Shown: positions 1 through 64,000 of the stretch, one piece after another | Position numbering within the stretch: position 1 is the first letter of the stretch | How the letters are laid out: each line of letters opens with the position of its first letter | NCBI GenBank assembly: GCA_000091205.1 | Contig: AP006491.2 | DNA: 64,000 bases | Direction: 5' to 3' (one strand) | From: Cyanidioschyzon merolae | Taxonomy: Eukaryota | The notes under the pieces: model-generated | Databases searched by the model: none | What the model saw: only the letters and a program-made list of their open reading frames with translations | What the model was told of the DNA's origin: nothing | Program-made: the position numbers and the translations under genes

Positions 1-1013
1 GTACCACAATGGGAGAACGTCGAGAACGTTTGCAGAGCGTTTCAGGAAGACGTCCGATACGGACATCGTTCTTGGTAAGCGCTGGCAAGGGCACTGCTTC
101 TCTGCGGTTATAGCAGCAGCTACCCAAGAGAAGAGGGTAGGTAGTTGAACGTTGGCGTTAAACTGCGACTGGTTTTCTGTTTTTATAAAAGCAGCTACTT
201 CCGAGATGAAGGGAACTAGATGAACGTAAGCACCAGATAAAGCGACGACGCCTCTGGCGCAGTCGTAGCGCTTGCTCAGAGATAAACAGGGCTGGACACC
301 ATCACTGGAGCACCAGTCCGTATGCTGTATCTCAACAAGGCGTGCTGTTTCGATTCACAACGAACTGCGGTGTGGTGGCCCGTTTGCGCGAGACGCCTAT
401 CTGTGCACCAGCAAACGCTGCAGCGTAACAGTGCACTTGTCCGGAATACGTCTCCGCGTTGCAAGGCGCTGGTGCGGTGGCGTTGCGCCTCAGTGGAAAC
501 CTTCAGCTCAGTCGTGGTGACTTGACGTTGCCTGAAACTCATAGGCTCAGAGAGAGAGAGAGCGGAACTTGTGGGGAACAACGATCGACTTCATGGTGCT
601 CGGCTGGAGACGGTTTCCCTGCGCAGTTCCTGGTCCCGCAGAGGCCTGTGAGCATCGGCTCCGATAAAGAGCTCGTGGTACGCTCTCGGCTGCTCGCGGC
701 GAACTTCAGATGTATCCATGAGACAGGTCGTTCCTTTGCTCACTAGAAGAGACGAGCAGTTACATAACAAATTCATTTATTCGTACCTGGATAGAGGAAA
801 TGTTCAGACACACACCAGAGCGGCCGAGCAGCAAGCGCGATGACCCCGGCTGGAACAGCGTGGAACTCGTCATGCCTGTTCCAAGCGGTTTCGCAACCCA
901 AAATGCGTTTGCAGTGGCGTCATCTGCTGAATTCGAGTCGAACAGAACGCTTCTATGTTGCGGTCGATCGTCGACATGGCTCGTTCTTTGGCAGGGAATG
1001 TCAAGGAATCTCC

Positions 1014-1014
<1 letters not shown>

Positions 1015-1044
<30 letters not shown>
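1015..1044. repeat. (GCT)n trinucleotide microsatellite, about 10 units
   Basis: Perfect gctgct... run is visible directly. It creates poly-Ser, poly-Leu and poly-Ala tracts in the overlapping six-frame ORFs. Confidence 0.9.
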
Positions 1045-1614
1045 AAGATGTACCCTGCAGACAGCAAAGAAAACGTTGATAACGAACTGTATGCGTTCCG
1101 TGCAGAGAAGACACGCGGCATTGCGTGAGATCTCCGAAGCACGACGATCAACGCCAAACAAAACGGCAGGCGGGCACGGTACCGACGAATCCGACACCCT
1201 CCGCATACACGACGCTGGACAGTGATCCGCATCGGAAACGGCCACGGCACACAGATGACGTGTTCGTGAGCGAGGCATGCTCAGGTGCCCTGTGTGTAAA
1301 AATGGACATTCAATACCTATTCCACCGGAACCATGGCCTACCGCATACTGAAATCCCATATTCAGTGTGTTTTCGGCCCGGAGACCTGTATTGCTGCTCT
1401 GCAGTCGCGAGCAAAGGCGCGTGATACCCAGATGAATCGACGAGCGCATCAACTCGTCAGGGTAATGCTCACGTTGCACTTGCCGGAGCGCGTGTATGTC
1501 CAGAATCCTGGCAACCTCTTGCGTCACGCTGACTCCGCGGTGCTCACGGGTCTGTTGCGCTGCGTCCATCGCAAGTTACGCAACAAAAGACTACGCAAGC
1601 GGATGCACTCCTGC

Positions 1615-2652
1615 TCAGGGGCCTGAAAGTATCCAGATTCGAGCATGCGTGGCGGCTCGTGACTCTCGTAGACGACCAAGATGCCGAAAAACATTCATCA
1701 GCGCTCTGCCCGTAGTATCCTGCTTCAGTGATGCAAAGGACTTGATATCTGTCTCGGAGAAAAAGTAGTGCCCGCGAGTCTCGTCCGTTTCCATGTCCTC
1801 ATAGCGGCAGCGCTGATCAAGCTGCGCAGAAGTGAGCTCATGCTTTGGACGACGCAAAAGCGCATACTTATAACGCAAGATGCTCTCAATATCGCTGATC
1901 GCTCTATGCAGACGCTCTATGGTGACGCGTCCGCGTATGTGCCCCGGAACTTGCTGGAGCGTCTCCTCAGTCACTGGCTCGACGCGTGGAGCGGCGTCAA
2001 CCGCCGGCGCTGCTCGGGGAAACGAGTCTCGCTTCCGTGGAACAGGCGAGACACTGTCGTTTACCCTGCCAGTGGGTGCTCCTTCTGATCCAGGTGGCTG
2101 CTGCGCGCTCGGTGGTGAAGCGTCCTCCGTACCAGCGCAAGTGCGCCCGGCGCGTCGCCGCTGCTGGAGCGCCACCTGCAAACGACGCCACTGCTGCCGC
2201 TGCTCTCGTACTCGGCGACAAAGCTGCTTCATTTGTCCGGCATATCGCAAGTCCTCCTCTAGCGCCTCTTTCAGCCAGTAGAAGTGCGTCTCCGCTGCTT
2301 GGAGCTGCGCCTCGGTGGCGTACAAGTGCTCATCCAACGCTGGCACTGCCTCAGCTGAGCGCATCAGCGCCAACCACTTGAGAGTACGCACCCGCCGGAC
2401 AAGAGTCGCAGCATCGGCACCCAGTTGACTCCCAATACCGAGTAGTCGTTGCTCATCGGGATGACCCTCAACCGGGACCTCTGAGCGTTCCCCGCGAGTC
2501 GACAGCATATGCAAAAGGTCCGACACGCGCCAGGGATTTTGAATGTCGCGGCCGCAATGGACGGTGCTTTGTTCCAATGCCGCACACGTCGATGAAACAG
2601 TCGATGCTCCACGAGCACGCAGGGTATATGAATACCGACGTGCAGACGCCAA
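1615..2652 (-). CDS. SKA1: Spindle and kinetochore-associated protein 1 (SKA1)-like, with C-terminal microtubule-binding winged-helix region
   Basis: The 345-aa ORF has the C-terminal block IRGRVTIERLHRAISDIESILRYKYALLRRPKHELT...ETRGHYFFSETDIKSFASLKQDTTGRALMNVFRHLGRLRE. This aligns by eye to the human SKA1 C-terminus (MKSRLTYNQINDVIKEINKAVISKYKILHQPKK...DTKGRYFIVEADIKEFTTLKADKK...LNILRHCRRLSEVRGG). The N-terminal start is uncertain because the first ATG lies 6 bp from a transposon remnant. Confidence 0.6.
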   Translation of the reverse strand: MASARRYSYTLRARGASTVSSTCAALEQSTVHCGRDIQNPWRVSDLLHMLSTRGERSEVPVEGHPDEQRLLGIGSQLGADAATLVRRVRTLKWLALMRSAEAVPALDEHLYATEAQLQAAETHFYWLKEALEEDLRYAGQMKQLCRRVREQRQQWRRLQVALQQRRRAGRTCAGTEDASPPSAQQPPGSEGAPTGRVNDSVSPVPRKRDSFPRAAPAVDAAPRVEPVTEETLQQVPGHIRGRVTIERLHRAISDIESILRYKYALLRRPKHELTSAQLDQRCRYEDMETDETRGHYFFSETDIKSFASLKQDTTGRALMNVFRHLGRLRESRAATHARIWILSGP

Positions 2653-2657
2653 CCAGT

Positions 2658-2946
2658 CTATGTCGACCGGCCAGCTACTAGTAGCTCCAACTTCTCCTTA
2701 TACGCCTCGAGTATCAGAGGCTGCCCCATAAAGTTGGTTCGCGCCAGCTCCTCGGGTCTCTTCTCCAGCACTGCACATCCCCTGACATTGAAGGCGGCGT
2801 CGAAGTCCCGGTACACAAATACGATACGTTTCTTCCCGTTGTTTGCACTTACGAATGCAAGTAGGCCTCGATTTTGGGCGCTCCATTCCATTTGCTCCTA
2901 CGTCAGCGCTGCGAACTTTTCTACATGCGCAGGGCTCCGCTTGCAC
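2658..2946 (-). pseudogene. Fanzor/TnpB-like RuvC-III-containing C-terminal fragment (decayed copy a)
   Basis: The 77-aa ORF reads NNGKKRIVFVYRDFDAAFNVRGCAVLEKRPEELARTNFMGQPLILEAYKEKLELLVAGRST. It is colinear and clearly homologous with the C-terminus of the 298-aa ORF at 36367..37263 (NGKKRMEFVNRDFNAALNIRTCVVLQTRPPEWTRENFVGQPLKVELYEQKLEAVVGGRS). The D-x-N-A-A-x-N-[IV] motif is the TnpB/Cas12 RuvC-III signature. The DNA at 2870..3000 also aligns with 36760..36900. Confidence 0.6.
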
Positions 2947-3380
2947 TTCTCCGTCTCGACTTTCTGAGGTGTACGCCCCAGCTCATTCCTGATTTTCTTG
3001 AAACTGAATGTATTTGTTCAAGACTTTGGGTGAAGACCTCCCGAGAAAGAGAGAAGGGCTTGCGGAAGAGAGGCGAAATTTGCCCTGGTGTCTCATTGTG
3101 TGCTGAACGAATCAGCGGTTCGCCCAGTGGAGCGATCAGTACGTTTCACGATAGAGAACATTTCCTCGCAGAGGATGCGCCACGATGAGCATGTAGGAAT
3201 GAAAAGCATCTCTACCTCAATAGAATCGGTAAAGGCTCGAACGCAAGTGGAATGGTCAAATGCCAAGTTGTCCAATAGAAGGAACTTCGCCGGACGTCAG
3301 TGACAGGTCTTCAACGATTCGACAAAGCGGGTGGTGCTGTTGTACGGGCCTTCACTACGACCGAAACTAAGGCCGCAAAA

Positions 3381-4160
3381 TCACTCCGCTGCCTCTAGAA
3401 CAGATGATGTCGTTGGTCTCTTGGAGTTTGATTCTACATACATCTTGGTCCCTGCTCCGGGATTACTCATATCCGCTTTGACCGTTTCACCCGAGGCAAG
3501 TCTCATCGACCGAGAAAACAAACCGACGTCGCTGTGCTGTATACGGATCGCCGAGTTCCGGGAACTTTCTTGTAGTTGCGATTTCGATGGAAGATGGCCA
3601 TATGTGAACAAGGACTCTTTTTCCGACTGTATCCCAGTGGTTTCAGGACCACTCGAACCAGCTGCTAAGAAACAGAAACGCCCATGGTGGCTCCTATCAT
3701 CGTTTTGCGCTTTCCCTAAAGTGATCAACGGGTCGTTCTGTACCACTGACTGCAAGCGATCTCGAAGAATATCTGACTTTGGCGCGGGGCGCGTGATCTC
3801 CGTCCTCTCAGTGTCCCTTAGCCATCTGAGAACTGTGGTATGACTGACCTGAATGAGGAATGCAGTCCCTGTTGCACTGGTCAGTAACGCGTACGTATCC
3901 CACAGGCAATTCTTCCACGATCTATGCGGCACATTGCATCGAGATTTCGGTTTCTTTGTACTCACCGCAGCGGGGGTGAAATAATACTGAGTTGAAGGAC
4001 TTTTACGCTTCAAATACCATCTTGGATGGAAATATTCAAGCGTCATGCTGGAGGCTTCCACATCCGCATGGAGTTCGGGCCACGTGCCGTGAGACGCTCC
4101 CGTCTTTGCGGGGCCAGCACGCAAACGATTGCATAGAGCCTGTAGATGAAACCTCGGCAA
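3381..4160 (-). CDS. Hypothetical ORF inside the transposon remnant, possibly the decayed N-terminal part of the Fanzor or another element-encoded protein
   Basis: 259-aa ORF in a lower-GC island directly upstream of, and on the same strand as, the RuvC-III fragment. No confident domain assignment. Confidence 0.2.
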   Translation of the reverse strand: MPRFHLQALCNRLRAGPAKTGASHGTWPELHADVEASSMTLEYFHPRWYLKRKSPSTQYYFTPAAVSTKKPKSRCNVPHRSWKNCLWDTYALLTSATGTAFLIQVSHTTVLRWLRDTERTEITRPAPKSDILRDRLQSVVQNDPLITLGKAQNDDRSHHGRFCFLAAGSSGPETTGIQSEKESLFTYGHLPSKSQLQESSRNSAIRIQHSDVGLFSRSMRLASGETVKADMSNPGAGTKMYVESNSKRPTTSSVLEAAE

Positions 4161-5394
4161 ACGCGTGCAAAACGCTAATAAACCATGACAGTCGCCGCGG
4201 GTGGAAGTGCCTCAGCGTTCCAGCGACCCGCGAGGTGCCGAGTTCCTCGGAAGCGCTCGCCACGGCACCGGACACGTAGCGCCAGACGACGCGCGGCGTC
4301 AGCACCTCTAGGCGTTGCGTTTAGGGCCCTCGGCTCCATGCTGCACGATGCCCGTGCCGCACAGTGCGCTTCCTCGCCTGCTGCTGACGCCAGCGCTGGT
4401 GAAACAATGCCAGACATACCCACTCCGTGCCGTTACGTATTCGGTGCCCGCGGTGTTCACTGGTCAATGCATTCGATCTTCACAACAAAGCGGCTGCTGC
4501 GAATGCCAAAGGAACAGATCCAGCTTTGCACGCGACCCGTTCCGCTTGGTTGCCAATACGAGGAAACCGCTCAGGTCCGTGGCGCTGCACACTGCTAACG
4601 ATGCCTGGATGGTATGGAATGCGGGACGGCAATGCAGCCGCTTCGATAGAGTTTACATGCCCGATGCAGCTCGTACCTCAATTGATTCAGGCGCGGGGAA
4701 CCCAGGCTAGATGAATCCCTAATTGACTTCGGAATGCATCTCATTGTTCTCCAGGGGAGTTCCACGGTGTTCGTAGGAGAACGTATCGCCTCGCTGGCCG
4801 CACAGGAGCAATCCGCGGCGACTCCCCGTGCAGCTGATCCATGCTCGCCATCCAGCCTGCAATGATGGCATAAAGTGTTAGGTACCACGTTGTTTTTGGT
4901 GCGGTCTCGGTGCGAGATCGCGTTTACTCCTCTGAAACCCGGCTGTCTAGCCAACTGCGAACATTCGGCATGATCGTTCACAGGTGCTACCAAAATTCCG
5001 GCATGCGCGACGCATGTACTGTATAGGCAGCTGGCTTTCGGAAATCATCTTGCGTTTTGGAGCAGTAAGCATCGCACTCGGCCTCGGATAGAGACTGGGA
5101 ACGCTGGCATCGATACCGAATGAACAAATGGCAGCGTGCAGTCGAACACGACTGCTTCATACAAAACAGTCGATCGAACCGCACACAGAGCACACACAGA
5201 CGAGTCAAGAACGTATCGACTAGACCAGGGCGCCGGTTCCCATACACGCTGCAAGCACAGCATCGCACCCGCGGCAGACAGCTATTACAGGGTATCTCGC
5301 GCCAATGACCAGGCCACAGACCGGTGTGCAGCGCGGAATTCAGCAAGCCTGGCGGCCTTCTCATGCGTGTGGACAAAGTCGGCGGGGTTTGGAT

Positions 5395-6177
5395 TCACGC
5401 TTGGCGCCCAGCAAGCTGATCCGTGCTCTCCATCTGGACCCAAGCCTTGAAGCGTCGCCGCATCTGTGCCACAAACGCTCCGAAATCATTCGTTCGGTTC
5501 AGCGTTTCCACCATTTGTGCGAGACGTACATTCGCTGCTCCGGCCGTTGGCTTCATTACATCAATGTCAGGAACGCAGTCCTCGACTCGGAATAAATCTG
5601 CGTCCTCATCTACATACACTGTAAAAGCAAACTCGCGATCCGGCGCCCGCGAATCGATGTGTCGGAAAATCACGCGAACCTTGCCGTCAACACGCCCGGC
5701 CTCGGTCGCCGAGGCAGCGCCAACTCTCTGAAACCGCAGCCCCAGTCTATCTCGGTACCAAACAAGCGCCTTCTGGAGATGCAGCAGACGCGTGCGCCGT
5801 GCCTCTTCGCACGCATTCAAGAGCGCTCGACGGCGCTCAAACTCCTGCCGGCGCTCAGCGATCTCCTGCTCGAGTTCCTGCTGCCTCACCGGTAGCGCAG
5901 CGGCCCGTGCCTCGAGTTGCGCTATTCCACGCTCGAGGGCGTCCAGCTCCTCACGCTCTGCCTCTAAACGCTCCTGCAATCGTGCCGCTGCTGCCTCGAA
6001 TTGCGTGCGCCGCTGTACCAATGTCTCCGTTTCCCGTGACACCCGCGCCGTTGTCTCCTGCCAGGTCCGCTGTACCTCTTCCAGATTGCTCAAACGTCCT
6101 CTTGCCCAAACCTCAAACTGTGTCCTAGCGTGATGAAGGTTTTCATCGAGATGTCTCAAGTCTACAGTATCCATCAA
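5395..6177 (-). CDS. SPC25: Kinetochore protein Spc25 (Ndc80 complex subunit), with N-terminal coiled coil and C-terminal RWD domain
   Basis: The C-terminal block is YRDRLGLRFQRV...KVRVIFRHIDSRAPDREFAFTVYVDEDADLFRVEDCVPDIDVM...LNRTNDFGAFVAQMRRRFKAWV. Human SPC25 has LGLEIRKI...[37 protein letters not shown]...VRKTNNFSAFLANVRKAFT. The N-terminal half is Glu/Arg/Leu-rich coiled coil. Confidence 0.7.
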   Translation of the reverse strand: MMDTVDLRHLDENLHHARTQFEVWARGRLSNLEEVQRTWQETTARVSRETETLVQRRTQFEAAAARLQERLEAEREELDALERGIAQLEARAAALPVRQQELEQEIAERRQEFERRRALLNACEEARRTRLLHLQKALVWYRDRLGLRFQRVGAASATEAGRVDGKVRVIFRHIDSRAPDREFAFTVYVDEDADLFRVEDCVPDIDVMKPTAGAANVRLAQMVETLNRTNDFGAFVAQMRRRFKAWVQMESTDQLAGRQA

Positions 6178-6286
6178 CGGACTAAAAGCGTCGATGGCAG
6201 AAGGAGTCGCTCAGACCTGCGGCGCAGTGCTGCTTTGCGCGCCTTTCTGGTGGCGCTGATTTCAAATCGCCACGATGTGCAACGCT

Positions 6287-6287
<1 letters not shown>

Positions 6288-6322
<35 letters not shown>
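6288..6322. repeat. (ACGC)n tetranucleotide microsatellite, about 8 units
   Basis: cgcacgcacgcacgcacgcacgcacgc is visible directly. Confidence 0.9.
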
Positions 6323-6344
6323 GTTTCGCGCTTCTCAACGCCCT

Positions 6345-8036
6345 ATGCCTGGGTGTCAACCTGACGAGGATGCGCAACACATAGTGGCGAAACCTTCCAG
6401 TCCCCGCTTGCTGATGCCTTCTAGACCCCTGAGTGACATCCAGGAAAGCTGGGAGGATCGAGAGAACGCCCCACCGGCTGCAACGTGGACGCCTTTGGCG
6501 AAACATCTGCCGGCAGACGGCACGGCTGCTCCCAGTGACGGTGAGGTGGCCTCCAACACGCTTGTTCGGAAAACCGCGCGCAAGGGTTCGGAATATTCCG
6601 GTGTATCAGGTTGCATCTTCACGACGGCAGGAAGCACCACTAGCGCCGGAGTTTCCGAGTGCGGCGAGTCCACGGAGCGCACGGCTCTCGCTGAAGCGCG
6701 CCCAGTAGCTAGCCTGTCGACGAACGCTGGCGCCGTTCCGGGAACCCCAGCATCGCCTGTTGCCGCGGAGGCGTCGAAACACTCTGAAGTTAACGTTCGA
6801 CCAGACAAAGGAGACGCAGCGGCTTTCGACCAGCTGCTTCAAACAGAAGCACGAACAGCATCGCCGGCCGGCGCGGCGCAGGCGCAGGCGCGGCAACCTA
6901 CACCGCCAGCGAGGCATACAGCGGAAACGAGCGCTACTTCTCAGCTCGCATGGCGAGAGAACGATACGTCGAGAACGAGCCTAATCCGGCCCGACTGGGC
7001 TGCTCCTGATGAGTCGACACTTGACGGACAGCAGTCAGCACGCGATAGTCTACGCGGTGCGCGCACACCAGCGACACGTCGGCTCTCCGGTGGTGTGCGG
7101 ACCACCAAGAGTCGCATGCAGCATCGTCGCTCCAGTACTGCAGCGAATACGCAACTACCAGTACCGAGAATGGTTACCAACGAAGACAAGAGCGAGGCAG
7201 GGGTGCCAGCATCCAGGCAAGGCTCTGGCGCAGAGCCTCGCGCATTGCAGCAGGACACGTCGCCAGCGCAATTGCCTTCATCCGAACGAGCTGCTGGGAC
7301 ACAGGGCGCCCAGCGTTTACCAGCCACTACATTTCCGTGGAATGCAAATGGCACAATACAAGCAGCAGAGGCCACGCGTGCCTTCGAGGAATACCGTGCT
7401 AGCGTCGCAGTCCAGTTAGATGCCGCCGAACGGCTGGTCGAACGTTACAAGAGCGAAAACGAACAGCTGCGACAGCAGCTTGACCATGCAGAAGTGGCGA
7501 AACTGCGCCAACGGGTCGACGATCTCGAGCGCACCCGAACAGACCAACAGCTGCGATATCTCGAACTGCAGAAGCATGCGATTCAGCTAGAAGCTGACCT
7601 CGCGCGAGAACGTCTCGCACTCGAGCGCGAGCGATCACAACTCGCCCAGCTCGAAAACGACGCCGCACCAGCAGCAGCGCTTTTCCAACTATGTTCTGGG
7701 GCGACCCAGGTGAAACCCATACGCGTTCGCTACGAGTCCACGGGTACAACGCCAGAGACCGAAGCCAAACTCCCCGGGAACACACCGTCCACAGCGAATC
7801 GTCCACAGGCCATTTGGCTTAACGGCTACCAAATACTCCTAGAAAATAGCGCCTTGCAACGAAGAGCTCTCTTTCAACTCGTTCTCGATGACTCGGGCGA
7901 TGTCGAATACACGCCCCTGGAACTGATGCTCGGCGACGCCGCCACCGATGCACCAGACTTTCTCCAGGAGACCATCTACTTTCCGCGAAACGAGTTGCCC
8001 CTGTTCTGGCTGCGACTCGTTGGCGTTCTCTTTTAA
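6345..8036 (+). CDS. Hypothetical protein with Ala/Ser/Thr/Pro-rich disordered N-terminus and C-terminal coiled coil
   Basis: 563-aa ORF. The C-terminal segment AVQLDAAERLVERYKSENEQLRQQLDHAEVAKLRQRVDDLERTRTDQQLRYLELQKHAIQLEADLARERLALERERSQLAQLEND is a heptad-rich coiled coil. No family recognised. Its 3' end overlaps the first Met of the next long ORF, so the true boundaries are uncertain. Confidence 0.4.
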   Translation: MPGCQPDEDAQHIVAKPSSPRLLMPSRPLSDIQESWEDRENAPPAATWTPLAKHLPADGTAAPSDGEVASNTLVRKTARKGSEYSGVSGCIFTTAGSTTSAGVSECGESTERTALAEARPVASLSTNAGAVPGTPASPVAAEASKHSEVNVRPDKGDAAAFDQLLQTEARTASPAGAAQAQARQPTPPARHTAETSATSQLAWRENDTSRTSLIRPDWAAPDESTLDGQQSARDSLRGARTPATRRLSGGVRTTKSRMQHRRSSTAANTQLPVPRMVTNEDKSEAGVPASRQGSGAEPRALQQDTSPAQLPSSERAAGTQGAQRLPATTFPWNANGTIQAAEATRAFEEYRASVAVQLDAAERLVERYKSENEQLRQQLDHAEVAKLRQRVDDLERTRTDQQLRYLELQKHAIQLEADLARERLALERERSQLAQLENDAAPAAALFQLCSGATQVKPIRVRYESTGTTPETEAKLPGNTPSTANRPQAIWLNGYQILLENSALQRRALFQLVLDDSGDVEYTPLELMLGDAATDAPDFLQETIYFPRNELPLFWLRLVGVLF

Positions 8037-8142
8037 ACCACGGTTACTCCACTCGTGCCGCTTGACACGTAACGACGACACCTTCTGGACACGACCCCAG
8101 AGACGCAGCTTCCGTCAATGCTCCAACCCGGCAACCTCGACG

Positions 8143-11100
8143 ATGTCGACGTTCAAACAAACCTGCGATGCGTTCTGCTCGGGCGCGACGCGTCCTCAGA
8201 CAAGCGCACAGGGACCACGTCTTGTTCTGGATCAACCTGGTAGCGTCGCGGCTTTCGGTCAGTGTTTGGACGCCATCAGCGTCGCTGGCTTGGCACTGGT
8301 CGTTACGGTGCAACAGGACGGAAGCGTTGCGCTCTGGGTTACTAGTGGACTGCGCTTTTATCGTCAGTTTTTTTGGAGTGCGCGACGTGAACGCATCATC
8401 GATGCGGATTGTCATTCCGTAACGTCTGCTGACGATTTTGATGCTGTGCTCAGTGCACGCTTTCGGAGACCGGACGGGGCGCTGGTTCTAGGGACGCACG
8501 CTGGACACGTGGTTTGTATTGAACACGGGTCGGGGGGCGGGTTGGCGAACCTGTATCGCCGCTGGCAGCTTGTAGGTCGCCTCGACGCTCCGGTGTGGCT
8601 CGTGGGCAGTGTCGCACCAACGCCGACGACACCCGTCGACACAACTGCTGCCAACAATGGCGACGGGGATCAGGGCAGCACGGGTGCCGCTTTGTCGACG
8701 GGAGCACCCGGCGAATCGCATACCCGCCCGTTACCCGCGTCTGTGTCGGTATCTGAAGCGAGGGCGTGCTCGCCTTTGGCAGCGATCAGCACGGGTGTGG
8801 TCGTGGCGTGGACGGAGCACGCGCTCTGGTGGTATGTGCCAGCGCTCCGCCGATGGCATCGTTGCCCACATCCAGAGGATTTCGAAGCGCAGCAGCAGCA
8901 GCAGCGCATACGCGATGCTCCTGCGATCTATCTGGGGGAGGTTAGTGCCTCAGGGTGCTTTTTTGCGTGGACGTTGCGGCATAGTGACGGGTGCTGGATC
9001 GGCGCATGTCCACAGTGGCATGCAGCTACGTTCCACGCTGCATCGGATACCGATACCAACGACAGTGCTGATGACAATGTTGATCAGCGTATGCACAGTG
9101 AAGCTGTCTTCATTCATACCTCAGATCCGCTGTGCAGTCTTGCTTGGAAACCGGCACCGATTCGCGGTGGCGAGGCGCTGCTCGTGGGCGATAGATGCGG
9201 CCGCCTGAGGCTCTTCTCTGCAGCGACAACGGACTGGCGCTCGATAGCCACGGTGAGCGGCATGCCGCTCGCGACGCAGGCGGTCGATACAGCTGCCTGT
9301 TTCGTGCACCAGTACGGCAGCGGAGGCATCGCTGAAGACGAGAATGACGCTGCTCTGGTGGTTCTATCCGAGTGGCATCTCGGGGGCGCTGCAGCCTCCG
9401 GCGATACACGTCCACATGCAAAGCGAGACGCTCAGTCCGCACAGGGCATCATCGTGCATCCATATCGAGCGTCGATTGCGGTGCACTATATTGGGCAATG
9501 GATTCCGGGGATGCCCACGCTCTGGTGCGTCTCGCACCTGAACGATGAACCGGTACCCCGGGTGGTACCGTTCCATCGGGCCTCAGATGGGGCGTCAACG
9601 CCCGTGGCGCCTCCCGAGACGGACGCCAACGTTGCAAGGAACGGCCCGCCGACGCCTGTTCTCGAGTCAGTTGAGGGCGCCGCTGCATCAACAGCAGCAT
9701 GCCTTGCGGTACGTATCGAGGCAGCAGCAGAGTCGTGGCGAGCGCCGGTCAGCGCCGCGTGTGCTCCGGCAAAGGAGCTGCGGAGCCAGCAGCCGCCGGC
9801 GCAACCTGCACAACTGAACTGGATCCTGCAGAGAGGTCAGGTTGTGGAACGTTGGTACCAAAACGGTCGCCCAGGCGATGCCCTGGAGTTCTGGTCGCAC
9901 GTTGTCAGACTGGGCAACGGCGATGTGGGGTCCATCGGCGCGCTCTCCTACGGCTCTCGAGCGCGCACGCTGGTAGCACTTACGAGCACGCAACGACTTG
10001 TGTGCTGGCCGCTACCAGGCTGGCCGGCGCTGCGCTCCGGATACGGTCCCCGAACGCTGCCGACCCTGACCCAGACTAGAGTTTCGCGACCAGGGTGGGT
10101 TCACTGCGCCAACCAGCTTACCGCTTGTGTGCGTTGCGCTCAACGCGTTGAGTTGGCCTTGTTCACGATGACGGAGGCAGGTCTGCTCCAGCTGTACGGC
10201 TGGCTGTCGCCGCCCGAAGTAGACGCTCGTGAAACGCAAGCTCGGATACCGGACGAGGCCACCGCTGCGCCGCTGATGTGTGTGCTATCCGCGTCGACAC
10301 CGCCGGGGGTCCAGGTCGACGACTGTGCCGTTTGGAGTCGTCATCAGCCGCAGATGCTCGATACGCTCGAGGCGGACCAGCCGCAAGAAACAGGCTTGCT
10401 CTGCTGGAGCGCCCTCGACATGGTCTGGTACGTCTCCAGGATCATTGGTGTTCGGGACGCGAATGCAACTTCCGTGGCTCATTCGGTGCCCGCCAGCATC
10501 GATTCGGAAACCGGTGATGCTGCCATTGCGCCATTGGTGCCTTGCGGAAGCGCAACGCCCGTGCAAGCCGCTCCCGCATGCAACCAGCACCAGCCCGAAG
10601 AGGGGCAGGCGACTGCCCGCGCCAGCTCACCGGCCCGCAACTGCCGACATCTTGCCCTGCATTGCTTCGACTTGTCGCCCTGGGTACGATTATGTGTTTC
10701 GGATCCGCCGCCTTGCGCCTTTGCGGTTCGTACAGACAAGGTATTCGTATGGCGGGTGGACGGAGTCCTCGCTGTGTACCGACTCGACACCTCCAGGTCG
10801 GTACTGGAACGGATTACGGCATCGCGCCTGGTGGCGGAAACGCTTCATGAACGCGCACACTGGCACCAAAGTCGCCTGGTGGTTTCCGCTGACGCCCAAG
10901 AGGTCGCCGTCTGGGATGCAGCGTCACGTCGACTGCACCTGTGTTCATTCGACGGTGCGGATATCTACGCATTAACTACTGTGGATGTGTCGGATACGCG
11001 GCCTGATGCGGATATCTCGTTCGCACGCTACCGTAGTTGCGCTTATCTCACGGTGGACCGGTGGCTCTATTATCGCCGGGGTTGCCGCTGGATCTCGTGC

Positions 11101-13638
11101 GGTCAGTTGCCTGGCGTCGTTCACCACACGATTTCGCTGCCGGAAGGTGTCGTCGTCGCTTCGAGGAACGACCAGCTCTTTGTGTTCGATGCGAGCATGG
11201 CAATGTCAAGAGCGGATCAGGAAACCGAGGCCCTCAGCGCTGACGCGCGTTACGAGATGGCGTTGATGGCGGGCATCGGGGCTGGACTCACACCGGATGC
11301 AGCTATGCGAATCGCGCAAAGCATCGACTCGGCGGCACTGGCACCTGGCGAGGACACCGGCACTGCCGCTGATGCGACAGCGCATCCCGAGAGCGTCGCT
11401 CTCGAGCAGCTGGGTACAGCGCGTAGCGCTTCGCCGGACCCGCACGCCCACTGCGCCGTCGATCGCGAGCACGACGGAATGCCGCCAACTGTAGCACCGC
11501 TGATGCGGAGCGTAGATACAGGCGCGGATGCCGGCGCTTTCGCTCGTGCTTGCCACGAGAGCTTTGCTGCTCACGCCAGAGCCTGCGCTGCTCTGGACGC
11601 TAACGGCTCCGTTTTCGTCATCCTCGCGGATGCATATCGGCGTCTTAATCTGGAAATTCCGCCGCAGGTCCTGCAGTTCGCGTTACACGCAACTTGCGAA
11701 GAAGCGATATTGCAGGAGCTTGGACTTTTGAGCGGGTCCGTTAAATGGCACATGGCGCGCCAATACGGCTGTGGCTATTGGGTGCGCTCGGAACTGCTCA
11801 TCCACCGTCTCGTCGAGGTCATTGCTCGCGCAACCTACAACGCATCACACAAGCCGCGGGATGCAGTGCTATGGTACGTGCTGCTGCGACGACCGCGCGT
11901 GCTGAGCACGCTCTTCCGTGCAATCGGCGAGCCGCGAATCGCGGGCTTCTTCGCGCAAGACTTTGGGGATGCCGCCGTTCGAGAGCGGGCCAATAAGAAC
12001 GCATTTGCAAGACTCGCCGTCCATGACTACGAGCTGTCAGCGGCGTTCTTCATCCTGGGTGCTGACCCATCCGCAGCCATGCAAGTCATCCGGGATCGCC
12101 TCGGCGACGAGCAACTGGCGCTATTGCTGTCGCGACTTGAACCGACGCTCCAAGCAGAGCAGGCGCTGGGGAATGCCCAGGAGCACCAGCAGGCACCGGA
12201 ATGGCAACTGCTACGCGCTTGCGTCATTGGCAAATACGACCATGCTGTAGCGATCGTAGAGCGTATGGACTGGTTGCGGAACGAATCGCAGGCCAGCGCC
12301 TGGCCCGCCATGGCTGGTGCTCTGCTCCAGACGAGAGCACTGCAGGCAGCACCCTCTGTCCAGCGTAGGCCGGATTTCATCGGAGCGCATCAGCGACTCC
12401 GGTTTCGAGTCGGCCATCTTTTGGCACAGACCGACCTTCTGCCCCTGGCTCAGCGACTGGTGCATCCGGCGTGGCGTATCCAGATGCAGAGCCACGCCCT
12501 CGGCCAAGCGCTGCTGCGCAACTCCACCGCGTGCACTCTCGCGCGCCCCGCACTGCGTGCCTGGGTGCAGCAAACGATAGCCGTGTCCGAGGAGCCGCTT
12601 CCCGTGCACGCCCTCGAGAGCGTCCTCGTGGCCACGGGGCAGTGGCTCCTGCACCAGGACGCGCCCCGTCTGCTCGGCTCGCTGAACGCCTGGATCGTCA
12701 TTCGCCAACTGCTGGAGTCGCACCGCTCTCGCGTTCACCGCATCTCGTTAGATGAAGGTTTCCTGGACAGCATACTCTCTTATCTAGTCGCCACTATCCA
12801 CCGAATCGCTTTGGGTGTCAGCGATCCCGACGAAGACATCAGCGAACCTCAACAACAACAACACGTCTGGTTGATGGACGCTGCAGTGCTCACAGAACGT
12901 CTCCAAGCCGCATCACCTCCAGTGGTACCCGAGGCAACGCGAGTTGCCTTGTCACAAGCAGCACAAGTTGCGCGTTTCCTCTGGATATGGCGGCATGCGC
13001 GCTGGACACCTATCAACGCGATGCACGCATCGTGGTGCGACGCGGCGACACGCATGCAGCGGACAGCACATGTTCCCGCCAAAGCGATTGAAACGGACAC
13101 GGCGATCGAGCCCCGACCCCCATCAGTGCCGTGCCTGCCGCGTCGTCGACAGCGCGCGCACTGCCTGTCCATGCTGCATGCGCTGTGCCTCGTCGACGCC
13201 CTGGATCGCTGTGCGGTGTGCCTGCAGACGACGACGACGGCGGCGGCGGCGCTGCGCTGGGCGACGGCGCTGCGTACCGCCATCCACCTCCTGATCGAGC
13301 GCATCGCTGGAGCGCCTGGGCAAGGCGATGCGCTCGCCGGACGCCATCAGCAGCAGTTGCCCGATGGCGATGAGGAGGCAGTGGAGCAGCTGTGGCGACG
13401 CTGCTGGCTTGCTGGTGGCTGGGTGCGTACGCAACTCGCGCGAGCGCTGCTCGCGGATCACGCGGCCGAAGCGGTGCATCCAGCGTCATGTGCAGCGGCG
13501 GCGGATGGCGTCTCCGGCACGACGTATCCGCTTGAGCGGACGCTCTATCCGGTGCGATTTCCGGTGCGGGAGATTCGACGGTACGTCGCTCGCAAATCAA
13601 GACGCGCCACAGCGTCCTGCTGCGCGAAGCGACCCTGA
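8143..13638 (+). CDS. RAV1: Rav1/DMXL (rabconnectin-3 alpha)-like protein, N-terminal and central part, with N-terminal WD40-like region and Rav1p_C domain
   Basis: ORF 7948..13638 (1896 aa); the likely start is Met66 at 8143 (MSTFKQT). The central block YGCGYWVRSELLIHRLVEVIARATYNASHKPRDAVLWYVLLRRPRVLSTLFRAIGEPRIAGFFAQDFGDAAVRERANKNAFARLAVHDYELSAAFFILGADPSAAMQVIRDRLGDEQLALLLSRLEP matches the Rav1p_C signature (KNAYALLsKhRyEhAAAFFLLaG...QLAlviARLyE). It ends in TGA at 13636..13638, exactly where the next WD40 ORF begins. Confidence 0.65.
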   Translation: MSTFKQTCDAFCSGATRPQTSAQGPRLVLDQPGSVAAFGQCLDAISVAGLALVVTVQQDGSVALWVTSGLRFYRQFFWSARRERIIDADCHSVTSADDFDAVLSARFRRPDGALVLGTHAGHVVCIEHGSGGGLANLYRRWQLVGRLDAPVWLVGSVAPTPTTPVDTTAANNGDGDQGSTGAALSTGAPGESHTRPLPASVSVSEARACSPLAAISTGVVVAWTEHALWWYVPALRRWHRCPHPEDFEAQQQQQRIRDAPAIYLGEVSASGCFFAWTLRHSDGCWIGACPQWHAATFHAASDTDTNDSADDNVDQRMHSEAVFIHTSDPLCSLAWKPAPIRGGEALLVGDRCGRLRLFSAATTDWRSIATVSGMPLATQAVDTAACFVHQYGSGGIAEDENDAALVVLSEWHLGGAAASGDTRPHAKRDAQSAQGIIVHPYRASIAVHYIGQWIPGMPTLWCVSHLNDEPVPRVVPFHRASDGASTPVAPPETDANVARNGPPTPVLESVEGAAASTAACLAVRIEAAAESWRAPVSAACAPAKELRSQQPPAQPAQLNWILQRGQVVERWYQNGRPGDALEFWSHVVRLGNGDVGSIGALSYGSRARTLVALTSTQRLVCWPLPGWPALRSGYGPRTLPTLTQTRVSRPGWVHCANQLTACVRCAQRVELALFTMTEAGLLQLYGWLSPPEVDARETQARIPDEATAAPLMCVLSASTPPGVQVDDCAVWSRHQPQMLDTLEADQPQETGLLCWSALDMVWYVSRIIGVRDANATSVAHSVPASIDSETGDAAIAPLVPCGSATPVQAAPACNQHQPEEGQATARASSPARNCRHLALHCFDLSPWVRLCVSDPPPCAFAVRTDKVFVWRVDGVLAVYRLDTSRSVLERITASRLVAETLHERAHWHQSRLVVSADAQEVAVWDAASRRLHLCSFDGADIYALTTVDVSDTRPDADISFARYRSCAYLTVDRWLYYRRGCRWISCGQLPGVVHHTISLPEGVVVASRNDQLFVFDASMAMSRADQETEALSADARYEMALMAGIGAGLTPDAAMRIAQSIDSAALAPGEDTGTAADATAHPESVALEQLGTARSASPDPHAHCAVDREHDGMPPTVAPLMRSVDTGADAGAFARACHESFAAHARACAALDANGSVFVILADAYRRLNLEIPPQVLQFALHATCEEAILQELGLLSGSVKWHMARQYGCGYWVRSELLIHRLVEVIARATYNASHKPRDAVLWYVLLRRPRVLSTLFRAIGEPRIAGFFAQDFGDAAVRERANKNAFARLAVHDYELSAAFFILGADPSAAMQVIRDRLGDEQLALLLSRLEPTLQAEQALGNAQEHQQAPEWQLLRACVIGKYDHAVAIVERMDWLRNESQASAWPAMAGALLQTRALQAAPSVQRRPDFIGAHQRLRFRVGHLLAQTDLLPLAQRLVHPAWRIQMQSHALGQALLRNSTACTLARPALRAWVQQTIAVSEEPLPVHALESVLVATGQWLLHQDAPRLLGSLNAWIVIRQLLESHRSRVHRISLDEGFLDSILSYLVATIHRIALGVSDPDEDISEPQQQQHVWLMDAAVLTERLQAASPPVVPEATRVALSQAAQVARFLWIWRHARWTPINAMHASWCDAATRMQRTAHVPAKAIETDTAIEPRPPSVPCLPRRRQRAHCLSMLHALCLVDALDRCAVCLQTTTTAAAALRWATALRTAIHLLIERIAGAPGQGDALAGRHQQQLPDGDEEAVEQLWRRCWLAGGWVRTQLARALLADHAAEAVHPASCAAAADGVSGTTYPLERTLYPVRFPVREIRRYVARKSRRATASCCAKRP
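13581..13612 (+). other. Candidate 32-nt GT-AG mini-intron, or the site of a frameshift, joining the two Rav1/DMXL ORFs
   Basis: The sequence gtacgtcgctcgcaaatcaagacgcgccacag starts with a canonical GTACGT donor and ends in CAG. Its length is 2 mod 3. Removing it changes ...VREIRR (frame 1) into VLLREATLMTALAVAPHEP... (frame 0, the WD40 ORF) with no stop. This is unverified and could be coincidence. Confidence 0.25.
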
Positions 13639-14987
13639 TGACGGCGCTGGCTGTTGCGCCGCATGAGCCGACGCGGCTTGTCGTCGCCACACTGAAGCCG
13701 CATCGAGGTCTGTATGAGCTCAGCTGGGAGCCCGCTGAGGGTGTCTCCACGGACGGCGAATCAGAGCGTCTGCCTCGATCGTCACCGAGCTCGGCATCGG
13801 CCGTCGTGCGTGACCTCCGCGCCGGCAACTGGCACGGGCGTGTACCCGACGCGCGGCATGCGGAGGCTGCGGCAGCGTCGCGCGGGCTCCGCTGGCGCTC
13901 CGAGGTGCTCGCGTCGAGTCTGGCGGCGCATCCCTTCTCAAATCGGTACATTTCCGGAGATACTGAGGGTGACTTGCTTTTTTGGACTTTTGGAGAGCCG
14001 TTCGCTCTAGCCCAGCTCACATGGGCGCACGCACGCGGCCAAGTGGTGCAGCGTGTTCGCTTCGCACCTTTTGGAGATGCCGTGGTTGCTGCCTACGCCT
14101 CAGGTCTGGTGGCGCTCTGGCGCGTGCCCGATAAGCTTGCCATCTGCACGCCAAGTGAGCCGGAACAGGTCTGGCGACCTTTCGGCGATGTCTGCGTACA
14201 TGATGTCTGCTTTGTCGATCAGGAGAATGTGATTGCGACTTTTGGTCGCGCCTATGACGGCAGCAATGCGACTGGCGGCGACATAGGTCCCAGTCGAATG
14301 GACACCATTCGAGTCTTCGATCTGCGGGCGGGGGCACTGAATCCACAGCAACAACAACAACAACAACGTTACCATCATCAGCCTGTGCTGTGTTTCCGGG
14401 CCCACACGCTCCCTGGTGGAGATTCGAGCGTGCGCGGCTCTTCGAGTTGCGAATCCCTCTGCGGACTCGTACTGGGCGATGGGACGCGGCTCCTGAGTGC
14501 GTCCTCCGAAGGCCACCTAGCCGTGTGTGATATGCGAACGTCTCGCTGTGCAGCCCAGTTCAGGGCACACTCGGACGGCAGCGCCATTCGTACGCTGGTC
14601 ATGGAAGAGCCGCGGGGACGGGCGCTGATCACCGGCACCGACAGCGGCCAGGTGCGGCTCTGGGACGCGCGTTCCCTGCGTCTGCTCGAGGAACTTGGTA
14701 CGGTGCATCGGCCAACGCGTCATTTCCGCGCTCGGGCACGTGCAAGTCAACATGCCTCCAGTCTCCGTCTGAGTGGCGGCACTGCACTTTTCGGGCTCTA
14801 TGGCGTGGAGTGTGCGCTGCTCACGGATTATAGTCTGATCACTGGCGGCGGTGATGGGTACCTGTACGCACACGGGCCCGGCTGGGGCGGCACTGCGAGC
14901 CCAGCAGTCAGTGATCACGTCAGCACTTTTGCAGACGATGTGGATACGCAACTGCGACGCGTGGAGAGCGGTCTTGCGCTCTTCTGA
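13638..14987 (+). CDS. RAV1: C-terminal WD40-repeat part of the Rav1/DMXL-like gene (separate ORF because of a frame change)
   Basis: 449-aa ORF with WD40-like units (ISGDTEGDLLFWTF, VRLWDARSLRLLEEL, HLAVCDMRTS) and a poly-Gln tract. DMXL/Rav1 proteins carry C-terminal WD40 repeats. The frame-0 reading is open for about 100 nt upstream of its ATG, overlapping the end of the previous ORF. Confidence 0.6.
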   Translation: MTALAVAPHEPTRLVVATLKPHRGLYELSWEPAEGVSTDGESERLPRSSPSSASAVVRDLRAGNWHGRVPDARHAEAAAASRGLRWRSEVLASSLAAHPFSNRYISGDTEGDLLFWTFGEPFALAQLTWAHARGQVVQRVRFAPFGDAVVAAYASGLVALWRVPDKLAICTPSEPEQVWRPFGDVCVHDVCFVDQENVIATFGRAYDGSNATGGDIGPSRMDTIRVFDLRAGALNPQQQQQQQRYHHQPVLCFRAHTLPGGDSSVRGSSSCESLCGLVLGDGTRLLSASSEGHLAVCDMRTSRCAAQFRAHSDGSAIRTLVMEEPRGRALITGTDSGQVRLWDARSLRLLEELGTVHRPTRHFRARARASQHASSLRLSGGTALFGLYGVECALLTDYSLITGGGDGYLYAHGPGWGGTASPAVSDHVSTFADDVDTQLRRVESGLALF

Positions 14988-17023
14988 GTGTTCGCGCCTC
15001 GCCATGCTTTCGATCAAGTGACGTGTCTGCACTTGAAGAGAAAAAAGGATCCGCAGAGTCTAGAAACAACACCGTTCGGTGTCACGGGGTAGCTCAGTAT
15101 ACGGTACAGGGTTTGCCGTTCCCTCACGAATGTCTTGCTCCCTGATTCGCACAGGCACTGTGTCATCGTTGAAGGAGTTGCCAAGCAGCGAAACCCGCCG
15201 TTGACGTGTCGAAACCTTGCCGTCTCTATCGACGCCGGAGTAATCGCGAGCCACCCGGTACGACACATGGTCAAGTGGGCTACGTTGCTGCGCTCGTCTC
15301 TGACGCATTAGCTGTCTGACGAAGCGCGATGTCTGCTGCGTCATTACACCTTGTTCGTGGCGTTTTGTATTCCGGATCTTTGGCCAAACTGCATGCTTGC
15401 ATATCGCATACCGTACTGTGGTTCTGAACGGCGTCCAGTGCACTAGGGTCACAATTTCACGTTCCTAACGATGCACCTGTATGGGCTCTTTGGGTTCGCA
15501 TTGCAGCTGAGTCTGATCCGATGCCTTCAAATGACACCGAGGCGTGAGCACACGATCCATGCTGGTCGTCCTCTCACTGCGAAGCGCTCCGCGAGGCATT
15601 CTTGCAGCCGGCGACACGCACATGGGGGCGGAAACACGCACAAGCCGCTGCACTAGTGCTCGAATGTTACTTTTGGAGGCGTTCGCACGTACAAGCACTC
15701 CATCCCAGCTGCTGTATAGGCTCGGAGCGATATTCATGAAGCGGGAAATCGTTCGTGCAGAGCAATAGCCGACGTTGAACCTACCTGGTTTCATCCTCTG
15801 AGGGTCAATGGCTCATCTGTCATCCCTTTGCAGGTTCATTGCACCCTCGAAAGCGCCGTGGCTAGCAGCTGAGGCCACTGTCGTCGTTGCTGGCAGACGC
15901 GCGCCGCCTTCAGCGCAGCAGTACTGGCGGTAAACGTTCGATTTCGTCGCCATGATGACTGGAGGTTGCTCGCCTCGCGTGCCGCATTGCACGCTTATCG
16001 TTGCGCAGTGCACCCGTTTCCACTGCGAAGCAGAGATACGACCTCTCCTGGAACTGGGTTACATGCACTTCGTGCTTATCGCATAGACTCCTTCAGCCTC
16101 GGAGCTATCATCACACTGGTGCTGCATCTGGGGCACCTGCACGCAGTCCTGTACCGTGCAGCGCTCATTCGTAACACATCAGCCGGTGTCGACACGCTCT
16201 ATGCACGTGCTGCCCTTGTTACCGGAGGTATTTGCGGACACGTGCCTAGTTGATACCTGGATGCCCGCTTTTTTATGTTGCCGTTTTGGGGTGTACCAGG
16301 GGCCATACGCGCGCACGACGTGCCGCGCAGTCAGCAACACCGCGTCCCATCTCGAATCGGCGAGTCAGAGGCACTCCGCATCCCTTGCATGTGGTGATGA
16401 AATATCGCGAGGAAAACGAGACAGCTGTGAACACGTTTTCCATTGGTGCACATGCCCGAACGCGAGCCCCGGCGAATCTGTGTGCTCCCTGCCGGACTCG
16501 CGGCATTAATGCGTCTCTACAACGCGCTGATGGAGCGTGCTCTGTTCAGCATCGCTGCGAGCATCCCCTGGAGATTTGGTACTCGGGGCTTCACCGGATG
16601 ACGCTTCGAGCTCATGAAACGAACACTGGACTGGGGAGTCGGGGTTCAGAGGCGTTTATGACGGCAGTGAAGAAGGTTCCCCGGATGCCGGCAACATTCG
16701 CGCTGTCGGGGGATGCCCGTTCAACGCATGGATCGTGCGTCAACTACAACATATTCTGTTCAAATGTATTCACTTATGTACATGATCGTTTGATCCTGAT
16801 CACCGTCACCTGTGCTCCCTGCTCTCTGCATGATCACAACACATCCTGTCCTATTATATCCATTTATAGAACGAATTGTTTGTTCCTGTATCACGGGTAC
16901 CAAGCAGATCTGCTCAATGCCGTCTGCACCGGATATCTGCACTTGAACCTCGATGCCTGCCCGTGGTCGCTTCTTGCGATTGCTCTAACTTGTGATATCG
17001 ACACGCTCGGGTTCTTCAGGGCC

Positions 17024-18385
17024 ATGAAGCTGCGCTACGACTACCAGTACGGGTTCGGGAACCATTTTGCAACAGAGTGTGTACCCGGAGCGCTACCAGT
17101 GGGTCAGAATAATCCCCAAAAGTGTGCATATGGGCTCTATGCTGAGCAACTATCTGGGACGGCGTTCACGGCGCCGCGCAGCGCGAACCAACGAACCTGG
17201 ATGTACCGCGTTCGTCCCTCTGTAGACCACGGGGCATACCAGCGGGTATCTTTCGCAGAGCGAGCGCCAGGTCTGGGCTTTCGAGGACAGATCGCGACAC
17301 CAGAGCGGCTGCGCTGGCAACCGCGCGACGACGCGGCCCCAGACAGGACTGCCGACGCCGCCGACGCCGACACCGACACAGACTTTTTGCGGGGCCTGTT
17401 CCGTATTGGAGAAAACGGGCTTCCCGAGGACCGAAACGGTCTCTCCATATATTCGTATTGGTGTAATACGTCCATGGACGGGGAGGCATTCTACAATGCT
17501 GACGGGGACCTGCTCATCCTCCCGCAACAAGGCGAACTCGTGCTCCAAACTGAACTCGGCATGCTGGAAGTGCCCGCTGGGCACGTCGCTGTAGTGCCGC
17601 GTGGCATCCGCTTTGCTGCACGTGTCGTTCCCATGAGTGACACTACGTCGACTAGCCGCGGCTTTGTTCTTGAGGTCTACGACAGGCACTTTGAGTTGCC
17701 CGACCTTGGTCCCATTGGCGCGAACGGATGCGCTGCACCCCGCGACTTCCGCTACCCGCTCGCCTATGTGGACCGCGATACCCTCCAGAGCTCTTGGCGA
17801 ATATGGGCCAAGTTCCAAAACCAGATCTTTATGTATGAGACGGATCACTCCGTCTTCGACGTTGTCGCCTGGCACGGCAACTACGCGCCATTTGCCTACG
17901 ATCTGGACCGCTTTTGTCCGGTAAATGCGGTTCGTTTCGACCACATGGACCCATCGATTTTCACGGTGCTCACTTGTCGCAGCGATGAACCTGGAGTGGC
18001 GCTAGCTGACTTTGTTATATTTCCACCGCGCTGGAACGTTCAGGAGCACACGTTTCGACCTCCGTATTTTCATCGAAACTGCATGACGGAGTTCATGATG
18101 AACCTAGCGGGAGAATACGATGCGAAGAGTGCGGCGGGTTTCCCACCGGGTGCCTGCTCGCTCCACTCGATAATGAGTGCGCATGGGCCGGATCTCGAGT
18201 CTTTCGCCCGGGCTGCCACGGAACAACTCCGACCGAAACGCCTACCGGACTCGACGCTGGCGGCTATGTTCGAAACCAGTCGTATGTTGCGCATTACCAA
18301 AGAGGCGCTAGAGCTGCTCCCTCTTGATCGAACGTATACGAGTTGCTGGCGCGATTTTCCGCCAGCAACGATACCTTCTTCATAG
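17024..18385 (+). CDS. HGD: Homogentisate 1,2-dioxygenase (tyrosine/phenylalanine catabolism)
   Basis: 453-aa reading from MKLRYDYQYGFGNHFATECVPGALPVGQNNPQKCAYGLYAEQLSGTAFTAPR... through the cupin core (...HRNCMTEFMMNLAGEYDAKSAAGFPPGACSLHSIMSAHGPD). These are classic HGD N-terminal motifs and the length is typical for HGD. The six-frame ORF extends upstream to 16250 without a stop, but that upstream part is AT-rich and non-homologous. Confidence 0.9.
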   Translation: MKLRYDYQYGFGNHFATECVPGALPVGQNNPQKCAYGLYAEQLSGTAFTAPRSANQRTWMYRVRPSVDHGAYQRVSFAERAPGLGFRGQIATPERLRWQPRDDAAPDRTADAADADTDTDFLRGLFRIGENGLPEDRNGLSIYSYWCNTSMDGEAFYNADGDLLILPQQGELVLQTELGMLEVPAGHVAVVPRGIRFAARVVPMSDTTSTSRGFVLEVYDRHFELPDLGPIGANGCAAPRDFRYPLAYVDRDTLQSSWRIWAKFQNQIFMYETDHSVFDVVAWHGNYAPFAYDLDRFCPVNAVRFDHMDPSIFTVLTCRSDEPGVALADFVIFPPRWNVQEHTFRPPYFHRNCMTEFMMNLAGEYDAKSAAGFPPGACSLHSIMSAHGPDLESFARAATEQLRPKRLPDSTLAAMFETSRMLRITKEALELLPLDRTYTSCWRDFPPATIPSS

Positions 18386-18899
18386 CCAGTGCTGGGGAAG
18401 CATTGAAGCATGCGTCTTGAATGGCGAAGGATCGTTGCATCTAATCCGGAATCCTCCGCGTCCAGATCGACCTCTTACCGTTTGGTCGCTGCGGCAGACC
18501 GCACGAGCTGCGAAGCGCTTCACGATGGAGCACGGGAGCCAGCTGCGTCGATGCCGCCCGGACTGCACTGCCTATCGGCAAGGTGTGTTTGGTTTTTGTG
18601 CACAGCACCAGAGACTGCACGTCAGCCCCGCAGTGCGATGGGCGCACCATGCCTATTCTGTGGTGTAGCCCGCAGGGCATACGCAGAAACGTCAATACAG
18701 GACGAGAAAACACGTTCAGCTGGATGCAAATCCCCGAGCGGCAACAACCGACGCACCGCATCGCGCAAAAGCCTCGAAGCATCCACACCCGCGTACGTCT
18801 CCGATTGGAACACGCAGAACTGCTCATTCTTGTCCTAGCTGGATATTTTCGACGTTGTTTTTTCGAGTTTCGAGCATCGGCATCCAAAGCGCGCGAAAA

Positions 18900-19980
18900 A
18901 TGACGTAAAAATTCAAAAGCATTCTAGGATTCTCGGTCATCTTTTTGGAGTGGGTGTTCGGAATCTTTGCTGTTGGCACTCGTCACATTACCGGAATCAG
19001 GATGATTCAAAATGCCCTCGACCAAGCGTTCGTAACATATACGATATCATTATGCATTTCATACGTGCAAGCATCCACACTTCGTCACCGAAGCTTACGT
19101 GTAGCATGTTTGATACGCGGATGTTTCAAGTTTTCGATCGTGCTGTCTCCATGAAACTCATGGGCAGACCAATGCACGCTTGAGGATTTACGAGGCAGAA
19201 AGTCGACGTCGTCCCCAGACGACTTGTTCATAAGCTCACGCCGACGCGCACGGAACTTTTCATGTGAAATCACTGATTCCGTTCGAAATACAAATCCGAG
19301 TCGGTTTGTTGCCATCATTGAAGCGACCTACAACGGCGGCGCCGACGGCAGCAGCAGCAGCAGCAGCAGCGTACCTCTCACCAGATATGCTCGCCGAGGC
19401 ACCCGTCTCTTCTGTTTCCATGGGAAAAAAGAAGCTTTGACACGGACTTGAATCATTGCAGCAATCGCCGGAAGCAGAGCGTACGTCGCCGCTTTGCACG
19501 AAGGGGGCGTAGACGACTCGAAATTTCTCGACTTGGTCTCGAGCTTGGATTATCCTTTCGGTTTTCGTTTCATCATCAGCAACATCGTGTTGCACAAACC
19601 CTCTGTCGAATGAGAGAGCGTGCACTTGCACGCCAAGCGTAGACGCCGAGGACATCGCCCAGAAGCGGCAACAAAGGCGTGTATCGAGAGGCAAGTCTTC
19701 TGGACCAGTCGAGTGCATGTACGAAGCGATGAAGCGAACGTTCACGCACTCCAGTGCAGTCATCGGAGAAGGAGGACGCTGAGGTGCAGCGGATACACCC
19801 GGACACCTAACCACATCCACGTGTCAACGCCGCGACGGGCGCCCCGACGCCGTACGCAAAGCAGTTGAAAATGACAAGCGCAGCGTGGATCGCAACTTCC
19901 GCCTCTGCAAGAATTGCGTGGAAAGCAGCCAGAAGCAACAATCCCGTTACCTGAACGCTGCCATATCATCCTCCGGGAAC
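18900..19980 (+). mobile_element. Degenerate Fanzor-bearing transposon remnant (copy b); boundaries approximate
   Basis: The DNA is colinear with 48800..49960 (copy d). Examples: attaccggaatcaggatgattcaaaatgccctcgaccaagc...catttcatacgtgcaagcatcc aligns with attaccttgccggaatcaaaatgcttcgcgacgccctcagacaagc...caattcatacgtacaagaatcc, and catcatcagcaacatcgtgttgcacaaaccctctgtcgaatgagagagcgtgcacttgcacgcc aligns with cgtcatgaacaacatcgcgttccacaaatcctctaccgaatgggcgagcgttcacttgcgtgtgc. Its 3' part (about 19930..19975, ctgaacgctgccatatcatcctccgggaacg) is a decayed version of the RuvC-III coding segment. A lower-GC island. Starts about 500 bp after the HGD stop. Confidence 0.5.
19348..19370. repeat. (GCA)n microsatellite inside transposon remnant b
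   Basis: ggcagcagcagcagcagcagcagc is visible directly. Confidence 0.85.
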
Positions 19981-20437
19981 GTATTACGGAGCTGGGGCGA
20001 CAGGAGACCCTGACACAATTAACGCCGCAAATATGAGTGACAGAGAGGGATAGAGGAAAAGGCTGGTACTAGTGGCGATCGCAAGTAATCCGACGTTTAT
20101 TGTAGACGCCTGACTCAGGATAGTGGACTCGTTTCATTTCAGTCCGATACGGGTGTAAGATCTTTACGGTCCTTGCGTGTGAACGAAGGAGTCAGTGCTT
20201 CATTTTGGAGAAAGAATAGGCACGACCTGGCAACTTGTGCAGAGCAATGCCGCCGAGCATACCGTTCAGCTGTTGTGGGTCTTCCGGTGGCGGGCGGTAC
20301 GTGAAAGCGCCCTCAAGCAACGCGCTTTCCCTGACGAGACCGTGTACTACTCACTCTGTTCACAAATGGGAGCTTTCGAGCACTGTACTCGAGTTTGAAG
20401 GCTTGATACGCCAGAACCAGTCTCGAGCCTGCTCTGG

Positions 20438-22948
20438 ATGCGTTCCAACGGAACAATCACCACACCCGAGCGTCCGTACAGGCCATGGTGGAAAGCCGAG
20501 CAAGTCCAGCAAGCACTCGAGCGCGGTACAGTGGTGGCAGGAGAACTTCGTGTGAACGCCAAACAACCTGGGGAAGCTTTCGTGCGCAGCGTGCACCACA
20601 AAAGAGATATCTTTATCCAGCGGGAGCAGCTTCGCAACCGAGCGCTCGACGGAGACCTCGTTGCCGTGTTGGTAAAGACGCGTCCACGACGCAACAGCAA
20701 CTCAGCAGCAGTACCAGTAGCAGTTCAGGACTCGTGTTCCGAGCCGTCGACCTCTGACGGGTCGTCGCTCGGAGCCAGCGCCGAACTCGAACGTGACAAG
20801 GCGCTAGGAACACTGCCTCTGGGTCAACCGAGGACGCACCTGGAGCCGGCCGAAGGCCCAGAACCCGAACACCTATGCGGGCGAGTCGTTGCTGTTTTGG
20901 AGCGCCACCGACCCCGATACATATTTGGGCGAGTGGAACGACACGATTCACTTCTGTGTTTGTCACCAGATGATCGACGTCTACCAAGGTTTCAAATCGA
21001 GCTGGTTGGCTTCTGCGCTCGCGCTAGGGAACGCCTGTATCGAAGCGTTGGTCATCTAGCTGTCGCAACGTTCACGGGCCGTTGGCATACACACGACACC
21101 TTCCCGCGGTGTGCGCTCTTGCGACTCTGGGACGAGAGCGATGACCTCGCTGCTGGCATGTCGCTTATTCGCTACAAGTTTTCTGTACCACCGGCTACGG
21201 CCTCGTGCTGGATACCGCTTTCGAAAGCAGTTGCCTGGGATGCATCCGCTGCGGGTACCGCTTGGGATGCCTGCTCAAAAAGTCATAACATTCGTGACTG
21301 GCGCGACGCTGTTCGGGCGTTCACCATCGACCCGGAGACGAGTCGCGACCTCGACGATGCGCTGTCGGTGCGCTGGGATCCCGATGCAAATGGGTACCGC
21401 GTTGGCATCCATATCGCAGACGTGTCGGCCTATGTACAAACTGGGACCCTATTGGATGAGGAGGCAGCACGCCGAGGCACTAGTTTCTACTTTATGGACC
21501 ATGCAGTACCGATGTTGCCGCCAGCGCTTAGCGAAGACCTCTGCTCGCTGCTCCCCGGACGCGATCGACGAACCGTATCGGTAGAGATTCTGCTGACAAC
21601 AGATGGGACAGTGCAGGGTGAGCCCTGGATCGGTCGCGGGCTTATCCGGAGTTGCGCCAAGCTCTCGTATCAGCAGGTCCAGCGGATCCTGCGGGATCGG
21701 GATCCGTCTCAAGTTTCCGATCCGTTGATAGCGGACGTGCATCTCCTGTACCGTTTGGCAATGCAGAGGCGGCAACAGCGACGCGCTCGGGGCGCGCTCC
21801 TACAGTTTCAACGCCAGCTGTCGCTGGAGCGAGTGCGCGCTATTCGTTCATTCGCGAACCTGAAGAAGACGGGCGAACCAGACGGTGCACATTGGCTCGT
21901 GGAGGAATTCATGCTCCTGGCGAATGAACAGATCGCGAGGTTCCTCCAGCGGCACTGTCCCCGGGAGGCACTCCTGCGACGTCATCCGCCGTTCGATAAA
22001 ACGCTCGTGGAGCGTATTACCCAGTGGGCGACAAAGCGAGGCCTCGCATTCACAGCAAGCGATACGCAAGCGCTCCAAACGAGTCTGGATGCGCTAGCGG
22101 ACACAGCACCGATCGCAATGATCGTTCTCCGCAACAAACTTACCAAGGCGATGGCGACTGCTGAATACATCTGTGCTGGTGCCTTTGACGATGCAGCCGC
22201 TTACCGTCACACTGCACTCGACCTGGATGTGTATACGCATTTTACCAGCCCGATACGGCGCTATGCGGACATCATTGTGCACCGACAGGTGCTTTCGGTG
22301 TTGGACGCGCCAAGTGAGGCACGGTCTGGTTCCCAGAAGCCGGTTGCTCAGCAGGTCGAAGCCGTCTCCGCGATCGCTGCACACTGCAACCAGCGCAAGA
22401 AGGATGCCGACGCTGCGGAGTCGGCGGCTGCTTGGCTCCATCTCGCACAAGAGCTCCAGGTCGAGCCGCTCGAGTGCGATGCGATCATTGGGGGTTTCCC
22501 GAACAGTTGCCGTTGCTTGGATGTATATGTACCAGTTCTGGACCTGGAGGTCGTACTGGACTTTACAAGGGACCTCGGCGCTTCGGTTTGTCTGCAGACC
22601 AGGGATCCAGTGACAGGTCTGGAGGAGCTCGAACTCGAATGGCCAGTGCATATACTGAGACCGTACGGCCTGGATGAGGCGCGCACGTCGTTCATTGTGG
22701 GGCTCGGCAAGTCGAGCGGGACCCATCCCGCCGCCTCACTGGTGTCAGAGGCGTGGACGATCCGAGTGCGTCTCCGAGAACTCGATACCTGTCGAGTACT
22801 CGTTTCGGGGGAGACTCGACCCTATGTCCACGCTCGCGTGCAGCTGATTCTAGACAGATGCAGTCCAGCGGACGCGCAGCGATACGTTCTGCGAGTTGCA
22901 AGCGTGCCGTGCCTATTGACGGAAAGCGACCACGACTTGCTCGACTAG
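20438..22948 (+). CDS. DIS3L2: RNase II/RNB-family 3'-5' exoribonuclease, DIS3L2-like (no PIN domain apparent)
   Basis: 836 aa. The N-terminal cold-shock region is GELRVNAKQPGEAFVRSVHHKRDIFIQREQLRNRALDGDLVAVL. The RNB catalytic motifs are FTIDPETSRDLDDALSV and HFTSPIRRYADIIVHRQ. A C-terminal S1-like region follows. Confidence 0.85.
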   Translation: MRSNGTITTPERPYRPWWKAEQVQQALERGTVVAGELRVNAKQPGEAFVRSVHHKRDIFIQREQLRNRALDGDLVAVLVKTRPRRNSNSAAVPVAVQDSCSEPSTSDGSSLGASAELERDKALGTLPLGQPRTHLEPAEGPEPEHLCGRVVAVLERHRPRYIFGRVERHDSLLCLSPDDRRLPRFQIELVGFCARARERLYRSVGHLAVATFTGRWHTHDTFPRCALLRLWDESDDLAAGMSLIRYKFSVPPATASCWIPLSKAVAWDASAAGTAWDACSKSHNIRDWRDAVRAFTIDPETSRDLDDALSVRWDPDANGYRVGIHIADVSAYVQTGTLLDEEAARRGTSFYFMDHAVPMLPPALSEDLCSLLPGRDRRTVSVEILLTTDGTVQGEPWIGRGLIRSCAKLSYQQVQRILRDRDPSQVSDPLIADVHLLYRLAMQRRQQRRARGALLQFQRQLSLERVRAIRSFANLKKTGEPDGAHWLVEEFMLLANEQIARFLQRHCPREALLRRHPPFDKTLVERITQWATKRGLAFTASDTQALQTSLDALADTAPIAMIVLRNKLTKAMATAEYICAGAFDDAAAYRHTALDLDVYTHFTSPIRRYADIIVHRQVLSVLDAPSEARSGSQKPVAQQVEAVSAIAAHCNQRKKDADAAESAAAWLHLAQELQVEPLECDAIIGGFPNSCRCLDVYVPVLDLEVVLDFTRDLGASVCLQTRDPVTGLEELELEWPVHILRPYGLDEARTSFIVGLGKSSGTHPAASLVSEAWTIRVRLRELDTCRVLVSGETRPYVHARVQLILDRCSPADAQRYVLRVASVPCLLTESDHDLLD

Positions 22949-24017
22949 TTGCTGCTGAATGTTTGGTTCGTGTACTACTAGAACGCTGGGTGTTCAGCGG
23001 CTAGGACGCTGCTCAAGGATGCTGAAAGCGACCGCAACTCTCTCGACAAGCAGCAGTAAAAGCACCTGAGTTTGCATGTCTGACTCGTGTACCGCTGGAA
23101 TGATGTCCATTCAGCGGCTAGGGCACTGCTGCGCTACCGCATGGCGCGTACGCAGTTGCACCGGGTGCCGCGGAGCGAATTATAGACTATGTCGCCACGC
23201 TGTATGCTTGGCCGCTTGAAGCCGCTCCCTGAAAACAAGCACATACACACATACATAGACGCGTACACACACTGCGTGGTCAGGCAGGTCTGCGGCAGGT
23301 CACAAGGCGGCTGAACCGTAGAGCAAGCGCCCTTTTATTCGAGGTGCGTGCGCGCTGCACCCCAGACTTTGGCATAGACTTGTCCGACAAGCTTGGATTG
23401 CACTCCTAAGCGGAAAAGTGAGCAAGCTACGGCACCGGCTCTGCTTGAACGTAAACACACAGTACCTACTACAGCGGTCAACGTGACGCTGCAGGCCGGG
23501 GCCGCTATTTCGGGCACCGGGGGGGCTGCTGCGCGGCCCCGGGTAGCCCACAGACACCGCGGAAGCGACTCAGTTCCAGCGAAAAATTCCAACCTTTCCT
23601 CTACTATGCTTCTACTGCACAGTCTCAGTATCGATAAGAGAACAACACACTTGCCAATAGCCCTGGACACGTCCGTCTACGAAGCACCACGCAGTGCGTG
23701 TGTCTGCCAAAGTCTTCCACGGGGAGCAGCGAAACGTTGTGTCCGCTCATCAGGAAGCGTCCCTGGGTCTCGTCCGACGCTCCTGAGTGCACAGAGGCAG
23801 CCGAGCACCCACCGAGGGCAACCTCGAACACCGTCGAGAAGGCGTCGGGCGTCTCCACTGTGTTTCTCGAGTGCCCTGCCCTGGGCAGGCACTGGAAGAG
23901 CACTCACGGGCGACGCGCGGCGCGCTGTTCTCCTGTTTGAATACCCGCGGCAGCGTCAGAGGCGCCTTGTTCGCTGCTGAGCGTCCCTGACAGGCCCCTG
24001 GGAAGCAGTACGAAACG

Positions 24018-25166
24018 ATGGAAACGGACCGGCTCAAGGTCGACAGTTTAGACGCGGAGATCACTGCCACTTTGCGGATTATCGAGCTGAACTTTTTGAA
24101 TGCACTCGAGCAAGTTGACCGTATCCAGCGAGTGGCGAAACGCTACGTGCAGAGTGCAGAGAAACTGCGGGCGTTTGCCGCACCCTGGCGAAACCTCTTT
24201 CACTCCATAGCACGTGATACGTCTGGAGAGCGTCAGGTGGAGACGAGACCAGCTCCAGGCGGAGGTAGCAGTGAAAATAATCTTCACGAGAGACTCGTGA
24301 GTCTGCCTCAGTCGATGCGTGAGTCGTTGGCGCGGCTTCGCGCTTTCTTGCCGCACAAGCCGCGCACTGCGGACTGGGGAAACTTTTCAGGGCTGCTCGA
24401 GGACGATGTAGATGATGATGACGACGACGCTCCGTTTCTTTGTAGGGTTTCCGAACGCCGCGCGGATGCGGGCGACGCTTTTTGCGAGACCTCGTCGGGG
24501 CCGGTGCGAGCAGTCGGGACGCACGGACGCACGTCGTCTCTCGTGGAGGGCATAGCAGGAATGCCTGTCGCTTCACACGATGAAAGCAGTGCAGCTGCTG
24601 GGGAGCATGTTTTCTACAAGAGACCGTCGACGAACCCGAACTTGTGCGCGCGCTGGCCGCAGCAGACTGACGCCACCGGAGCAGCTAATACCCCAGCAGC
24701 CACAGTGCCGCGGCACGACCTCGTTGGTCCGGGTGTATATGAACCTATTCACGCCGATCGTGGACTTGGACGTTGTTCTCGTACGGCGGACAATAACGAA
24801 TTGGAACTCGAACGGTTTCCGGAAAAGTTTCGTGATGGTGATGGCGCTCGGCAGCTGCAACAGCTGTACGCTGTGTTTTGCCAGCATCCTTCTGTTGCAC
24901 TCAGTGCGGCGGATTTGGCCGCTATGCTGGACGGCTCACACAGTCTGGAGGTTTTGGAACTTGTCTGTGAACTACTGGCGAGCCGCAATTACCTGCTAAG
25001 CGTGCTTGGGTCGGGGTCAGTTCGGCAATGGATGCTTGCGCCACGGTATGACGAGCCGAGCTCGATAGTCACCGGCGCGCTGGGTGGTTCCAGCGAGACG
25101 CTCGACAGCATTGCCGCATCCAGTTTTTCCGTCATCGATACCGCCTTGTCGATAGACGAAATGTAA
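24018..25166 (+). CDS. Hypothetical protein with an acidic (Asp-rich) stretch
   Basis: 382-aa ORF with a clean ATG after a long intergenic gap. It contains DDVDDDDDDA. No recognisable domain. Confidence 0.4.
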   Translation: METDRLKVDSLDAEITATLRIIELNFLNALEQVDRIQRVAKRYVQSAEKLRAFAAPWRNLFHSIARDTSGERQVETRPAPGGGSSENNLHERLVSLPQSMRESLARLRAFLPHKPRTADWGNFSGLLEDDVDDDDDDAPFLCRVSERRADAGDAFCETSSGPVRAVGTHGRTSSLVEGIAGMPVASHDESSAAAGEHVFYKRPSTNPNLCARWPQQTDATGAANTPAATVPRHDLVGPGVYEPIHADRGLGRCSRTADNNELELERFPEKFRDGDGARQLQQLYAVFCQHPSVALSAADLAAMLDGSHSLEVLELVCELLASRNYLLSVLGSGSVRQWMLAPRYDEPSSIVTGALGGSSETLDSIAASSFSVIDTALSIDEM

Positions 25167-26511
25167 AAAGTGGTACACCGCAGGGCCTGTATGCACATGT
25201 AATCAAAAACATCCGGCTACAGCGTTGTTCGGTCGTTCACAGCATGATTCGGGTCTCGTGAGAAACATCTGGTGAACGACCTTTGCGGGATAATGGGGTT
25301 TCAGATAAGGTCTGTACCAAGATACGGTACAACGAAGCGTCTTGACCTGATGCAAGCGGCTTTATCATGGTCCAAATGGACAAATGGCGTGCCCGAAGTG
25401 GAATGCGCTCAAACCATGCTTCCTCCGGTGCATCATCCTGCATGAAGGACGGCATGCGTTGGAGCGTAGCGCTCGAGCACCGCACGAGACGCGCGACTGG
25501 TGCGCAGTATCTTCCAGGACTTACGCGATCCGCAACGACTGGCGGGTAGAGCTGGTGCACGGCAGAGCGGCAGCGTTCCAATTGTACTGAAGCGCGAGAC
25601 CACCCGACGGCGTACGAAGCGTCTCTACTCCGTTTATTGGCAGCGTGTGCACCCTCGCGGGAATGCTGCTTCGAACTGTGTTCCAGCAGATTTCGAAAAT
25701 GCACTGGCAACCAATCGTTCTGAGGCAACGACATCGAGTGCTGTAACAGTGGCCAAGCTATCGACACGCGCATGCAACCACGAAAGCGCACAAACGCTCA
25801 GGCGCTTCTGTGCAGAGCGGTGTACCTGCTCACGGGTCTGGGCGCTTTACTCAACCTGTCTTTAACACTTGGCGACAACTATAAACGACAAAATTACAAA
25901 CAAATGAAGGTCCAGCGGCCTCTCGTGGTGCGCGTGCACGCCTTGCACGGTGCAGCTGTGCTCGCGAGAGCGCCTTCCGGCAAACACCAGCAGCAACAGC
26001 GCAGTGCGCTGCTCTAACCTCCGTAGCCCGCTGAAGACGCGCGATCCCAGCTATCCATCCAAGACGGCCTTCGGACTCGTATCCCGTTGACGGAATGCAT
26101 GGAGGTATCGCAGGTATGCTCGTCGTAGCTGCCGCACCCAAGCGACGAACTCGAGGGCGTAGGCCGAGGCACGCGTACTCCTAGTCAGGGCTGGAAGACC
26201 CAAAAAAACAGAAATGTACAGATTACATGAGACCCCCGCCAGCGCCAGCGCCCGCGCCAGCGCCGCTCGTGACGCTGTCCCACGCTGACGCAACGTTTCC
26301 CTGCCCGAGGTACCATCGATGCGTCTCAGCGGGCATCTCGCCGCTGCGCTATGCTTATTTGGAAACGGAGAAGCAACCGCCAAACCACTCCAGAAACTCA
26401 CCCTGCCTGCTGGGGATTCTTTCAGAGAACAACCCCAGCGCGTACCCGTCGGGCGTCACGCTTGGTTCTTCAAGGCGTTCGCCAGGTGCGTGCCTTCCTG
26501 CATCACCGCTG

Positions 26512-26878
26512 CTGCTGATCTCTACTACAGATCTCTACTCATTGCTGATCTCTACTACAGATCTCTACTCATTGCTGATTGCTGATCTCTACTCATTGCT
26601 GATCTCTACTACAGATCTCTACTCGTTGCTGATTGCTGATCTCTACTCGTTGGTGATTGCTGATCTCTACTCGTTGCTGATTGCTGATCTCTACTCGTTG
26701 GTGATTGCTGATCTCTACTCATTGCTGATTGCTGATCTCTACTCATTGCTGATTGCTGATCTCTACTCATTGCTGATTGCTGATCTCTACTCGTTGCTGA
26801 TTGCTGATCTCTACTCGTTGCTGATTGCTGATCTCTACTCATTGCTGATTGCTGATCTCTACTCATTGCTGATTGCTG
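26512..26878. repeat. 24-bp tandem array, about 15 units (ctgattgctgatctctactc[a/g]ttg), preceded by a few 30-bp variant units
   Basis: Near-identical contiguous units are visible directly. The period is a multiple of 3, so the ORF stays open on both strands ((LIADLYSL)n on plus, (SRDQQSAM)n on minus). A 12-bp direct repeat, ctgcatcaccgc, flanks it at 26498..26509 and 26882..26893. Confidence 0.9.
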
Positions 26879-27441
26879 CCGCTGCATCACCGCCGGGGAT
26901 CGGCGCCGATTGGCCGACGCGATCGAGAGGCCGTCGAGTCGGCGCCGTCGACCGCTCCTCCCATACCTCCTGCAACGCCTCGTGGTACGCCTCCATTGAG
27001 GTTCAACACACAGGACGCCATTACGCTTGACAGCTTGGGTAACGAAACAGTGTTCACTGCTCTAGCGGTTCGGTGTGGTGTCCACTGGTAGTAGGTAGAG
27101 CCAAGTGGGGAAACGCACACGTCTACGTTTCTGGAGGCCTTGCTCAAACGTGCGTTTTCTCGGAACGCAGAGGCGCTCTGGGGTACGACCAGCGCAAGCC
27201 TTTCCTGAGGTTGCCCGCGGTGCCGGGAGCGCGCTCGACACACGCGTGCGTCTGAACGCACGACAACGGGTAAGTTTCGCGGAACCTCGGTGTGTGGTGA
27301 CGGGAGCTGCTGCGGCACTGGAGCGCCCGGTCACGAGGCTTCGAGGACCTGCGTCTGCGTCAGGAACCTAACTGGTGTTGGTGTTCCGCGCGGAGGGCGC
27401 CTGACTTTTGCGTCAGTCCGTCAGTCTGTTAGTCTGTACTC

Positions 27442-29109
27442 GTGACTTGGACGCGCCAGGCAAGTCGTGAAGAGAGGATGCGCCTCGCCAGCGAGAGTTA
27501 CGCGACGCACGCACTGCCCGAGAGCAGTCATCTACCCGAAGACGACACGACCTGGGAACGTGGGACCGAACCCGTATCGCTTCTGGTCGCAAAACTGGAG
27601 CCGCTTCTGAGAGCCGGTGACGAAGGCAACTGGCGTGACATGGTATGTGTCAGAAAGCTGGCCGCATTGAAAGAGCGCCTCCTGGAAGAGCGGCAACGAG
27701 AGCAACGCCAGCAGCAGGCCGCTACGGTGCCTGGTGGCTACGAAAACGACCCCACTGGTGCGCAACTGCAGGCGCAAACGCTTCACACCGTGAATGCAGC
27801 GCTTGATAAAATTAACCGGCGCTTTGAGTACATGCGTCAACAGGGACATAACTGGGGATACGGGTCACGCATTGCAGAACCGCTTGCCACTCCATGGAAT
27901 GACGTGTGGCATGCACCGCCGGTGGAGGCAGCGCTCGGCACCTCGGCATCGAGAAAAGTTCGGGTGCTGCGGCGCAACAACTCCGCGCTGCGACTCGCCC
28001 TGGCAGGATCCCTCTTTATTGATCGCTTAGATGTTGAGGGTCCACAGGGTCGCAATTCTCCGGCCGGTGAGGGCGTTCGCGATGCCGTCCTCTACGAGTA
28101 CATGGACGCAGCAGAGTTTCGACAACGTCAGCTTCTGGAAATAGAGCGAGCGCGGCGGAGTGAGAGTCTTGACCTCGATGATGACGCATCGACGCCACAA
28201 GAGACTGGTGATTCCGAAGACAGCGAACACGGAGCACATGAACACCACGAATCCGTCAGCACCCAAGCAGACGCCGGACACTCCGATCCATCGCATGTGG
28301 TGAATGCGTCGCCACCGGAGCGCGAAACGCAGTCGAACCTGCAACGTGTCGCTCCGAGTTCCGGTATATTTGCACAATCGCATCTGTCCCGAATATACGC
28401 TAGCACCGAAGAGGAGTACCGAGAACAGCTCATGGCTGCATCGTTGCTCACCAGCCTCGATCGCCGCCGACGTTTTCGAGAATCCAGCGCGCAGCGTGAG
28501 CCCGTGACACCCTCGCTGCGTTCGGAGTCCACCACGACGCATACAGACCGGAGTGCAGAAGACACACAGCAAGTGGTTTATGCGATGCGCTCACAGAGCC
28601 CGGCCCCAGATCCACTGAGCAAGGCGCCAGGATCCACAGACGCCTCGGCTTGTCGTACGTCAGGTGTCTCCAGTGGGTCCAGCACGAACTCTGCTCCACT
28701 GGGTTCCGTTCAAGAGCTGGGGGGTTCCGGACGCTATCGACCCGGCAGCAATGCGGCACCATCACGTTTCTGCCACGTCTGCGCACGCACCAAGGACTTA
28801 CAGACTTGTGCAAACCTGCCAACTGGCTGCCGCAAAGTCACCTGTGCCAAGTGCTTTGAGGACCACGGCTGGGTACGTTCCGATGCCTGGGTGTGCACAC
28901 ATTGCCGCGGTGTGTGTCCAGAACGCTCGCAATGTCAAATTTATCGATTATCCAATCGCAACCGCAGCGCCAAGAATCGACGTCATGGACAAGGCAGATA
29001 TGCTGGTGCGAGGACACCAGCCGCCGCCGCCGCCGCCACGACCGCGTCGACTACAACTACTTCTACTACCACCAGCGGTGTTCATCGCAAGCGCGTGCGG
29101 CACTCGTGA
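27442..29109 (+). CDS. CDCA7: CDCA7-like protein with C-terminal zf-4CXXC_R1 zinc finger
   Basis: 555 aa. The C-terminal segment CHVCARTKDLQTCANLPTGCRKVTCAKCFEDHGWVRSDAWVCTHCRGVCPERSQC matches the four-CXXC pattern of CDCA7/JPO1 (CHQCRQKT...C..C.G.FCG.CL.NRYGE...W.CP.CRGICNCS). Upstream is coiled coil, then an acidic and serine-rich low-complexity region. Confidence 0.6.
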   Translation: MTWTRQASREERMRLASESYATHALPESSHLPEDDTTWERGTEPVSLLVAKLEPLLRAGDEGNWRDMVCVRKLAALKERLLEERQREQRQQQAATVPGGYENDPTGAQLQAQTLHTVNAALDKINRRFEYMRQQGHNWGYGSRIAEPLATPWNDVWHAPPVEAALGTSASRKVRVLRRNNSALRLALAGSLFIDRLDVEGPQGRNSPAGEGVRDAVLYEYMDAAEFRQRQLLEIERARRSESLDLDDDASTPQETGDSEDSEHGAHEHHESVSTQADAGHSDPSHVVNASPPERETQSNLQRVAPSSGIFAQSHLSRIYASTEEEYREQLMAASLLTSLDRRRRFRESSAQREPVTPSLRSESTTTHTDRSAEDTQQVVYAMRSQSPAPDPLSKAPGSTDASACRTSGVSSGSSTNSAPLGSVQELGGSGRYRPGSNAAPSRFCHVCARTKDLQTCANLPTGCRKVTCAKCFEDHGWVRSDAWVCTHCRGVCPERSQCQIYRLSNRNRSAKNRRHGQGRYAGARTPAAAAAATTASTTTTSTTTSGVHRKRVRHS

Positions 29110-29459
29110 TACACGTCTGGGTTGTTGTGCTCGCACGACGGGTGCGTTCCTTATTTGACGCACTGTTCATGCGAATGCCTTGCGTCACGAGCGGTGCCCG
29201 ATAGATGCGCATGGGCATCGAATGCGTACGTCCGAGTCCGATATGCACGTAGCGGCCTGACGGCATATGCCAGTCTGCAAACGATCCACTGCACTGAACC
29301 GTTTTTAGAACGTCTAGATGCGTTTTGTCGCGAAAATGGTGTACGGATTCGGCTTGCATCGCTTGCACTCGTATTGGATGCGGCGGCTGCCTGTCCGAGG
29401 TTCGCGCTCCATCGCAACAGCGATAATGTTGGGTATTAAGGAGCCTGGTGACATTGGCT

Positions 29460-30983
29460 CTACTTGTTTGCTCCTGTTGCTGGTGCTTCCGCTTGCTGTG
29501 CGGCATCCACAAAGCCCGCTAGAACGTCAGCGATGCGTCGGGTTTCATCGCGAGCGCGTTCGTCATCACCAAGGAGCCGCTTGATCAGGGCCTGGAAGCC
29601 ATCATGCGCCGGGTCCGAGCCGCAAGTCGCCGCTATTCGCGCTGCGTACTCGAGCAGGCCAACCATCATCACCGCCTCGGCGGCTGCGCAGAGCGCCGGA
29701 TCCACGTCGTCAGCCGATACCTTTCCAATCCCCAGCTGCCGATACGCTCTCAACAGCGGACTCTTCTGAAGCGCGTCTAAAAGCAAACGTCTAGAGCTAG
29801 AGCACTCACAGCTCGTGTTTGCATCTTGAATCCGCAACGGGGTTACCGCCAGATGACGAGAGAGATGCAGCGTCCAGATTTGAATGAGCGTTTCCATGAA
29901 CTCGGCGAGCTGCTTCTCGTCCATTGCGATTGCATATCCCCGCATCAGGCCTCGAATCGTGATTTGTACCTCAGTTAGCGCTCTAGCGGTTTCCTGCTGC
30001 GTCGACAGACGTTTCATGTGGAGAAGACGCGGACGCCACGCACACGGGCGTACCGTGCTCGCGGAGGCATCCTCCGACGGCACCGGTGTGCGGTTTGAGG
30101 TGCCCGACGCCTCAACGACCGGCCGACGACGCACCATAGCGAGACCCCGGGGCATCCCTGTTGCCGGATCGAGGACGCTCATCGCTCGATACAGGTCCGG
30201 GAGTGCCACCCAGTGTGGTGGGTACTTGAAGCGCGCCACATCAAGGATCAGGGCACGATCCGACACCTCGTCGTATGCAGCAATCGGGGAAAAATGCCCG
30301 GTGCCTGTTTGCTGCAGGGCCTCGCGGGCGTAGCAAAGCACCAGGAACCCGCTACCGTTTCGGGGGTCCCGATCACTGCACATTCGTTGGAGAGACTCAC
30401 GGAAACGCTCGAGCGATAAATGCTGGGACGGTGCCACACCAGGTGCTGGTGGCTGTGCTGTCTCCACGAGGGCACCATTGCATTGACCCAGGCAGCGGAA
30501 CTCGTCCAGGGTGATGCCCTCGCGAGCGACGATATGCAGAGGCAGACAGCAATCGAGGAGCTCCTCAGAAAACCAGCGCCAGGGGCCTTTCCACGGACGT
30601 CCGGGATCGACCTGGAGCGCGTTGAGCACCATTGCGAGCGAGCCTAAACCGCAAAAGGCCGGCTCGCTTTGCGTAGTAAACTGGGATACCAAGGGCAGGA
30701 AAGGCTCTGCTAGGCCCGAAAAAAGGCTGCGCTCGAACAAAGCTCGACCCTCAGCAGAGTCCAGCGCGATGCACGTTGCCGGAAGCGGGCGACGATAGAA
30801 CGACACCGCCGGCGGAGGAGTTGCGCTCGGTATCCTCGTCGTCGTCGTCGTCGTCGTCACCGTTATCGTCTGTGGTGTCTGTGTACGCAGCACCGTGGCG
30901 TCATTCTCTGGTAGCGCAGGAGCAGGTTGTGTGCGACTCGACGGCGTCTGAACTGGGCACTGCTCAAGCGCTGGCGCCATGGT
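29460..30983 (-). CDS. PCS: Phytochelatin synthase (glutathione gamma-glutamylcysteinyltransferase)
   Basis: The block [86 protein letters not shown] matches the papain-like PCS catalytic domain including the catalytic Cys (plant PCS: [20 protein letters not shown].LF...[45 protein letters not shown]). The six-frame ORF extends to 31181; the start is assigned to MAPALEQ at 30983, which is inference. A (GTC)n microsatellite encodes a poly-Thr tract near the N-terminus. Confidence 0.85.
   Translation of the reverse strand, partial: [507 protein letters not shown]
30835..30858. repeat. (GTC)n microsatellite inside the PCS 5' coding region (poly-Thr on the minus strand)
   Basis: tcgtcgtcgtcgtcgtcgtcgtc is visible directly. 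Confidence 0.85.
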
Positions 30984-31389
30984 TGCTCGAGTCACCTGCG
31001 GTTGCGAACGAGTCCTCAATCTTTTAAAGCAGCCGCCACGCCCTTCGTTTTGCAGCACGCACTCAAGCGGACGCTGGAGCTTCTCGAGACGACACGCGAA
31101 CCCGTGGTAACCGCAACGTACCAACGGACGCCAAATGATCATCAGCGGCGACCAGCCTGTGAGGTGAGCACCGTCTTTCACTTGTCGTCTGCAACCCAGA
31201 CTCGGTGCTCACTAGTCAAACAAAACCCCCCTGAAGACAGTTCAACCCTTGTTTACAACACAACGACCTACAGCGCGTATCTGGCTAGGCTAGTTCGAAT
31301 CCCGTTCCCAAGTCCCGCCTGCAGACTCATGGCTTGGCCTGGGTGGTGGAGGGCGGCAGCGGCGGCGGCTGCCGCCTGGTCACGCGCGT

Positions 31390-32046
31390 CTACGAACGCA
31401 TGATGGCAAGCGCGCGTTTCGCTTCCTCCACATGGGAGAGAAAGTCCATCTGACTGTTGTGCACCTTCACAACCTTACCCTCCTTGTCAATGACGTAGGT
31501 TACTCTCCCTGGTAAAACACCTAACGTATTCGGAACGCCGTAGAGCTTGCGCACCTTGCCGCCAACATCTGCAAGCAGACGAAAGCGATATCCCTGTGCC
31601 TCGGAGAAGCGCTTCTGCTCCTCTACAGTGTTCGAGCTGATGCCCAGCACCACAGCGTCTACGGACTCGAAAGCGGCGAGATCATCTCGAAAGGCGCAAA
31701 GCTCTTTCGTGCAACCGGGACTCGACGCTGCCGGATAGAAGGCCAGTACCACGGGTTTACCACGCAGCTTGGACAGGGTCACTGCTTCTCCATTCTGATC
31801 AAGCAGCGTAAAGTCCGGCGCCATAGAACCCTCCGTGACTCCAGCACTCCGCAGCGTGAAGAGCGAACGTCGAGCAGCGGCACCGTGGGAGCGTTTAACA
31901 GTCAGCAGGGCTGCTTGTCTTCCGTACCGAACTCGAGCGGGTACAGCCTGCTCGAATCCCTGGCTCGGGTAAGCTTGTGCTTGCCTTGCACCAGCCCTGA
32001 TGCCAGCGCGCTGAAGAGATTGCGTAAGCGTTAAGGAAACAAACAT
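31390..32046 (-). CDS. BCP/PrxQ-type peroxiredoxin with about 60-aa N-terminal extension (putative organellar presequence)
   Basis: DFTLLDQNGEAVTLSKLRGKPVVLAFYPAASSPGCTKELCAFRD...GRVTYVIDKEGKV is the atypical 2-Cys PrxQ/BCP active-site motif (PGCT..xC). The N-terminal Ser/Arg/Ala-rich segment lacks acidic residues, which is typical of transit peptides. Confidence 0.85.
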   Translation of the reverse strand: MFVSLTLTQSLQRAGIRAGARQAQAYPSQGFEQAVPARVRYGRQAALLTVKRSHGAAARRSLFTLRSAGVTEGSMAPDFTLLDQNGEAVTLSKLRGKPVVLAFYPAASSPGCTKELCAFRDDLAAFESVDAVVLGISSNTVEEQKRFSEAQGYRFRLLADVGGKVRKLYGVPNTLGVLPGRVTYVIDKEGKVVKVHNSQMDFLSHVEEAKRALAIMRS

Positions 32047-32630
32047 GAAACGATATGCGCTGATAGCTTGCTCTGTGCTTGGAAAACGTCCTCTCCGCGG
32101 TACCAGCTGGACGACTGGCAGGCGCCGCGCCGATGCGATCGTGTGAATGTGAAAGCGCGCACGCCTGGCGATGATGGCAACGTGGCGACGCCTCTGCGGT
32201 ATATGCCGCAGCAGCTCGGCATGCGCTGCAGGTACGACTATCAGGCGACGCTGATGTTTCTATAGGTGCAATCGCTGTCGCGGGCTTCGAGAGCGTCTCC
32301 ATACGGACGCACGGGTAAAACGGTGGTGCATAGGGCGGGGACGTCACAAAAAAAAGTAAGAAAAGAAAAATGCGCATAATCGGAGAATGCTGGCCGAAGT
32401 CAACGTTTTGTCAATGGAAAAAAATAGGCGGGGCGTCCAGCGCCGTTCATCGTGTGTCCTGTGGATGCAGGTGCGCTGGGGGCGCGTCCGTAACGCACGC
32501 CCACGCTACGTTTAAGCGAATCTTAGAACTCCAGTTTCGTTATACCCTGGTAGTCGTCGTACTACCTGTGGCTATCGATCGAGTGCTCTGCAACGGACTC
32601 GGGTGAACCTTTTGTGGAACAGTTTTATCC
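32047..32630. promoter_or_regulatory. Divergent intergenic region shared by the two PrxQ paralogs (putative bidirectional promoter)
   Basis: 584-bp spacer between the head-to-head genes. It contains an A-rich tract, aaaaaaaagtaagaaaagaaaaatg. Regulatory function is inferred only. Confidence 0.35.
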
Positions 32631-33110
32631 ATGAGTTCGGAACAAGCTCCAACCAAGGGGCAGCTTGCTCCTGTCATCAGGGCTACAGACCATAACGGAA
32701 CGTTGGTGGACACCGAGTCTGTGCGAGGTCAACGGCCCGTCGTGGTGTTCTTCTTTCCGCGAGCGTTCACCGTGGGCTGTACCCGAGAAGCGTGCGCGTT
32801 CCGTGACTCTTATTCGGCTTTCGAAACTCTGAACGCAATGGTGGTAGGCGTATCAGCTGATTCCCCACAGGTTCTGCGGGAGTTCGCGCAGCAACATAAA
32901 CTTCCGTTCCACCTTGTTTCGGATACCGACGGGAGCCTGCGCAAACTCTTCCAAGTGCCCAGATCCCTGTTCGGTCTTCTTTCTGGGCGGGTTACCTATG
33001 TCATCGGACGGAGCGGCCGCATTCTGGATATATTTAATAGTCAGCTCAGTTGGACCGAACACGTAAACGTGGCGAAGAAGGCTATCGCTGCAGAGGAGGC
33101 CGCTACATGA
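32631..33110 (+). CDS. BCP/PrxQ-type peroxiredoxin, second paralog without N-terminal extension
   Basis: VVVFFFPRAFTVGCTREACAFRDSYSAFETLNAMVVGVSADSPQVLREFAQQHKLPFHLVSDTDGSLRKLFQVP...GRVTYVIGRSGRILDIFNSQ. It shares the GCT(K/R)ExC, GRVTYVI and NSQ blocks with the upstream paralog. Confidence 0.85.
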   Translation: MSSEQAPTKGQLAPVIRATDHNGTLVDTESVRGQRPVVVFFFPRAFTVGCTREACAFRDSYSAFETLNAMVVGVSADSPQVLREFAQQHKLPFHLVSDTDGSLRKLFQVPRSLFGLLSGRVTYVIGRSGRILDIFNSQLSWTEHVNVAKKAIAAEEAAT

Positions 33111-34049
33111 CAAGTCGAGCGCCTCCAGAGCCTCGTCTGCTGGCGGCAGCTCGAACGCCAGCGGTGTTGAAAACGTCGCTCGCCAGTGATCGCGAAAAAT
33201 GCCGTCATGTGCACGCGTGCCGGCAGTTGGTTTCCCTGAAAGCAACTGCCCAGGTGTGCCTCGGTTGGTACGTACGGTGACGTAAAGCAGGGCGTGGCCC
33301 GCTGTGAAAAGTTTTCGTAGTTGAGCTCCAAGTTCCAGCATATTTTGAAGATCGAGTCGCTGCATCGCTGTCTCTGTGGTATATGATGCGCGCGCTGCGG
33401 TCAACTCCGAATAACGTCCGACGGACACCGTCCAGCAAGTCTGCAACGACGAGCGGGAACCCAGATACCCATGCATGCGGGATACCGACTCGCTCACAGA
33501 AGCTTGGCGACAGCCGCGCTGCGCGTGGGACGTCATGCGGCAGAAGCAGCAGCGTATCGATATCGAAAAGCTGTGCCTGTGAAGCCCAGTACTCAACCTC
33601 AAGAGACGTGCGCTGACAGCGAAAACCTTTCTCTCGGACTCGCCGATAACCGATGAATGACTCGTACGCATCATCATCGATGCATCGATTATCGACACAA
33701 ACGGTATCGAATGAAGAGCGCCTGGTCGCTGCAACGCTGGCAACTGCTCGGGTTTCGATTCATGCTGCGGAGGCTGTGCACCTGCCGCCAACGAACGGTA
33801 ACACTGCACTCGTGCGAGGCAACCTCGCCATGCTGCTGCCCGAGTTGAAACCCCTGCTCATGAACCTCAGGCGAGTGTCTCGCCGCGGATCTCGTGCCGC
33901 GGCAGTCGGGTGTGCGCATGCTTCTATGTATGTCTCTGTTTTTGTCAATGGTTACCCGTTCGTGTTGCCAGCGTCGTTGTAAAAACACCTCGACTGTGCA
34001 CGTACGGTCGTCGTCGACCGATCCAAACCACAAGACGCTAGCTGCCGAG

Positions 34050-36419
34050 TCAACGATTCTCGGCAGGTCCTTGACGCCGCATGTGGCGCTCGTAGTAGAA
34101 TTGCGCAAAGGTAGGCAGCACTCGAGAGGAGACCACGGATGAAAGCGAACCTCCAGGTTCCGGATGCGTACACGACGCACCCGATGCCTGGCGGAAGACC
34201 AGCGTTAGCTCATTTAGGAGCGTTTCGTAGCGGTAGCGAACACGAATAGATGGAACATTGGACTTGTGGATATCGTTCCCCTGGTCATTGGTGAGAAACC
34301 AGCGCGGTCCGAGCCAGTGCGCCTTCACACAGGGCTCGAAACCGCTCTGTAGCGCAGAGTTTCGCGCCAGTTCACAGAGATCCGAACTGCTCAGTTTCCA
34401 TATCTGAGCGGCTACCGAGTACTCTTCCATGAGCGGCTCGCGAGAGAAATGGAACATAAGTGGATCATCGGTGCTGAGGCTCACATTCAGCCCGCGTGCA
34501 ATAAACACTGGTACCGGTGACTTGGTGTAATCGACGAATAGCAGGTTATTGCCCAGCGGAGAGACAGCGAGACCCACTTGGCACAGGTAGTAGAGGTACT
34601 GCAGCACGGGTGCTTTTTTCAAGTTAATCCCGTGATTAATACCGTGCGCGAGGAGAAACGTCACTGCCAGGTGATCGATTTCGCCGGCTTCACCAGCATG
34701 TGGGCGGAATCGAAAGGTATGCAGGCCTCGATGCTCGCGAAACCTGTTCAAAACCCATAAATTAGCGTAGATGTAGTAGGTGAAGTATGCATAGGGCATC
34801 GGTGCTGAGGTACGCCACGCTAGCGGCGGTGGCAAGGTCAACAAGTCGATGCGTGGCTGCGGTACACTCTCGTCGTCAACGGTGTCGAAGCCTACAATCT
34901 GTTGCAGAACTGTGTGCAGCTCCGGATGCGTTGATGGATCTTGCGTGACCTCAAATAGCGGGAAGAAAATATTGTTCAACATTTCCTGAAAGGATTCCAG
35001 CAACCCTGCTTCGTGGTAGGCGCCGAACAAACGCGGAATCTGGATCAACCATCGGGCGTGATCCGAGTAGATTCGATGCTTGGTGAACCAGCGAGCAAGA
35101 CGATCCCACTCGCATCGTTTTTTGCCGTATATCGAGATTCGGGGCTCGATATGGGAGTACTTGCTCTCTACAAGATCATCGAGGACCTCGCGGGTGATTT
35201 CCGCCAGAAATCGGCCTTCGATAAAGTTGTCCGTTTTCAGAAACACTTCCCGAAGACGAGATTCTCCCAGCGGGGAATACTTGTTATTGAAGCGGTCAAA
35301 GCGCTGCACGGTACGCTTATCCGCGTGCACGTCGAGCGTGTCCACCGACAGCTCATACGCCGTGATGCCGAGGGAGTCGAACACCCCGGCCAGCGTCAGA
35401 ACGCGGCCATCGCGCTCAATCACTGGGGTGTTCGGCTCGGTCTTGAGTTTCTTCTTAATAAATCGGAGCAGGTGCTTCTGGTTCATACAGGAGCTGTGAT
35501 GAATATGCGTGTCAACCTTGCGGACATTATAAAAGTCTCGATGCGGCACTGTCATCTGCTCTAGCCGCTCTGCTTCATCGTTGAGTAGCAGATGCATTTG
35601 AAAGCGCAGAGAGAGTAGTTGCAGACGCCTGTAGCAGAACGAGCGGGAGTCGGGATCGTTCATGATCCCGATCAGCGTGTTCAGATCGTGCACGAAAAGC
35701 GCATAGGAGCCAGGAACAACGAACTTGCACGGTTCGCGGCTTGTCTCGGTTGCCGGTCTTGTGACCTCCATGATGCCATCACGAACTTCGAACGCGTAAT
35801 CGCCCTTCGCCAGGGCTGGCCCTCGAAAAGGATCATACGGTGGCGGGACGTGGATACTCAGGTCACAGTCGCGGTACGGAGGTGCCGGGTTCGCATACTC
35901 TGGGACTTCAGGTAGGTAGAGGTATTTCTCGCGGAGGGCGATAGCGTTTCGGAGCAGTGCACATACCCTGCGCTCGTCGGCGTTTAACTCGACCTCGTTC
36001 GTGATGAGTACTCGCTGAAAACCTCGCTCTGTAACCGCAGATCGGAGTGAGCGGAAGGCTTGCCCAAGTTCTCGCCGGAGTTCAAGCGTCTGTAACGCAG
36101 TCAGGGTCGCCTCGTCTACCGAGGCCGTGTTGTGCACGAGTTGGGTTCCGTCGCTACGGTCACCTGAAGTGGAGGCTTCTTGCGCTCGCAGAGGATCGGT
36201 AACAGGAACCAGCAGCGCGTCCCGTGCCCTCTCGTCGGAGCGCTCACCAGCTGCCACCGACGATTGAACTAGACGACGCCAGTGAGGAGACAGGGCGCGC
36301 TGTGCAAGAACCGGTTCGGCATCCTCCTGTTCAAGGTCATGAATCCAAACGAGCTTGCCACTATCTCTACCAAATGGTTCCATGAGCGTGCACGTGCTCC
36401 AGTTCCCCGACACCGTCAC
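34050..36419 (-). CDS. AMPD: AMP deaminase
   Basis: 789 aa. It has the metal-binding motif VDTHIHHSSCMNQKHLLRFIK, SLSTDDPLMFHFSREPLMEEYSVAAQIWKLSSSDLCELARNS, and a long central block colinear with AMPD/Amd1. Start is either Met1 (36419) or Met13 (36383); Met1 overlaps the tail of the Fanzor ORF. Confidence 0.9.
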   Translation of the reverse strand: MTVSGNWSTCTLMEPFGRDSGKLVWIHDLEQEDAEPVLAQRALSPHWRRLVQSSVAAGERSDERARDALLVPVTDPLRAQEASTSGDRSDGTQLVHNTASVDEATLTALQTLELRRELGQAFRSLRSAVTERGFQRVLITNEVELNADERRVCALLRNAIALREKYLYLPEVPEYANPAPPYRDCDLSIHVPPPYDPFRGPALAKGDYAFEVRDGIMEVTRPATETSREPCKFVVPGSYALFVHDLNTLIGIMNDPDSRSFCYRRLQLLSLRFQMHLLLNDEAERLEQMTVPHRDFYNVRKVDTHIHHSSCMNQKHLLRFIKKKLKTEPNTPVIERDGRVLTLAGVFDSLGITAYELSVDTLDVHADKRTVQRFDRFNNKYSPLGESRLREVFLKTDNFIEGRFLAEITREVLDDLVESKYSHIEPRISIYGKKRCEWDRLARWFTKHRIYSDHARWLIQIPRLFGAYHEAGLLESFQEMLNNIFFPLFEVTQDPSTHPELHTVLQQIVGFDTVDDESVPQPRIDLLTLPPPLAWRTSAPMPYAYFTYYIYANLWVLNRFREHRGLHTFRFRPHAGEAGEIDHLAVTFLLAHGINHGINLKKAPVLQYLYYLCQVGLAVSPLGNNLLFVDYTKSPVPVFIARGLNVSLSTDDPLMFHFSREPLMEEYSVAAQIWKLSSSDLCELARNSALQSGFEPCVKAHWLGPRWFLTNDQGNDIHKSNVPSIRVRYRYETLLNELTLVFRQASGASCTHPEPGGSLSSVVSSRVLPTFAQFYYERHMRRQGPAENR

Positions 36420-37263
36420 ACAACAAACGCCGGTCTAAAGTCGAATGTCGCCTGCACTGTACAGTACCGGCGAGAAATTCGCCCCGGACAAGACGTCTCC
36501 AAATTATTCGCGGACGCCTCCCCGTGGTTCTCGACCGGCCACCTACTACTGCTTCCAACTTTTGCTCATATAATTCCACTTTGAGAGGTTGCCCCACAAA
36601 ATTCTCTCTTGTCCACTCTGGAGGTCTAGTCTGCAGCACTACACATGTCCTTATATTGAGAGCTGCATTAAAGTCTCGGTTCACAAACTCCATGCGTTTC
36701 TTACCGTTGGTTGTTATGCTAACCAATGCAAGGAGTCCTCGAACTTGTGCCCTCCTTTCCATCTGCTCTTCCGTCAGCTGTCCGTACTTTTTTATATCCT
36801 CAGGGCTCCTCTGGCACTTTTCCATCTCGACCCTTTGAAGTGTGCACCCCAGTTCATGATGTGTATACGATGTCCGGAACTCATCTATGGGTATCGTAAC
36901 GAAACGTTGTGCGCACTCCTTGTACGTTCGTGTCGTTGGAGCTGGCGTAGTCCTTTTTTGGGTCTTCCAGCGCCCTGCTCTGTATGCTTCTACCAGCCTC
37001 TGACTTTCATCCTCCTTCAAAGCGTTCAACTGATTGAAAACGTTCGCGAACGCGCGCCGCTTCCCACAATACAGATTCATACGCAGACTAGCCCACCGGG
37101 GCTTTGTATACTCCTCCCACAGTGCATCCCAATGCGCAACGCGAGCTTCCATGAATTTCCGGAAAGCTTCAAAGTCCGCTCCGCGGACCGTCACCTCGCT
37201 CAAAGCTTCCAGGTGCTCCTTCACCCCTGCATTCCATCTCTCAACTTTCTTCCTTGCATTCAC
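36367..37263 (-). CDS. Fanzor/TnpB-like nuclease, C-terminal half (RuvC-II region, zinc finger, RuvC-III), the most intact copy (copy c)
   Basis: 298-aa ORF. The segment ...AQRFVTIPIDEFRTSYTHHELGCTLQRVEMEKCQ... follows the TnpB pattern G..V..V.E.YTS..C..CG (RuvC-II Glu followed by the zinc finger). NRDFNAALNIRTC is the RuvC-III D-x-N-A-A-x-N-I signature. By comparison with copy a, which stops after ...VAGRST, the native stop is probably near 36520, and the last 50 or so codons are fortuitous read-through. Confidence 0.7.
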   Translation of the reverse strand: MNARKKVERWNAGVKEHLEALSEVTVRGADFEAFRKFMEARVAHWDALWEEYTKPRWASLRMNLYCGKRRAFANVFNQLNALKEDESQRLVEAYRAGRWKTQKRTTPAPTTRTYKECAQRFVTIPIDEFRTSYTHHELGCTLQRVEMEKCQRSPEDIKKYGQLTEEQMERRAQVRGLLALVSITTNGKKRMEFVNRDFNAALNIRTCVVLQTRPPEWTRENFVGQPLKVELYEQKLEAVVGGRSRTTGRRPRIIWRRLVRGEFLAGTVQCRRHSTLDRRLLCDGVGELEHVHAHGTIW

Positions 37264-40000
37264 AATACCGGATTCTCGATAGCATCTCGATCTCGAGAAA
37301 TCTCAAAAGACGCATATCTTTCTGGCGCACGTTACCGTCAATGCCATCTTCCGCACGCTTCGGTTCAGCGACGGGTATGATATTCGTGTGTCCGGGGTCC
37401 GCGCCAATGACAACGTCGTTATCCTCTACCTCCTGCGCGGCAGGACCCGGCTCCTTCTCATCTTCTTGTTTCGCCGCACCAACGATAACGTCGTTATCCT
37501 CTACCTCCTGCGTCGCAGGATCCGCCACCTTTTTTTCTTCATGCTTCGCCGAAGCGCAACTGAGGACGGAACTGGACGATCCACCTTCAAGCGCCGATAG
37601 TGTACGCACATGGCTACTCCATCGGTTTCGATCATCCCAGTGAGTACCTTTTGGTTGCTCGTCTAGACACGTATGAAATCGAAGGTATTCGTCCAATGCA
37701 ATTCCCGGTTTTCGCCCGTTAACTCCTTATCGCTGACATCGAACTCCGGACTGATCTTCTCCATGATGCTGTAAAGGACTCCGGAGTCGATTGAGACAGA
37801 GTGCGGCTTGATGTTGCACAACGGAACGACGTTGAAGCGCTTACCCATTAGGAAAGCCTTCCGTTCCTCCAACCCCGTCATTTCGTTTCCTGACTCAGCT
37901 TCATCTCCGCATTGCGTTCGAGTTCTCGGTTCAGGAGCATGAAATAGCGCAGGATGAGGGATACCATTTTTTTCATCTTTTTTCGTATATGATACGTTTT
38001 CTGCTGGATTTGACAAGCCCCATGACTGCACGGTGCTCTTGAATAGCCGCACGGATCAAAGTAGCTTCATACTTTCTCCCGCGTGATATCTTCTTGACGA
38101 CGAATTCGATCTCCTGTCCATTCTGGCGATCGCTCGTGATGCCATTGATGATGGTCCATATCCCCTGGCGGGAGAGGCCCAGGTACGTTGCAAAAACGGC
38201 GCATATCATGAAGCGTTTGAGTTTCATGGTCATACGATTCTTCAGGTTCGTGAGGTACTTGATCGTCCCGTATGAGTTAATATCTGCGACACTCTTGTAT
38301 AGAGTACCGTCGAAGCGGTATTCGGGGTGATTTTCGTGGACGGCATGCACTCTCTCATTTCTCCTCGACGCTTCCCCTGTGCCAAGCATCAGGTGGCGAA
38401 TAAAAGTCTTGTTGAAAAATTCTCTCGGAACCTCGAATGTTTTGATGTCCGTCATATCGCGATACATCTCCCTCGCCATATGCATCAGTTCAGAAGAAGT
38501 CTTTATAATTCTCAAGGAGTACGACTCGACACGGTTTCTGATGGCCTCTCGTAACTTTTTTTGTATGGATCCTTGGTATACTTTAGAAGACAGGCTTTCG
38601 CTACCATCTCATCTTACTGTCGCCTTCGTGCAGCTCCTTCATCTTCGCCTGCTCCTCTGGACTCGGCAATGTTTTTCGTTTTTCTCTGGCAGCTGGCGAC
38701 ACCGACCCTTCGAAATCCTCCACTTCCATATCAATGACTTGCTTATATTTTTTGGAAAAGAACGCACTATGAACGCTTCTGCTGGAAAGCGCGAAAACCC
38801 ACTGAGCACACTAAACTGAGGTTTGAAAAACGATCGGATTCAAAGACTATACTTTGCTATGACTTGAACGCGAATACATCTTGGACGCTATCGTAACACG
38901 CTGATGCCGCGATGCCATGCCGTTTTCGTGCATGCGACAAGTCCCCGGCAACAGTGCACGCTCCGAATGCCGCATCGCGTGTTTCCAGTCAAGTCTACGA
39001 ATAAGAAGGATGGCGCTTCCATTCGACGGCTACATGCGCTTCTTGTCTCATTTTTTGTCTGACAAACCGTTTACATTTACCATGGATCCTAGATTGCGGG
39101 ATGGGTATTGGCTTTCGGGAAAGTGTCCATCATGCTGTACCCTACGTCAAATGTCTATGACCTGTTCTCGGATATACTGGTTATTTCGCACATTCTGTTG
39201 TGCGCCGACTACCTGCTCCGAGCGCCGCCCCCTGCAGCGCGCACACTGCTGGTACGGATGCAGTATGGAAGCAGCACGGCTTTGGGATGCCGCTGAGCGC
39301 GTCAGCTCGAAGCGCTGTTCACCTACAACGGGGTCGGAGTGCATAATCATTCTGGGAGCCTGCAAACCGCGCAGGTAGAGCTTCTGCGTGCGGCAATGCG
39401 ATGCGATATACTAGGAGTCCAGTGCAACCGGGGCGACGCCCAGACGCAGCCTACCTGCCCCTAGTCCCAGAGTGAATTGCGTTGCGGACGAGCTGCACAG
39501 ATGTCACTACAGCACCCGCCACTGCAGAGGAATACGGAGCAAAAACTCCGGTGGACTCGTCCAGCTCGCGGGATCTTCCGCCTAGAAAATAATCTTTTGA
39601 AAAAACGGAAAGTTTTCCCCCTTTCGAACGCTGACGATGCAGTTCGAACGAAATTGTTATCAAGTTGCTATTTCATGGTTGGTTTCTATCCCTTTTTCCA
39701 TAGCGCGGTCGATACCCGAACTTGGGATCGCCTCGGCATGCGAACGGTGGCATCGGGAACCGCTGGCCTGTGTAGACATTTTGTCAAATAAAAAACACAA
39801 ACGCTCCCTGGATCCTTCGAAATCCAATTCCCGATACAAATACTTGTTCGACTGCGGTGCATTGCAGTACTTGCTTGCAAGGAGCATTCGTTACTTTCCG
39901 AGACGCTTCCAGTAACCGCGCGACCGGTGATTCTGGTAAGGTGCATCGGGTGCTGACCCTGAATACCCGGACCCCCGCGCGAATGGCCAGGTGCTGGCAG
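36420..40000 (-). mobile_element. Fanzor-bearing transposon (copy c), lower-GC island; boundaries approximate
   Basis: GC content drops visibly between about 36500 and 40500. Consecutive minus-strand ORFs in shifted frames (37241..37696, 37663..38052, 37973..38515) lie upstream of the RuvC ORF, indicating introns or decay of the N-terminal half. It carries modules repeated elsewhere in the window: 39330..39800 matches 47860..48290, and 39050..39140 matches 60330..60440 (reverse complement). It also has a tandem peptide repeat, QEVEDNDV(I/V)(V/I)GA. Confidence 0.5.
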
Positions 40001-40825
40001 CTCGACGTCCGCCGCTCCGAATGGCGGAGCTCTCACAGGCACTGGACAAGCGTCTGCGTTTAGGATACGGTCTGGGGGAATCGCCTGCCTCGAGAGGCCT
40101 GGAAGATGGACTCTACCATGTCAGCTGGACCCGCCAAGTCTCTTCGCTGCCCTTGTACGACCAAAGCGATTGATGTTCTGCCTAGCGAAGACGTGCTTAC
40201 AACCTAAAGTTTGTGTGTCGCTTCCCAGCGTTATCAACCTCAGTCTATATGAGGTGTTGATACAACTGTCTGCTTTTCTTCCCCATTATCTCCGAATTGA
40301 ACTATGTCGATCTCTCCGTTCCATCAAGTTCCGCTCTTAGCAGTCGACGTATGTTATAGGCAGCGTTCAAGTTCCGATTTAGCTGCTTCCGGCTGTTGCG
40401 CACGAATATCATTCCCATACGCTAGTTCCGAAACCTCGGCTTGAACGCTGCCATCAACAGAAACCGACTGCTTCAACCGGAGCTGCAAGGACAGGCCAAG
40501 GCATTGTGTTCAAAGCCGGATTTAACAGAGAAGGAAAAGAGGCAGCCGCAGGAAAATCTTTCAAACGCTTGTGCCAAGAAAGACGTCTGGCGCAACCGCA
40601 TGCAGTTCTCGTGAGTGCACTCGCCGATCGCTCAGTGGATCCGTTCCACTTTGATACTGGCATGGGTGCATTGAAATAAAATGAGACAATGCACACCTAG
40701 CAGCTGCAATCGCGATCGCCAGTCGATGCCCTGGTGAACGCCGTCGTGAGCAGGTCTCGCGAATACTGTATGTAATTGGAACATATGGACATGAGCATAC
40801 CCGAGAGGCTGCGCTCCCGTCGGGT

Positions 40826-43651
40826 TTGTGTTGCCGAACTTCGACTGGCTCGCGCTGGCGCTTTAGCCGGGCAGACGCACCTATGCGTTTGGCAGTTCTA
40901 GGCTTGCCCTCACCGAGCTTTGGAATGGAACTGGAACTCGCTTTTGTCTCTAATATACTTGGAACGGCGAGAGTAGGGAGTTTTCTAGGCAAAGACGCGA
41001 AGGACGCGCTCCTTCTGAATAGCCGGCGGTGGGTTCCGCACGCGAAGCGGTTTCGTTTAGGTCGGCGCACCGCGCTAAGCCTAGAGAGCAAAGGCAAGAA
41101 GCACCACGATAACACTGGTGCCTTTACTTCAGGATCCGCTCGTCGGGAGCTTAGTGGTCTAGCGGCAACGAGCGACGGAGGCTCATCTGGTTCTTCGTTC
41201 GTCAGCGAGGAAGAAGTTGAGGTGTTGGAAGGGTTCGAAGACCTGCTCCTAACGTCCAACAAGAAGAAAGTGACTCCGAAAACAAAACCAGCACCCACCT
41301 CTGATGCAAAGGCCCAAGCTTCTGTTAATGGGTTTGAGGTCCTCGAAGGATTCGAAGACCTTTTCACGGAGCCGAAGAAGGGGAAAAAAGGCAAAAAATC
41401 AAAGGCACAAGCTTCAACCGTGACTTCGGCGTTGCGCGCTGCAGCACCAAATGAAGGCTCAGTGAAAGCGTCGCATTCTGAAAACGCAGAGCACGGGATA
41501 GCAGCTCCGGCGGACCCTCAACGCAACGGAAAGTTAACTGCTACTACTGGTGAGACCGTGCACTCTCTTGAGAGGGAAACTCAGCGACCCGCTGCAGCCA
41601 CGGAAGAATCGAAACAAGCTTCCAGGACCGTTGCTACGGGCGACTCGCCCCCGCTGGAGACAGTGCTGGACGCGGGCTCGGAGGAATCCTCGGAGCAGGT
41701 TCCGGAAGATGATGTGAGCTCCGGAAACAATGCTCGCCAGAAGCGCCAGTCCCAGAGCACCTCAACTGCCGCGGGGCGCGCCGCCCTCAACCTCAGGGCC
41801 GACGCCGGTGATGACATCACGGCCGAGTCAGTGTTCCTTCGTCTGGAGGATGTTAGTGTGTCATATCGGGGAGAGGTCGTTGTGAAAAAGGCAGAACTTG
41901 ACATTCGCATGGGCGATCGTATTGCTATTGTGGGAAAGAACGGTTCAGGGAAAACGTCTCTTTTGCGCATCCTGGCTGGACTGCAAGAGCCGACAAAAGG
42001 CGAGGTTGTGCGCTCGCCCGCAGGCCTGCGTGTGGGTTACCTGCGTCAAGAGTTCCATGACGACCTGAATCCGACGCGAACGCTACGTGAGGAACTCTCC
42101 TCTGCTCTGACGGAGGCAAATGCGGCACTCGCCCGATATCACGAGCTGGAGAACCAAGTCGCCAGCGTTGCGCACGATCCCGATCGCCTCGGTGCGCTTC
42201 TGGAAGAGCTAGAGCGTGCCCGCATAGAATGCGAGCGGGTTGGTGCTTTCAACATAGATATGAAAGTGGATCGCGTAATGGCCGCTCTGGGCTTCGTCTC
42301 CGGGGATGATCCCGAGAAGCTGGTTGCATCTTACTCCGGTGGATGGAAAATGCGCATAGGCCTCGGCAAAGTGCTTCTCCATGAGCCGCACGTGCTGCTT
42401 CTCGACGAACCGAGCAACCATCTTGATGTAGATTCTGTGGAGTGGTTGGAAAACTACCTCTGCTCGCTCCCGATTCCCTTAGTGATTGTGTCGCATGACC
42501 GAGAATTCATCGACCGTGTATGCAACAAAGTGGTCGAGATGGAGCGAGGTGAAACTGTGAAGTACGTCGGTAACTATACGAGCTTCCTGAAACAGAAAAA
42601 AGAGCGTATAGCTGCATGGCAAGCCGCGTATGAACGCCAGATGAAGTACATCGAAGAGCAAAAGGCGTTTATCAACCGCTTCAAGAACAATGCTGCAAGG
42701 GCATCGCAAGTCAAGAGCCGTGAGAAAGCACTCGAGAAATTCATGGCCGCGGAGAAGTTCGTGTCGCCACCGCCAGGCAACGAAAAAATGCTTCGTTTCC
42801 GCTTTCCATCGGCGCCACGTTCGGCTCGCGATTTGGTTTCGCTTCGCTCGGTCACCATGCGCTACGGGGACCGTACGCTCTTCCGTAATGTCGACTTTAC
42901 GATTGAGCGGGGAGATCGCATCGCCGTTGTGGGCCCGAACGGCAGCGGCAAGTCGACGTTGCTTCGGCTGATCTGCGGGATAGAGGCTCCGACAGAAGGC
43001 GAGGTGGCGATCGCCGAGTACGGTACCAAGATCGCATACTTTGAGCAGAATCAGGCAGATGCACTGGATATGAACCTGACGATCCTTGAAACAATGCAGC
43101 GAGCCGCGCCGGCAAACATGCCCTACGAGCAGATTCGTGCGCTTCTCGGACGATTTCTGTTCAAAGGCGATGCAGTGGAGAAGAAAGTTGGTTCACTGAG
43201 TGGCGGCGAAAAAGCGCGCCTGGCGCTTTGTAAGATCCTGCTCGAGCCGGCGAATCTGCTCGTTCTCGATGAGCCAGGCAACCATGTGGACATTGAGGGT
43301 CGCGAGTGCCTCGAGGAGGCTCTCCAGGAATACGACGGTACGCTCGTTATCGTGAGCCATGACCGCTACCTTGTGTCTCAGGTGGCCACGAGTGTCATTG
43401 CCATTGAAAATGGCAAACTGGAGTTTTATGATGGTGATTATCGCTTCTACTGTGAACAGCACCTGGAGTTGCGCCAGCGACTTCGCGAGCGCGCCATCGC
43501 CGGTGTGACCGACATCAAGTCGGCGCCAGTGGAGGCCATGGCGCGGGCGGGTGACGGTCAGTTGCACGAAGAACGCAAGAAGACTTTTGGCGGATCTGGT
43601 GTGAAGAACAAGAAAGACAGCATGATGAACTCAAAGCGCTGGAATGACTAA
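40826..43651 (+). CDS. ABCF: ABC-F family ATPase with two ABC domains and no transmembrane domain, plus a long low-complexity N-terminal extension
   Basis: 941 aa. Two Walker A sites are present (GKNGSGKTSLLRILAG and GPNGSGKSTLLRLICG). Two signature motifs are present (LSGGWKMRIGLGKVLL and LSGGEKARLALCKILL). Walker B and H-loop are also present. The linker between cassettes is typical of ABCF/EttA/Uup-like proteins. The N-terminal 330 or so aa are Ser/Lys-rich with a duplicated VLEGFEDL motif. Confidence 0.85.
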   Translation: MCCRTSTGSRWRFSRADAPMRLAVLGLPSPSFGMELELAFVSNILGTARVGSFLGKDAKDALLLNSRRWVPHAKRFRLGRRTALSLESKGKKHHDNTGAFTSGSARRELSGLAATSDGGSSGSSFVSEEEVEVLEGFEDLLLTSNKKKVTPKTKPAPTSDAKAQASVNGFEVLEGFEDLFTEPKKGKKGKKSKAQASTVTSALRAAAPNEGSVKASHSENAEHGIAAPADPQRNGKLTATTGETVHSLERETQRPAAATEESKQASRTVATGDSPPLETVLDAGSEESSEQVPEDDVSSGNNARQKRQSQSTSTAAGRAALNLRADAGDDITAESVFLRLEDVSVSYRGEVVVKKAELDIRMGDRIAIVGKNGSGKTSLLRILAGLQEPTKGEVVRSPAGLRVGYLRQEFHDDLNPTRTLREELSSALTEANAALARYHELENQVASVAHDPDRLGALLEELERARIECERVGAFNIDMKVDRVMAALGFVSGDDPEKLVASYSGGWKMRIGLGKVLLHEPHVLLLDEPSNHLDVDSVEWLENYLCSLPIPLVIVSHDREFIDRVCNKVVEMERGETVKYVGNYTSFLKQKKERIAAWQAAYERQMKYIEEQKAFINRFKNNAARASQVKSREKALEKFMAAEKFVSPPPGNEKMLRFRFPSAPRSARDLVSLRSVTMRYGDRTLFRNVDFTIERGDRIAVVGPNGSGKSTLLRLICGIEAPTEGEVAIAEYGTKIAYFEQNQADALDMNLTILETMQRAAPANMPYEQIRALLGRFLFKGDAVEKKVGSLSGGEKARLALCKILLEPANLLVLDEPGNHVDIEGRECLEEALQEYDGTLVIVSHDRYLVSQVATSVIAIENGKLEFYDGDYRFYCEQHLELRQRLRERAIAGVTDIKSAPVEAMARAGDGQLHEERKKTFGGSGVKNKKDSMMNSKRWND

Positions 43652-44599
43652 GAACATTGTCAGGTCCGGTGTAAACGTCCGTTTTCTTCAAAAGGTACGC
43701 CCGGAGGGAGCGTTTTACGAACCCTGTGGCTCTGGTCGTCATGACGCCCATGCTCTGCTCAGCATCGTTGACGCATTCGCAGTTTGGGGAGCACGCTGTA
43801 CGGTGCTGGAACGGGTACCCGTGTTACCGCAGCTTGAGTGCTTGCTCGGTACGTCGAGCGCTCGCGCAACACCACAGCAACACACTCTGCATCTTCGATG
43901 AAAAATGTTGCAGCTTGTTTCCCTCATAGGACTTTCTGGAGGAATCTCTGGTGATGTTCACGCATCTTCTGTGACGAACAAGCAGGGAATTCGCAGCACC
44001 TGCATCCGAGCGTCTGCTGCATGTATGCTGGTGCTCGCACAGCGACGGCAACAGTGTCGGTGCGTCTCGGGCCGATGCCCCCAGTGGTACGGCAGAGTCG
44101 TTCTGTCTTCGTGCTGCTTCTGCACCGGCGCTAGCGGTACTATTGTGGATGCTTCTGGAAGACTCGGCGGGTCATGGAACATGGTTAGTGACCAGATTCT
44201 CCGTGGGGAAATATTGGGCAGTTCAATTTGGAGCTCGGATGTATATCGACAGATGCTTTTCCAATCGCTGATATCAAGCAAGCCGTCGGGGATCCCTAGT
44301 CAGTACACACGTTCGATCAAAGGAAACGTGAACGGCATCACTGCTGTGCATCCAAGTCGCGTGCGCCCGCGATCAGCAGCGCACATCTGCCTTCCTTTCA
44401 GTACTATACGCAAGGCATTGTTTCATGCCAGAGGATGCGCTCAGATTCATCATGGAGAGGATCTACATGTACAGTTGCAGTCAACTACGCAGCGCTCGGG
44501 TTCTACTGACGACTGACCAGCCTGCTGGCTCGCATGCAGTCGACATGTCGTGGCCCGTACCGCACCGTGCGGTCATTGGTGCGTCCCCGGGGCGATGCC

Positions 44600-45375
44600 C
44601 GCTGGCGCCATCGCATCCTGCCCCGGCTCCCGGAACCCATAAACATCCTCTTTGAATGCGTGGAGCGTTCAAGGCGTCGTCTGTTTGTCACCAGTTTTTC
44701 AGGGATGAAGCGCAGCCGCCCATTGCTGCAGGAGCCGAGCACAGTCAACATCCTCTTTGAATGCGTGGAGCGTTCAAGGCGTCGTCTGTTTGTCACCAGT
44801 TTTTCAGGGATGAAGCGCCGCCGCCCATTGCTGCAGGAGCCGAGCACAGTCAACATCCTCTTTGAATGCGTGGAGCGTTCAAGGCGTCGTCTGTTTGTCA
44901 CCAGTTTTTCAGGGATGAAGCGCCGCCGCCCATTGCTGCAGGAGCCGAGCACAGTCAACATCCTCTTTGAATGCGTGGAGCGTTCAAGGCGTCGTCTGTT
45001 TGTCACCAGTTTTTCAGGGATGAAGCGCCGCCGCCCATTGCTGCAGGAGCCGAGCACACTCAACATCCTCTTTGAATGCGTGGAGCGTTCAAGGCGTCGT
45101 CTGTTTGTCACCAGTTTTTCAGGGATGAAGCGCCGCCGCCCATTGCTGCAGGAGCCGAGCACAGTCAACATCCTCTTTGAATGCGTGGAGCGTTCAAGGC
45201 GTCGTCTGTTTGTCGCCAGTTTTTCAGGGATGAAGCGCAGCCGTCCATTGCTGCAGGAGCCGAGCACACTCAACATCCTCTTTGAATGCGTGGAGCGTTC
45301 AAGGCGTTCGTCTGTTTGTCACCAGTTTTTCAGGGATGAAGCGCAGCCGCCCATTGCTGCAGGAGCCGATCTCAG
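44600..45375. repeat. 105-bp tandem array, about 7.4 near-identical units
   Basis: The unit is catcctctttgaatgcgtggagcgttcaaggcgtcgtctgtttgtcaccagtttttcagggatgaagcgc[c/a]gccgcccattgctgcaggagccgagcaca[g/c]tcaa. Copies start at 44644, 44749, 44854, 44959, 45064, 45169 and 45274. The period is 35 codons, so ORFs stay open on both strands (plus strand: ILFECVERSRRRLFVTSFSGMKRRRPLLQEPSTVN repeated). Confidence 0.9.
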
Positions 45376-46866
45376 CACCAGTCGTACCGATTGCAGTGGT
45401 ACCCGCGTAATGCAGCTCCCCAATGTCGTTCGAGGTACACTGGGGCGCGGTGACCTCTGGGTGCCCCACCCACACTGCGAGTAGCTTATGCGTGTGTAGA
45501 CCGTGTCAAGCCGTATCAAGAGTCCTCACATAACGTGCTTTTTGAATGTCAGCAGTTGGTCCACATGACCAGGCGCTGCCTTGTCGCATAAACGAGAACT
45601 CGGGGATGTCTTCTGGGAATTCGAGACGACTTCCACGAGAATCGCGTTTGTTTGGTAACGAGTTAAAGGACCCATCCTGATCCGACCGCGACCACAACTG
45701 CGCTCTAGTGCCTGTATCAATCACCTCGCGCGCAGTTGTGTAGTTCCATGGCTCTGCAAATGTCACAACTCCTCGTACGGAAACGCAGCGACATCTTTGC
45801 ATGAACTTGACAGAATGCTGGATTTCCTGCTCACTCCCCGAAGCCTAGTCGTTCGGAGTGCTTTCGTCTCGTGGGCTGTGGCGCAGAGCTCTCCAAGGAT
45901 GCTCCTTTCTGAACTACACGCCCGTGAACAGCGGTGATCTCGTCCATGCATCCAGGTTGCTGACACGCTCGTGATATCCTGGGGGAAACTTTACCACTCA
46001 ACACTTCGTTTTGCGCACCGATCTCAATACCAGTGAGAACAATGCTGATGCGCATCAACAGAGCGCAAGGCAGCCTCCTGGTCTCGGGCGCACCATCCGT
46101 CTCGTGGAGCAGGGACGCTCCAGCATCAAAACTGCTCGCCGATAATCGGGTCCGCTATGCATTTCAGCGCAGCAGTCCATTGCGTGTCGCAAATCTCAAT
46201 GCCTGTACCCGATTCAGCTCGTGAACACGAACAGAGCAACGTGCACGATCACTAAAGCCAGACAAGTGCACGCACCACAGACCAGCACGCCTCAAGGGCA
46301 CCTTTCCCTGCCAAGTCAAAAAACGTACCACTGCCCCGAATTTCCCGTACGATGCGTCAGCACCTGTGGCGAAATGAGCTCGTGAGGCCGCACGCCTAAC
46401 CTCGACGATCAGGGCTGCATCAGCGCGCTCTATCTAATGCACTGCGCCCGCACTAGTCCAGCTGACATGGCCACTCGCTCACGAGAAGCTTCACATTGCA
46501 AATGCAGCCACGCGTCATGGAGCGTCTGCGTCCCGGGACGCACACCCGAAATGCCTAGGCGCCCGCTCGCACGCGGATGCTTCCGTGTGGGCAAGATGGT
46601 GCACGCCGCAGCGCTGCCGCGTTGCGCACGACCTCCGCTTCGTGCACGACATCGCGTGAGCATACGATCACACTAGTCCATGACACAGGCAGCAAGCAGG
46701 AAGATACCCGACCGTATCACTCTTTCCTGGAGTCGATCCAAACGATCCACCCAAGACTCGCGTATTCCGCCGTCCCAGCTCGCCGTGCTAATGCACGCCC
46801 TGGAGACACCTCTCTGTGGCACGATGGACAGATCGATCGACAAGCCTCCTGCGTTTACACAGATTC

Positions 46867-47301
46867 TTAGAAAGGAAAAACATAGGTCGGCCCATGACTT
46901 CGAGTCTTGTAAATAGGCTCCCTCTTTTTCTCCCAGTCAGGAACGTGTTCCATCACTTTGGCTTCCCAGGCCTCCCACTGCGCTTTTGCTTTCAGGTACC
47001 GCTCGTCCTCTTCTGCCTGTAGGAACGGCGCTAAAGCCGCCCGCACTTGACGACGTTCCTCGAGAAGTTCTCTTCGGTGTAAGTTATAGTTGCCCATTCG
47101 CCAAAAACCGTATGCCATAACGAGGGCGCTCCCGAGGAAGAGCGCCGTAGCCGAGGGCCCCACGTTCCGCGGCAGGTTCCGCCGAACGTCCAGCCGCGGA
47201 TAGCCGCCCGGCGGTGGACCGTCCTGCAAGTGTTGGAGCGGCGGGGGTTTTGGCGGTTCCGTCACGCCAGAGTACGGAGGCCGCTCACCAGTGAGCGACA
47301 T
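46867..47301 (-). CDS. NDUFA13: NADH dehydrogenase (ubiquinone) 1 alpha subcomplex subunit 13 (GRIM-19), a complex I accessory subunit
   Basis: PPGGYPRLDVRRNLPRNVGPSATALFLGSALVMAYGFWRMGNYNLHRRELLEERRQVRAALAPFLQAEEDERYL...VPDWEKKREPIY is colinear with human NDUFA13 ([38 protein letters not shown]...[28 protein letters not shown]...DVPDWK). Confidence 0.8.
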   Translation of the reverse strand: MSLTGERPPYSGVTEPPKPPPLQHLQDGPPPGGYPRLDVRRNLPRNVGPSATALFLGSALVMAYGFWRMGNYNLHRRELLEERRQVRAALAPFLQAEEDERYLKAKAQWEAWEAKVMEHVPDWEKKREPIYKTRSHGPTYVFPF

Positions 47302-47859
47302 GTCGAACGCGAGTTCAGGTCACTCCCTGAAGTGGGCAGTATACAGAACTCCAAAAATACCGGCCACTGTGGTTGCACGCGGTTACGCTACTCCCGCTCC
47401 ACTCTACTACCAAAGCGCAAAGCCAACTACTCTTCAGTCTTGACTTGCTTCTCAAGTAACGTCAGTGCACCGTGCCTTGCGCTTGTCCAGGGAACGTACC
47501 AAGCTCTCGCAGAAGTGTATCGCCCGTTGGGCTCGTGGCAGGAGCGCGCACGCGCACACGGCATCGATGTTTTTCCGATGACCAAATTCGTGTCCATGGA
47601 CCAGGGATCCCAGATTGTGAGATGGGTATTCGTAATTGAAAAAGCGTCCATGATGATGCACTTTACCTTCAAGTTCCATTCCTTGGCCTTCAGCTCGGAT
47701 ATACTGGTCGTTTTGTAGGTTATATTGTGTGTCAAGTGCATGCCTTGGAGCATCCACAACAGAGCCGAAACCGCTGGAGCAGATATTTCATAGAGGCAGG
47801 ACCGGATTTGCCACACCATTGACTACTTCGACTCGGGGCTTGGATCATCCGACACAGGG

Positions 47860-49960
47860 TCGGTATACACGATCATTCTGGGAGCCTGCAAATTTCGCAG
47901 ACAGACCTACTGTGTCCGACTGCGCGAAGCGATATACTACAAGTCCACTGCGACCAGGGCGATGCCCAGACGCAACATCGGCGCTCCGAGTCCCAGAATA
48001 CACTGCGTTGCGGCCGAGTTGGTCAGATCTCACTAACGCAACAGCCACAGGAGAGAGCACGAAGCACCAGCCCGGCAGACTTGTCCGGTTCGCGGGATCT
48101 TCCACCTCTAAGGTAAAGTTTCGACAAAAAGGAAACCATTTCCCCTTCTTCATGTTTGCCGTAGAGGGGCAAAGAACTCGTTCTATCGTTGCTCGTTCGT
48201 GGATAGTTTCTGATCTTTTTTCTGTGCAGTGCGGTCGATATGCGCACCTGGGAGATCTAGCACGCTCGAGGCACGACGCGCATCGACAAGTGCCACTGGC
48301 GGTGCGGCTTCATTCCATGCGCGCGTGCTGCACCGAGTTACTGGTATCGATGACCCGAGTTCGATTCTTTCATACGACACGACACGTCATCCTCTGAGGC
48401 GTACGGGGGTTTCACGCCAGCTTCCCTTTGCATCAAGGCAAGGTCAGGTGCGTATATTGTGATTCTTTCTAAATCGTATCAGGGCAGATGCACGGTGCCT
48501 GCTCCATTTTTTCACATGCAGATGGTTACCGCATCTTGAAACGGACACGTCCAAGTTTTCCAAGTGGCGTCCATACGCCCGCAATTTCGAGCGAGCAGCG
48601 AACGAACCCGCCACGGCAAGCGCTCTGGTACCACCCGCTCGATTCAGCGGTATCCAGACCAGAGCGATTCGGAGTTGAACGACAAAGACCTAGACATCAA
48701 GGCGCATCCCATAGAATAGTGTCAGATGAATATGGAACACTGAGTTGCTCGCTCCTTTCCTGAATTTCGCTCATTATCCGAAGATTTTCAGATGTTCTGC
48801 CTCGGCATTTGAATAGTTTCAAGAACGGCTTGCGCATTCATATGTAGTTCTTGGATTCTCGGTCGTTTGCACGGGGCAGGTCCAACGAAGCAACGCAGCT
48901 GGAATGAATTACCTTGCCGGAATCAAAATGCTTCGCGACGCCCTCAGACAAGCATTGGTAAAATAACCGATATCATCATCCAATTCATACGTACAAGAAT
49001 CCGCGCTTCTTTCCTGACGTGAAGCATGTTAGGGCCATGCATGCTTCAAGTTTTCCGACTCTCTATTTCACGACAACTCATGGGCGGAGCCATTTGCGCC
49101 CCCGAATGAACGACGAAAAATCACAGTCGGTGTCATCTCTCGACGACTTGTTCATGAATGCATGTTGGAAGGTCACTGAACGTTTCATAGCAAATAATCG
49201 ATTCTATTCGAAGCACAAACCTTCCTCTCCTTGTGGCCGACGACGGAATGGCATTCGAGCGCAGCAGCTTTATACCGGTCACATGAGATGCCTCCACATG
49301 CCCCCGTCGGTTCTGTTTGCGTGGAAAAGAGTTGCATCCTCGGACTTTAGTGATCGCAGCGATCGCTTCTATTTTAGGGTGCGTCAACGAGTCGCGAGTG
49401 GAGAGCTTAGACGGTTCAAATTTCTGGATTTGATCTTAAGCCAGGATTTTCCTTCCGGTACTTGATTCGTCATGAACAACATCGCGTTCCACAAATCCTC
49501 TACCGAATGGGCGAGCGTTCACTTGCGTGTGCAGCGGACTGGGTACTCGCCGACGGGATTGCCCAGAGGAAGCCCGCGTTCGTCGGGCACGACACCGGGT
49601 GCGGAATCCGAAGAAGCCACTGAGCTTAGCCTTCTGTGCCCGTCAAGGGCATGTACCGGGCGATGATGCAAGCGTTTGCGTGCCACAAGACGGCGCTCGG
49701 ACGAGCAGCTCTGCTGGCGGTCTCCAGGAACACGTGACAGCGGTCAAAAGTCACTTCTGCGATGCGAGAACCGATACTGTATAGAATAAAACGAGGAAAT
49801 GAGCACATCAAGCATAGATTGCAGCTTCCATCAGTTTGTGCAATGCACCGACAGCTGCCGAAAGTTGCAAACCGGGACCTGAACGCTGTCATCAATATTC
49901 TTCGGCTGCTGGAACGTACTCGGAGGCAAAGGGGAGACAGACGAACGCAAAGCCCTTGAC
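47860..49960 (+). mobile_element. Degenerate Fanzor-bearing transposon remnant (copy d); boundaries approximate
   Basis: 47860..48290 is homologous to 39330..39800. The shared stretches are cattctgggagcctgcaaa, gcgatatactac, cagggcgatgcccagacgcaac and tcccagaatacactgcgttgcggccgag. 48800..49560 is homologous to 18900..19650. The 49019..49465 ORF holds a decayed zinc-finger region (QQLYTGHMRC, compared with EFRTSYTHHELGC). The 49762..49959 ORF holds NRDLNAVINILRL, the RuvC-III motif. A lower-GC island. Confidence 0.5.
49762..49959 (+). pseudogene. Fanzor/TnpB-like RuvC-III fragment of copy d
   Basis: The 65-aa ORF contains KVANRDLNAVINILRLLERT, the third independent occurrence in this window of the D-x-N-A-A-x-N-I motif. 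The upstream protein context is missing. Confidence 0.5.
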
Positions 49961-50445
49961 AAAGGAGGAGGAGGAAAGGCGGCGGTCGCAAAGTCCTGCA
50001 AATACTGATGCTGACGACAAAGGAAATAGACTCAAACTCTAGCGTTAACGCCCGCGTTCAATCTGCGTACCCATTCTTATTTAGTCTGACACGGGGTAGC
50101 GCATCTGTGTAACATCTCGGCAAATGCTCCGAGCAGACGCCACTTCACATCGGTCGCCATTCGAATCGAGAGCCACGAATTCCGGGCAGCATCAGCTGCC
50201 GCTGCAGTATCCCCGGTTGGCACACCAGGGTCCCTGCAAAACAACGAGTCCATATGCGCATCAGGTATCGGGCTGGCGTCAGACGCGCCAGCGCTCGTGC
50301 TGACAACAACGATCGCTTACTGCGCCTGCATACTCACGCGCGCATGGTACCGGTCGCGTCGAGGCGCCGCTGTGCAGGGGCGCAGCTTCACTCGAATACA
50401 ACGATAAGCACGTTTGCCATCCGGTACCGTCGCCTTGGCGAAGAC

Positions 50446-53367
50446 TCACAAACAGCGCAACAGCCAGTGCAGGTCAAAGAGCGTCAACCTCGGTTGACGC
50501 ATTACATCTGGATCCCCACCAAGCACATTCTGATAAAGCGCTCTCTTCTCATGCTGAAGCTGCATGACACGTTCTTCGACGGTATCACGCACTACCAGCC
50601 GAATTACTTGCACAGACCTCTTTTGGCCCAGCCGATACACGCGATGAATCGCCTGCTCCTCCACAGCAGGGTTCCACCACGGATCCACCAGCACCACATG
50701 ATTCGCTTCCGTCAGATTGAGGCCAACCCCGCCAGCGCCCAGAGACATGAGCAAAATCGGATACTCAGGACGCTTGAATAGCGAAAGATTCAGCTCCCGT
50801 TCCTCCGGACGCATCGATCCATCGAGACGACAAACAGCTTGACCACGCGCCGTCAAGACATCTTCGCATATATCAAGAAAGCTCGGCCATTGGGAGAATA
50901 CAATCCACTTCTCGGTCGGCGCCTGGATACGACCCTGATCCAGCAGGGCCATCAGCGTGCGCAGCTTGCTCGACGATGAGCCTCCGTCGTGCGTCGAGTC
51001 GCGCAGCGCAATCGCCGTCCAGGCACGGATCAGCGCTTCCAGAAGCGTCGCGCGCCTCGCTGTCTCCGGCGCGCTGGCATCGCGTTGGTGCCAGGCCCTC
51101 GGGGCGTGTCCGTTGTCCTGCACGCAGGCTGCAGCCTCCGTGCAGGACGCATCCGGAACCTGCGCAGGGGCGTCGCACATCGAGTCGATCTCAACGTGTC
51201 CGGATCCGGATGCGACAGCGCCTCGATCCGGTGCGTCGGGGCCTTGCAGTACTGCGCTGCGAGCTTGCTGCTCCTGCATGCTGCTATCCGCGGTGCACGG
51301 AGCGGTCCGCAGACGCTCTACGTACGACTTCAACAGGGTATAGTGATCACAGATTTGTCTGAGTCGCGTGATCAGGACGAACGTGTTCACGAAACTGGAT
51401 GGATTCGCGTCGTTGGTCGAGAGATCTCGGAGAAGTTCGCGGCCAACGGACTCCATGCATTCGTAGAGATGCCGTTCGGCTGGCGAAAAGTCCACGTACT
51501 CGACGGTGTCGTGGCGCGGCTCTAGTTCGAGGATCGGTCGGCCATTGACAGTGTCGTCGCGGCAGCGGCGCAGAAGCACGGGGCACAGCAAGCGACCGAG
51601 AGAACCGGCGGCCTCTGTGTGGTCCACGTTGTCGGCAGTGCCCGAGACACTGCTCAAGATCCGCGAGTAAGCCTTCATGCTGGAACATGCCGGATGACGC
51701 AAAAATAGCAGCAACGCCAGCACGTCATGTACATTGTTCTGGACAGGGGTTCCAGTGAGGCACCATCTGGAGCGAGCTTCGACAAGGCAAGCCGAACGGG
51801 ATACCCGGGAGTTCACGTTCCGGATGTTATGCGCTTCGTCAAGAATCACGCGATACCATCGGTACTGAAACAGGGGTCCAGCGCTGCGCAGAATCTGTTC
51901 TTTTTCTGGGCTCAACTGGGGGCTCTCCGCGCACAGCACAGCATACGTCGTGAGGACGATATCCGCGCACCCCAACTGAGGCCGGAGATCAGCTCGATTG
52001 GATCCATGGTAGACGACAACGCTGGGTCCGAGGCCCTGCACGGTGCTCTTCCGAATTTCCTGCGACCACTGTCGCAGAAGCGATAACGGGCACACAACCA
52101 ACGTCGCCGGTGAAGATGCTGGCGCCTCTCGCATGTCTGCGTCAGCTTTGTTCAGTAAAATGAGAGATATCGCAGTGAGCGTTTTGCCCAGACCAGGTTC
52201 ATCGGCGAGAATCCCGCCCGCAGGGGTCGTCGGCGATCTCTCCCGCTCTCTGGCGATCATCCATGCTACTGCCTGACGCTGGTGTTCGAGAAGCTCGAGG
52301 CCCGGCGTAAACGCCACCGGGGTTCGTACGGCAGACGCGCTCCTCTTCGATTCGATCCAGGTATTCGGGTCCGCATCCAGCGCTCGATGACTCGCGACCA
52401 GCATCGACGCTCGGGGCACCGGGTCGGAAGCATCTCTGGGGTCCGCGCACGACATTTCCGATGCGTCCATCAGCGGCCGGTTTTCTGGCGTGAACAGGAC
52501 ATCACGGTCAGCAGCGGATGCACCAAGCTCCCTGCGTTCAAAGGTACCCGCTCGATGCTCATTCGCTATGAGCGATGTTTGTTGGATGCCTCGGCGCGCG
52601 CGCATGCCGTTGCCAACATAGAATGCTTTGCCGCGACGTCTACGACTCCGACCATGATCACAACTTTCTTGGTCAACAAGTTCAAGCGAAGGCGAGCTTT
52701 CCCATGACTTGGATTCCTCCTCGTCGACCGCAAGCGCTGCAAATCGTTCCAGGTACGCATCCGCGAGCGTTACTGCGCTTTCGGACGCGCACTCACAGCG
52801 CTGTATCGCCAAGCTGCCAGCAGGTGCCGCACGCAGTCCCAGACGCGTCAACTCCATGGCGATTTGGTCGCTGCTCAAAGAGGTGCGTGTATGTTGCCGC
52901 TCGGGGGTGAGCGTACCGCCATGCATTCCAGGGTACTCGCGAAGAAGCTCGTCAGTCGTTGTTGTTGTCGCAATTGAAGAGCCAGTCGATGGGCAATCAT
53001 CAATGTCAACCTCATCCATTGGACTGGGCGAATCGTATTCAATCCGTTGGGCGGCGCTGGTGCACGCCGGATCCCCGCGCAGACAGCCGCATATGTCGGG
53101 CTCCGGCAGGTCCACATGCGCACTCTTCACGCTACGGCAAGCGTTCCTACTGCTTCTGCTGACGGTGTTGTTCTTTGGTGCTCGGCACTGCGTCATCGTG
53201 CGGGTTCCAGGGAAAGGAGTCGCTGCTTCAGGTTTCCGTGGGATTCCGACGTTCAACTCCCTTTCCTCGGTGGTGCTCTCTGGCAGCTCCAGCACCACCA
53301 AGTCGCTTTCTGAGCTCTCTCCAGACGAGATCTCGACGACCAAACTATCTGAACCAGTTTTTTCCAT
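50446..53367 (-). CDS. SNF2-family DNA-dependent ATPase (Rad5/Rad16/Ris1-like helicase core; no RING finger apparent)
   Basis: 973 aa. Motif I is GGILADEPGLGKTLTAISLI, motif II is YRWYRVILDEAHNIRNVNS, and motif III is WCLTGTPVQNNVHDV. The helicase-C region is LMSLGAGGVGLNLTEANHVVLVDPWWNPAVEEQAIHRVYRLGQKRSVQVIRL. The N-terminal 330 or so aa are acidic and Ser-rich with no recognisable domain. Confidence 0.85.
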   Translation of the reverse strand: MEKTGSDSLVVEISSGESSESDLVVLELPESTTEERELNVGIPRKPEAATPFPGTRTMTQCRAPKNNTVSRSSRNACRSVKSAHVDLPEPDICGCLRGDPACTSAAQRIEYDSPSPMDEVDIDDCPSTGSSIATTTTTDELLREYPGMHGGTLTPERQHTRTSLSSDQIAMELTRLGLRAAPAGSLAIQRCECASESAVTLADAYLERFAALAVDEEESKSWESSPSLELVDQESCDHGRSRRRRGKAFYVGNGMRARRGIQQTSLIANEHRAGTFERRELGASAADRDVLFTPENRPLMDASEMSCADPRDASDPVPRASMLVASHRALDADPNTWIESKRSASAVRTPVAFTPGLELLEHQRQAVAWMIARERERSPTTPAGGILADEPGLGKTLTAISLILLNKADADMREAPASSPATLVVCPLSLLRQWSQEIRKSTVQGLGPSVVVYHGSNRADLRPQLGCADIVLTTYAVLCAESPQLSPEKEQILRSAGPLFQYRWYRVILDEAHNIRNVNSRVSRSACLVEARSRWCLTGTPVQNNVHDVLALLLFLRHPACSSMKAYSRILSSVSGTADNVDHTEAAGSLGRLLCPVLLRRCRDDTVNGRPILELEPRHDTVEYVDFSPAERHLYECMESVGRELLRDLSTNDANPSSFVNTFVLITRLRQICDHYTLLKSYVERLRTAPCTADSSMQEQQARSAVLQGPDAPDRGAVASGSGHVEIDSMCDAPAQVPDASCTEAAACVQDNGHAPRAWHQRDASAPETARRATLLEALIRAWTAIALRDSTHDGGSSSSKLRTLMALLDQGRIQAPTEKWIVFSQWPSFLDICEDVLTARGQAVCRLDGSMRPEERELNLSLFKRPEYPILLMSLGAGGVGLNLTEANHVVLVDPWWNPAVEEQAIHRVYRLGQKRSVQVIRLVVRDTVEERVMQLQHEKRALYQNVLGGDPDVMRQPRLTLFDLHWLLRCL

Positions 53368-54244
53368 TTCGATGGTAGCTTCACCACCAGATTGCCGTTT
53401 TGCTATACACGCTCGCGACTCGGTACGTCGTGTGCCAGGGACGGCACCTTTGCGAAACGTTAACCGCAGCGTGTGCCCCTGCAGGCGTCTTCGCCTCGGC
53501 TTCGGCCGTCGCGACTGTACGCGACAGCCTCAACTGCGGTGCGCCTTGCACTCGTCAAGAACGTGGCAGTCAAGCGTTGTCAGATTCGCTGGAACTGACG
53601 CTCCGGCTAAGCTGAACAGTGCGCGCAGCGGTCCACAGTGGAGACCGCAGCGGGCCACGCAAACGTTCAGAAACTTTATTTTCTTCCACGCCGTCGTTAT
53701 CGCAGCTCTTTCGGTGCAGAGGTTCCTCCAGCGTCTCCTATCGGTCAATCAATGCTCTGGATACAATAAACCCTCTTTCAAGCACTTTTGCGAGAAACAT
53801 TGGCGTGCTCCTCGCGAGCCCCTGTTCCGGCCAAGGATCGCTGAGACGCATCGCGATTCAGTAACGGATCGCTTGGCTGCGGCGCTAGCGGGAGCCGCAT
53901 GCAGCCGCCGTTTTGCCGTTGATGGGCAGGCGCGCGCCACGTGGACGGCGGATTCGCTGGGCGCAGGCGTGGCTCCAGCCATACCGGTTATCGATCGCTT
54001 GAGAGCGGGGGCGCGCGCTGCGGCAAGCGCGACCGGCTGCAGGAACTGAAGCCAGATCTCGCGGCGTCGGAAAGCCGCTGCAACGAAGTGCATTCGCGGG
54101 GCCCTGCGTCGGAGGCGCTCTGGCTTCGCGCTGGCCGCGGAGCGATCATCGCGCGGGTGCGCCCGTACGGCTCCCCGCCAGTCGCCTTATGCGGTGTGAC
54201 GCACCCGCAATATCTGGCTGACAGCGCGTACCGATGCTGCCCAC

Positions 54245-56146
54245 GTGACGGCGTCGTTTGCATCGACGAAGAGCGGCAAGAGTTATCCCGACTGGAAGCG
54301 CGATTATAGTCGTTCACAGGAAATGCGTTTGCAGCGAGAAGCTGCTCAGCTTGACGAAGAGGTTGTTTCTGTGGACTGCCTTGGTGATCCCGGCCTGGAA
54401 CCCGAAGCCGCATCACAGCCGACGCTGGCGATGGATGCACCTCCGACCTCAAGTAACGCGCCGGGACGTTCGCAGCGAGCTTCTCACCGCGTCCAGGAAA
54501 CTCCGGGGTCGCTTGCAGGTGCTTCATCAGGGTTTCAAGACGCTTTTTCGGGTTCAGAGCCGCAATCTCTATCGGCAAGTGTGGGTTTAGTGGAAACCGC
54601 GGAGTATGGGCAGGGGTCGAACAGCGTGACATGGCGGTGGCGGTTCCTCGCCGACGTCACTGCACAACCGCCGGACTGCGCCGAGCGCGTTACGCCGAGT
54701 GTTGTGTACTCCGACCTGACAGAACAGACGCCTAGCTGCAGATCATCGCTCGATCGCGAACGCTCGATAGATTTTTTGTTGGGGTCTTGCGGTACTGTAG
54801 AGGCCGAGGGTTTCGCGCACATCAAGGTAATCGACTCAGAAGATGAACGCGAGATCGCTCAGAGACGGTTGCAAATGAAGGAGTTACAGCGTTCGACGAA
54901 GCGCTGTTGGTCGACTGCTCCCTGCGACGCGGATCACGTCATCGAGGAGCCCCTCGCAACGATGACGCCCGTCGCCTCCCAGAAGCAGGCGTCGATGTTG
55001 CATTCGGCGGGGTGCTCGGCGCTCTGCACGCCGCACAAACGGCGCTCTCTGCGGAAGAAAGAGGCGAGCTGTTCAGGAGATTTCCGGTCCTTCAGTAGAA
55101 AACAGCTGCGGCCGCGCTCCACCGGTCAGGCTGCCCGAAGGCTCACGATCGATGCCCTACCAGCGGACGTTTTGGCGCTGGTGTTCCGCCATCTGAAGCT
55201 TTTGCCAGATCTGAGCCTGCACTCGTCCATGGTGAACAGGTCGTGGCGTGAAGTAGCCATGGATCCGCGACTTTGGCGAGAAGTTGACTTTGAACATTAC
55301 GAAAGGGTGAATGACGACGTCGTGTTGAACTACACTAGGCGCGCGCAAGGGCGGGTGAGCCTTCTGGACTTGTCCAAATGCCATCAGGTTTCCAATGCAA
55401 CCATCATACAGGTGGTTCGGGAGAATCGCCATCTTCGCACCATCCGCTTAGCTTGGTGTAACTCAGTGACTGATGCTGTGGTCGTTGAGATTGCGAAATG
55501 TTGCAATGAGTTGCAGGAGATCGTCCTCGCATGTTGTGTGCACGTGACCGGAGTCGCCATCGACGCCCTGGCCGAGCACTGTCCATCATTGAAAGTGGTG
55601 AACCTCGCCTGTCTCGGTAAGATAGAGTCGCAATCGCTTGTCAGGCTCTTTCGAAGATGCGGCAGTCTCGAGCAGCTCCATATCGTGAATGCTGCGGCTG
55701 TCGATGATCGCATCGTGGCACTGATGGCACGACGCTTGCCGCGCCTCAAGTACCTGGATCTCTCGTGGTGCGCACACGTCACTGACGAAGCAGTTTACCG
55801 CCTAGCCAGATACTGTCGCGATCTGGAACATCTCGAGTTGGGCGATACGAAAGTATCGTCACATGGGGCGCGAATGCTTCTGCGTTGCTGCCGCAAACTT
55901 AAGGTCTTAAGTTTACCACGGTGCGTTTTCATCGATGACGAACTTATTCACGCTATCCTCGCTTTCGCGGCAGATCGTTTGGAATCGTTGAATGTTGCCT
56001 CTTGTAACCGAGTGAGTGACGACGCATTGCAGCTTCTCGTAGAGCAGTGTACAAACTTGTGCAAGCTCGACGTCTCGAAATTGCCATGTCGTCAGCTGGG
56101 TGGCATCCTGCGCAGGGCAAGCTCGCATCTAGAGATTTTTTACTGA
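54245..56146 (+). CDS. F-box/LRR-repeat protein (FBXL/Skp2-like); the N-terminal 300 aa are uncharacterised and the start is uncertain
   Basis: The F-box LPADVLALVFRHLKLLPDLSLHSSMVNRSWREVAMDPRLWREVDF lies at about 55150..55290. It is followed by about 10 cysteine-containing leucine-rich repeats (LSKCHQVSNATI, LAWCNSVTDAVV, LACCVHVTGVAI, LSWCAHVTDEAV, VASCNRVSDDAL). Confidence 0.7.
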   Translation: MTASFASTKSGKSYPDWKRDYSRSQEMRLQREAAQLDEEVVSVDCLGDPGLEPEAASQPTLAMDAPPTSSNAPGRSQRASHRVQETPGSLAGASSGFQDAFSGSEPQSLSASVGLVETAEYGQGSNSVTWRWRFLADVTAQPPDCAERVTPSVVYSDLTEQTPSCRSSLDRERSIDFLLGSCGTVEAEGFAHIKVIDSEDEREIAQRRLQMKELQRSTKRCWSTAPCDADHVIEEPLATMTPVASQKQASMLHSAGCSALCTPHKRRSLRKKEASCSGDFRSFSRKQLRPRSTGQAARRLTIDALPADVLALVFRHLKLLPDLSLHSSMVNRSWREVAMDPRLWREVDFEHYERVNDDVVLNYTRRAQGRVSLLDLSKCHQVSNATIIQVVRENRHLRTIRLAWCNSVTDAVVVEIAKCCNELQEIVLACCVHVTGVAIDALAEHCPSLKVVNLACLGKIESQSLVRLFRRCGSLEQLHIVNAAAVDDRIVALMARRLPRLKYLDLSWCAHVTDEAVYRLARYCRDLEHLELGDTKVSSHGARMLLRCCRKLKVLSLPRCVFIDDELIHAILAFAADRLESLNVASCNRVSDDALQLLVEQCTNLCKLDVSKLPCRQLGGILRRASSHLEIFY

Positions 56147-57343
56147 AGTAGATTGGTCATGCACCCTGAATCACGGCGATGAGCCTCGACAACCTGCCGG
56201 CCGATCGGCATTCCGCACCACAGCGTTCCGTTCTTGACGTCGAGGCACTCAGCTGCTCTGCGCTTCGCTCAACTGCATTCGCTCCAACAAGCGTAAATAC
56301 TCGGCACCATTCCCTGAAAACATCACAAGTACATTCGCGCACCTATTGCAGGTCATTTTGAAGGTGTTCGCCCACCTGTGCGTCGTACGCGAAGCTTAAG
56401 ATAACGTCGAAAGACCGGCGCCCTGCGCGACGAACCCGCGCTTCAAGCACCAACGCTGGGAGAATGGTGACCACCCGTTGGACCGCGTTCACGCAGGGGC
56501 ACCGGCGTGCGCTCTCAAGTCGCCGCGAGCACGCTGGAGTGCGCCTACGATTAACGTCACCTTGGAATGCGTGCGGTGCTTTTTCTGTCCCCTGATACGT
56601 GCGAGAAGCAAAGCGCCATGCAGCAATTATTCGTTCGAAGGAGACGCATTCAATCGATGGTAGCCTGGTGGACCCACTGACCCACTCCATGGAATCTTCC
56701 GTGGATTCGCGCTTTCCGAAAAAACTCGCTTTTTACAATGCGAGCATTCGCAACAAGATGCGTTGCTTTCGCAACGCCTCCACGCGGCACGCATGCAATC
56801 ACGGCACGGATGAAGCAGCAAGTCCGGGCGAAACGCGGGAAACGATCATCACGCCGCGGGAAGGGCATCGTGAATGCGTGCACGGGAGCGATCGGCGCCT
56901 GCTGTCGGTGACTCGGACGCATTCGCATCCATGCATCCACGATGCGCCTCTGCACCGTGCACTACGTCGACGTGAAACCAGCACGCACCCCGTTGGTAGG
57001 ACTAGATATCTTCAAGGGAATGGATGCCGAATACGGTCATCGCTAGCAACATTATTGGGTTCGCTCCGAACTCAGTTTGAACACAATGATAATGTTCCCT
57101 GAGGGCTGCCAGCGGCAGCGGCCAGGTTCTCGGCGTCTTCGTGTCCTGCAGCACCTCGATACGGGGTGCTTCGTCAGAGCACACCGGAAGGCGCGCCCTT
57201 GCAGGCATGCAACGCAAACATCAACGAAAGCTTCCGATGCTGAGCAACTGCAACTCGGACACTGCACCCCATGCGTGCATGCTATCAACAGATCCACCAT
57301 TTTCGTCAAACGCACGGCGTGCGGACGCATGGTACACTCCAGC

Positions 57344-57853
57344 TCAAGAGGTCTCCGCTAGTGCGAGTACCTCGCGGCTCCGCCACACATCCTGAGCTGA
57401 AAATGGAACCCCGAGGCTTTCCAAGCGTTTCTCCAGCTTCCTTCTTCGGCAGCAGTTGCTCTGCGCAGCGCCAACAGCAGCCTGATCACGGAGAAAGCGC
57501 TGCCGTTCCACAACCCGAGTGGACACCGGTCGCGATCGCTGCAGCACTCGGAGACGTGCGGCCCGGTGTAGTCGTTCTGGGGGAAGCTCGCGCACCACGA
57601 GGCGTCTTCCAAACAGCAAGTACCCGTCCATAGTTTCCGCTACAATATGAGCCACTTTTGCGTCATCAAAGTGCACAAAAGCATACCCCCGAGAACGACA
57701 CGTTCGGCGGCTTCGTGCCAAGAACACGTGACGTACACGTCCGAACTGCGAGAAGAAGCCTTTCATCTGGCTTTCGTAAAAACCGTGCGGTATGTGACCT
57801 ATGTACAGTACACCTCCGTGGACCCGATGCCTCCGCTTCGTGGGTGCCATGTC
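57344..57853 (-). CDS. NIFK: NIFK/Nop15-like RRM protein (pre-60S ribosome biogenesis)
   Basis: GVLYIGHIPHGFYESQMKGFFSQFGRVRHVFLARSRRTCRSRGYAFVHFDDAKVAHIVAETMDGYLLFGRRLVV matches NIFK/Nop15 ([47 protein letters not shown]...VAKIVAETMNNYL). The six-frame ORF extends to 58084; the start is assigned to MAPTKRRHRV at 57853. Confidence 0.75.
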   Translation of the reverse strand, partial: DMAPTKRRHRVHGGVLYIGHIPHGFYESQMKGFFSQFGRVRHVFLARSRRTCRSRGYAFVHFDDAKVAHIVAETMDGYLLFGRRLVVRELPPERLHRAARLRVLQRSRPVSTRVVERQRFLRDQAAVGAAQSNCCRRRKLEKRLESLGVPFSAQDVWRSREVLALAETS

Positions 57854-58217
57854 GAACGTCTCTGTCACAAGGAGAGAACACGCGTCACCGAGACGCCTCC
57901 GTGACGTTTCGTTGCAGCGAAGTAGCCACGTCGACACAGCCGTTCCCAGCAGCGAATGCCTCGCCGGCACACAAGCGCCGCCACCGACGCCGCGGCGTAT
58001 GCGGGTACGCGAAAGCCATCGGCAATGGGCCGTGGGCAGCAGCCTGAACAGCACCTGGCTGCCGCATACGCCGGCCTCCCTCAAAGGTTATGTCGGTAGC
58101 GCAGCTGGACGTCTCCGAAAAGCGAGTAGCCGGGAGCTTTCGTAGACTGGGTGCAGCGTAAACAGTACCAGGCATTCTGCCCGGCAATATGCGCGTTGCC
58201 AAATACTGACTACGCCA
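57854..58217. promoter_or_regulatory. Short divergent intergenic region between the NIFK-like and ribokinase genes (putative bidirectional promoter)
   Basis: About 360 bp lie between head-to-head start codons. Regulatory function is inferred only. Confidence 0.3.
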
Positions 58218-59444
58218 GTGTGTTTGAAAATGGTTGGTAACCAAGAGAAAGAAGTTGAACGAGACCTCGTTCCATGTAGCGTCCTGGTGGTTGGTTCATC
58301 AAACACCGACTATGTGTTATCGGGACTGAATCGGCTTCCTCAGCTCGGAGAAACGGTGCTTGTACAAGGAGCTAACGTAAGTTTCCGAACCGCGGCCGGA
58401 GGAAAGTCGGCGAACGCCGCTGTCGCTGCGAGCCGGTTCTTTGCAGGTGAAGCTCAGGGCTCCGTCAGCCTCATCACCAGTGTAGGCGAGGACGAGAACG
58501 GTCGCAACGCCCTGCAGAACTATGAGCGCGAAGGCATCTTTGCGGCTCTGAGTAAGCGCTCTCCTAGTGAGGCTTCCGGAATAGCGCTCATTCTCTTATT
58601 GAGCTCCGGCGAGAACGCTATTCTCGTGGCTCCTGGGGCGAACGCGAACCTTCGACCGATGGACTTTGAAGCCACAGCAGTGGACGGGCACGGAGAGGCA
58701 CGCCTCGCAGAACTACGCGCTGCTTCAGTCGTCTTGATGCAGTTGGAAATACCCTATGAAACCGTTCGATGGGTGGCGGATGCGTTGTATGCACCACCGC
58801 TTCCCCGACAAGGGCCAGTGCTGATCGTGAACCTGGCGCCGATGGGATGCGAGTTAACAGAGCCAATGCTCCAGGAGCTCTTCTTCTATGGCCCTATTAT
58901 CGTTGTGAATGAAGTAGAATGTGGCCAGTTGCTGCGTATCCTTTGGGCAAACAGTACGGAGGTACTGGAAGAAACGCTGGAAACTGCAGCGCACGACGAC
59001 TGGCGAACGTGCCTGACGGGCTTGATGGAGCGCGCACCCGCGTTGGCTGCCATAATCCTCACTCGGGGTGCTGCCGGCGCCTGTGCAGTGCACCGTTTCG
59101 GGACGGCGTCTGGAACTGGGTCGACACTTCAGTGGATTCAGGTGGCGGCAGTACTAAGCGTTGGTTCTGCATCAGTCGTCGATACCACTGGGGCAGGTGA
59201 TTGTTTCTGTGGATATTTGGCAGCAGCGCTGGCGCAAATCCTCTACAGACGCTCAGCTCATGCCTCGCGCCATGCAGAGTCGGCAACTGCTTCGCGGAAC
59301 TTGAGTTTAGATGATGCTGATTTTTCGAGAGCGCTGCGCTACGCAACAGCAGCAGCGACGCTATCTGTGACTCGAAAAGGCGCACAGGAGAGCTACCCCA
59401 TGCGACAAGAGGTAGAGCGATTTCTGCGGCTCTGGAAAGACTGA
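58218..59444 (+). CDS. RBKS: Ribokinase (PfkB carbohydrate kinase family)
   Basis: The N-terminal substrate-binding motif is VLVVGSSNTDYVLSGLNRLPQLGETVLVQGANVSFRTAAGGKSANAAVAASR (ribokinase GG motif). The C-terminal ATP/anion-hole motif is DTTGAGDCFCGYLAAAL. Confidence 0.8.
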   Translation: MCLKMVGNQEKEVERDLVPCSVLVVGSSNTDYVLSGLNRLPQLGETVLVQGANVSFRTAAGGKSANAAVAASRFFAGEAQGSVSLITSVGEDENGRNALQNYEREGIFAALSKRSPSEASGIALILLLSSGENAILVAPGANANLRPMDFEATAVDGHGEARLAELRAASVVLMQLEIPYETVRWVADALYAPPLPRQGPVLIVNLAPMGCELTEPMLQELFFYGPIIVVNEVECGQLLRILWANSTEVLEETLETAAHDDWRTCLTGLMERAPALAAIILTRGAAGACAVHRFGTASGTGSTLQWIQVAAVLSVGSASVVDTTGAGDCFCGYLAAALAQILYRRSAHASRHAESATASRNLSLDDADFSRALRYATAAATLSVTRKGAQESYPMRQEVERFLRLWKD

Positions 59445-59580
59445 CTAGGTAGCATACGCGCACACCGATCATGATCAGAGACCGACCACGTACACCGCTG
59501 TGGAACTGCGCTCTGGTTACCCACTTGACACGATTGGGATCCCATTGACTGCTGCGAGCCCGAGGTTGCAACCCAGAGGA

Positions 59581-59840
59581 CATTGCAATGTGTGCCTAGT
59601 CGCCACGACATGCATTCGCGTGCGGGCCTATGCCCATGATCGGTGAACTGGCTTGCATATGCACAAATTCAAACATTCGATCGACATACTGCCCTTCGGT
59701 ATAGGAAAGGACATTGCAATGTGTGCCTAGTCGCCACGACATGCGTTCGCGTGCGGGCCTATGCCCATGATCGGTGAACTGGCTTGCATATGCACAAATT
59801 CAAACATTCGATCGACATACTGCCTTTCCGCATAGGTTAT
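59581..59840. repeat. Tandem duplication of a 130-bp unit, 2 copies with 3 to 4 mismatches
   Basis: gacattgcaatgtgtgcctagtcgccacgacatgc[a/g]ttcgcgtgcgggcctatgcccatgatcggtgaactggcttgcatatgcacaaattcaaacattcgatcgacatactgcc... occurs twice back to back, in the intergenic region downstream of ribokinase. Confidence 0.85.
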
Positions 59841-60249
59841 GCGATGGAACCACAAGCATGAAACACAATAGCCCCGCAACGTCATCAAAGGCGGCAGTGC
59901 GCCCTGCGAACGGCTGCTCGCTCTGGCATCTGAGTATCGCAGCACATATTGGGGTCCAAGTGAATGAGCATCACGTGGCTTCATCGTAGCTGCCAGTCAT
60001 CTACGACTTTTTTCTAAAAGCCGCACCTCGCCCCCTTGAAAGTTTGTGACTTTTATGCTTGTCGTGCCCACAAATAGACGGGTGGTGCGTAAACGCCTTT
60101 TTCGCTCCTTGAGACTGTGTGGCGCGAAAGCTACCCAGACCCGCGCCCTCAACGACAATACTTTTGCACCACGGATACGCATAAAACGTGCTATGCGCTC
60201 TTTTACCGGTCTTGCGTGTCGGGAGGAGAGATCTCTTTCTTCGTGCCGC

Positions 60250-60450
60250 CCCAGTTACGCTCACGTCCCCAGTACCGAGCTACCTGTGGAACGTCCAACG
60301 TTCCAAGCATTTCTGTGAGGAAGTATAGATGGTTGCCGGTGGACCTTGACGGTGGGATGAGATATGATTGACGCTTTCCCGAAACTCAACACCCACCCGT
60401 CTCGCAAGCTGGGATCCATGGTCCATGGAAACGTTTTTTCATCGGAAAAA
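60250..60450 (-). mobile_element. Short fragment of the same transposon family (copy e)
   Basis: The reverse complement of 60330..60440 (cgtttccatggaccatggatcccagcttgcgagacgggtgggtgttgagtttcgggaaagcgtcaatcat) aligns with 39050..39140 of copy c (cgtttacatttaccatggatcctagattgcgggatgggtattggctttcgggaaagtgtccatcat). The encoded peptides are FPWTMDPSLRDGWVLSFGK and FTFTMDPRLRDGYWLSGK. Confidence 0.45.
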
Positions 60451-60626
60451 GCATCACAAGATCCAGAATCCCGGATAGGCATCAACGCGGAGCGACGCAC
60501 TCTGCAAAATCAAGAGGAGGCTCGCTTCTGGGTACACATCAGCTGCGTAGACGCTCGGAAGCTGCTAGGATTGGATAGTATCCCTGCCACGGTTCCGCTT
60601 ATGCCCTCATCTAGGTCAAGAATAGA

Positions 60627-62117
60627 ATGTCAAGTTTTTCTGGTGTGCTCGGCCCGAAACTTGTCCTTCGAAGCGGTGACTGGGTTTGTTGCTCGGCGCC
60701 AGACTGGACGCGTCAGCGACGCGCTGGAAGTTTCGGACGCTGGCTCAGTACACCACGCGGTTCAGAGTCTACCGCCGCCGAAGAAACAGGCGATGCTCCT
60801 TCGAACCCGGAAAATGGTGGGTCCAGTGCGGACGCGGTGACCCCACCACGACAGGTTCCACCGGTGCTTGCGGTGGAGCAGATTCGCTACGGCCAGCGGG
60901 AGTACCGCATCAATAGCGCTGGTCACCTGGAGGTGGCGGAGGTACGCACTCGTCGAGCCTGGGGCCTGAAAGCCGCTGACCGCTTTAGTCGTATGTTTCT
61001 TCCAGACGGTTATCCGGACTCCGTGGGTCCAGACTACGCTGAATACACCAAGTGGCGGGGCCGTGCTTTCTTCTTCGGAGGCATGGTGGGCGTCTTCAGC
61101 ACCCAGTCTCTTCTACTTGCAGTGGGCGTCGGACGACCAAGCGCTGCCCCCATCGCTGCAGCCTTGCAATGGGTCATTCGGGACGGACTCGGAAGAGCAG
61201 GGCGCATGCTCTTCAGCCAAGTAGGCACCGGCTTCGACGCAGAGACGAAGCAGTACCGGTTGGCTGCCGCATTCGTCCTGAATGTGTCCTGTGCGCTGGA
61301 GGCACTGACGCCCCTGTTCCCTCATCTATTTCTACCGCTGGCGAGCCTTGCCAACATGGCCAAAGGCGCAAGCACTGTGGCCGCTGCGTCGACGCGGGGT
61401 GCTATTTACCGTTCCTTCATGCGGCGGGAGAATCTCGGAGATATAACTGCCAAACAGGAGACTGTGGGCGTCGCTGGAGACCTCCTGGGAACCGCCGTCG
61501 GCGTCATTCTCTCGCGAGCATCCAGCCACTCGCATCGCCTATCGGTGATCGCTTTCATTGGAGCCTCGCTTGGACATCTAATCAGCGCCTATTACGAGGT
61601 TAAAAGCGTAGAACTGCGAACGCTGAATCGTCAGAGAGCGCACATGCTCATTTGGAACTACCTGGAAGACCAGGACCGCGTCTTACCCATTCGAGACGTG
61701 AACCGGAGAGAGCGCCTCGTATATCGGCCGTGGCTGGACTCGCTGCATGCTCCAAACGTCGAGATCGGTGCACGGCTCTCGGACGCAGCACCGGATGCTG
61801 ATGCGCTGAAATTTTTGCTCCGACTTTATCGCGACGAAAAGTACATGATGAACTACGCCGGCGGACGCGTCCGAATCGTTCTGCGGAATGACGCGACCCA
61901 TCAGGATCAACTCAAAGCCTATTTCCAGTCGCGGGCCTTTTGGCGGCTGTACATGACCAGTGGTGAGCGATTCTCGCCCAACCGCGCCCTTATCGAGGAC
62001 AGCTACCGCGCAACAAACCAGCTTTTCCCCAGTTTTGTGCGCGACTGCCGAGCTGAGGGTTGGAACGTCGACTGCGTACTCTTGAGGCCACTTGCCCGCA
62101 GAGTGCAGTGGAGCTAA
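60627..62117 (+). CDS. DUF647/RUS (root UV-B sensitive, RUSF1/C16orf58-like) family protein
   Basis: RMFLPDGYPDSVGPDYAEYTKWRGRAFFFGGMVGVFSTQSLLLAVGVG... is the hallmark FLPxGYPxSVxxDYxxYxxW block of DUF647. It is followed by the conserved hydrophobic core. Confidence 0.8.
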   Translation: MSSFSGVLGPKLVLRSGDWVCCSAPDWTRQRRAGSFGRWLSTPRGSESTAAEETGDAPSNPENGGSSADAVTPPRQVPPVLAVEQIRYGQREYRINSAGHLEVAEVRTRRAWGLKAADRFSRMFLPDGYPDSVGPDYAEYTKWRGRAFFFGGMVGVFSTQSLLLAVGVGRPSAAPIAAALQWVIRDGLGRAGRMLFSQVGTGFDAETKQYRLAAAFVLNVSCALEALTPLFPHLFLPLASLANMAKGASTVAAASTRGAIYRSFMRRENLGDITAKQETVGVAGDLLGTAVGVILSRASSHSHRLSVIAFIGASLGHLISAYYEVKSVELRTLNRQRAHMLIWNYLEDQDRVLPIRDVNRRERLVYRPWLDSLHAPNVEIGARLSDAAPDADALKFLLRLYRDEKYMMNYAGGRVRIVLRNDATHQDQLKAYFQSRAFWRLYMTSGERFSPNRALIEDSYRATNQLFPSFVRDCRAEGWNVDCVLLRPLARRVQWS

Positions 62118-62544
62118 TGCCCGACGCCAGTGTCCGATTCCAATGCATGGACTGACGAGCGTCCAGTGCACGCTGCAAGTCACCACGATGTCAAGCGGAG
62201 CACTTACTTTAGTGCTGGCCCGCTCATAAGCACCTTCGCCGATGCCATCTACAAGATTGACCGTTTCATTCAGTGCAGACGCTGCGCCATCCATTCTGGT
62301 GATAATCCGCCGGGCAGCACCAGCAACAGCAACAGCAACAGCCCGCGCGCAGCCGGGGCAAGCCCATCCAGGCGACCTGAGCGCTGTCCCTGGGGAGGCA
62401 CTGCGTCACCGCAAAACGTGCGCGCACTTTCAAGAAAGCCTGGTAGCAAGCGCTCAGCGCGTCATTCCAACAGTCTTGTACGGTCCTCAGCTGAATCCAG
62501 TGTGGCACTCGCTGGGCGCTCTTCACGATGCATGAAAAACGCCC

Positions 62545-63987
62545 TCACAAGATGCCATTCGAATAGAACTGAAATCGATCATATTGCCTGGTGCGCCAGT
62601 TATCGATGCTTTCGTCAATCAGATCCAGCACCGCCCGAATGCATTCTCGTTCAGGGAGCGATAACATGAGCCGCTGCCTGAGTCCATCGACCACAGCCAT
62701 GCCGCCGGCCATACAAGGAAGTCGAGTACCCTCGAGCATGATCTCGATGAGAGTGGTGAGCTTTTCGTGGTGCTTGCGGCACGCCAGAAATCCGCTCACA
62801 AAAAGCTCTCTGAAATAGCAGAATGTCTCACTCTGCACATCACCCATCACCTGGAGATACTCTGGGGATAACTTAAACGGAGCCGCTTCGAAACGGATTG
62901 AACCGGGTGAGTTGCCCAGCATGAATCCAAAATCAATATGAATAACATGCCCGCTAGCCGCTAGCATAATGTTCCCGTTGTGTCGATCGCGCACCTGGAA
63001 CAGATACGTCACCAGGGAATAGCCTGCCATGCTTTCCGTGAAGTTGCGCACTGCTTTGGCCAAAGCAGGCGACGGTGGTGCTCCGTACGCTCGCTCGAAA
63101 TATTCACGCAGCGAGATAAAATTTGGCGTCCGCTTCTTCAATGCGTGCACGCTCACAGCGTCGGGAATCGTCTCCACCAGTCCCGCATTATTGCCAAGAC
63201 ATACGATGGTGAACGGCCGTAACCACAGAGGCAACGACTCTTCTTCAAAAATCCGCAACATCTGCTCGATCAGCTGCACAGCTAATTGCTCTTGGCGCAG
63301 ATCATCACCTGCTTTCACAATAAATGACGCCAGTCGCCAAGTAGGCAGATGCCCGAACGGCGATGCGAGTCGAACACGTGCCTCCTTCCATGCCCACATC
63401 TCGCCGTAGACAGAGAGGAGCGTCGCCTCTCGCGCTCGCCGCTCCGATGCCTCATCCAGTGGCGCCTTCATCTGTTCACGGAAATTGACGCCGCGCGGTA
63501 CGTGCGCCGCTGCATGCATGAAGCCGCTGGCACGGATCGTCGGGCGATTTCCCGCGGATGCTGTATGCGTGTCGCTCGTTCGATGCCTTGAAGCGCCATA
63601 CTTTTCGAGCATTTTCTCTGCAATTGCTTCACGAACGAGTTTCCTTTGGAGCTCTTGCAGATCTACGCGGTGTGTGTTTGGCCCGCTTGACGCTCGGGCA
63701 GCGGTGGCTGCTTCTGGGTCTGTCCCTGGATGCCGCTGGTTGTTGTTCACAGTGTTGGTCTCTGTCGCGAGGCACGAGTCCGACGCTACTGCCGCTTCCG
63801 TATCCGGGTGTGTTGTGTGCTGCAGGCGACGAAGCGTACCGCTGCTGAGCGAGCGTGCGCGTTGGAGGTGTGCACCACTCGCTCCGACAAGATCTGAATA
63901 TGACGTGATGGTCAAGCTGGCGCTGCCGTTACCGCCGAGGCCGGTTCCGAGGTCGGCAGATGCGAGACGATGTGCGTAACGAGGCAA
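62545..63987 (-). CDS. PI4KB: Phosphatidylinositol 4-kinase, type III beta (Pik1-like), C-terminal catalytic part only; the gene continues beyond the window end
   Basis: The PI3/4-kinase catalytic motifs are ESMAGYSLVTYLFQVRDRHNGNIMLAASGHVIHIDFGFMLGNSPGSIRFEAAPFKLSPEYLQVMGD. GLVETIPDAVSVHALKK matches PI4K-beta (GLIEVV.NSVSIH.LKK). Full PI4K-beta proteins are 800 aa or more, so the N-terminus lies past position 64000. Confidence 0.85.
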   Translation of the reverse strand: MPRYAHRLASADLGTGLGGNGSASLTITSYSDLVGASGAHLQRARSLSSGTLRRLQHTTHPDTEAAVASDSCLATETNTVNNNQRHPGTDPEAATAARASSGPNTHRVDLQELQRKLVREAIAEKMLEKYGASRHRTSDTHTASAGNRPTIRASGFMHAAAHVPRGVNFREQMKAPLDEASERRAREATLLSVYGEMWAWKEARVRLASPFGHLPTWRLASFIVKAGDDLRQEQLAVQLIEQMLRIFEEESLPLWLRPFTIVCLGNNAGLVETIPDAVSVHALKKRTPNFISLREYFERAYGAPPSPALAKAVRNFTESMAGYSLVTYLFQVRDRHNGNIMLAASGHVIHIDFGFMLGNSPGSIRFEAAPFKLSPEYLQVMGDVQSETFCYFRELFVSGFLACRKHHEKLTTLIEIMLEGTRLPCMAGGMAVVDGLRQRLMLSLPERECIRAVLDLIDESIDNWRTRQYDRFQFYSNGIL

Positions 63988-64000
63988 GAGACGAGACGGG

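What the first reader, a model, noticed from the sequence alone, without database searches (positions are those of the whole stretch)
2650..4200. Second, decayed copy of the same Fanzor element abutting the SKA1 start codon
A 77-aa ORF (2658..2891) ends in the same RuvC-III block (YRDFDAAFNV...FMGQPLILEAYKEKLELLVAGRST) as copy c. About 130 bp of DNA (2870..3000) is alignable to 36760..36900. The fragment stops 6 bp before the annotated SKA1 ATG on the same strand, so either the SKA1 start or its 5' UTR and promoter now lies inside transposon-derived sequence. Two unlinked copies of the RuvC-III motif within 35 kb show this is a multicopy mobile family, not a domesticated single gene.
Basis: seen in the sequence. 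Interest (0 to 1): 0.6.

Follow-up and report, generated by a model that had tools for sequence, protein, structure and literature searches.

The report
Dead Fanzor transposon fragment upstream of SKA1
This is a roughly 350-400 bp dead remnant of the already described Fanzor1 (CMe-1A-type) transposon family of the red alga Cyanidioschyzon merolae, lying 75-125 bp upstream of the real SKA1 start codon rather than against it, so it is an ordinary genomic fossil.

Summary
The core observation holds. A 77-aa ORF (2658..2891, minus strand) carries a RuvC-III-like block. Window 2642..2986 aligns to 36510..36857 at 72% identity over 348 bp (E 2e-49).

The window is Cyanidioschyzon merolae 10D. The repeat family is Fanzor1, shown by profile hits and by fold hits to solved Fanzor1 structures. 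It fits the published CMe-1A family (Bao and Jurka 2013: about 150 copies, about 3 kb).

Three parts of the finding are wrong.
- **Extent.** Only 2634..2986 is Fanzor-derived, plus a variant tail to about 2584. No Fanzor protein homology exists in 2991..5500.
- **Content.** The piece is the last ~115 codons, with an in-frame TAG. RuvC-I and RuvC-II are missing, and so is the family's usual 3' terminal ~110 nt.
- **Position.** The SKA1 start is the ATG at 2508, which matches the annotated 297-aa protein and the orthologue N-termini. The codon at 2652 is a TTG. The gap to the fragment is 75-149 nt, not 6 bp.

Window 3026..3968 is a separate non-coding repeat. The same repeat-plus-fragment arrangement recurs on another C. 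merolae chromosome.

The fragment is most likely inert. A role in the SKA1 promoter or 5' UTR is possible but untested. Low interest; already known kind.

The parts
2634..2986 (-). Core Fanzor1-derived fragment. It covers the last ~115 codons of a CMe-1-type Fanzor1 gene (after RuvC-II, including RuvC-III YRDFDAAFNV) plus about 25 nt past the stop.
   Evidence: 72% identity over 348 bp to 36510..36857. 73-75% identity to 85 family loci, with a sharp 5' edge at 2986. Family profile E 2.9e-40 over 2631..2990. 23.6% diverged from the family consensus.
2658..2891 (-). The 77-aa residual ORF inside the fragment, with its TAG stop at 2658..2660. An in-frame TAG at 2898..2900 closes the frame upstream.
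   Evidence: Not present in the NCBI annotation and called only by metagenome pipelines. Five population variants differ at 3 sites, all amino-acid changing.
2584..2633 (-). Variant 3' tail. It is unlike the main family tail but is shared with other solo fragments (L038/L070 8770..8816, weakly L016). It marks the probable 3' limit of the repeat-derived DNA.
3026..3968 (-). Non-coding repeat lying directly 5' (in element orientation) of the fragment. It is 70% identical to L016 7130..8072, where a decayed Fanzor 3' fragment follows it in the same order.
   Evidence: No consistent reading frame in tblastx. The 259-aa ORF at 3381..4160 has no homologue apart from its own population variants. L016 is C. 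merolae DNA from a different chromosome and holds no SKA1.
1615..2508 (-). SKA1 coding sequence (297 aa, ATG at 2508..2506), the gene downstream of the fragment on the same strand.
   Evidence: Pfam PF07160 E 3.3e-36. Exact match to BAM79991.1/XP_005536277.1. Orthologue N-termini align at this Met.
5395..6177 (-). Spc25-like gene, the upstream neighbour. The Spc25-SKA1 spacer is about 2.9 kb here, against 0.5-1.0 kb in sister cyanidiophytes.
   Evidence: tblastx 68% identity to the Spc25 genes of L084-L086. PF08234 on the called genes. No Fanzor homology in the relatives' spacers.
36420..39750 (-). Reference near-full-length copy ('copy c') of the CMe-1A-type Fanzor1 element. It is broken by frameshifts. 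Its 3' end lies about 36 bp upstream of the AMP deaminase ATG (36383).
   Evidence: ORFs in alternating frames. Family coverage profile. Profile hits in frames -0 and -2. 3' end read from alignments. AMP deaminase is an exact match to BAM80004.1.
47589..48253 (-). Solo copy of the 5' ~660 bp module of copy c (39068..39727). This matches the published description of TE-N2_CMe.
   Evidence: 68% identity over 671 bp. PMC3627910.

Best explanation
The feature is an inert relic: an old fragment of a Fanzor1 (TnpB-like, RNA-guided nuclease) transposon of the CMe-1 group in Cyanidioschyzon merolae 10D, truncated at both ends. It keeps only the last ~115 codons (2634..2986), including the RuvC-III aspartate motif, and a short variant tail to about 2584. 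It lacks RuvC-I, RuvC-II and the N-terminal domains. It also lacks the ~110-nt conserved terminal region where Fanzor guide RNAs normally lie. It therefore cannot encode a nuclease and is unlikely to encode a working guide RNA.

It forms a composite repeat together with a ~940-bp non-coding sequence (3026..3968). The composite also occurs on another chromosome, so it spread or duplicated as a unit long ago; the two copies are about 70% identical. Its presence, with other unexplained sequence, has stretched the Spc25-SKA1 spacer from about 0.5-1 kb to 2.9 kb.

Shown: the homology, the truncations, the family membership, the SKA1 start and the second composite copy. Inferred: the lack of function, and the order of events.
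For: Homology and edges. In-frame stop. Organism and exact protein matches.

The family is Fanzor1. Profile A8 hits PpFz 9cf0 (E 9.5e-20), SpuFz 8gkh (E 1.9e-12) and GtFz 9cer (E 6.8e-6), with the DPG, DEFRT and NRD..NAA..NI motifs aligned. An AF2 model with pLDDT 83 has the Fanzor1 structures as its top Foldseek hits, E 2e-12 to 1e-8, followed by Cas12.

The published CMe-1A description fits: about 150 copies, about 80% identity to consensus, about 3 kb, and a 5' 635 bp shared with TE-N2_CMe (compared).

The fragment is 23.6% diverged, with a weak codon-position bias of 29/16/33. Family members average 10.9% divergence with strong third-position bias, 625/548/1257.

The main-family 3' tail is absent after GGCGTCTGCACGTCGGT. 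The fragment's tail region folds no better than shuffles at a convincing level (z -1.8).

The composite repeat is seen again in L016, which is C. merolae DNA from another chromosome without SKA1. The site is empty in sister species.
Against: No expression data were available, so absence of function is an inference. The fragment is retained at 98.8% identity in environmental C. merolae-like populations, but that is expected from recent common ancestry. The codon-position pattern (second positions least changed, p about 0.05 by my chi-square on the counts) shows that part of the divergence arose while the sequence was still coding. It may therefore descend from a distinct, formerly active subfamily rather than from the same element as copy c.
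Confidence: 0.82

Rival explanations
1. The fragment has been co-opted as part of the SKA1 promoter or 5' UTR. Transcription of SKA1 would start in, or be driven by, the Fanzor-derived DNA 75-480 bp upstream of the ATG.
For: The fragment has the same orientation as SKA1, and only about 75 bp of unique DNA lies between the repeat tail (about 2584) and the ATG at 2508. In sister species the whole Spc25-SKA1 spacer is 0.5-1.0 kb without this sequence, so upstream control sequences must have been displaced or replaced. Copy c likewise ends about 36 bp before the AMP deaminase ATG. In 23 of 36 de-duplicated family loci the next long ORF downstream is co-oriented, with a median distance of about 94 bp.
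Against: No transcript-start data were available. The orientation bias is not significant (23 vs 13, p 0.13). In a compact genome almost any intergenic insertion is near a start codon. A core promoter could fit in the 75 bp of unique DNA.
Confidence: 0.12
2. The fragment is a solo guide-RNA (omega RNA / fRNA) locus. It would keep the RNA scaffold at the Fanzor 3' end and supply a guide in trans to intact Fanzor1 proteins encoded elsewhere.
For: Fanzor guide RNAs derive from the ORF 3' end and the adjacent non-coding right end, and solo fRNA copies are reported in Chlamydomonas (PMC10530073). The family's 3' region has a consensus that folds well (-52.9 kcal/mol, z -2.7), with a 12-bp long-range helix and a terminal hairpin. 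The fragment covers the 5' part of that region.
Against: The fragment diverges from the family right after GGCGTCTGCACGTCGGT. It therefore lacks the 3' partner of the long-range helix and the terminal hairpin. Its own fold is not distinctive (z -1.8). Covariation support for the family structure is itself not significant: pairs with double changes number 9 against 9.6 in shuffles. Divergence is 24%. Rfam finds nothing.
Confidence: 0.03
3. The 77-aa ORF is a domesticated micro-protein retaining the C-terminal RuvC-III segment of Fanzor.
For: The ORF is intact at 77 aa in five population variants, and the RD of RuvC-III is retained.
Against: It lacks two of the three catalytic motifs and every other domain. 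An upstream in-frame stop shows the frame is broken. All 3 variable sites change the amino acid. The substitution pattern is close to neutral. It is not annotated in the reference genome.
Confidence: 0.02

Closest known systems
CMe-1A, the Fanzor1-encoding repeat family of Cyanidioschyzon merolae (Bao and Jurka 2013, Mob DNA 4:12, PMC3627910)
   Same: Same host genome. The Fanzor1 protein family is confirmed by profile and by fold. The family is multicopy and about 80% identical to its consensus. The full element is about 3.3 kb, with a 5' ~650 bp module that also exists as a solo repeat (TE-N2_CMe). No terminal inverted repeats are evident.
   Different: The fragment at 2634..2986 is only the 3' tenth of such an element and is twice as diverged as typical members (24% vs 11%). 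Its tail (2584..2633) differs from the main family's. It is joined to an unrelated 940-bp non-coding repeat instead of the Fanzor N-terminal coding region. I could not compare it with the Repbase consensus itself.
Solved Fanzor1 nucleases: SpuFz (8GKH), PpFz (9CF0), GtFz (9CER)
   Same: The parent family shares the fold and the RuvC-I, RuvC-II and RuvC-III motifs with these RNA-guided DNA endonucleases.
   Different: Sequence identity is 12-19%. The region between RuvC-II and RuvC-III in the C. merolae family has only two Cys and two His rather than an obvious CxxC...CxxC zinc finger (my reading of the sequences). The fragment retains only the RuvC-III end.
Solo fRNA / omega RNA copies, such as the 20 extra fRNA copies in Chlamydomonas reinhardtii (Jiang et al. 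2023, PMC10530073)
   Same: A 3'-terminal piece of a Fanzor element persists without the nuclease gene.
   Different: Those copies are highly conserved and keep the whole RNA scaffold. This fragment is strongly diverged and lacks the terminal ~110 nt.
Ordinary truncated transposon relics in promoters of host genes
   Same: It lies a short distance upstream of a co-oriented housekeeping gene and is absent from sister species.
   Different: Nothing distinguishes it from that class with the data available.

Membership tests
Fanzor1 (eukaryotic TnpB-like RNA-guided nuclease), parent family and copy c | Sequence-profile similarity to experimentally characterised Fanzor1 proteins | tested here: met
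   Profile A8 matches PDB entries PpFz 9cf0 (E 9.5e-20), SpuFz 8gkh (E 1.9e-12) and GtFz 9cer (E 6.8e-6). Pfam alone finds nothing. Two distant relatives give sub-threshold PF07282 hits.
Fanzor1 (eukaryotic TnpB-like RNA-guided nuclease), parent family and copy c | Fanzor/TnpB fold (WED/REC plus split RuvC) | tested here: met
   AF2 model of P0003 has pLDDT 83.3 and pTM 0.80. The top seven Foldseek PDB hits are all Fanzor1 structures (E 2e-12 to 1e-8, TM 0.50-0.58), followed by Cas12 proteins.
Fanzor1 (eukaryotic TnpB-like RNA-guided nuclease), parent family and copy c | RuvC-I (DPG), RuvC-II (DEFRTS) and RuvC-III (NRDxNAAxNI) catalytic motifs | tested here: met
   GADPGHTN, IDEFRTS and NRDFNAALNI are present in the copy c ORFs. 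They align to the corresponding motifs of PpFz and SpuFz.
Fanzor1, the fragment at 2634..2986 itself | Complete RuvC triad and N-terminal domains | tested here: not met
   Only profile positions 323-443 of 447 are found, in one frame. Nothing else is found in 2401..5500 in any frame. The 5' edge at 2986 falls just after the RuvC-II motif. The fragment is therefore Fanzor1-derived but is not a Fanzor1 gene.
Fanzor1 / OMEGA systems | Structured guide RNA encoded at the 3' end of the ORF and the adjacent transposon end | tested here: inconclusive
   The family consensus folds at -52.9 kcal/mol, z -2.7. 84.6% of cells are paired, against 37-55% when partners are slid, but double-sided changes are not above shuffles. 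RNAalifold with default scoring gives no structure. The fragment lacks the distal half.
CMe-1A repeat family of C. merolae (Bao and Jurka 2013) | Host C. merolae; about 3 kb; about 80% identity to consensus; 5' ~635 bp shared with TE-N2_CMe; many copies | tested here: met
   Met for copy c: host, length and copy coverage, identity of 78-84% to other copies, and the 5' module also found solo at 47589..48253. The description comes from PMC3627910. The Repbase consensus was not available for direct alignment.
CMe-1A repeat family of C. merolae (Bao and Jurka 2013) | The fragment belongs to the same subfamily as copy c | tested here: inconclusive
   It is 72-75% identical to every family member examined, with none closer. 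It has a different 3' tail, shared only with other solo fragments, and a different 5' partner sequence. This points to a divergent sub-lineage or a derivative element.
SKA1 (spindle and kinetochore-associated protein 1) | Pfam SKA1 domain, with the start codon supported by orthologues | tested here: met
   PF07160 E 3.3e-36. Met at 2508 aligns with Met1 of the Cyanidiococcus orthologue and of a second cyanidiophyte orthologue. Exact match to the 297-aa annotated protein.

The most novel reading that the evidence does not exclude
The fragment may not be a random remnant. It could be the 3' module of an undescribed non-autonomous derivative element: a ~940-bp non-coding body plus a Fanzor 3' end with its own variant tail. 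Such an element would be mobilised in trans by CMe-1 Fanzor elements and would have landed just upstream of SKA1. CMe-1-type elements in general may insert a few tens of bp upstream of co-oriented start codons, so that their 3' ends supply promoter or 5' UTR sequence to host genes.
Probability: 0.1. Interest if true: 0.45.

Novelty: already known. Interest (0 to 1): 0.15.

Why it matters
It matters little. It documents one more fossil of a transposon family described in this genome in 2013. It also corrects a mis-assigned start codon: metagenome gene callers extend SKA1 upstream into repeat-derived DNA, giving 320- and 345-aa versions. The only wider points are modest. A 0.5-1 kb kinetochore-gene spacer has been tripled by repeat insertions in an otherwise very compact genome. 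The Fanzor1 elements of this alga also often end very close to co-oriented start codons, which could be examined genome-wide with existing RNA-seq data.

Tried and rejected
- Pfam scans of the fragment ORF, the copy c ORFs, five family proteins and a 747-aa near-intact member gave no hits.
- A PDB profile search with a shallow family-only alignment gave only noise. It worked only after adding distant relatives.
- The first AF2 model, built on the shallow alignment, was unusable at pLDDT 43.
- Rfam gathering-threshold and tRNA scans of the whole window found nothing.
- An exact-protein look-up of a 973-aa window ORF was not on record.
- RNAalifold with default scoring gave no consensus structure for the family 3' end. 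A ribosum-scored structure exists, but its covariation is not above controls. I therefore do not claim a proven guide RNA.
- A protein search with the 259-aa ORF at 3381..4160 found only its own population variants, so I treat it as a chance ORF in a non-coding repeat.
- I considered that L016 might be the orthologous SKA1 locus. I rejected this because it holds no SKA1 and its transporter gene is an exact C. merolae 10D gene on a different chromosome.
- The orientation bias of family 3' ends towards co-oriented genes was suggestive at a lax ORF cut-off (31 vs 14). It was not significant after de-duplication and stricter cut-offs (23 vs 13, p 0.13; 18 vs 11, p 0.26).
- A literature search for C. 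merolae transcript-start data yielded nothing usable for SKA1.
Full report
**Source of the window.** The 297-aa protein read from the ATG at 2508 to the stop at 1615 (minus strand) is identical to Cyanidioschyzon merolae 10D BAM79991.1/XP_005536277.1, which UniRef names 'Spindle and kinetochore-associated protein 1'. The 777-aa AMP deaminase at 34050..36383 is identical to BAM80004.1. Both lie on an 810,151-bp record. The window has 57% G+C and long intronless ORFs, as expected for this compact red-algal genome. Hot-spring metagenome contigs L001, L082 and L083 are 98.8-99.1% identical to parts of the window.

**Checking the observation.** The 77-aa ORF at 2658..2891 (minus) exists as quoted. 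BLASTN aligns window 2642..2986 with 36510..36857 at 72.1% identity over 348 bp, E 1.8e-49 (alignment). Against 85 related loci fetched from metagenomes, the match has a sharp 5' edge at 2986 in 76 alignments and ends at 2633-2644.

In the coding frame the fragment reads ...NELGRTPQKVETEKCKRSPAHVEKFAALT*EQMEWSAQNRGLLAFVSANNGKKRIVFVYRDFDAAFNV...VAGRST*. It is therefore the last ~115 codons of the gene. The frame is interrupted by a TAG at 2898..2900, and the homology begins immediately after the position of the RuvC-II motif (IDEFRTSYTHH|ELG in copy c).

A protein profile of the family detects only 2631..2990 in the whole 2401..5500 stretch (E 2.9e-40). It finds nothing of the N-terminal, RuvC-I or RuvC-II regions in any frame. 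The proposed 2650..4200 extent is therefore not supported.

**The SKA1 start.** The first ATG is at 2508..2506. Two orthologues begin at exactly that Met: P0123 from Cyanidiococcus yangmingshanensis and P0122 from a second cyanidiophyte, both 57-59% identical. The reference annotation begins there as well. The Pfam SKA1 domain is clear (E 3.3e-36). Metagenome gene callers produced 320- and 345-aa versions that run upstream into the repeat; these are artefacts. The ORF's stop is 149 nt from the true ATG, and the main homology edge is 125 nt from it.

**What the family is.** Pfam does not recognise these proteins, and a shallow family profile finds nothing in the PDB. An exhaustive HMMER search with the family alignment found 1,252 relatives, many of 600-700 aa. 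A profile built from the family plus 54 of those relatives hits the solved Fanzor1 nucleases:
- Parasitella parasitica 9cf0, E 9.5e-20
- Spizellomyces punctatus 8gkh, E 1.9e-12
- Guillardia theta 9cer, E 6.8e-6

The DPG(R), DEFRT and NRD..NAA..NI motifs are aligned in these hits. An AlphaFold model of family member P0003 made with that alignment is confident (pLDDT 83, pTM 0.80). Its best Foldseek matches in the PDB are those same Fanzor1 structures (E 2e-12 to 1e-8), followed by Cas12 proteins. The family is Fanzor1.

It also fits the published description of CMe-1A in C. merolae: about 150 copies, about 80% identical to the consensus, about 3 kb, no TIRs, TSDs undetermined, and a 5' 635 bp shared with a separate repeat, TE-N2_CMe (PMC3627910). 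In this window copy c spans about 36420..39750, and its coding region is split over alternating frames. Its 5' ~660 bp (39068..39727) recurs alone at 47589..48253. Other copies are 76-84% identical to it.

**How the fragment differs from a typical family copy.** It is 72-75% identical to every family member, and none is closer. It is 23.6% diverged from the family consensus, against a family mean of 10.9%. Its differences are spread 29/16/33 over codon positions, whereas the family as a whole shows 625/548/1257, a clear signature of protein-level selection. The fragment therefore diverged partly as a coding sequence and then decayed.

At its 3' end it follows the family only as far as GGCGTCTGCACGTCGGT. 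The family's last ~110 nt are replaced by a different tail. That tail, to about 2584, is shared with another solo fragment in L038/L070 and, more weakly, with one in L016.

Directly 5' of the fragment, 3026..3968 is 70% identical to L016 7130..8072. There is no consistent reading frame between the two. The 259-aa ORF in this stretch has no homologue other than its own population variants.

In L016 the repeat is followed, colinearly, by a decayed Fanzor 3' fragment. L016 carries a transporter gene identical to C. merolae BAM79507.1 on a 536-kb record and holds no SKA1. The composite therefore exists at two or more unlinked sites in this genome.

**Context.** Gene order Spc25 - SKA1 - EF-G-like is conserved in two sister cyanidiophytes. 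There the Spc25-SKA1 spacer is 492 and 1,017 bp and contains no Fanzor homology. In C. merolae it is about 2.9 kb, running from 2509 to about 5394.

**Guide RNA question.** Fanzor guide RNAs come from the ORF 3' end and the adjacent transposon end (PMC10530073). The family's terminal ~130 nt has a consensus that folds into a long-range 12-bp helix enclosing hairpins, plus a terminal hairpin (-52.9 kcal/mol, z -2.7). Counting on 51 copies gives 84.6% paired cells, against 37-55% for slid partners, but double-sided changes are no more frequent than in shuffles. Default RNAalifold gives no structure. I regard a family guide RNA as likely from precedent but not demonstrated here. The fragment lacks the distal half of that region, and its own fold is unremarkable (z -1.8).

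**Verdict.** The fragment is an old relic of a known transposon family, truncated at both ends. It cannot make a nuclease and probably cannot make a guide RNA. The 77-aa ORF is unannotated in the reference genome, and its three population polymorphisms all change the amino acid. A contribution to the SKA1 promoter or 5' UTR remains possible, because only about 75 bp of unique DNA separates the repeat tail from the ATG, but it is untested.

Noticed in passing
window 36383..36425, and family loci L002-L081: The 3' end of copy c lies about 36 bp upstream of the co-oriented AMP deaminase ATG. Across de-duplicated family loci the next long ORF downstream is co-oriented in 23 of 36 cases (p 0.13), with start codons at a median of about 94 bp from the element end. 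Opposite-strand neighbours are at a median of about 613 bp.
   Followed up: partly
window 36420..36560 (-) and alignment A7 of 51 family 3' ends: The last ~130 nt of the Fanzor1 elements have a consensus that folds into a 12-bp long-range helix (CAGUAGU.GGUGG with UCGCCACUACUG), inner hairpins and a terminal hairpin. The terminal hairpin comes in two sequence variants (CGUUCGA/UCGAACG and GUUUUUC/GAAAGAC). This is a candidate guide-RNA scaffold, but covariation statistics were not significant.
   Followed up: partly
window 47589..48253 (-) and 60364..60441 (+): These are solo copies of the 5' ~660 bp module of copy c (68% and 78% identity), matching the published TE-N2_CMe repeat.
   Followed up: partly
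window 37399..37551 (-): Copy c has a tandem ~75-bp duplication (83% identical units) encoding an acidic ~25-aa repeat (..EEKKVADPATQEVEDNDVIVGA..) just before the RuvC-I motif. Family proteins carry from one to about five such units (for example P0029 and P0096).
   Followed up: no
window 2509..2652 (-): The SKA1 reading frame stays open for 48 codons upstream of the true ATG, across the repeat tail. Prokaryote-style gene callers on metagenomes therefore output 320- and 345-aa SKA1 versions starting at non-ATG codons.
   Followed up: yes
window 3969..5394: About 1.4 kb of the enlarged Spc25-SKA1 spacer has no detectable similarity to the Fanzor family, to the L016 repeat, to the rest of the window or to the sister species' spacers. 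Its origin is unexplained.
   Followed up: partly
family proteins, region between RuvC-II and RuvC-III (e.g. copy c 36700..36880): Where TnpB and Fanzor proteins usually have a CxxC...CxxC zinc finger, this family has only HH..C and a single further C (YTHHELGCTLQRVEMEKCQ). The zinc-binding site may be degenerate or of a different type.
   Followed up: no
loci L001-L083 (JGI hot-spring metagenomes): Several metagenome assemblies contain contigs 98.8-99.1% identical to the C. merolae 10D reference, or carrying proteins identical to it. These include the transposon insertions at the same sites, so these insertions are fixed across the sampled populations.
   Followed up: partly

What the first reader, a model, noticed from the sequence alone, without database searches (positions are those of the whole stretch)
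2650..36620. Orientation pattern: three element 3' ends sit immediately upstream of host genes on the same strand
Copy a ends 6 bp before the SKA1 ATG. Copy c ends about 100 bp before the AMPD ATG. Copy b ends about 450 bp before the DIS3L2-like ATG. In each case the element is in the same transcriptional orientation as the host gene. Three of four oriented copies share this geometry in a gene-dense region. This may reflect insertion into promoter-proximal open chromatin, selection for elements that drive or at least do not terminate downstream genes, or target homing guided by the omega-RNA.
Basis: inference. Interest (0 to 1): 0.5.

Follow-up and report, generated by a model that had tools for sequence, protein, structure and literature searches.

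The report
Fanzor transposon tails abut gene starts

Summary
The window is Cyanidioschyzon merolae 10D. The repeated element is the known Fanzor1 family CMe-1A, also called the "WSV repeat".

Only two stretches of the window derive from it:
- Copy c is a frameshifted, nearly full-length copy. Its true 3' end is at 36426, 42 nt before the annotated AMPD ATG, not about 100 bp.
- Copy a is a 3' remnant of about 380 nt. Its recognisable homology ends 126-134 nt before the annotated SKA1 ATG at 2508. The "6 bp" claim rests on a TTG that is not the start codon.

"Copy b" is a different, non-coding dispersed repeat. It shows no positional or orientation bias (6 same, 8 opposite, all at least 500 nt away).

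A same-strand host ATG lies within 120 nt of the element's 3' end in 22 of 46 loci. Uniform intergenic insertion predicts 5% (p about 1e-16). Only 3 loci have an opposite-strand gene end that close.

The 5' end is never closer than about 180 nt to a gene. Its neighbouring gene is divergent in 18 of 21 cases.

Most likely the elements insert next to gene starts in promoter regions and survive only when the outward-reading 3' (ωRNA) end faces the gene. Expression was not tested.

The parts
36426..38985 (-). Copy c: core of a CMe-1A Fanzor1 element, about 2.56 kb. The 3' boundary is exact and the 5' boundary is approximate.
   Evidence: Collinear blastn homology to about 50 paralogous copies starts near 38880-38990 and stops at 36420-36458, most often at 36426. 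The boundary is fixed by L063 and L035, which share an identical element end but have unrelated flanks.
36367..38515 (-). Fanzor1 coding region of copy c, broken into four overlapping ORFs (37973-38515, 37663-38052, 37241-37696, 36367-37263), so a pseudogene. The RuvC motifs GADPG, DEFRTS and RDFNAALNI are still readable.
   Evidence: ORF list. tblastn of family proteins. 204 homologues. A family profile hits solved Fanzor1 structures 9cf0, 8gkh and 9cer.
36426..36483 (-). Non-coding 3' tail of copy c: the conserved box CCACTACTGTACAC followed by a degenerate terminal hairpin. This is where a Fanzor ωRNA scaffold would end. The family's stop codon TAG is mutated to CGG here, so the ORF reads on into the flank.
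   Evidence: Alignment of 53 3' ends. The terminal hairpin folds in most paralogues. Sequence read.
36384..36425 (-). 42-nt gap between the element's 3' end and the AMPD start codon.
   Evidence: The AMPD start is fixed by an exact match to BAM80004, 777 aa.
34050..36383 (-). AMP deaminase CDS (host gene).
   Evidence: Pfam AMP_deaminase, E=4e-248. Exact match to C. merolae 10D BAM80004.
2634..3014 (-). Copy a: 3' remnant of the Fanzor1 ORF (last ~127 codons; stop TAG at 2660-2658).
   Evidence: blastn 2642-2986 against 36510-36857, 72% identity. tblastn 2634-3014. Sequence.
1615..2508 (-). SKA1 CDS (host gene). The start is ATG 2508-2506, not TTG 2652.
   Evidence: Pfam SKA1, E=3e-36. Exact match to BAM79991, 297 aa.
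39051..39727 (+). Copy of TE-N2_CMe, a ~680-nt non-coding repeat that forms the 5' part of full-length CMe-1A. Here it lies head-to-head with copy c, inverted relative to the usual arrangement.
   Evidence: The identity with TE-N2_CMe is inferred from the description in Bao & Jurka 2013.
47566..48284 (+). It lies 264 nt from the divergent NDUFA13 gene.
60340..60461 (-). Fragment of about 120 nt from the TE-N2 5' end.
18806..20003 (.).
   Evidence: 61% identity to 48733-49940, with similarity equal in all six frames. 14 independent copies show no adjacency or orientation bias.
48733..49940 (.).
20438..22948 (+). Dis3-like RNB exoribonuclease CDS (host gene).
   Evidence: Pfam RNB, E=7.5e-89. 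Exact match to BAM79997, 836 aa.

Best explanation
What it is. The repeated element is CMe-1A, the already described Fanzor1 (eukaryotic TnpB-like, RNA-guided nuclease) transposon of Cyanidioschyzon merolae, also known as the 'WSV repeat'. Its copies mostly sit in promoter-containing intergenic regions, most often between head-to-head genes. They have a sharp polarity. The precisely defined 3' end, where a Fanzor ωRNA scaffold ends and reads out into the flank, is typically 1-120 nt (typically about 40 nt) upstream of a host start codon on the same strand. The 5' end stays at least about 180 nt from the gene on its side.

Most likely mechanism (inferred, not shown). The elements insert close to gene 5' ends, in the TSS-proximal region. 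Only insertions whose 3' end faces the gene survive. Transcription must leave that end to make the guide part of the ωRNA. That transcription, by read-through or from an internal promoter, keeps the displaced gene expressed. An insertion with its 5' end against an ATG would cut the gene off from its promoter and be lost.

In the window this applies to copy c (AMPD) and, more loosely, to remnant a (SKA1). It does not apply to 'copy b'.
For: Identity of organism and family:
- The window's genes are exact C. merolae 10D proteins.
- A family profile hits solved Fanzor1 structures PpFz1 (E=8e-22), SpuFz1 (1e-14) and GtFz1 (1.5e-7).
- The D, E and D catalytic columns are conserved.
- Copy number, ~3.2 kb full length, absence of TSDs and the TE-N2 5' module match Bao & Jurka 2013 and Nozaki 2007.

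Geometry:
- Across 49 unique loci, 46 had a callable neighbour, with 33 downstream neighbours on the same strand and 13 on the opposite strand.
- A same-strand ATG lies within 25 nt in 9 loci, within 60 nt in 16 and within 120 nt in 22. The null expectations are 1.1%, 2.7% and 5.1% (p from 3e-9 to 1e-16).
- Only 3 opposite-strand gene ends lie within 120 nt (22 vs 3, p=1.6e-4).
- The result is robust to stricter gene-calling and to leaving out the window's own locus.
- My called starts give the same protein length as the 10D annotation in the 5 looked-up host proteins that have a 10D counterpart in their cluster. These are PCCB at +15, a PPT-like translocator at +18, a DnaJ protein at +22, a 629-aa protein at +40 and a TACC-domain protein at +55. 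The AMPD and SKA1 starts match the annotation as well.

Polarity:
- The 5' neighbour is divergent in 18 of 21 loci (p=0.0015).
- The smallest gap from the 5' end to a gene start is about 180 nt.
- The 3' gap is shorter than the 5' gap in 15 of 20 loci.

Precedent for outward reading: in S. punctatus, Fz1 ωRNA transcripts extend 14-15 nt past the conserved 3' region into variable flank (Saito 2023). The C. merolae elements are reported as transcribed (Nozaki 2007).
Against: - No expression, TSS or small-RNA data were available, so promoter donation or read-through is pure inference.
- The 3' tail is not more conserved than the decaying ORF, so there is no sign of locus-by-locus exaptation.
- Column-wise covariation of the tail structure is not significant.
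- In tandem intergenic regions, 6 of 8 copies point away from the promoter-side gene. There is therefore no absolute orientation rule. Much of the 'same strand' signal follows automatically from a preference for head-to-head gene pairs.
- The loci are the best 80 of 233 hits on metagenome contigs, not the finished reference genome.
- The 5' gaps may be inflated by unrecognised 5' element sequence.
- Nearly all copies, including copy c, are pseudogenes. Any role of the Fanzor protein itself would have to be historical or supplied in trans.
Confidence: 0.5

Rival explanations
1. Pure chance: in a gene-dense genome any intergenic repeat lies near some gene, and three of four is not significant.
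For: - Within the window only two valid cases exist.
- 'Copy b' belongs to a family with no bias: 6 same and 8 opposite neighbours, all at least 500 nt away.
- The null model gives about 47% same-strand neighbours.
Against: For the Fanzor family, 22 of 46 independent loci have a same-strand ATG within 120 nt, against 5.1% expected (p about 1e-16). The ratio of gene starts to gene ends abutting the 3' end is 22 to 3.
Confidence: 0.03
2. Insertion preference alone. The transposition machinery targets nucleosome-free or melted DNA at transcription start sites, in a strand-specific way, as expected for an HUH or rolling-circle mechanism that needs single-stranded DNA. The gap to the ATG would then simply be the host 5'UTR length, and the element contributes nothing to host expression.
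For: - The gaps decay from 1 nt upward, like a distribution of short 5'UTRs.
- There are no TSDs or TIRs, the 3' end is precise and carries a sub-terminal hairpin, and the 5' ends are heterogeneous or truncated. Bao & Jurka describe the same features for Helitron2-type Fanzor1 elements with one-ended transposition.
- The first 5-9 flank nucleotides show a weak yGyyG bias.
- Both flanking genes usually point away from the element.
Against: - An insertion 1-60 nt before an ATG removes the gene from its upstream promoter by 2.5-3.4 kb. Without some transcription coming out of the element, such alleles should be lost, especially for genes such as SKA1, PCCB and AMPD.
- No transposase is known for the family.
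- In tandem regions the orientation relative to the promoter-side gene is not fixed.
Confidence: 0.25
3. Guide-centred selection. Because the ωRNA guide is the first ~15-20 nt of 3' flank, copies next to start codons carry guides against the 5'UTR or start codon of a host gene. Such copies would be favoured. One route is as drives: cutting the empty allele in a diploid stage at a site where error-prone repair is lethal, so that only homology-directed copying survives. The other route is as domesticated RNA-guided regulators of the adjacent gene, like TldR.
For: - In 9 of 46 loci the ATG lies within 25 nt of the 3' end, so a guide of Fz1 length would cover it.
- The catalytic motifs are conserved across the family, and codon position 3 is less conserved than positions 1 and 2. 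The protein was therefore under selection for a long time.
- A sexual, diploid stage of Cyanidiophyceae has been described (abstract listed).
Against: - Almost all copies, including copy c, are frameshifted or truncated. The longest ORF among about 50 copies is 722 aa.
- No TAM could be defined because the 5' boundaries are fuzzy.
- No RNA evidence exists.
- The gaps vary from 1 to 250 nt, so most guides would lie in a 5'UTR or upstream of it rather than on the ATG.
Confidence: 0.1
4. Secondary compaction. The elements inserted anywhere in promoter regions, and the spacer between the 3' end and the gene was later deleted during genome streamlining.
For: - The genome is highly reduced (Nozaki 2007).
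- The copies are old, about 80% identical to each other, and copy c is shared at 99.3% identity between strain 10D and the metagenome populations.
Against: - Deletion should act on both sides, yet the 5' side keeps at least 180 nt.
- Deleting the spacer would also delete the promoter unless the element supplies transcription, which collapses this rival into the main explanation.
Confidence: 0.07

Closest known systems
CMe-1A / 'WSV486-like repeat' of Cyanidioschyzon merolae (Bao & Jurka 2013; Nozaki et al. 2007)
   Same: It is the same organism and, by every described feature, the same family. Full-length copies are about 3.2 kb, copies are about 80% identical, there are no TIRs or TSDs, and the 5' ~635-680 bp equals a separate repeat (TE-N2_CMe). 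The ORF is of Fanzor1 type and most copies are degenerate.
   Different: The published descriptions call the copies 'distributed randomly' and give no relation to genes. Reported here, and not found in the searchable literature, are the 3'-end-to-start-codon adjacency, the preference for head-to-head intergenic regions, and the exact 3' boundary with its sub-terminal hairpin. I could not compare with the Repbase consensus itself.
Experimentally characterised Fanzor1 systems (SpuFz1, PpFz1, GtFz1)
   Same: There is profile-level homology across the REC and RuvC regions. The D/E/D catalytic columns are conserved. [quoted passage not shown]
   Different: This clade lacks the CxxC...CxxC zinc finger; only HH...C...C remains. 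SpuFz1 elements have 33-bp TIRs and TA TSDs, which are absent here. No RNA, TAM or cleavage data exist for CMe-1.
Position-specific eukaryotic transposons of compact genomes (Dictyostelium TRE5-A ~48 bp upstream of tRNA genes in fixed orientation; yeast Ty3 at Pol III start sites; S. pombe Tf1 in Pol II promoters) - from general knowledge
   Same: In each case a mobile element in a gene-dense genome sits at a characteristic short distance upstream of genes with a preferred polarity.
   Different: Those are retroelements whose integrases are tethered to transcription factors. Here the element is a DNA element carrying an RNA-guided nuclease. The neighbours are protein-coding genes, the gap is measured to the ATG, and it varies from 1 to 250 nt.
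Bacterial insertion sequences with outward-facing promoters, and the non-random intergenic placement of ISs (general knowledge; cf. PMC2942039 listed)
   Same: The idea is the same: an element upstream of a gene in the same orientation is tolerated or favoured because transcription leaves its end.
   Different: No promoter has been demonstrated here, and a eukaryotic context needs capping and scanning.
TldR, TnpB-derived RNA-guided transcription factors (Wiegand et al., listed)
   Same: Both involve a TnpB-family protein whose guide matches promoter-proximal DNA of a host gene.
   Different: TldRs are nuclease-dead, single-copy and domesticated. Here there are hundreds of decaying transposon copies with catalytic motifs retained. 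The resemblance is only positional.

Membership tests
Fanzor1 (eukaryotic TnpB-like RNA-guided nuclease) | Sequence homology to experimentally validated Fanzor1 proteins | tested here: met
   A profile of 82 family members (first row P0018, 75% identical to copy c) hits PpFz1 9cf0 (E=7.8e-22), SpuFz1 8gkh (1.2e-14) and GtFz1 9cer (1.5e-7). A single sequence gives no PDB hit. Pfam gives no hit above threshold.
Fanzor1 (eukaryotic TnpB-like RNA-guided nuclease) | Split RuvC catalytic triad D ... E ... (R)D | tested here: met
   D197 and E369 are invariant and D438 is at least 90% conserved in alignment A2. GADPG, DEFRTS and RDFNAALNI are readable in copy c, but its ORF is frameshifted, so it is a pseudogene.
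Fanzor1 (eukaryotic TnpB-like RNA-guided nuclease) | C4 zinc finger between the E and RD motifs (Bao & Jurka motif) | tested here: not met
   The CMe-1 proteins read TSYTHHELGCTLQRVEMEKCQ, with two His and two Cys and no CxxC pairs. The clade consensus also lacks it, whereas PpFz1 has CPKC in the aligned position. Bao & Jurka nevertheless list CMe-1 as Fanzor1.
Fanzor1 (eukaryotic TnpB-like RNA-guided nuclease) | ωRNA encoded at the 3' end, with its guide taken from the flank | tested here: inconclusive
   A conserved non-coding tail of about 60 nt with an invariant box CCACTACTGTACAC and a terminal hairpin is present in most copies. Covariation is not above the shuffled controls, there is no Rfam match, and no RNA data exist.
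CMe-1A / WSV repeat of C. merolae | Host species, size (~3-3.2 kb), ~80% identity among copies, 5' ~635 bp identical in kind to TE-N2_CMe, no TIR or TSD | tested here: met
   Species. Full-length copies of 3.2-3.45 kb. 73-84% identity among copies. A 5' module that also occurs as a solo repeat. No TSD. A direct comparison with the Repbase consensus was not possible.
Helitron2-type non-autonomous element (as for the Chlamydomonas Fanzor1 elements CRe-1, CRe-2 and CRe-3) | 3' sub-terminal hairpin, intact 3' ends with variable or truncated 5' ends | tested here: met
   The hairpin ends 1-2 nt before the boundary in about three quarters of copies, in at least three sequence variants. The 5' ends are heterogeneous and 3' fragments occur, including copy a and L007:9532-10035.
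Helitron2-type non-autonomous element (as for the Chlamydomonas Fanzor1 elements CRe-1, CRe-2 and CRe-3) | Insertion downstream of a T-rich tetranucleotide; termini shared with an autonomous RepHel element | tested here: not met
   The 5' flanks of ten TE-N2/CMe-1A starts are not T-rich. No RepHel gene was seen in the window or loci, but it was not searched for systematically.
IS200/IS605- or IS607-type TnpB element | Associated TnpA (Y1 or serine recombinase) and a fixed target motif at the left end | not tested
   No other long ORF lies inside the ~2.6-3.4 kb elements. No conserved 5' flank motif was seen. No genome-wide search for TnpA was run.

The most novel reading that the evidence does not exclude
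The adjacency is functional at the RNA level. Because the Fanzor ωRNA guide is copied from the first ~15-20 nt of 3' flank, hundreds of CMe-1 copies encode guides against the 5'UTR or start-codon region of the very gene they precede. Either this makes them self-retaining drives in the diploid stage, by cutting the empty allele where imprecise repair would kill an essential gene, or a trans-acting Fanzor protein uses these RNAs to regulate the neighbouring genes.
Probability: 0.1. Interest if true: 0.85.

Novelty: new variant of a known kind. Interest (0 to 1): 0.55.

Why it matters
The element family makes up about 5% of one of the most streamlined eukaryotic genomes and was described as randomly distributed. 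If nearly half of its copies have their ωRNA-encoding end within about 100 nt of a host start codon, several things follow:
- Dozens to a hundred C. merolae genes, including housekeeping genes such as AMP deaminase, propionyl-CoA carboxylase and SKA1, must be transcribed through or out of a Fanzor element.
- Fanzor-bearing transposons would have a target or retention rule that has not been described.
- C. merolae has efficient homologous recombination and existing RNA-seq data, so it becomes a direct test bed for what Fanzor elements do in their native host, which is an open question.
- Practically, it also warns people choosing promoters or 'neutral sites' in this organism that 'upstream region' cassettes may contain transposon tails.

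Tried and rejected
- Pfam on the element ORFs and on distant homologues gave no family above threshold. There was only a sub-threshold Cas12f1-like TNB hit for one homologue.
- phmmer of a 757-aa reconstructed protein against PDB sequences found nothing. A profile was needed.
- RNAalifold on 44 tails predicted only a 3-bp helix. A hand-drawn structure showed no covariation above shuffles. I therefore claim only a hairpin in individual copies.
- Rfam found nothing in the window.
- A search for TSDs between the 5' and 3' flanks of nine full-length copies found only 4-6-nt chance words.
- A search for a 5' flank (TAM-like) motif at TE-N2 starts found none that was convincing.
- An attempt to recognise the degenerate tail of copy a was not significant.
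- I tested whether the tail is more conserved than the ORF, which would be a signature of exaptation. It is not.
- An unfiltered self-tblastx was too noisy to use.
- Treating 'copy b' as part of the family was rejected.
- Empty-site alleles could not be looked for.
Full report
**What the window is.** The sequence has about 57% G+C and is packed with long intron-less ORFs. Five predicted proteins match Cyanidioschyzon merolae 10D entries exactly, on an 810,151-bp chromosome:
- SKA1, BAM79991, 297 aa
- Dis3-like RNB exoribonuclease, BAM79997, 836 aa
- peroxiredoxin Q
- AMP deaminase, BAM80004, 777 aa
- NDUFA13

These matches fix the start codons. SKA1 starts at ATG 2508, AMPD at ATG 36383 and the Dis3-like gene at ATG 20438.

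**What the 'copies' are.** Self-comparison and tblastn with family proteins show that only two stretches derive from a Fanzor/TnpB-like gene.
- Copy c (minus strand) carries four overlapping ORF pieces between 36367 and 38515. The motifs GADPG, DEFRTS and RDFNAALNI are readable, but the reading frame is broken.
- Copy a (minus strand, 2634-3014) is only the last ~127 codons.
- 'Copy b' (18806-20003) resembles only 48733-49940, at 61% identity. The similarity is equal in all six frames, so it is non-coding.
- 'Copy d' is a composite of a ~700-nt repeat (47566-48284, also present at 39051-39727) and that b-type repeat.

**Family identity.** The 298-aa ORF of copy c has 204 homologues. A search of metagenome contigs returned 80 loci. 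L001 and L002 are 99.3-99.4% identical to the window over 9 kb, so the same species is present in those hot-spring samples. The other loci are paralogous copies at 73-84% identity. A profile of 82 relatives hits the solved Fanzor1 structures of Parasitella (E=8e-22), Spizellomyces (1e-14) and Guillardia (1.5e-7), with the catalytic D, E and D columns conserved.

The literature already describes this family.
- Bao & Jurka 2013 list one Fanzor1 family, CMe-1A, in C. merolae. It has about 150 copies, about 80% identity to consensus, a length of about 3 kb, and no TIRs or TSDs. Its 5' 635 bp equals another repeat, TE-N2_CMe.
- Nozaki et al. 2007 describe 253 'WSV486-like' repeats of 3.2 kb. They make up 5% of the genome, are 'distributed randomly' and are transcribed.

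My loci reproduce the size, the TE-N2 5' module and the absence of TSDs. The canonical C4 zinc finger is missing in this clade.

**Element boundaries.** Aligning 53 non-redundant 3' ends shows that homology continues past the point where copies a and c stop resembling each other (36510). It runs through a non-coding tail of about 60 nt: an invariant box CCACTACTGTACAC, then a hairpin such as GCGTCGTTCGA-CTT-TCGAACGGCGT, ending ...CGGCGTT. Two loci (L063, L035) share an identical element end followed by unrelated flanks, which fixes the boundary.

In the window this boundary is 36426. Copy c therefore ends 42 nt before the AMPD ATG, not about 100 bp.

In copy a, recognisable homology ends at 2642 or 2634. 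The annotated ATG is 126-134 nt further on. A degenerate tail could not be demonstrated there.

The 5' side of the family is heterogeneous:
- a common core begins about 190 nt upstream of window position 38800;
- some copies add TE-N2;
- others add a different extension of 600-800 nt;
- 3' fragments also exist.

I built a codon-usage gene caller on long ORFs. It reproduces the known genes of the window. For each de-duplicated element 3' end I found the nearest downstream gene.

| Measure | Observed | Null expectation |
|---|---|---|
| Unique loci / loci with a callable neighbour | 49 / 46 | |
| Same-strand vs opposite-strand neighbour | 33 vs 13 | about 47% same |
| Same-strand ATG within 25 nt | 9 of 46 | 1.1% |
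| Same-strand ATG within 60 nt | 16 of 46 | 2.7% |
| Same-strand ATG within 120 nt | 22 of 46 | 5.1% |
| Opposite-strand gene end within 120 nt | 3 of 46 | 4.2% |

The same-strand gaps start at 1, 7, 14, 15, 15, 17, 18, 21, 23, 38, 38, 39, 40, 42, 54, 57, 64, 84, 93, 103, 109 and 112 nt. The null comes from 9,792 random intergenic positions in the same sequences with the same gene caller. The p values run from 3e-9 to 1e-16. The ratio of 22 gene starts to 3 gene ends gives p=1.6e-4.

The result survives stricter gene-calling and removal of the window's own locus (14 vs 3 at the strictest setting). Seven host proteins were looked up and six were in the collection. The five whose clusters hold a C. 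merolae 10D entry have the length of that annotated protein, and they lie on five different chromosomes:
- propionyl-CoA carboxylase beta, ATG at +15
- a phosphate-translocator-like protein, +18
- a DnaJ protein, +22
- a 629-aa protein, +40
- a TACC-domain protein, +55

**Polarity and context.** The gene on the element's 5' side points away from it in 18 of 21 cases. The shortest gap from the 5' end to a gene start (a divergent neighbour) is about 180 nt. One stop codon of a tandem neighbour lies 65 nt from the 5' end of a truncated copy. The 3' gap is shorter than the 5' gap in 15 of 20 loci.

Of 20 loci with both neighbours called:
- 11 lie between head-to-head genes;
- 6 lie in tandem regions, antisense to both genes;
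- 2 lie in tandem regions, in sense;
- 1 lies between convergent genes.

Part of the 'same orientation' signal is therefore automatic, because between divergent genes either orientation qualifies. What is not automatic is that only the 3' end is ever found pressed against a start codon.

**Other repeats.** The b-type family shows 6 same-strand and 8 opposite-strand neighbours, none closer than 500 nt.

**Mechanism.** Shown:
- the identity of the family;
- the exact 3' boundary;
- the enrichment, the polarity and the promoter-region context;
- the absence of TSDs;
- hairpins in individual copies.

Not shown is any RNA or expression. Three sequence-based tests that could have supported a structured or exapted tail did not:
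- covariation in the tail is not significant;
- the tail is no better conserved than the ORF;
- the flanks share only a weak yGyyG bias.

Codon position 3 is less conserved than positions 1 and 2. Yet nearly all copies are broken. The family was therefore long-lived under protein selection, and most present copies are relics.

The explanation I favour combines two steps. First, insertion occurs close to gene 5' ends. Second, only copies whose outward-reading 3' end faces the gene survive. In S. punctatus, Fz1 ωRNA transcripts run 14-15 nt into the flank, and the C. merolae repeats are reported as transcribed.

The rivals are:
- strand-specific targeting of start sites, with no contribution of the element to host expression;
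- selection acting on the flank-derived guides, as a drive or a regulator;
- secondary loss of the spacer.

**Novelty.** The element is known. I found no report of its placement relative to genes, and the original description says 'randomly'. I therefore rate the finding as a new property of a known family, of moderate to good interest and directly testable in a tractable organism.

**Caveats.** The statistics come from metagenome contigs of C. merolae-like populations, not from the finished genome. The 5' boundaries are less certain than the 3' boundaries.

Noticed in passing
window 37399-37548 (inside the copy c ORF); loci e.g. L079:9417-9866, L064:1394-1694: A 75-nt (25-aa) acidic tandem repeat, of the type EDNDxVVxAxKHEDxKEAxPAxQEV, lies just upstream of the RuvC-I motif of the Fanzor1 protein. 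Its copy number varies from 2 to about 7 between copies.
   Followed up: partly
window 44537-45466: A tandem array with a 105-nt period and at least 7-8 units, the central units 98-100% identical. Long ORFs on both strands overlap it. It lies in a 3.2-kb stretch without a confident gene.
   Followed up: no
window 26566-26926: A 24-nt tandem repeat of about 15 units inside ORF 26227-27030, encoding (LIADLYSL)n. The codon score suggests it is coding.
   Followed up: no
window 3026-4000: Another dispersed non-coding repeat family of about 950 nt, 69-71% identical to copies in L042 (twice), L026/L044, L037/L062 and L007/L015. It starts right at the 5' breakpoint of Fanzor remnant a.
   Followed up: partly
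L024:2556-4537, L030, L031, L068, L037, L062: Head-to-head dimers of two Fanzor 3' halves share the same internal breakpoints (window equivalents about 37455 and 37576). Both outward-facing ends are 3' tails. This is either a sub-family that spread as a unit or a recurrent rearrangement.
   Followed up: no
L023 (flank after position ~990), L048/L049, L037 (copy ending near 1340): The downstream host reading frame is open and scores as coding right from the element junction, but has no ATG for 200-600 nt. This could mean insertion inside a coding region, or a start codon inside the element.
   Followed up: no
window 36484-36486 (minus strand): In copy c the family's stop codon TAG is CGG. The Fanzor ORF therefore reads through the tail and the 42-nt gap, overlapping the AMPD start in another frame. 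JGI gene calls for other loci likewise extend host proteins into the element, for example PCCB called as 680-875 aa instead of 604.
   Followed up: partly
window 31390-32046 (-) and 32631-33110 (+): Two paralogous peroxiredoxin Q/BCP genes sit head-to-head about 585 nt apart.
   Followed up: no
window 59577-59836: A 131-nt tandem duplication (two units, 97% identical) in an intergenic region. It lies about 500 nt from the TE-N2 fragment at 60340-60461.
   Followed up: no
TE-N2 copies in window and loci: For all 12 TE-N2 copies with a callable neighbour, the gene on the TE-N2 5' side is divergent, 185-2007 nt away (mostly 185-700 nt). The 5' module of the element, and its solo copies, therefore also live next to gene 5' ends.
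   Followed up: partly

What the first reader, a model, noticed from the sequence alone, without database searches (positions are those of the whole stretch)
13536..13640. Rav1/DMXL-like gene is split exactly at a TGA/ATG junction: either a 32-nt GT-AG mini-intron or a frameshift
The 1896-aa ORF (Rav1p_C-containing) stops at TGA 13636..13638 and a 449-aa WD40 ORF starts at ATG 13638..13640 in another frame. DMXL/Rav1 proteins do carry C-terminal WD40 repeats, so the two ORFs almost certainly form one gene. The downstream frame is already open from 13536. Removing gtacgt...ccacag (13581..13612, 32 nt, canonical donor, AG acceptor, length 2 mod 3) fuses the frames cleanly into ...PVREIRR-VLLREATLMTALAV.... 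In an otherwise intron-free neighbourhood this would be a rare ultra-short intron. Otherwise the gene carries a real or assembly frameshift.
Basis: seen in the sequence. Interest (0 to 1): 0.6.

Follow-up and report, generated by a model that had tools for sequence, protein, structure and literature searches.

The report
One-base frameshift splits Rav1/DMXL gene

Summary
ORF 7948..13638 (Rav1p_C) and ORF 13638..14987 (WD40) abut as TGATG in different frames. They are exactly C. merolae 10D proteins BAM79994.1 and BAM79995.1 (CMI105C).

"One gene" is supported. ORF2 matches the extreme C-terminus of proteins that were found only through ORF1. Nine distinct ~99%-identical environmental proteins and two orthologue lineages read straight through the junction.

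The favoured 32-nt intron is not supported:
- In relatives, 13581..13612 is coding sequence (VRRSQIKTRHS, conserved in orthologues).
- It lacks the near-invariant ACUAACC branch site of C. merolae introns.
- Frame-restoring GT..AG pairs occur by chance in 95% of shuffles.

The break is one base. The window has TTT at 13558..13560, and two environmental contigs have TTTT. In L003 nothing else differs within ±100 nt. Adding one T gives a 2281-aa protein that aligns with the orthologues, apart from one single-residue gap.

I could not tell whether the missing T is an error in the deposited sequence or a real lesion in strain 10D. No independent 10D assembly was reachable. A published resequencing reports 81 indels shared by two 10D descendants against the reference, including a similar one-base case (CMO228C/Tic236). 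Interest is low; the practical outcome is an annotation fix.

The parts
8143..13560 (+). 5' part of the single Rav1/DMXL-like coding sequence, in frame 1. The real start is ATG 8143 (MSTFKQ...).
   Evidence: The environmental gene call P0001 and orthologues P0002/P0003 all start at the Met that corresponds to 8143. P0001 follows this frame up to ...YPVRF, where ttt is 13558..13560.
7948..8142 (+). 65-codon N-terminal extension in the deposited 1896-aa model. It is probably not translated, and it overlaps the 3' end of the upstream gene CMI102C (6345..8036).
   Evidence: ORF list. The homologues start at the 8143 Met.
11584..12138 (+). Rav1p_C domain (PF12234), ORF1 residues 1213-1397.
   Evidence: E 1.2e-26. 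The same stretch matches yeast Rav1 chain 9cop_x at E 1.8e-11.
13549..13568 (+). Direct repeat CCGGTGCG-A-TTT-CCGGTGCG flanking the T run. It makes the out-of-frame continuation (PVRF-PVRE) look like protein.
   Evidence: Read directly from the sequence.
13558..13560 (+). Frameshift site: a TTT run where environmental contigs have TTTT. One base is missing relative to all relatives, which shifts frame 1 to frame 0.
   Evidence: DNA alignments with L003 and L005. The proteins read ...PVRFSGAGDS....
13561..13638 (+). Out-of-frame tail of ORF1 (PVREIRRYVARKSRRATASCCAKRP, then TGA). It is not part of the ancestral protein.
   Evidence: Codon-usage scores for frame 1 fall from about 13565 onward and are negative from about 13573.
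13581..13612 (+). The proposed 32-nt intron. In the correct frame it encodes part of ...STVRRSQIKTRHSV..., so it is coding sequence and not an intron.
   Evidence: No CTAAC, CTRAY or TNAY motif inside it. The GT..AG pairing is at chance level.
13561..14987 (+). 3' part of the same coding sequence, in frame 0. With the missing T restored, the first codon is t+cc = Ser. The stop is at 14985..14987.
   Evidence: The +T reconstruction gives a 2281-aa ORF with no internal stop that matches P0001 at 2265 of 2285 aligned columns.
13839..14897 (+). C-terminal WD40 propeller region (ORF2 residues ~68-420).
   Evidence: ORF2 aligns to the last 0-13% of 30 of 147 distant Rav1p_C-containing proteins, with E-values down to 2.5e-43.

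Best explanation
The window comes from the Cyanidioschyzon merolae 10D reference genome. The two ORFs are the N-terminal 4/5 and the C-terminal WD40 propeller of one Rav1/DMXL (rabconnectin-3-alpha-like) gene, which by family knowledge is a regulator of V-ATPase assembly.

Shown:
- The reading frame breaks because the T run at 13558..13560 has three T's, where two sequenced environmental contigs have four and all relatives' proteins require the extra base.
- After the break, ORF1 runs on for 25 out-of-frame codons to a fortuitous TGA.
- The automatic annotation then called the first in-frame ATG, which is the conserved Met of ...EATLMTA..., as a second 'gene'.
- There is no intron.

Inferred:
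- The missing T is either a base-calling error in the deposited sequence (about 50%) or a very recent real 1-nt deletion in the sequenced 10D stock (about 43%).
- If it is real, the strain makes a protein of about 1831 aa that lacks the C-terminal propeller, and the 449-aa ORF is not independently expressed.

The confidence of 0.92 is for 'one gene, one-base frameshift, no intron'. It does not cover the origin of the missing base.
For: Identity of the locus: ORF1 equals BAM79994.1 and ORF2 equals BAM79995.1 (CYME_CMI105C) exactly.

Relatives are unsplit:
- An exhaustive HMMER search with the ORF1 tail found P0001 (2285 aa, 99% identical) and P0002 (2226 aa, 43%). Both extend about 460-475 aa beyond the ORF1 match.
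- In their genomic contigs each is one uninterrupted ORF.
- P0001 reads ...TLYPVRF|SGAGDSTVRRSQIKTRHSVLLREATLMTALAV..., which is the ORF1 frame followed by the ORF2 frame. That needs one extra base.
- DNA alignment shows CGATTTTCCGG in L003 and L005 against CGATTTCCGG in the window. For L003 there is no other difference within ±100 nt, and across the whole 6.8-kb gene the only other indel is an in-frame 12-nt CAG repeat.
- Nine distinct environmental proteins read RFSGAGDS. Only the 10D entry reads RFPVREIRR.
- Orthologues keep 19 residues between PVRF and VLL, with conserved RS and RH residues. The +T model aligns with a single 1-residue gap, whereas the intron model leaves an 11-residue gap.

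One gene by architecture: ORF2 is homologous to the extreme C-termini of 30 of the 147 distant proteins retrieved through ORF1 alone.

No decay downstream: ORF2 has 0 stops in 449 codons, against 11 and 14 in the other two frames. The differences from L003 there are 4 synonymous and 1 non-synonymous.

Precedent for reference indels: 81 indels are shared by two resequenced 10D descendants against the published genome, including a missing G inside CMO228C/Tic236 (PMC7291098).
Against: - No independent sequence of strain 10D itself could be examined, so the T4 state is inferred from relatives about 0.85% divergent, not from 10D.
- The reference was Sanger-finished ('100% complete'), which makes errors uncommon. 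A T3/T4 miscall in such a short run is not a typical Sanger error.
- An independent 8-nt frameshifting deletion about 100 nt upstream in another environmental contig (L005) shows that disrupted alleles of this gene may exist in nature. That favours a real lesion over a record error.
Confidence: 0.92

Rival explanations
1. Real lesion (a sub-branch of the best explanation). The sequenced 10D stock truly carries the 1-nt deletion. The model strain therefore makes a Rav1/DMXL protein truncated before its C-terminal WD40 propeller, and CMI105C is an untranslated remnant.
For: - Indels between 10D and the environmental strain are common outside coding sequence: 4 gaps in 12.8 kb.
- Laboratory lineages of 10D gained 10-37 private indels each (PMC7291098).
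- An independent 8-nt deletion splits the same gene about 100 nt upstream in JGI sample 3300053654.
- Yeast Rav1 (1357 aa in 9cop_x) is far shorter than the reconstructed 2281-aa protein and was matched only over the Rav1p_C stretch. From background knowledge, not tested here, it has no C-terminal WD40 propeller. A truncated protein could therefore keep core function.
Against: - The propeller is conserved in every relative, and at the C-termini of 30 of 147 distant family members.
- The downstream frame shows no decay at all, so any lesion must be very recent.
- A documented precedent shows that the same reference contains one-base errors that break large genes.
Confidence: 0.43
2. A 32-nt GT-AG mini-intron (13581..13612) is spliced out to fuse the two frames.
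For: GT and AG ends, a GTACGT donor one mismatch from the C. merolae consensus GUAAGU, and a length of 2 mod 3 that restores the frame with no stop.
Against: - The segment is translated, in frame, in nine ~99%-identical relatives and is conserved in two orthologue lineages. The genomic ORFs of the two relatives examined at DNA level (P0001, P0002) are uninterrupted.
- Splicing would leave an 11-residue gap and seven out-of-frame residues.
- There is no ACUAACC, CTAAC or even CTRAY branch site, although the branch site is described as virtually invariant in this lineage (bioRxiv 10.64898/2026.05.17.725761).
- Frame-restoring GT..AG pairs occur in 95% of shuffles.
- A one-base difference explains the break completely.
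- RNA-seq surveys that allowed introns down to 20 bp report only 39 introns in C. merolae. I could not see the list itself.
Confidence: 0.02
3. Two genuinely separate genes, as currently annotated: a Rav1-like protein and an independent 449-aa WD40 protein.
For: This is the deposited annotation. In that record both ORFs start with ATG and end with a stop codon.
Against: - The ORFs overlap by one base, leaving no room for a promoter or a 3' end.
- All relatives encode one protein.
- ORF2's Met is an internal conserved residue.
- About 30 residues upstream of that Met in the same frame are identical in the ~99%-identical relatives, and partly conserved in the two orthologue lineages.
Confidence: 0.02
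4. Programmed -1 ribosomal frameshifting or transcriptional slippage at the T run joins the two frames during expression.
For: The required shift is -1, and it lies at a short T run.
Against: - No X XXY YYZ slippery heptamer exists in frame anywhere in 13536..13636. The codons are cgA TTT CCG, read directly.
- From general knowledge, a run of three T's is far too short for polymerase slippage.
- Relatives need no recoding because their ORF is continuous, so no conserved recoding signal exists.
Confidence: 0.01

Closest known systems
DMXL1/DMXL2 (rabconnectin-3 alpha) / yeast Rav1, the large subunit of the RAVE complex that promotes V-ATPase V1-Vo assembly
   Same: - Rav1p_C domain above Pfam's threshold.
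- Matches the solved yeast Rav1 chain 9cop_x.
- Very large size (2281 aa once reconstructed).
- A C-terminal WD40 propeller, as found at the ends of the 2000-4300-aa family members retrieved.
- The Cyanidiococcus homologues are named 'Dmx-like 1' by their depositors.
   Different: - Only 30-45% identity over about 160 residues to non-cyanidialean members.
- The N-terminal propellers are seen only as faint Pfam hits.
- Function in this alga is untested.
- In the 10D record the gene is broken in two.
The CMO228C/Tic236 one-base discrepancy in the C. merolae 10D reference (Sato et al. 2020, PMC7291098)
   Same: Same genome record. A single-base deletion lies inside a protein-coding gene. It is one of 81 indels shared by two resequenced 10D descendants against the published sequence.
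   Different: That case was confirmed by resequencing. The T-run site here has not been checked against 10D reads, and neither CMI104C nor CMI105C turned up in any searchable paper.
Spliceosomal introns of Cyanidioschyzon merolae (39 introns in 38 genes; GUAAGU / ACUAACC / AG)
   Same: GT..AG termini and a donor hexamer one mismatch from consensus.
   Different: - No branch site.
- The segment is coding in relatives, and removing it does not give the orthologous protein.
Fragmented 'Dmx-like 1' models in the first Cyanidiococcus yangmingshanensis assembly (KAF6002151-3: 1009 + 429 + 639 aa)
   Same: The orthologous gene is split into adjacent pieces in one assembly, while another assembly of the species gives a single 2246-aa protein, KAK4532295.1.
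   Different: Different species and different break points. The cause of those splits was not examined.

Membership tests
Rav1/DMXL (rabconnectin-3 alpha) family | Rav1p_C domain (PF12234) above the curated threshold | tested here: met
   93.8 bits against a cut-off of 27, E 1.2e-26, ORF1 residues 1213-1397; yeast Rav1 9cop_x at E 1.8e-11 over the same stretch.
Rav1/DMXL (rabconnectin-3 alpha) family | C-terminal WD40 propeller on the same polypeptide (DMXL-type architecture) | tested here: met
   ORF2 aligns to the C-terminal ends of 30 of 147 Rav1p_C proteins. Relatives are single proteins of 2226-2289 aa. In the window itself the two parts are out of frame by one base.
Rav1/DMXL (rabconnectin-3 alpha) family | N-terminal WD40 propellers | tested here: inconclusive
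   Pfam at E<=0.01 found nothing N-terminal in ORF1. Only 'faint' precomputed propeller hits are listed for P0001 and P0002. No structure prediction was run.
Rav1/DMXL (rabconnectin-3 alpha) family | Binds V-ATPase V1 and promotes its reassembly | not testable with these tools
   Needs biochemistry or genetics.
C. merolae spliceosomal intron | GU at the 5' end and AG at the 3' end | tested here: met
   GTACGT...CACAG at 13581..13612. Chance gives such pairs in 95% of shuffles.
C. merolae spliceosomal intron | Near-invariant branch site ACUAACC | tested here: not met
   No ACTAACC, CTAAC, CTRAY or TNAY in the 32 nt.
C. merolae spliceosomal intron | Removal yields the conserved protein, and the sequence is non-coding in relatives | tested here: not met
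   The segment encodes VRRSQIKTRHS in relatives. Removing it gives an 11-residue gap against the orthologues.
C. merolae spliceosomal intron | Spliced junction reads in RNA-seq | not testable with these tools
   No read data are available here. The published list of 39 introns is in supplements that are not held.
Programmed -1 ribosomal frameshift site | In-frame slippery heptamer X XXY YYZ, conserved among relatives | tested here: not met
   Reading the frame-1 codons of 13537..13638 directly finds no such heptamer. Relatives have a continuous ORF.
Reference-sequence indel error of the 10D genome record | Single-base indel relative to close relatives that breaks an otherwise intact, conserved ORF | tested here: met
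Reference-sequence indel error of the 10D genome record | Independent reads of the same strain show the other state | not testable with these tools
   Control look-ups show that the collections hold no independent 10D assembly. The exact 10D proteins CMI102C, the Dis3-like protein and the rad16-like protein occur only in the NCBI record. So the absence of the corrected 2281-aa protein is uninformative.

The most novel reading that the evidence does not exclude
The missing T is real in the sequenced 10D stock. If so, the standard laboratory strain of this model alga lacks the C-terminal propeller of its only Rav1/DMXL homologue. An independent 8-nt frameshifting deletion about 100 nt upstream in another sample (L005) would then suggest that loss of this propeller is recurrently tolerated, or even favoured, in some populations or cultures. 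That would make 10D a natural domain-deletion mutant for studying V-ATPase regulation in an acidophile.
Probability: 0.4. Interest if true: 0.25.

Novelty: not a real feature. Interest (0 to 1): 0.1.

Why it matters
Mostly this is housekeeping. Two database entries (BAM79994.1 and BAM79995.1/CMI105C) of a widely used model genome should be merged into one Rav1/DMXL gene of about 2281 aa, or flagged as a disrupted gene. The annotated start at 7948 should probably move to 8143.

C. merolae is a reference organism for minimal splicing, with 39 known introns. A 32-nt intron without a branch site would have been remarkable, so it is worth stating clearly that the evidence is against it.

If the lesion is real, the standard lab strain carries a truncated V-ATPase assembly factor. 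Anyone studying vacuolar acidification in this alga should know that.

Tried and rejected
- A word-indexed homology search with a 654-aa junction-spanning fusion found nothing. Candidates were probably swamped by low-complexity and WD40 words.
- The fused protein could not be submitted to the exhaustive search because it is not an exact window sequence, so the ORF1 tail was used instead.
- Exact-product look-ups of ORF1, ORF2, CMI102C and the Dis3-like gene found no contigs.
- A metagenome DNA scan with a T3/T4-tolerant pattern returned only the contig already in hand.
- An exact look-up of the reconstructed 2281-aa protein was negative. Controls showed the test is uninformative, because no independent 10D assembly is in the collection.
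- No searchable paper mentions CMI104C or CMI105C. The supplements of the polyadenylation paper, the intronome preprint and the resequencing note held nothing usable.
- A literature search for other reports of reference errors was unproductive.
- Rfam and the tRNA scan of the window were empty.
- I first guessed a trypanosomatid from the composition. I dropped that when genes turned out to lie on both strands and the organism was identified.
- Codon-usage scoring localised the frame switch only roughly, to about 13565-13610, and could not separate the models.
Full report
**What is in the sequence**

ORF 7948..13638 (+, 1896 aa) ends with TGA 13636..13638. ORF 13638..14987 (+, 449 aa) begins with ATG 13638..13640 in a different frame. 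ORF1 carries a Rav1p_C domain (PF12234, 93.8 bits, E 1.2e-26) and matches the solved yeast Rav1 chain 9cop_x. ORF2 gives only generic WD40-propeller matches. The downstream frame is open from 13536. The segment 13581..13612 is GTACGT...CACAG, 32 nt, and deleting it joins the frames.

**Where the window comes from**

An exhaustive HMMER search with the last 1200 residues of ORF1 returned P0001 (2285 aa, 99% identical) and P0002 (2226 aa, 43% identical). A cluster look-up showed that ORF1 and ORF2 are, residue for residue, the Cyanidioschyzon merolae strain 10D proteins BAM79994.1 ('hypothetical protein, conserved') and BAM79995.1 (CYME_CMI105C), on an 810,151-bp record. The window is thus the published reference genome of this red alga, and the two ORFs are annotated there as two genes.

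**One gene or two**

Everything points to one gene.

- The same protein cluster holds seven full-length environmental versions (2283-2289 aa).
- A second lineage has 2226-aa proteins.
- Cyanidiococcus yangmingshanensis has a 2246-aa protein, KAK4532295.1.
- P0001 and P0002 are single uninterrupted ORFs in their genomic contigs.
- ORF2, searched against the 147 distant proteins that had been retrieved only through ORF1, hits 30 of them. The hit is always at the extreme C-terminus, with E-values down to 2.5e-43.

The architecture is the DMXL/rabconnectin-3-alpha type: Rav1p_C in the middle and a WD40 propeller at the end.

**What breaks the frame**

P0001 reads ...TLYPVRF|SGAGDSTVRRSQIKTRHSVLLREATLMTALAV... 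This is the ORF1 frame up to ttt 13558..13560 and the ORF2 frame from there on, which is possible only with one additional base.

The DNA confirms it. Contig L003 (JGI 3300005861) has CGATTTTCCGG where the window has CGATTTCCGG, and nothing else differs within ±100 nt. Across the whole 6.8-kb gene the only other indel is an in-frame 12-nt CAG-repeat difference. A second contig, L005, also has TTTT. Nine distinct environmental proteins read RFSGAGDS, and only the 10D entry reads RFPVREIRR. Inserting one T into the window gives a 2281-aa ORF with no internal stop.

The T run sits between two copies of CCGGTGCG (13549..13556 and 13561..13568). This is why the out-of-frame continuation 'PVRF-PVRE...' looks protein-like.

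The 'exact' TGA/ATG junction is incidental. CTG-ATG encodes the conserved Leu-Met of EATLMTA, and it contains TGA in the shifted frame.

**Why it is not an intron**

1. The 32 nt are translated in every relative. The stretch between PVRF and VLL is 18-19 residues in all three lineages, with conserved RS and RH positions. The +T model aligns with a single 1-residue gap, while the intron model leaves an 11-residue gap and keeps seven out-of-frame residues.
2. C. merolae introns have a strongly conserved GUAAGU donor and a virtually invariant ACUAACC branch site (bioRxiv 10.64898/2026.05.17.725761). The candidate has GTACGT and no CTAAC, CTRAY or even TNAY motif.
3. Frame-restoring GT..AG pairs are expected by chance. 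Four exist in the 103-nt overlap zone, shuffles give a mean of 5.0, and 95% of shuffles have at least one.
4. RNA-seq surveys that allowed introns as short as 20 bp report 39 introns in this genome. I could not read the gene list, so this point is only indirect.

Programmed -1 frameshifting is also unlikely. There is no slippery heptamer in frame, and the relatives need no recoding.

**Reference error or real lesion**

This could not be settled.

In favour of an error:
- Resequencing of two 10D descendants found 81 indels shared by both against the published sequence, including a missing G inside CMO228C/Tic236 (PMC7291098).
- The downstream 449 codons show no decay: 0 stops against 11 and 14 in the other frames, and 4 synonymous against 1 non-synonymous differences from L003.

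In favour of a real lesion:
- Laboratory lineages of 10D accumulate tens of indels.
- An independent 8-nt deletion (window 13459..13466) splits the same gene in a contig from JGI sample 3300053654.
- Yeast Rav1 is much shorter and, from background knowledge, has no C-terminal propeller. A truncated protein could therefore keep core function.

The collections hold no independent 10D assembly. Exact 10D versions of three neighbouring proteins occur only in the NCBI record, so the absence of the corrected protein says nothing. I put the odds at roughly 50% error and 43% real. Either way the event is very recent or artefactual.

**Verdict**

The 'one gene' inference and the fallback 'frameshift' are supported, and the headline mini-intron is not. 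This is an ordinary one-base frameshift in a reference record. It is of practical value for annotation and of little biological novelty, unless the lesion proves real in the laboratory strain.

Noticed in passing
window 7948..8142 (+), overlapping 6345..8036: The deposited 1896-aa model starts at ATG 7948 and overlaps the 3' end of the upstream gene CMI102C (Csm1_N-like, 563 aa) by 89 nt. All relatives start at the Met equivalent to 8143, so the first 65 annotated residues are probably spurious.
   Followed up: partly
L005 1..4178 (JGI 3300053654, contig Ga0556039_000015), equivalent to window 13459..13466: An environmental contig carries an independent 8-nt deletion (CACGCGGC) about 100 nt upstream of the 10D T-run site. 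It splits the same gene into 1795-aa and 507-aa calls while keeping TTTT. It could be a real disrupted allele or an assembly artefact.
   Followed up: partly
window ~8874..8888 (+): The in-frame CAG (polyglutamine) repeat differs in length between 10D (Q5) and the environmental strain L003 (Q9). The cluster's full-length members range from 2283 to 2289 aa. The cause of those other length differences was not examined.
   Followed up: no
window 36367..38515 (-), a lower-GC patch (0.51-0.53): ORF 36367..37263 (-) contains 'IDEFRTSYTHH' and 'NRDFNAALNIR', which from memory resemble the RuvC motifs of TnpB/Fanzor-type transposon nucleases. Three further ORFs lie upstream of it in other frames. Pfam, NCBIfam and PDB sequence searches gave no support, so this is a motif-level hunch only. 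The element sits directly upstream of the AMP deaminase gene (34050..36419, -).
   Followed up: partly
Cyanidiococcus yangmingshanensis proteins P0003, P0169, P0170 versus P0168: The orthologous gene is split into three adjacent 'Dmx-like 1' models (1009 + 429 + 639 aa) in one assembly of this species, but is a single 2246-aa protein in another. This very long gene is apparently prone to being fragmented in assemblies or annotations.
   Followed up: no
L001, L002, L003 versus window 5147..17984 and 58494..64000: Contigs from public metagenomes and sequencing runs (JGI 3300005861, ENA ERZ27247228, Logan SRR5248875) are 99.0-99.5% identical to 10D over many kilobases. Close wild relatives of the laboratory strain are therefore well sampled and could be used to screen the whole reference for similar one-base breaks.
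   Followed up: no

What the first reader, a model, noticed from the sequence alone, without database searches (positions are those of the whole stretch)
18900..19980. Third copy (b): TE-derived lower-GC island between HGD and the DIS3L2-like gene
Blocks of 60 to 100 bp are colinear with copy d at 48800..49960. They end in a decayed RuvC-III coding remnant (ctgaacgctgccatatcatcctcc compared with ctgaacgctgtcatcaatattcttcgg, the latter encoding LNAVINILR). The remnant's 3' end points at the DIS3L2-like gene about 450 bp downstream in the same orientation. This repeats the geometry seen for SKA1 and AMPD.
Basis: seen in the sequence. Interest (0 to 1): 0.5.

Follow-up and report, generated by a model that had tools for sequence, protein, structure and literature searches.

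The report
Dead Fanzor transposon copy between genes
The interval is a long-dead, mutation-riddled copy of a small mobile element that once encoded a Fanzor (eukaryotic TnpB-like, RNA-guided) nuclease, inserted between two housekeeping genes of an uncultured hot-spring red alga; it is an ordinary genomic fossil, though from a previously undescribed element family.

Summary
Window 18806-20003 aligns colinearly with 48733-49940 (61% identity, 1259 columns, E 3e-84).

It is one of at least 12 dispersed, near-full-length copies (1.27-1.42 kb) found in the window and in metagenome contigs of the same organism. The copies form a star phylogeny: 51-60% pairwise identity and 65-75% identity to the consensus. 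They carry no codon-periodicity signal, so each died and then drifted neutrally.

The 12-copy consensus restores a roughly 410-430 aa ORF bounded by a roughly 24-bp terminal inverted repeat. The ORF carries the Fanzor signature:
- no Glu at the canonical RuvC-II position (VIVGYG);
- an alternative Glu about 42 residues downstream (IWEHLTTAKCHRCEG);
- a C4 zinc ribbon;
- NRDLNAAINI.

The consensus passes Pfam's threshold for the Cas12f1-like TNB domain (27.3 bits, cutoff 26.3). It aligns to a Fanzor1 profile at hhalign probability 98.4% (E 1e-14), and that profile itself hits the solved Fanzor1 structures.

Copy b has 9 frameshifts, 7 in-frame stops and mutated catalytic residues. It is absent from the orthologous HGD-RNB spacer of two related algae, and its length accounts for the extra spacer.

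The "3' end points at a host gene" geometry is true for b but not significant for its family (8 of 13). It is significant only for the separate Fanzor1 family, copies a and c (12 of 14).

The parts
18790..20158 (+). Copy b: a complete but dead copy of a roughly 1.37-kb Fanzor-encoding transposable element (the 'b/d family').
   Evidence: The family nucleotide HMM matches 18798-20164 end to end (hmm 2-1386). TIR remnants extend this to about 18790-20158. Identity to the 12-copy consensus is 75%. GC is 0.514.
18790..18811 (+). Decayed 5' terminal inverted repeat. Consensus: CACyCGTmTCAGAyTAAAATGGAAC.
   Evidence: At consensus level the TIR matches at 21/24 positions (88%), and at 82% over 28 nt. 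It is not detectable in b alone (z = 0.4).
19206..19238 (+). Candidate RuvC-I remnant, TSSPDDLFISS (consensus TSSLDDLFTSS).
   Evidence: Taken from the per-copy motif table. The position is about 200 aa upstream of the [TS][TS]xxC motif, inside the D-X(125,275) window of Bao & Jurka 2013. The assignment is an inference and was not confirmed by profile alignment.
19348..19368 (+). (GCA)7 microsatellite specific to copy b.
   Evidence: It falls in a 24-nt gap in copy d in the pairwise alignment.
19792..19974 (+). Remnant of the alternative RuvC-II glutamate, the C4 zinc ribbon and RuvC-III, readable in one frame: DTPGHLTTSTCQRRDG...RNFRLCKNCVESSQKQQSRYLNAAISS.
   Evidence: Translation is and the motif table. 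Lesions in b are Glu to Gly, the second Cys to Arg, and RuvC-III Asp to Tyr. The corresponding consensus segment scores 27.3 bits on PF07282.
20131..20158 (+). Decayed 3' terminal inverted repeat (GTTTCATTTCAGTCCGATACGGGTG).
48714..50098 (+). Copy d: a second dead full-length copy of the same family. It retains NRDLNAVINILR.
   Evidence: Family HMM match 48720-50106. It has 4 frameshifting indels and 6 in-frame stops relative to the consensus ORF. It is convergent with the SNF2 gene at 50446-53367 (minus).
40207..40429 (-). 5'-truncated 3'-end fragment of the b/d family (NRNLNAAYNIRRLL).
   Evidence: nhmmer hmm 1100-1321, E 2e-16.
40382..40673 (+). Second 5'-truncated 3'-end fragment. It lies head to head with the previous one and ends about 250 nt upstream of the co-oriented ABC-F gene (start 40925).
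   Evidence: nhmmer hmm 1100-1382, E 1e-13. The ABC-F gene is supported.
17000..18385 (+). Upstream host gene, homogentisate 1,2-dioxygenase (context). Its stop codon is about 405 nt before b.
   Evidence: Pfam HgmA_N E 6e-106 and HgmA_C E 1e-64.
20438..22948 (+). Downstream host gene, an RNB-domain 3'-5' exoribonuclease (DIS3L2-like) (context). Its ATG is about 280 nt after b.
   Evidence: Pfam RNB E 8e-89. The nearest named relatives are Cyanidiococcus RNB protein and DIS3-like exonuclease 2.
36445..38700 (-). Copy c (context): a frameshifted Fanzor1-family gene of a different, younger family. Its 3' end lies about 60 nt upstream of the AMP deaminase ATG. The 5' limit is approximate.
   Evidence: ORFs are. 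More than 200 relatives appear. The superfamily profile hits Fanzor1 PDB entries 9cf0, 8gkh and 9cer. The 3' end comes from the DNA profile.
2635..2993 (-). Copy a (context): a fragment of the Fanzor1 c family that abuts the SKA1 gene.
   Evidence: HMM hit E 8e-41. blastn gives 72% identity to c. SKA1 Pfam E 3e-36.

Best explanation
Window positions about 18790-20158 hold a fossil: one dead copy of a compact (about 1.37-1.39 kb) DNA transposon with roughly 24-bp terminal inverted repeats.

**What the element was.** Its only ORF encoded a Fanzor-type (eukaryotic TnpB-like) RuvC nuclease of about 410-430 aa. The element carries no transposase of its own, so it was presumably moved in trans (inferred).

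**History.** The family amplified in one ancient burst in the genome of an uncultured cyanidiophycean red alga. One copy landed in the roughly 690-nt spacer between the HGD gene and the DIS3L2-like RNB gene. All copies then lost function and drifted neutrally to about 25% divergence from the master sequence.

**Present state.** Copy b no longer encodes anything. It has 9 frameshifting indels and 7 in-frame stops, and a deletion removes the RuvC-II strand. The alternative catalytic Glu is now Gly, and the RuvC-III Asp is now Tyr. Its lower GC content is simply that of the element (consensus 0.508) in a 0.57-0.59 GC genome.

**Shown:** repeat-family membership, neutral decay, Fanzor homology of the reconstructed ORF, absence from the orthologous sites, and the lesions in b.

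**Inferred:** mobilisation in trans, a single burst, and that b has no present function beyond passively forming about two-thirds of the RNB gene's upstream region.
For: **b is a member of a dispersed repeat family**
- b and d align colinearly (E 3e-84).
- At least 10 further independent copies lie on other contigs of the same organism. All are matched nearly end to end by the family HMM.
- The phylogeny is a star: pairwise identity 51-60%, identity to consensus 65-75%, lengths 1268-1418 bp.

**The copies decayed neutrally**
- No frame is preferred and no period-3 signal appears, either between b and d or across 7 copies (p = 0.56).

**The reconstructed ORF is Fanzor-like**
- The consensus restores VIVGYG, then IWEHLTTAKCHRCEG about 42 residues later, then RNFRLCMKC, then NRDLNAAINILR.
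- Pfam PF07282 (Cas12f1-like TNB) scores 27.3 bits, E 4e-6, above the gathering cutoff of 26.3.
- NCBIfam Cas12f2 and guided_TnpB match at their C-terminal ends.
- BLASTP aligns the consensus to the window's Fanzor1 family over 145-165 aa, E down to 3e-4.
- hhalign against a 30-sequence Fanzor1 profile gives probability 98.4%, E 9.5e-15, over 135 columns.
- The same profile hits solved Fanzor1 structures: 9cf0 at 4e-17, 8gkh at 2e-11 and 9cer at 2e-7.
- The motif pattern fits the Fanzor definitions of Bao & Jurka 2013 (PMC3627910) and the rearranged catalytic site described by Jiang et al. 2023 (PMC10530073).

**The element has a TIR**
- The consensus TIR matches at 21/24 positions.

**b is an insertion, and it is dead**
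- Rav1-HGD-RNB synteny is conserved. The spacer is about 690 nt in Cyanidiococcus and 749 nt in GCA_041825655.1, against 2052 nt here. 2052 minus 1369 is 683. No family HMM hit occurs in those spacers.
- The lesions in b are tabulated.
Against: - No intact member of the b/d family was found, so the ORF exists only as a reconstruction with two residual frameshifts in the consensus.
- The N-terminal 234 residues of the reconstruction match nothing, and the RuvC-I assignment is by eye.
- Copy b alone gives no Pfam hit.
- The TIR is seen only in the consensus, not in b or d individually.
- No target-site duplication could be identified.
- The consensus 3' tail does not fold better than shuffles (z = -0.8), so there is no positive evidence for an omega-RNA.
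- Divergence is uneven along the element (0.34-0.42 in the middle, 0.50-0.60 in the 3' tail). Pure neutral decay does not obviously predict this.
- All copies have kept nearly full length, which is somewhat unexpected for old dead elements.
Confidence: 0.9

Rival explanations
1. Copy b is a dead transposon by origin but has been co-opted. It would now supply the promoter, transcription start or 5' UTR of the downstream RNB gene, and that role would explain its retention and orientation.
For: - b fills two-thirds of the HGD-RNB spacer and ends about 280 nt before the co-oriented ATG.
- Four other co-oriented copies end at similar distances (230-337 nt) from a start codon.
- Mid-element divergence is lower than in the tail, without any codon signal.
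- In the separate Fanzor1 family, 12 of 14 copies are co-oriented and end a median of about 60-70 nt from a start codon.
Against: - For the b/d family the orientation split is 8 to 5 (p = 0.29). Copy d and four others are convergent with their neighbour.
- About 690 nt of non-element spacer remains around b, the same as the whole spacer in relatives that lack the element. The ancestral promoter may therefore be intact: about 280 nt lies downstream of b and about 405 nt upstream.
- No expression data are available.
- The only orthologous contigs are 99.4% identical, so constraint cannot be measured.
Confidence: 0.15
2. The nuclease remnant derives from a prokaryote-type TnpB of an IS200/IS605 or IS607 element, for example by horizontal transfer, and not from a eukaryotic Fanzor element.
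For: - The reconstructed protein is TnpB-sized (about 410-430 aa) and has a canonical C4 zinc ribbon that the window's Fanzor1 family lacks.
- NCBIfam guided_TnpB and Cas12f2 are among its weak hits.
Against: - The TnpB model hit is very weak (E 0.068, 12 bits, cutoff 100), whereas the Fanzor1 profile gives E 9.5e-15.
- The canonical RuvC-II Glu is absent, with an alternative Glu about 42 residues downstream. This is the Fanzor arrangement, although it also occurs in 'TnpB2' (PMC10530073).
- The element has a TIR, which IS200/605 and IS607 elements lack (PMC3627910).
- No TnpA remnant is present. The nearby 'e' repeat is non-coding.
Confidence: 0.05
3. The b/d similarity reflects a duplicated or conserved host non-coding region, such as a shared regulatory module or an RNA gene. 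On this view it is not a mobile element, and the RuvC-III-like string is coincidence.
For: - No frame preference between b and d.
- No intact ORF in any copy.
Against: - At least 12 copies lie in unrelated genomic contexts with sharp shared boundaries.
- The consensus passes a curated TnpB-clan domain threshold and aligns to Fanzor1 over 135 columns.
- The motif is absent from shuffles.
- No Rfam family matches.
- The element is absent from the orthologous spacers.
Confidence: 0.02
4. Copy b is still a functional Fanzor gene, and its apparent frameshifts are really introns or assembly errors.
For: - Fanzor genes can contain introns (PMC10530073).
- One frame of b is open for 76 codons across the zinc ribbon and RuvC-III.
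Against: - b has 9 frameshifting indels and 7 in-frame stops.
- Catalytic Glu is Gly and catalytic Asp is Tyr, and the RuvC-II strand is deleted.
- An independent metagenome contig of the d locus is 99.4% identical and carries the same lesions.
- There is no period-3 constraint.
Confidence: 0.01

Closest known systems
Fanzor1 elements of Cyanidioschyzon merolae (CMe-1A, with TE-N2_CMe), Bao & Jurka 2013, PMC3627910
   Same: - Same algal class.
- A multi-copy, old, Fanzor-only element that encodes no transposase of its own.
- Copies lie between genes of a compact genome.
- In this window, the c/a family plus the roughly 700-bp 'e' repeat closely parallel CMe-1A and its separable 5' 635-bp module.
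   Different: - The b/d family is about half the size (1.37 kb against about 3 kb).
- It is more decayed: about 75% identity to consensus, against about 80% for CMe-1A, which still has intact ORFs.
- It has a canonical C4 zinc ribbon and a recognisable TIR. CMe-1A was reported to lack TIRs.
- It shares only about 25% amino-acid identity with the Fanzor1 c family over the catalytic half.
Fanzor1 nucleases with solved structures (SpuFz1 8gkh, PpFz1 9cf0, GtFz1 9cer)
   Same: - Homologous RuvC catalytic half: the LY..K.RA helix, the VVAYG-type strand without Glu, an alternative Glu before [TS][TS], and RDLNAAxNI.
- Support: hhalign E 9.5e-15 to a profile that itself hits these structures.
   Different: - The reconstruction is much shorter (about 420 aa against 600-900 aa).
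- Its N-terminal half is not alignable.
- It keeps CxxC...CxxC, where the window's Fanzor1 relatives have VRGLLWC.ST.
- No omega-RNA or activity is demonstrable, and copy b is inactive.
Bacterial TnpB of IS200/IS605 and IS607 (e.g. ISDra2 TnpB) and Fanzor2
   Same: - Similar protein size.
- C-terminal zinc ribbon followed by RuvC-III (PF07282 hit).
- A single-ORF element.
   Different: - The element has a TIR (IS200/605/607 have none).
- There is no TnpA.
- There is no canonical RuvC-II Glu.
- The NCBIfam guided_TnpB match is far below its cutoff.
- No Fanzor2-specific comparison was made.
Promoter-proximal insertion bias of eukaryotic transposons (e.g. Mutator-like elements, P elements, Tf1). 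This comparison rests on general knowledge and was not checked in papers here.
   Same: The elements sit in short spacers near gene starts. For the c family there is a strong co-orientation and close proximity to start codons.
   Different: No insertion mechanism or target motif was identified. For the b/d family the bias is not significant.

Membership tests
TnpB/Fanzor superfamily (Bao & Jurka 2013 signature D-X(125,275)-[TS][TS]-X-X-[C4 zinc finger]-X(5,50)-RD) | [TS][TS]-X-X followed by a C4 zinc ribbon. | tested here: met
   The family consensus reads HLTTAKCHRCEG...(21)...CMKC. Copy b reads HLTTSTCQRR...CKNC, so 3 of 4 Cys are retained. Pfam PF07282 scores 27.3 bits against a cutoff of 26.3 on the consensus.
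TnpB/Fanzor superfamily | RD (RuvC-III Asp) 5-50 residues after the zinc finger, in the context RD.NAA.NI. | tested here: met
   The consensus reads CVDNSRKQRNRDLNAAINILR. It is intact in d and mutated to RY in b. The motif gives 0 hits in 50 shuffles of the window.
TnpB/Fanzor superfamily | RuvC-I Asp located 125-275 residues upstream. | tested here: inconclusive
   The candidate SSLDDLF lies about 200 residues upstream and is conserved in most copies. This region did not align to any profile.
Fanzor (rearranged catalytic site, Jiang et al. 2023, PMC10530073) | The canonical RuvC-II Glu is replaced by an inert residue, with an alternative conserved Glu about 45 residues downstream. | tested here: met
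   The consensus PVIVGYG has no Glu, and the Glu of IWEHLTT lies about 42 residues later. hhalign aligns it with the DEFRTT Glu of the Fanzor1 profile. In b this Glu is Gly and the VIVGYG strand is deleted.
Fanzor | Encoded in a eukaryotic (or eukaryotic-virus) genome within a transposable element. | tested here: met
   The host genes are eukaryotic (SKA1, AMPD, DIS3L2-like) and the nearest named relative is Cyanidiococcus. The element occurs in at least 12 dispersed copies with a TIR.
Fanzor | A conserved structured guide RNA (omega-RNA / fRNA) at the 3' end of the element. | tested here: inconclusive
   The consensus 3' 225 nt folds at z = -0.8 against shuffles. There is no Rfam hit. The 3' tail is the most divergent part of the element. 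Decay could have erased any structure.
Fanzor | RNA-guided DNA endonuclease activity. | not testable with these tools
   This needs biochemistry on a resurrected consensus. Copy b cannot be active.
Fanzor1 clade specifically | Phylogenetic placement within Fanzor1, together with the large N-terminal WED/REC region. | tested here: inconclusive
   The catalytic half aligns to a Fanzor1 profile at E 9.5e-15. However, the N-terminal half does not align, the protein is TnpB/Fanzor2-sized, and no tree including Fanzor2 and TnpB was built.
IS200/IS605 or IS607 insertion sequences | No terminal inverted repeats, subterminal hairpins, and an associated TnpA (Y1 or serine recombinase). | tested here: not met
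   The consensus has a TIR matching at 21/24 positions. The element contains no second ORF. The adjacent 'e' repeat shows no coding signal.
Autonomous TIR DNA transposon | Encodes its own DDE-type transposase and is flanked by target-site duplications. | tested here: not met
   Only the Fanzor-like ORF fits in 1.37 kb. No TSD is recognisable in 11 copies, although decay may hide short TSDs.

The most novel reading that the evidence does not exclude
Fanzor elements in this compact red-algal genome may be inserted, or selectively retained, in a position- and orientation-specific way just upstream of host start codons. Their 3' ends, where a guide RNA would be encoded and from which the guide reads into the flank, face the gene. 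Dead copies such as b could then be leftovers of a system that either homes to gene 5' ends or supplies promoters or 5' UTRs to host genes.

The evidence is strong only for the separate Fanzor1 family. There, 12 of 14 copies are co-oriented, and element ends lie about 25-250 nt from the ATG. It is weak for b's own family (8 of 13).
Probability: 0.2. Interest if true: 0.6.

Novelty: new member of a known kind. Interest (0 to 1): 0.3.

Why it matters
In itself, copy b is a genomic fossil with no demonstrable present function, so it matters little.

Three modest points of value come out of the analysis.

1. It documents a second, previously undescribed, compact Fanzor-type element family in Cyanidiophyceae. 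The family has a TIR, a roughly 420-aa nuclease and a canonical zinc ribbon, and it shows the Fanzor rearranged active site. The only Fanzor family reported for C. merolae in 2013 was the roughly 3-kb CMe-1A.

2. The reconstructed ancestor is a candidate for resurrection as a small eukaryotic RNA-guided nuclease from a thermo-acidophilic lineage.

3. Those copies sit, co-oriented, within tens of nucleotides of host start codons far more often than chance would give. If this holds genome-wide, it bears on how such elements choose or survive at their sites in a very gene-dense eukaryotic genome.

Tried and rejected
**Searches that gave nothing for b, d or their family**
- tblastx of b against d scored about equally in all six frames, so it could not identify a coding frame.
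- An HMM of the window's Fanzor1 (c) family detected nothing significant in b or d directly, and gave only weak colinear hits on the 7-copy consensus.
- Pfam on raw ORFs from b, d and c gave nothing.
- A profile of the three C-terminal remnants, searched against 5.8 billion proteins, found only the d ORF itself on a 99.4%-identical metagenome contig. No intact relative is on record.
The consensus as a single query then worked.
- A scan of viral contigs found no relatives.
- Rfam at gathering thresholds found nothing in the window.
- The RNA fold of the consensus 3' tail was not unusual.

**Searches that failed for the c family before the broader profile worked**
- phmmer of the c ORF against the PDB gave no Fanzor hit.
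- A narrow 20-sequence profile (A3) against the PDB also gave none. Only the broader 30-sequence profile A5 worked.
- AlphaFold on A3 gave pLDDT 38.8, so no fold search was attempted.

**Tests for coding constraint and structure**
- Period-3 and coding-constraint tests were negative between b and d, across 7 copies and for the 'e' repeat.
- Per-copy TIR detection was not significant, and the repeat finder found no terminal inverted pair in b or d.
- No TSD or target motif was recognisable.

**Ideas considered and dropped**
- That 'e' is a decayed IS607-type TnpA: it has no coding signal.
- That frame p0 'IIDSVRNTN' is RuvC-I: this was superseded once the long open frame became clear.
Full report
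**1. Checking the observation**

blastn of the interval against the whole window gives a single colinear, same-strand match: 18806-20003 with 48733-49940, at 61.4% identity over 1259 columns and E 3e-84. The global pairwise alignment shows ungapped blocks of 48-169 bp at 61-75% identity. These are separated by indels that are mostly not multiples of three.

Copy d reads NRDLNAVINILR in frame, and copy b reads SRYLNAAISS. A regular expression for this motif hits three places in the six-frame translation (36652 minus, 40350 minus, 49876 plus) and none in 50 shuffles.

The flanking genes are as described.
- HGD ends at 18385 (Pfam HgmA_N E 6e-106).
- An RNB-domain gene starts at 20438 (RNB E 8e-89). 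Its best named relatives are DIS3-like exonuclease 2.

The element is 0.514 GC, against 0.58-0.59 for the flanking ORFs.

**2. It is a member of a dispersed repeat family**

A self-comparison of the window and contigs fetched for other reasons revealed five more near-full-length copies at unrelated loci of the same organism. A metagenome scan with the reconstructed protein added about five more. A nucleotide profile HMM matches every copy nearly end to end. It also detects two head-to-head, 5'-truncated fragments at 40207-40429 (minus) and 40382-40673 (plus).

Twelve copies aligned together give a textbook star phylogeny:
- all pairwise identities are 51-60%;
- each copy is 65-75% identical to the consensus;
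- lengths are 1268-1418 bp.

Neither b against d nor the 7-copy alignment (period-3 power p = 0.56) shows any codon periodicity or frame preference. The copies therefore diverged neutrally after inactivation.

**3. What the element encoded**

No copy has an intact ORF. The consensus, however, restores a nearly continuous reading frame of about 410-430 codons. It starts at an ATG about 75 nt from the 5' end and stops about 60 nt before the 3' end, with two residual frameshifts. It contains, in order:
- SSLDDLF, a candidate RuvC-I;
- LYRMEQRALARAADRVL...KKPVIVGYGTGRG;
- IWEHLTTAKCHRCEG;
- RNFRLCMKC;
- NRDLNAAINILRLL.

This is the Fanzor/TnpB signature of Bao & Jurka 2013, D-X(125,275)-[TS][TS]-X-X-[C4 zinc finger]-X(5,50)-RD (PMC3627910). 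It also shows the rearranged catalytic site that Jiang et al. 2023 describe for Fanzors. In that arrangement the canonical RuvC-II Glu is replaced by an inert residue, and an alternative Glu lies about 45 residues downstream (PMC10530073).

The statistics are as follows.
- The consensus C-terminal 119 aa scores 27.3 bits (E 4e-6) on Pfam PF07282 Cas12f1-like TNB, above the gathering cutoff of 26.3.
- With the cruder 7-copy consensus the same model was the top hit at 21.9 bits.
- NCBIfam Cas12f2 and guided_TnpB matched weakly at their C-terminal ends.

**4. Relation to the other 'copies' in the window**

Copies a (2635-2993, minus) and c (36445 to about 38700, minus) belong to another family.
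- An HMM of c's more than 200 metagenomic relatives does not detect b or d.
- A profile of 30 diverse relatives, drawn from an exhaustive HMMER scan with 1448 hits, matches the solved Fanzor1 structures. These are Parasitella 9cf0 (E 4e-17), Spizellomyces 8gkh (2e-11) and Guillardia 9cer (2e-7). The c family is therefore Fanzor1.
- The b/d reconstruction aligns to that profile with hhalign probability 98.4%, E 9.5e-15, over 135 columns running from the LY..K.RA helix to RP..L.
- BLASTP aligns it to individual c-family proteins over 145-165 aa at about 25% identity.

So b/d is a distant relative of Fanzor1 in its catalytic half. It is smaller, keeps a canonical C4 zinc ribbon, and has an N-terminal half that matches nothing.

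**5. Termini**

Conservation across copies starts and stops sharply. The consensus ends form an inverted repeat. Reading outward from ...AATGGAAC, 21 of 24 positions match (88%), falling to 82% at 28 nt.

This TIR is not detectable in b or d individually, which is expected after about 25% divergence per arm. No target-site duplication was recognisable.

An element of 1.37 kb with a TIR and only a Fanzor ORF has no transposase of its own. It was presumably mobilised in trans (inference). The TIR argues against an IS200/605/607-type origin.

**6. Copy b in particular**

Relative to the reconstructed ORF, b has the following lesions:
- 14 indel events, 9 of them frameshifting;
- 7 in-frame stops;
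- a deletion that removes the VIVGYG strand;
- the alternative Glu changed to Gly (DTPGHLTTSTC);
- the second zinc-ribbon Cys changed to Arg;
- the RuvC-III Asp changed to Tyr.

It also has a private (GCA)7 microsatellite at 19348-19368. It is a pseudogene.

**7. It is an insertion**

The RNB gene's nearest named relative is Cyanidiococcus yangmingshanensis, at 57% identity. The organism is therefore an uncultured cyanidiophycean red alga, present in several JGI metagenomes.

The Rav1-HGD-RNB gene order is conserved in Cyanidiococcus and in assembly GCA_041825655.1. tblastn places their HGD-RNB spacers at about 690 nt and 749 nt. The window's spacer is 2052 nt, and 2052 minus the 1369-nt element is 683 nt. 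The family HMM finds nothing in those spacers.

**8. The 'geometry'**

Copy b's 3' end faces the co-oriented RNB start codon about 280 nt away. Across the b/d family I could score 13 copies.
- Eight are co-oriented with the downstream gene: b 274 nt, the 40-kb fragment about 245, L003 45, L004 230, L006 284, L025 337, and two at 829 and 941 nt.
- Five are convergent, including d.
- This gives p = 0.29 against 0.5. The geometry is not established for b's own family.

For the Fanzor1 c family I located element ends with a DNA profile.
- Twelve of 14 copies are co-oriented with the next host gene.
- They end about 25-250 nt from its start, for example about 60 nt before the AMPD ATG.
- The two exceptions end 27 and 58 nt from stop codons.
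- This gives p = 0.0065 against 0.5, and 0.04 against a null of 0.6 that allows for longer promoter-containing spacers.

This is a real trend worth a genome-wide test, but it concerns a different family from the finding.

**9. Comparison with what is known**

Bao & Jurka (2013) reported one Fanzor1 family in Cyanidioschyzon merolae, CMe-1A. It is about 3 kb, has about 150 copies at about 80% identity to the consensus, and has no TIRs. Its 5' 635 bp also exists as a separate roughly 70-copy element, TE-N2_CMe.

The c family plus the roughly 700-bp non-coding 'e' repeat mirror that arrangement. In this window 'e' is at 38970-39727 and 47461-48253, and it lies upstream of and co-oriented with c genes in L003 and L004. 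The b/d family is a second, older and smaller lineage that I did not find described.

It files as a new member of a known kind. It is a Fanzor-type transposon fossil, not a new kind of system.

**10. What remains uncertain**

- The RuvC-I assignment and the N-terminal fold.
- The exact clade: Fanzor1-like, Fanzor2 or TnpB2.
- Whether an omega-RNA existed. The 3' tail fold is at z = -0.8, and Rfam gives nothing.
- The mobilising transposase.
- Why divergence is lower mid-element than in the tail.
- Why head-to-head truncated pairs recur: window 40.2-40.7 kb, and L025.
- Whether b contributes to RNB expression.

Noticed in passing
window 36445-38700 (-) and 2635-2993 (-); loci L003, L004, L006, L007, L008, L010, L026, L027, L028: The Fanzor1 'c' family sits with its 3' end about 25-250 nt (often about 60 nt) upstream of a co-oriented host start codon in 12 of 14 scorable copies. 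The host genes are AMPD, SKA1, PI3/4-kinase, Kri1, Cys-tRNA synthetase, DEAD_2 helicase, Macro, DnaJ, abhydrolase, RF-1, S21 and a 500-aa gene. The binomial p is 0.0065. The two exceptions end 27 and 58 nt from stop codons.
   Followed up: partly
window 38970-39727 (+) and 47461-48253 (+); fragments at 44063-44326 (-) and 60289-60487 (-); L003 7572-8339, L004 714-1018: A third dispersed repeat family, 'e', is about 700 bp long with about 67% identity between copies. It shows no coding signal. It often lies upstream of and co-oriented with Fanzor genes, which resembles TE-N2_CMe and the 5' module of CMe-1A described in C. merolae.
   Followed up: partly
window 40207-40429 (-) / 40382-40673 (+); L025 2333-3011 (-) / 3033-4281 (+): Head-to-head pairs of 5'-truncated b/d-family copies occur at two independent loci. 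The origin is unexplained. Possibilities include aberrant transposition or hairpin-mediated inverted duplication.
   Followed up: no
protein P0007 (ENA metagenome): A called 'protein' reads through from the end of a Fanzor1 c-family gene into a b/d-family copy in the reconstructed frame (46% identity over 63 aa). The two families are therefore also adjacent or nested elsewhere.
   Followed up: no
window 44642-45375: A tandem array of a 105-bp unit (about 7 copies, 97-98% identical) lies inside or next to ORFs. The copy number differs from the 99.4%-identical metagenome contig L001. Other tandem repeats are at 26503-26878 and 59577-59836.
   Followed up: no
window 37380-37560 (-) and relatives P0004, P0014, P0018: The Fanzor1 c-family proteins carry a variable number (2 to 7 or more) of an acidic repeat of about 20 aa (...EAGPA.QEVEDND.VV.A.K.E..K...) immediately before the RuvC-I GADPG motif.
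   Followed up: no
b/d family alignment (consensus positions 541-900 vs 1081-1390): Mean pairwise divergence among copies is 0.34-0.42 in the middle of the element but 0.50-0.60 in the 3' tail, with no period-3 signal. Simple neutral decay does not explain this.
   Followed up: no
window 19260-19820 (-): A 186-aa antisense ORF lies inside copy b. It has no Pfam hit. The family consensus also has long open antisense frames (up to 232 codons), so this is most likely a by-product of GC-rich former coding sequence.
   Followed up: partly
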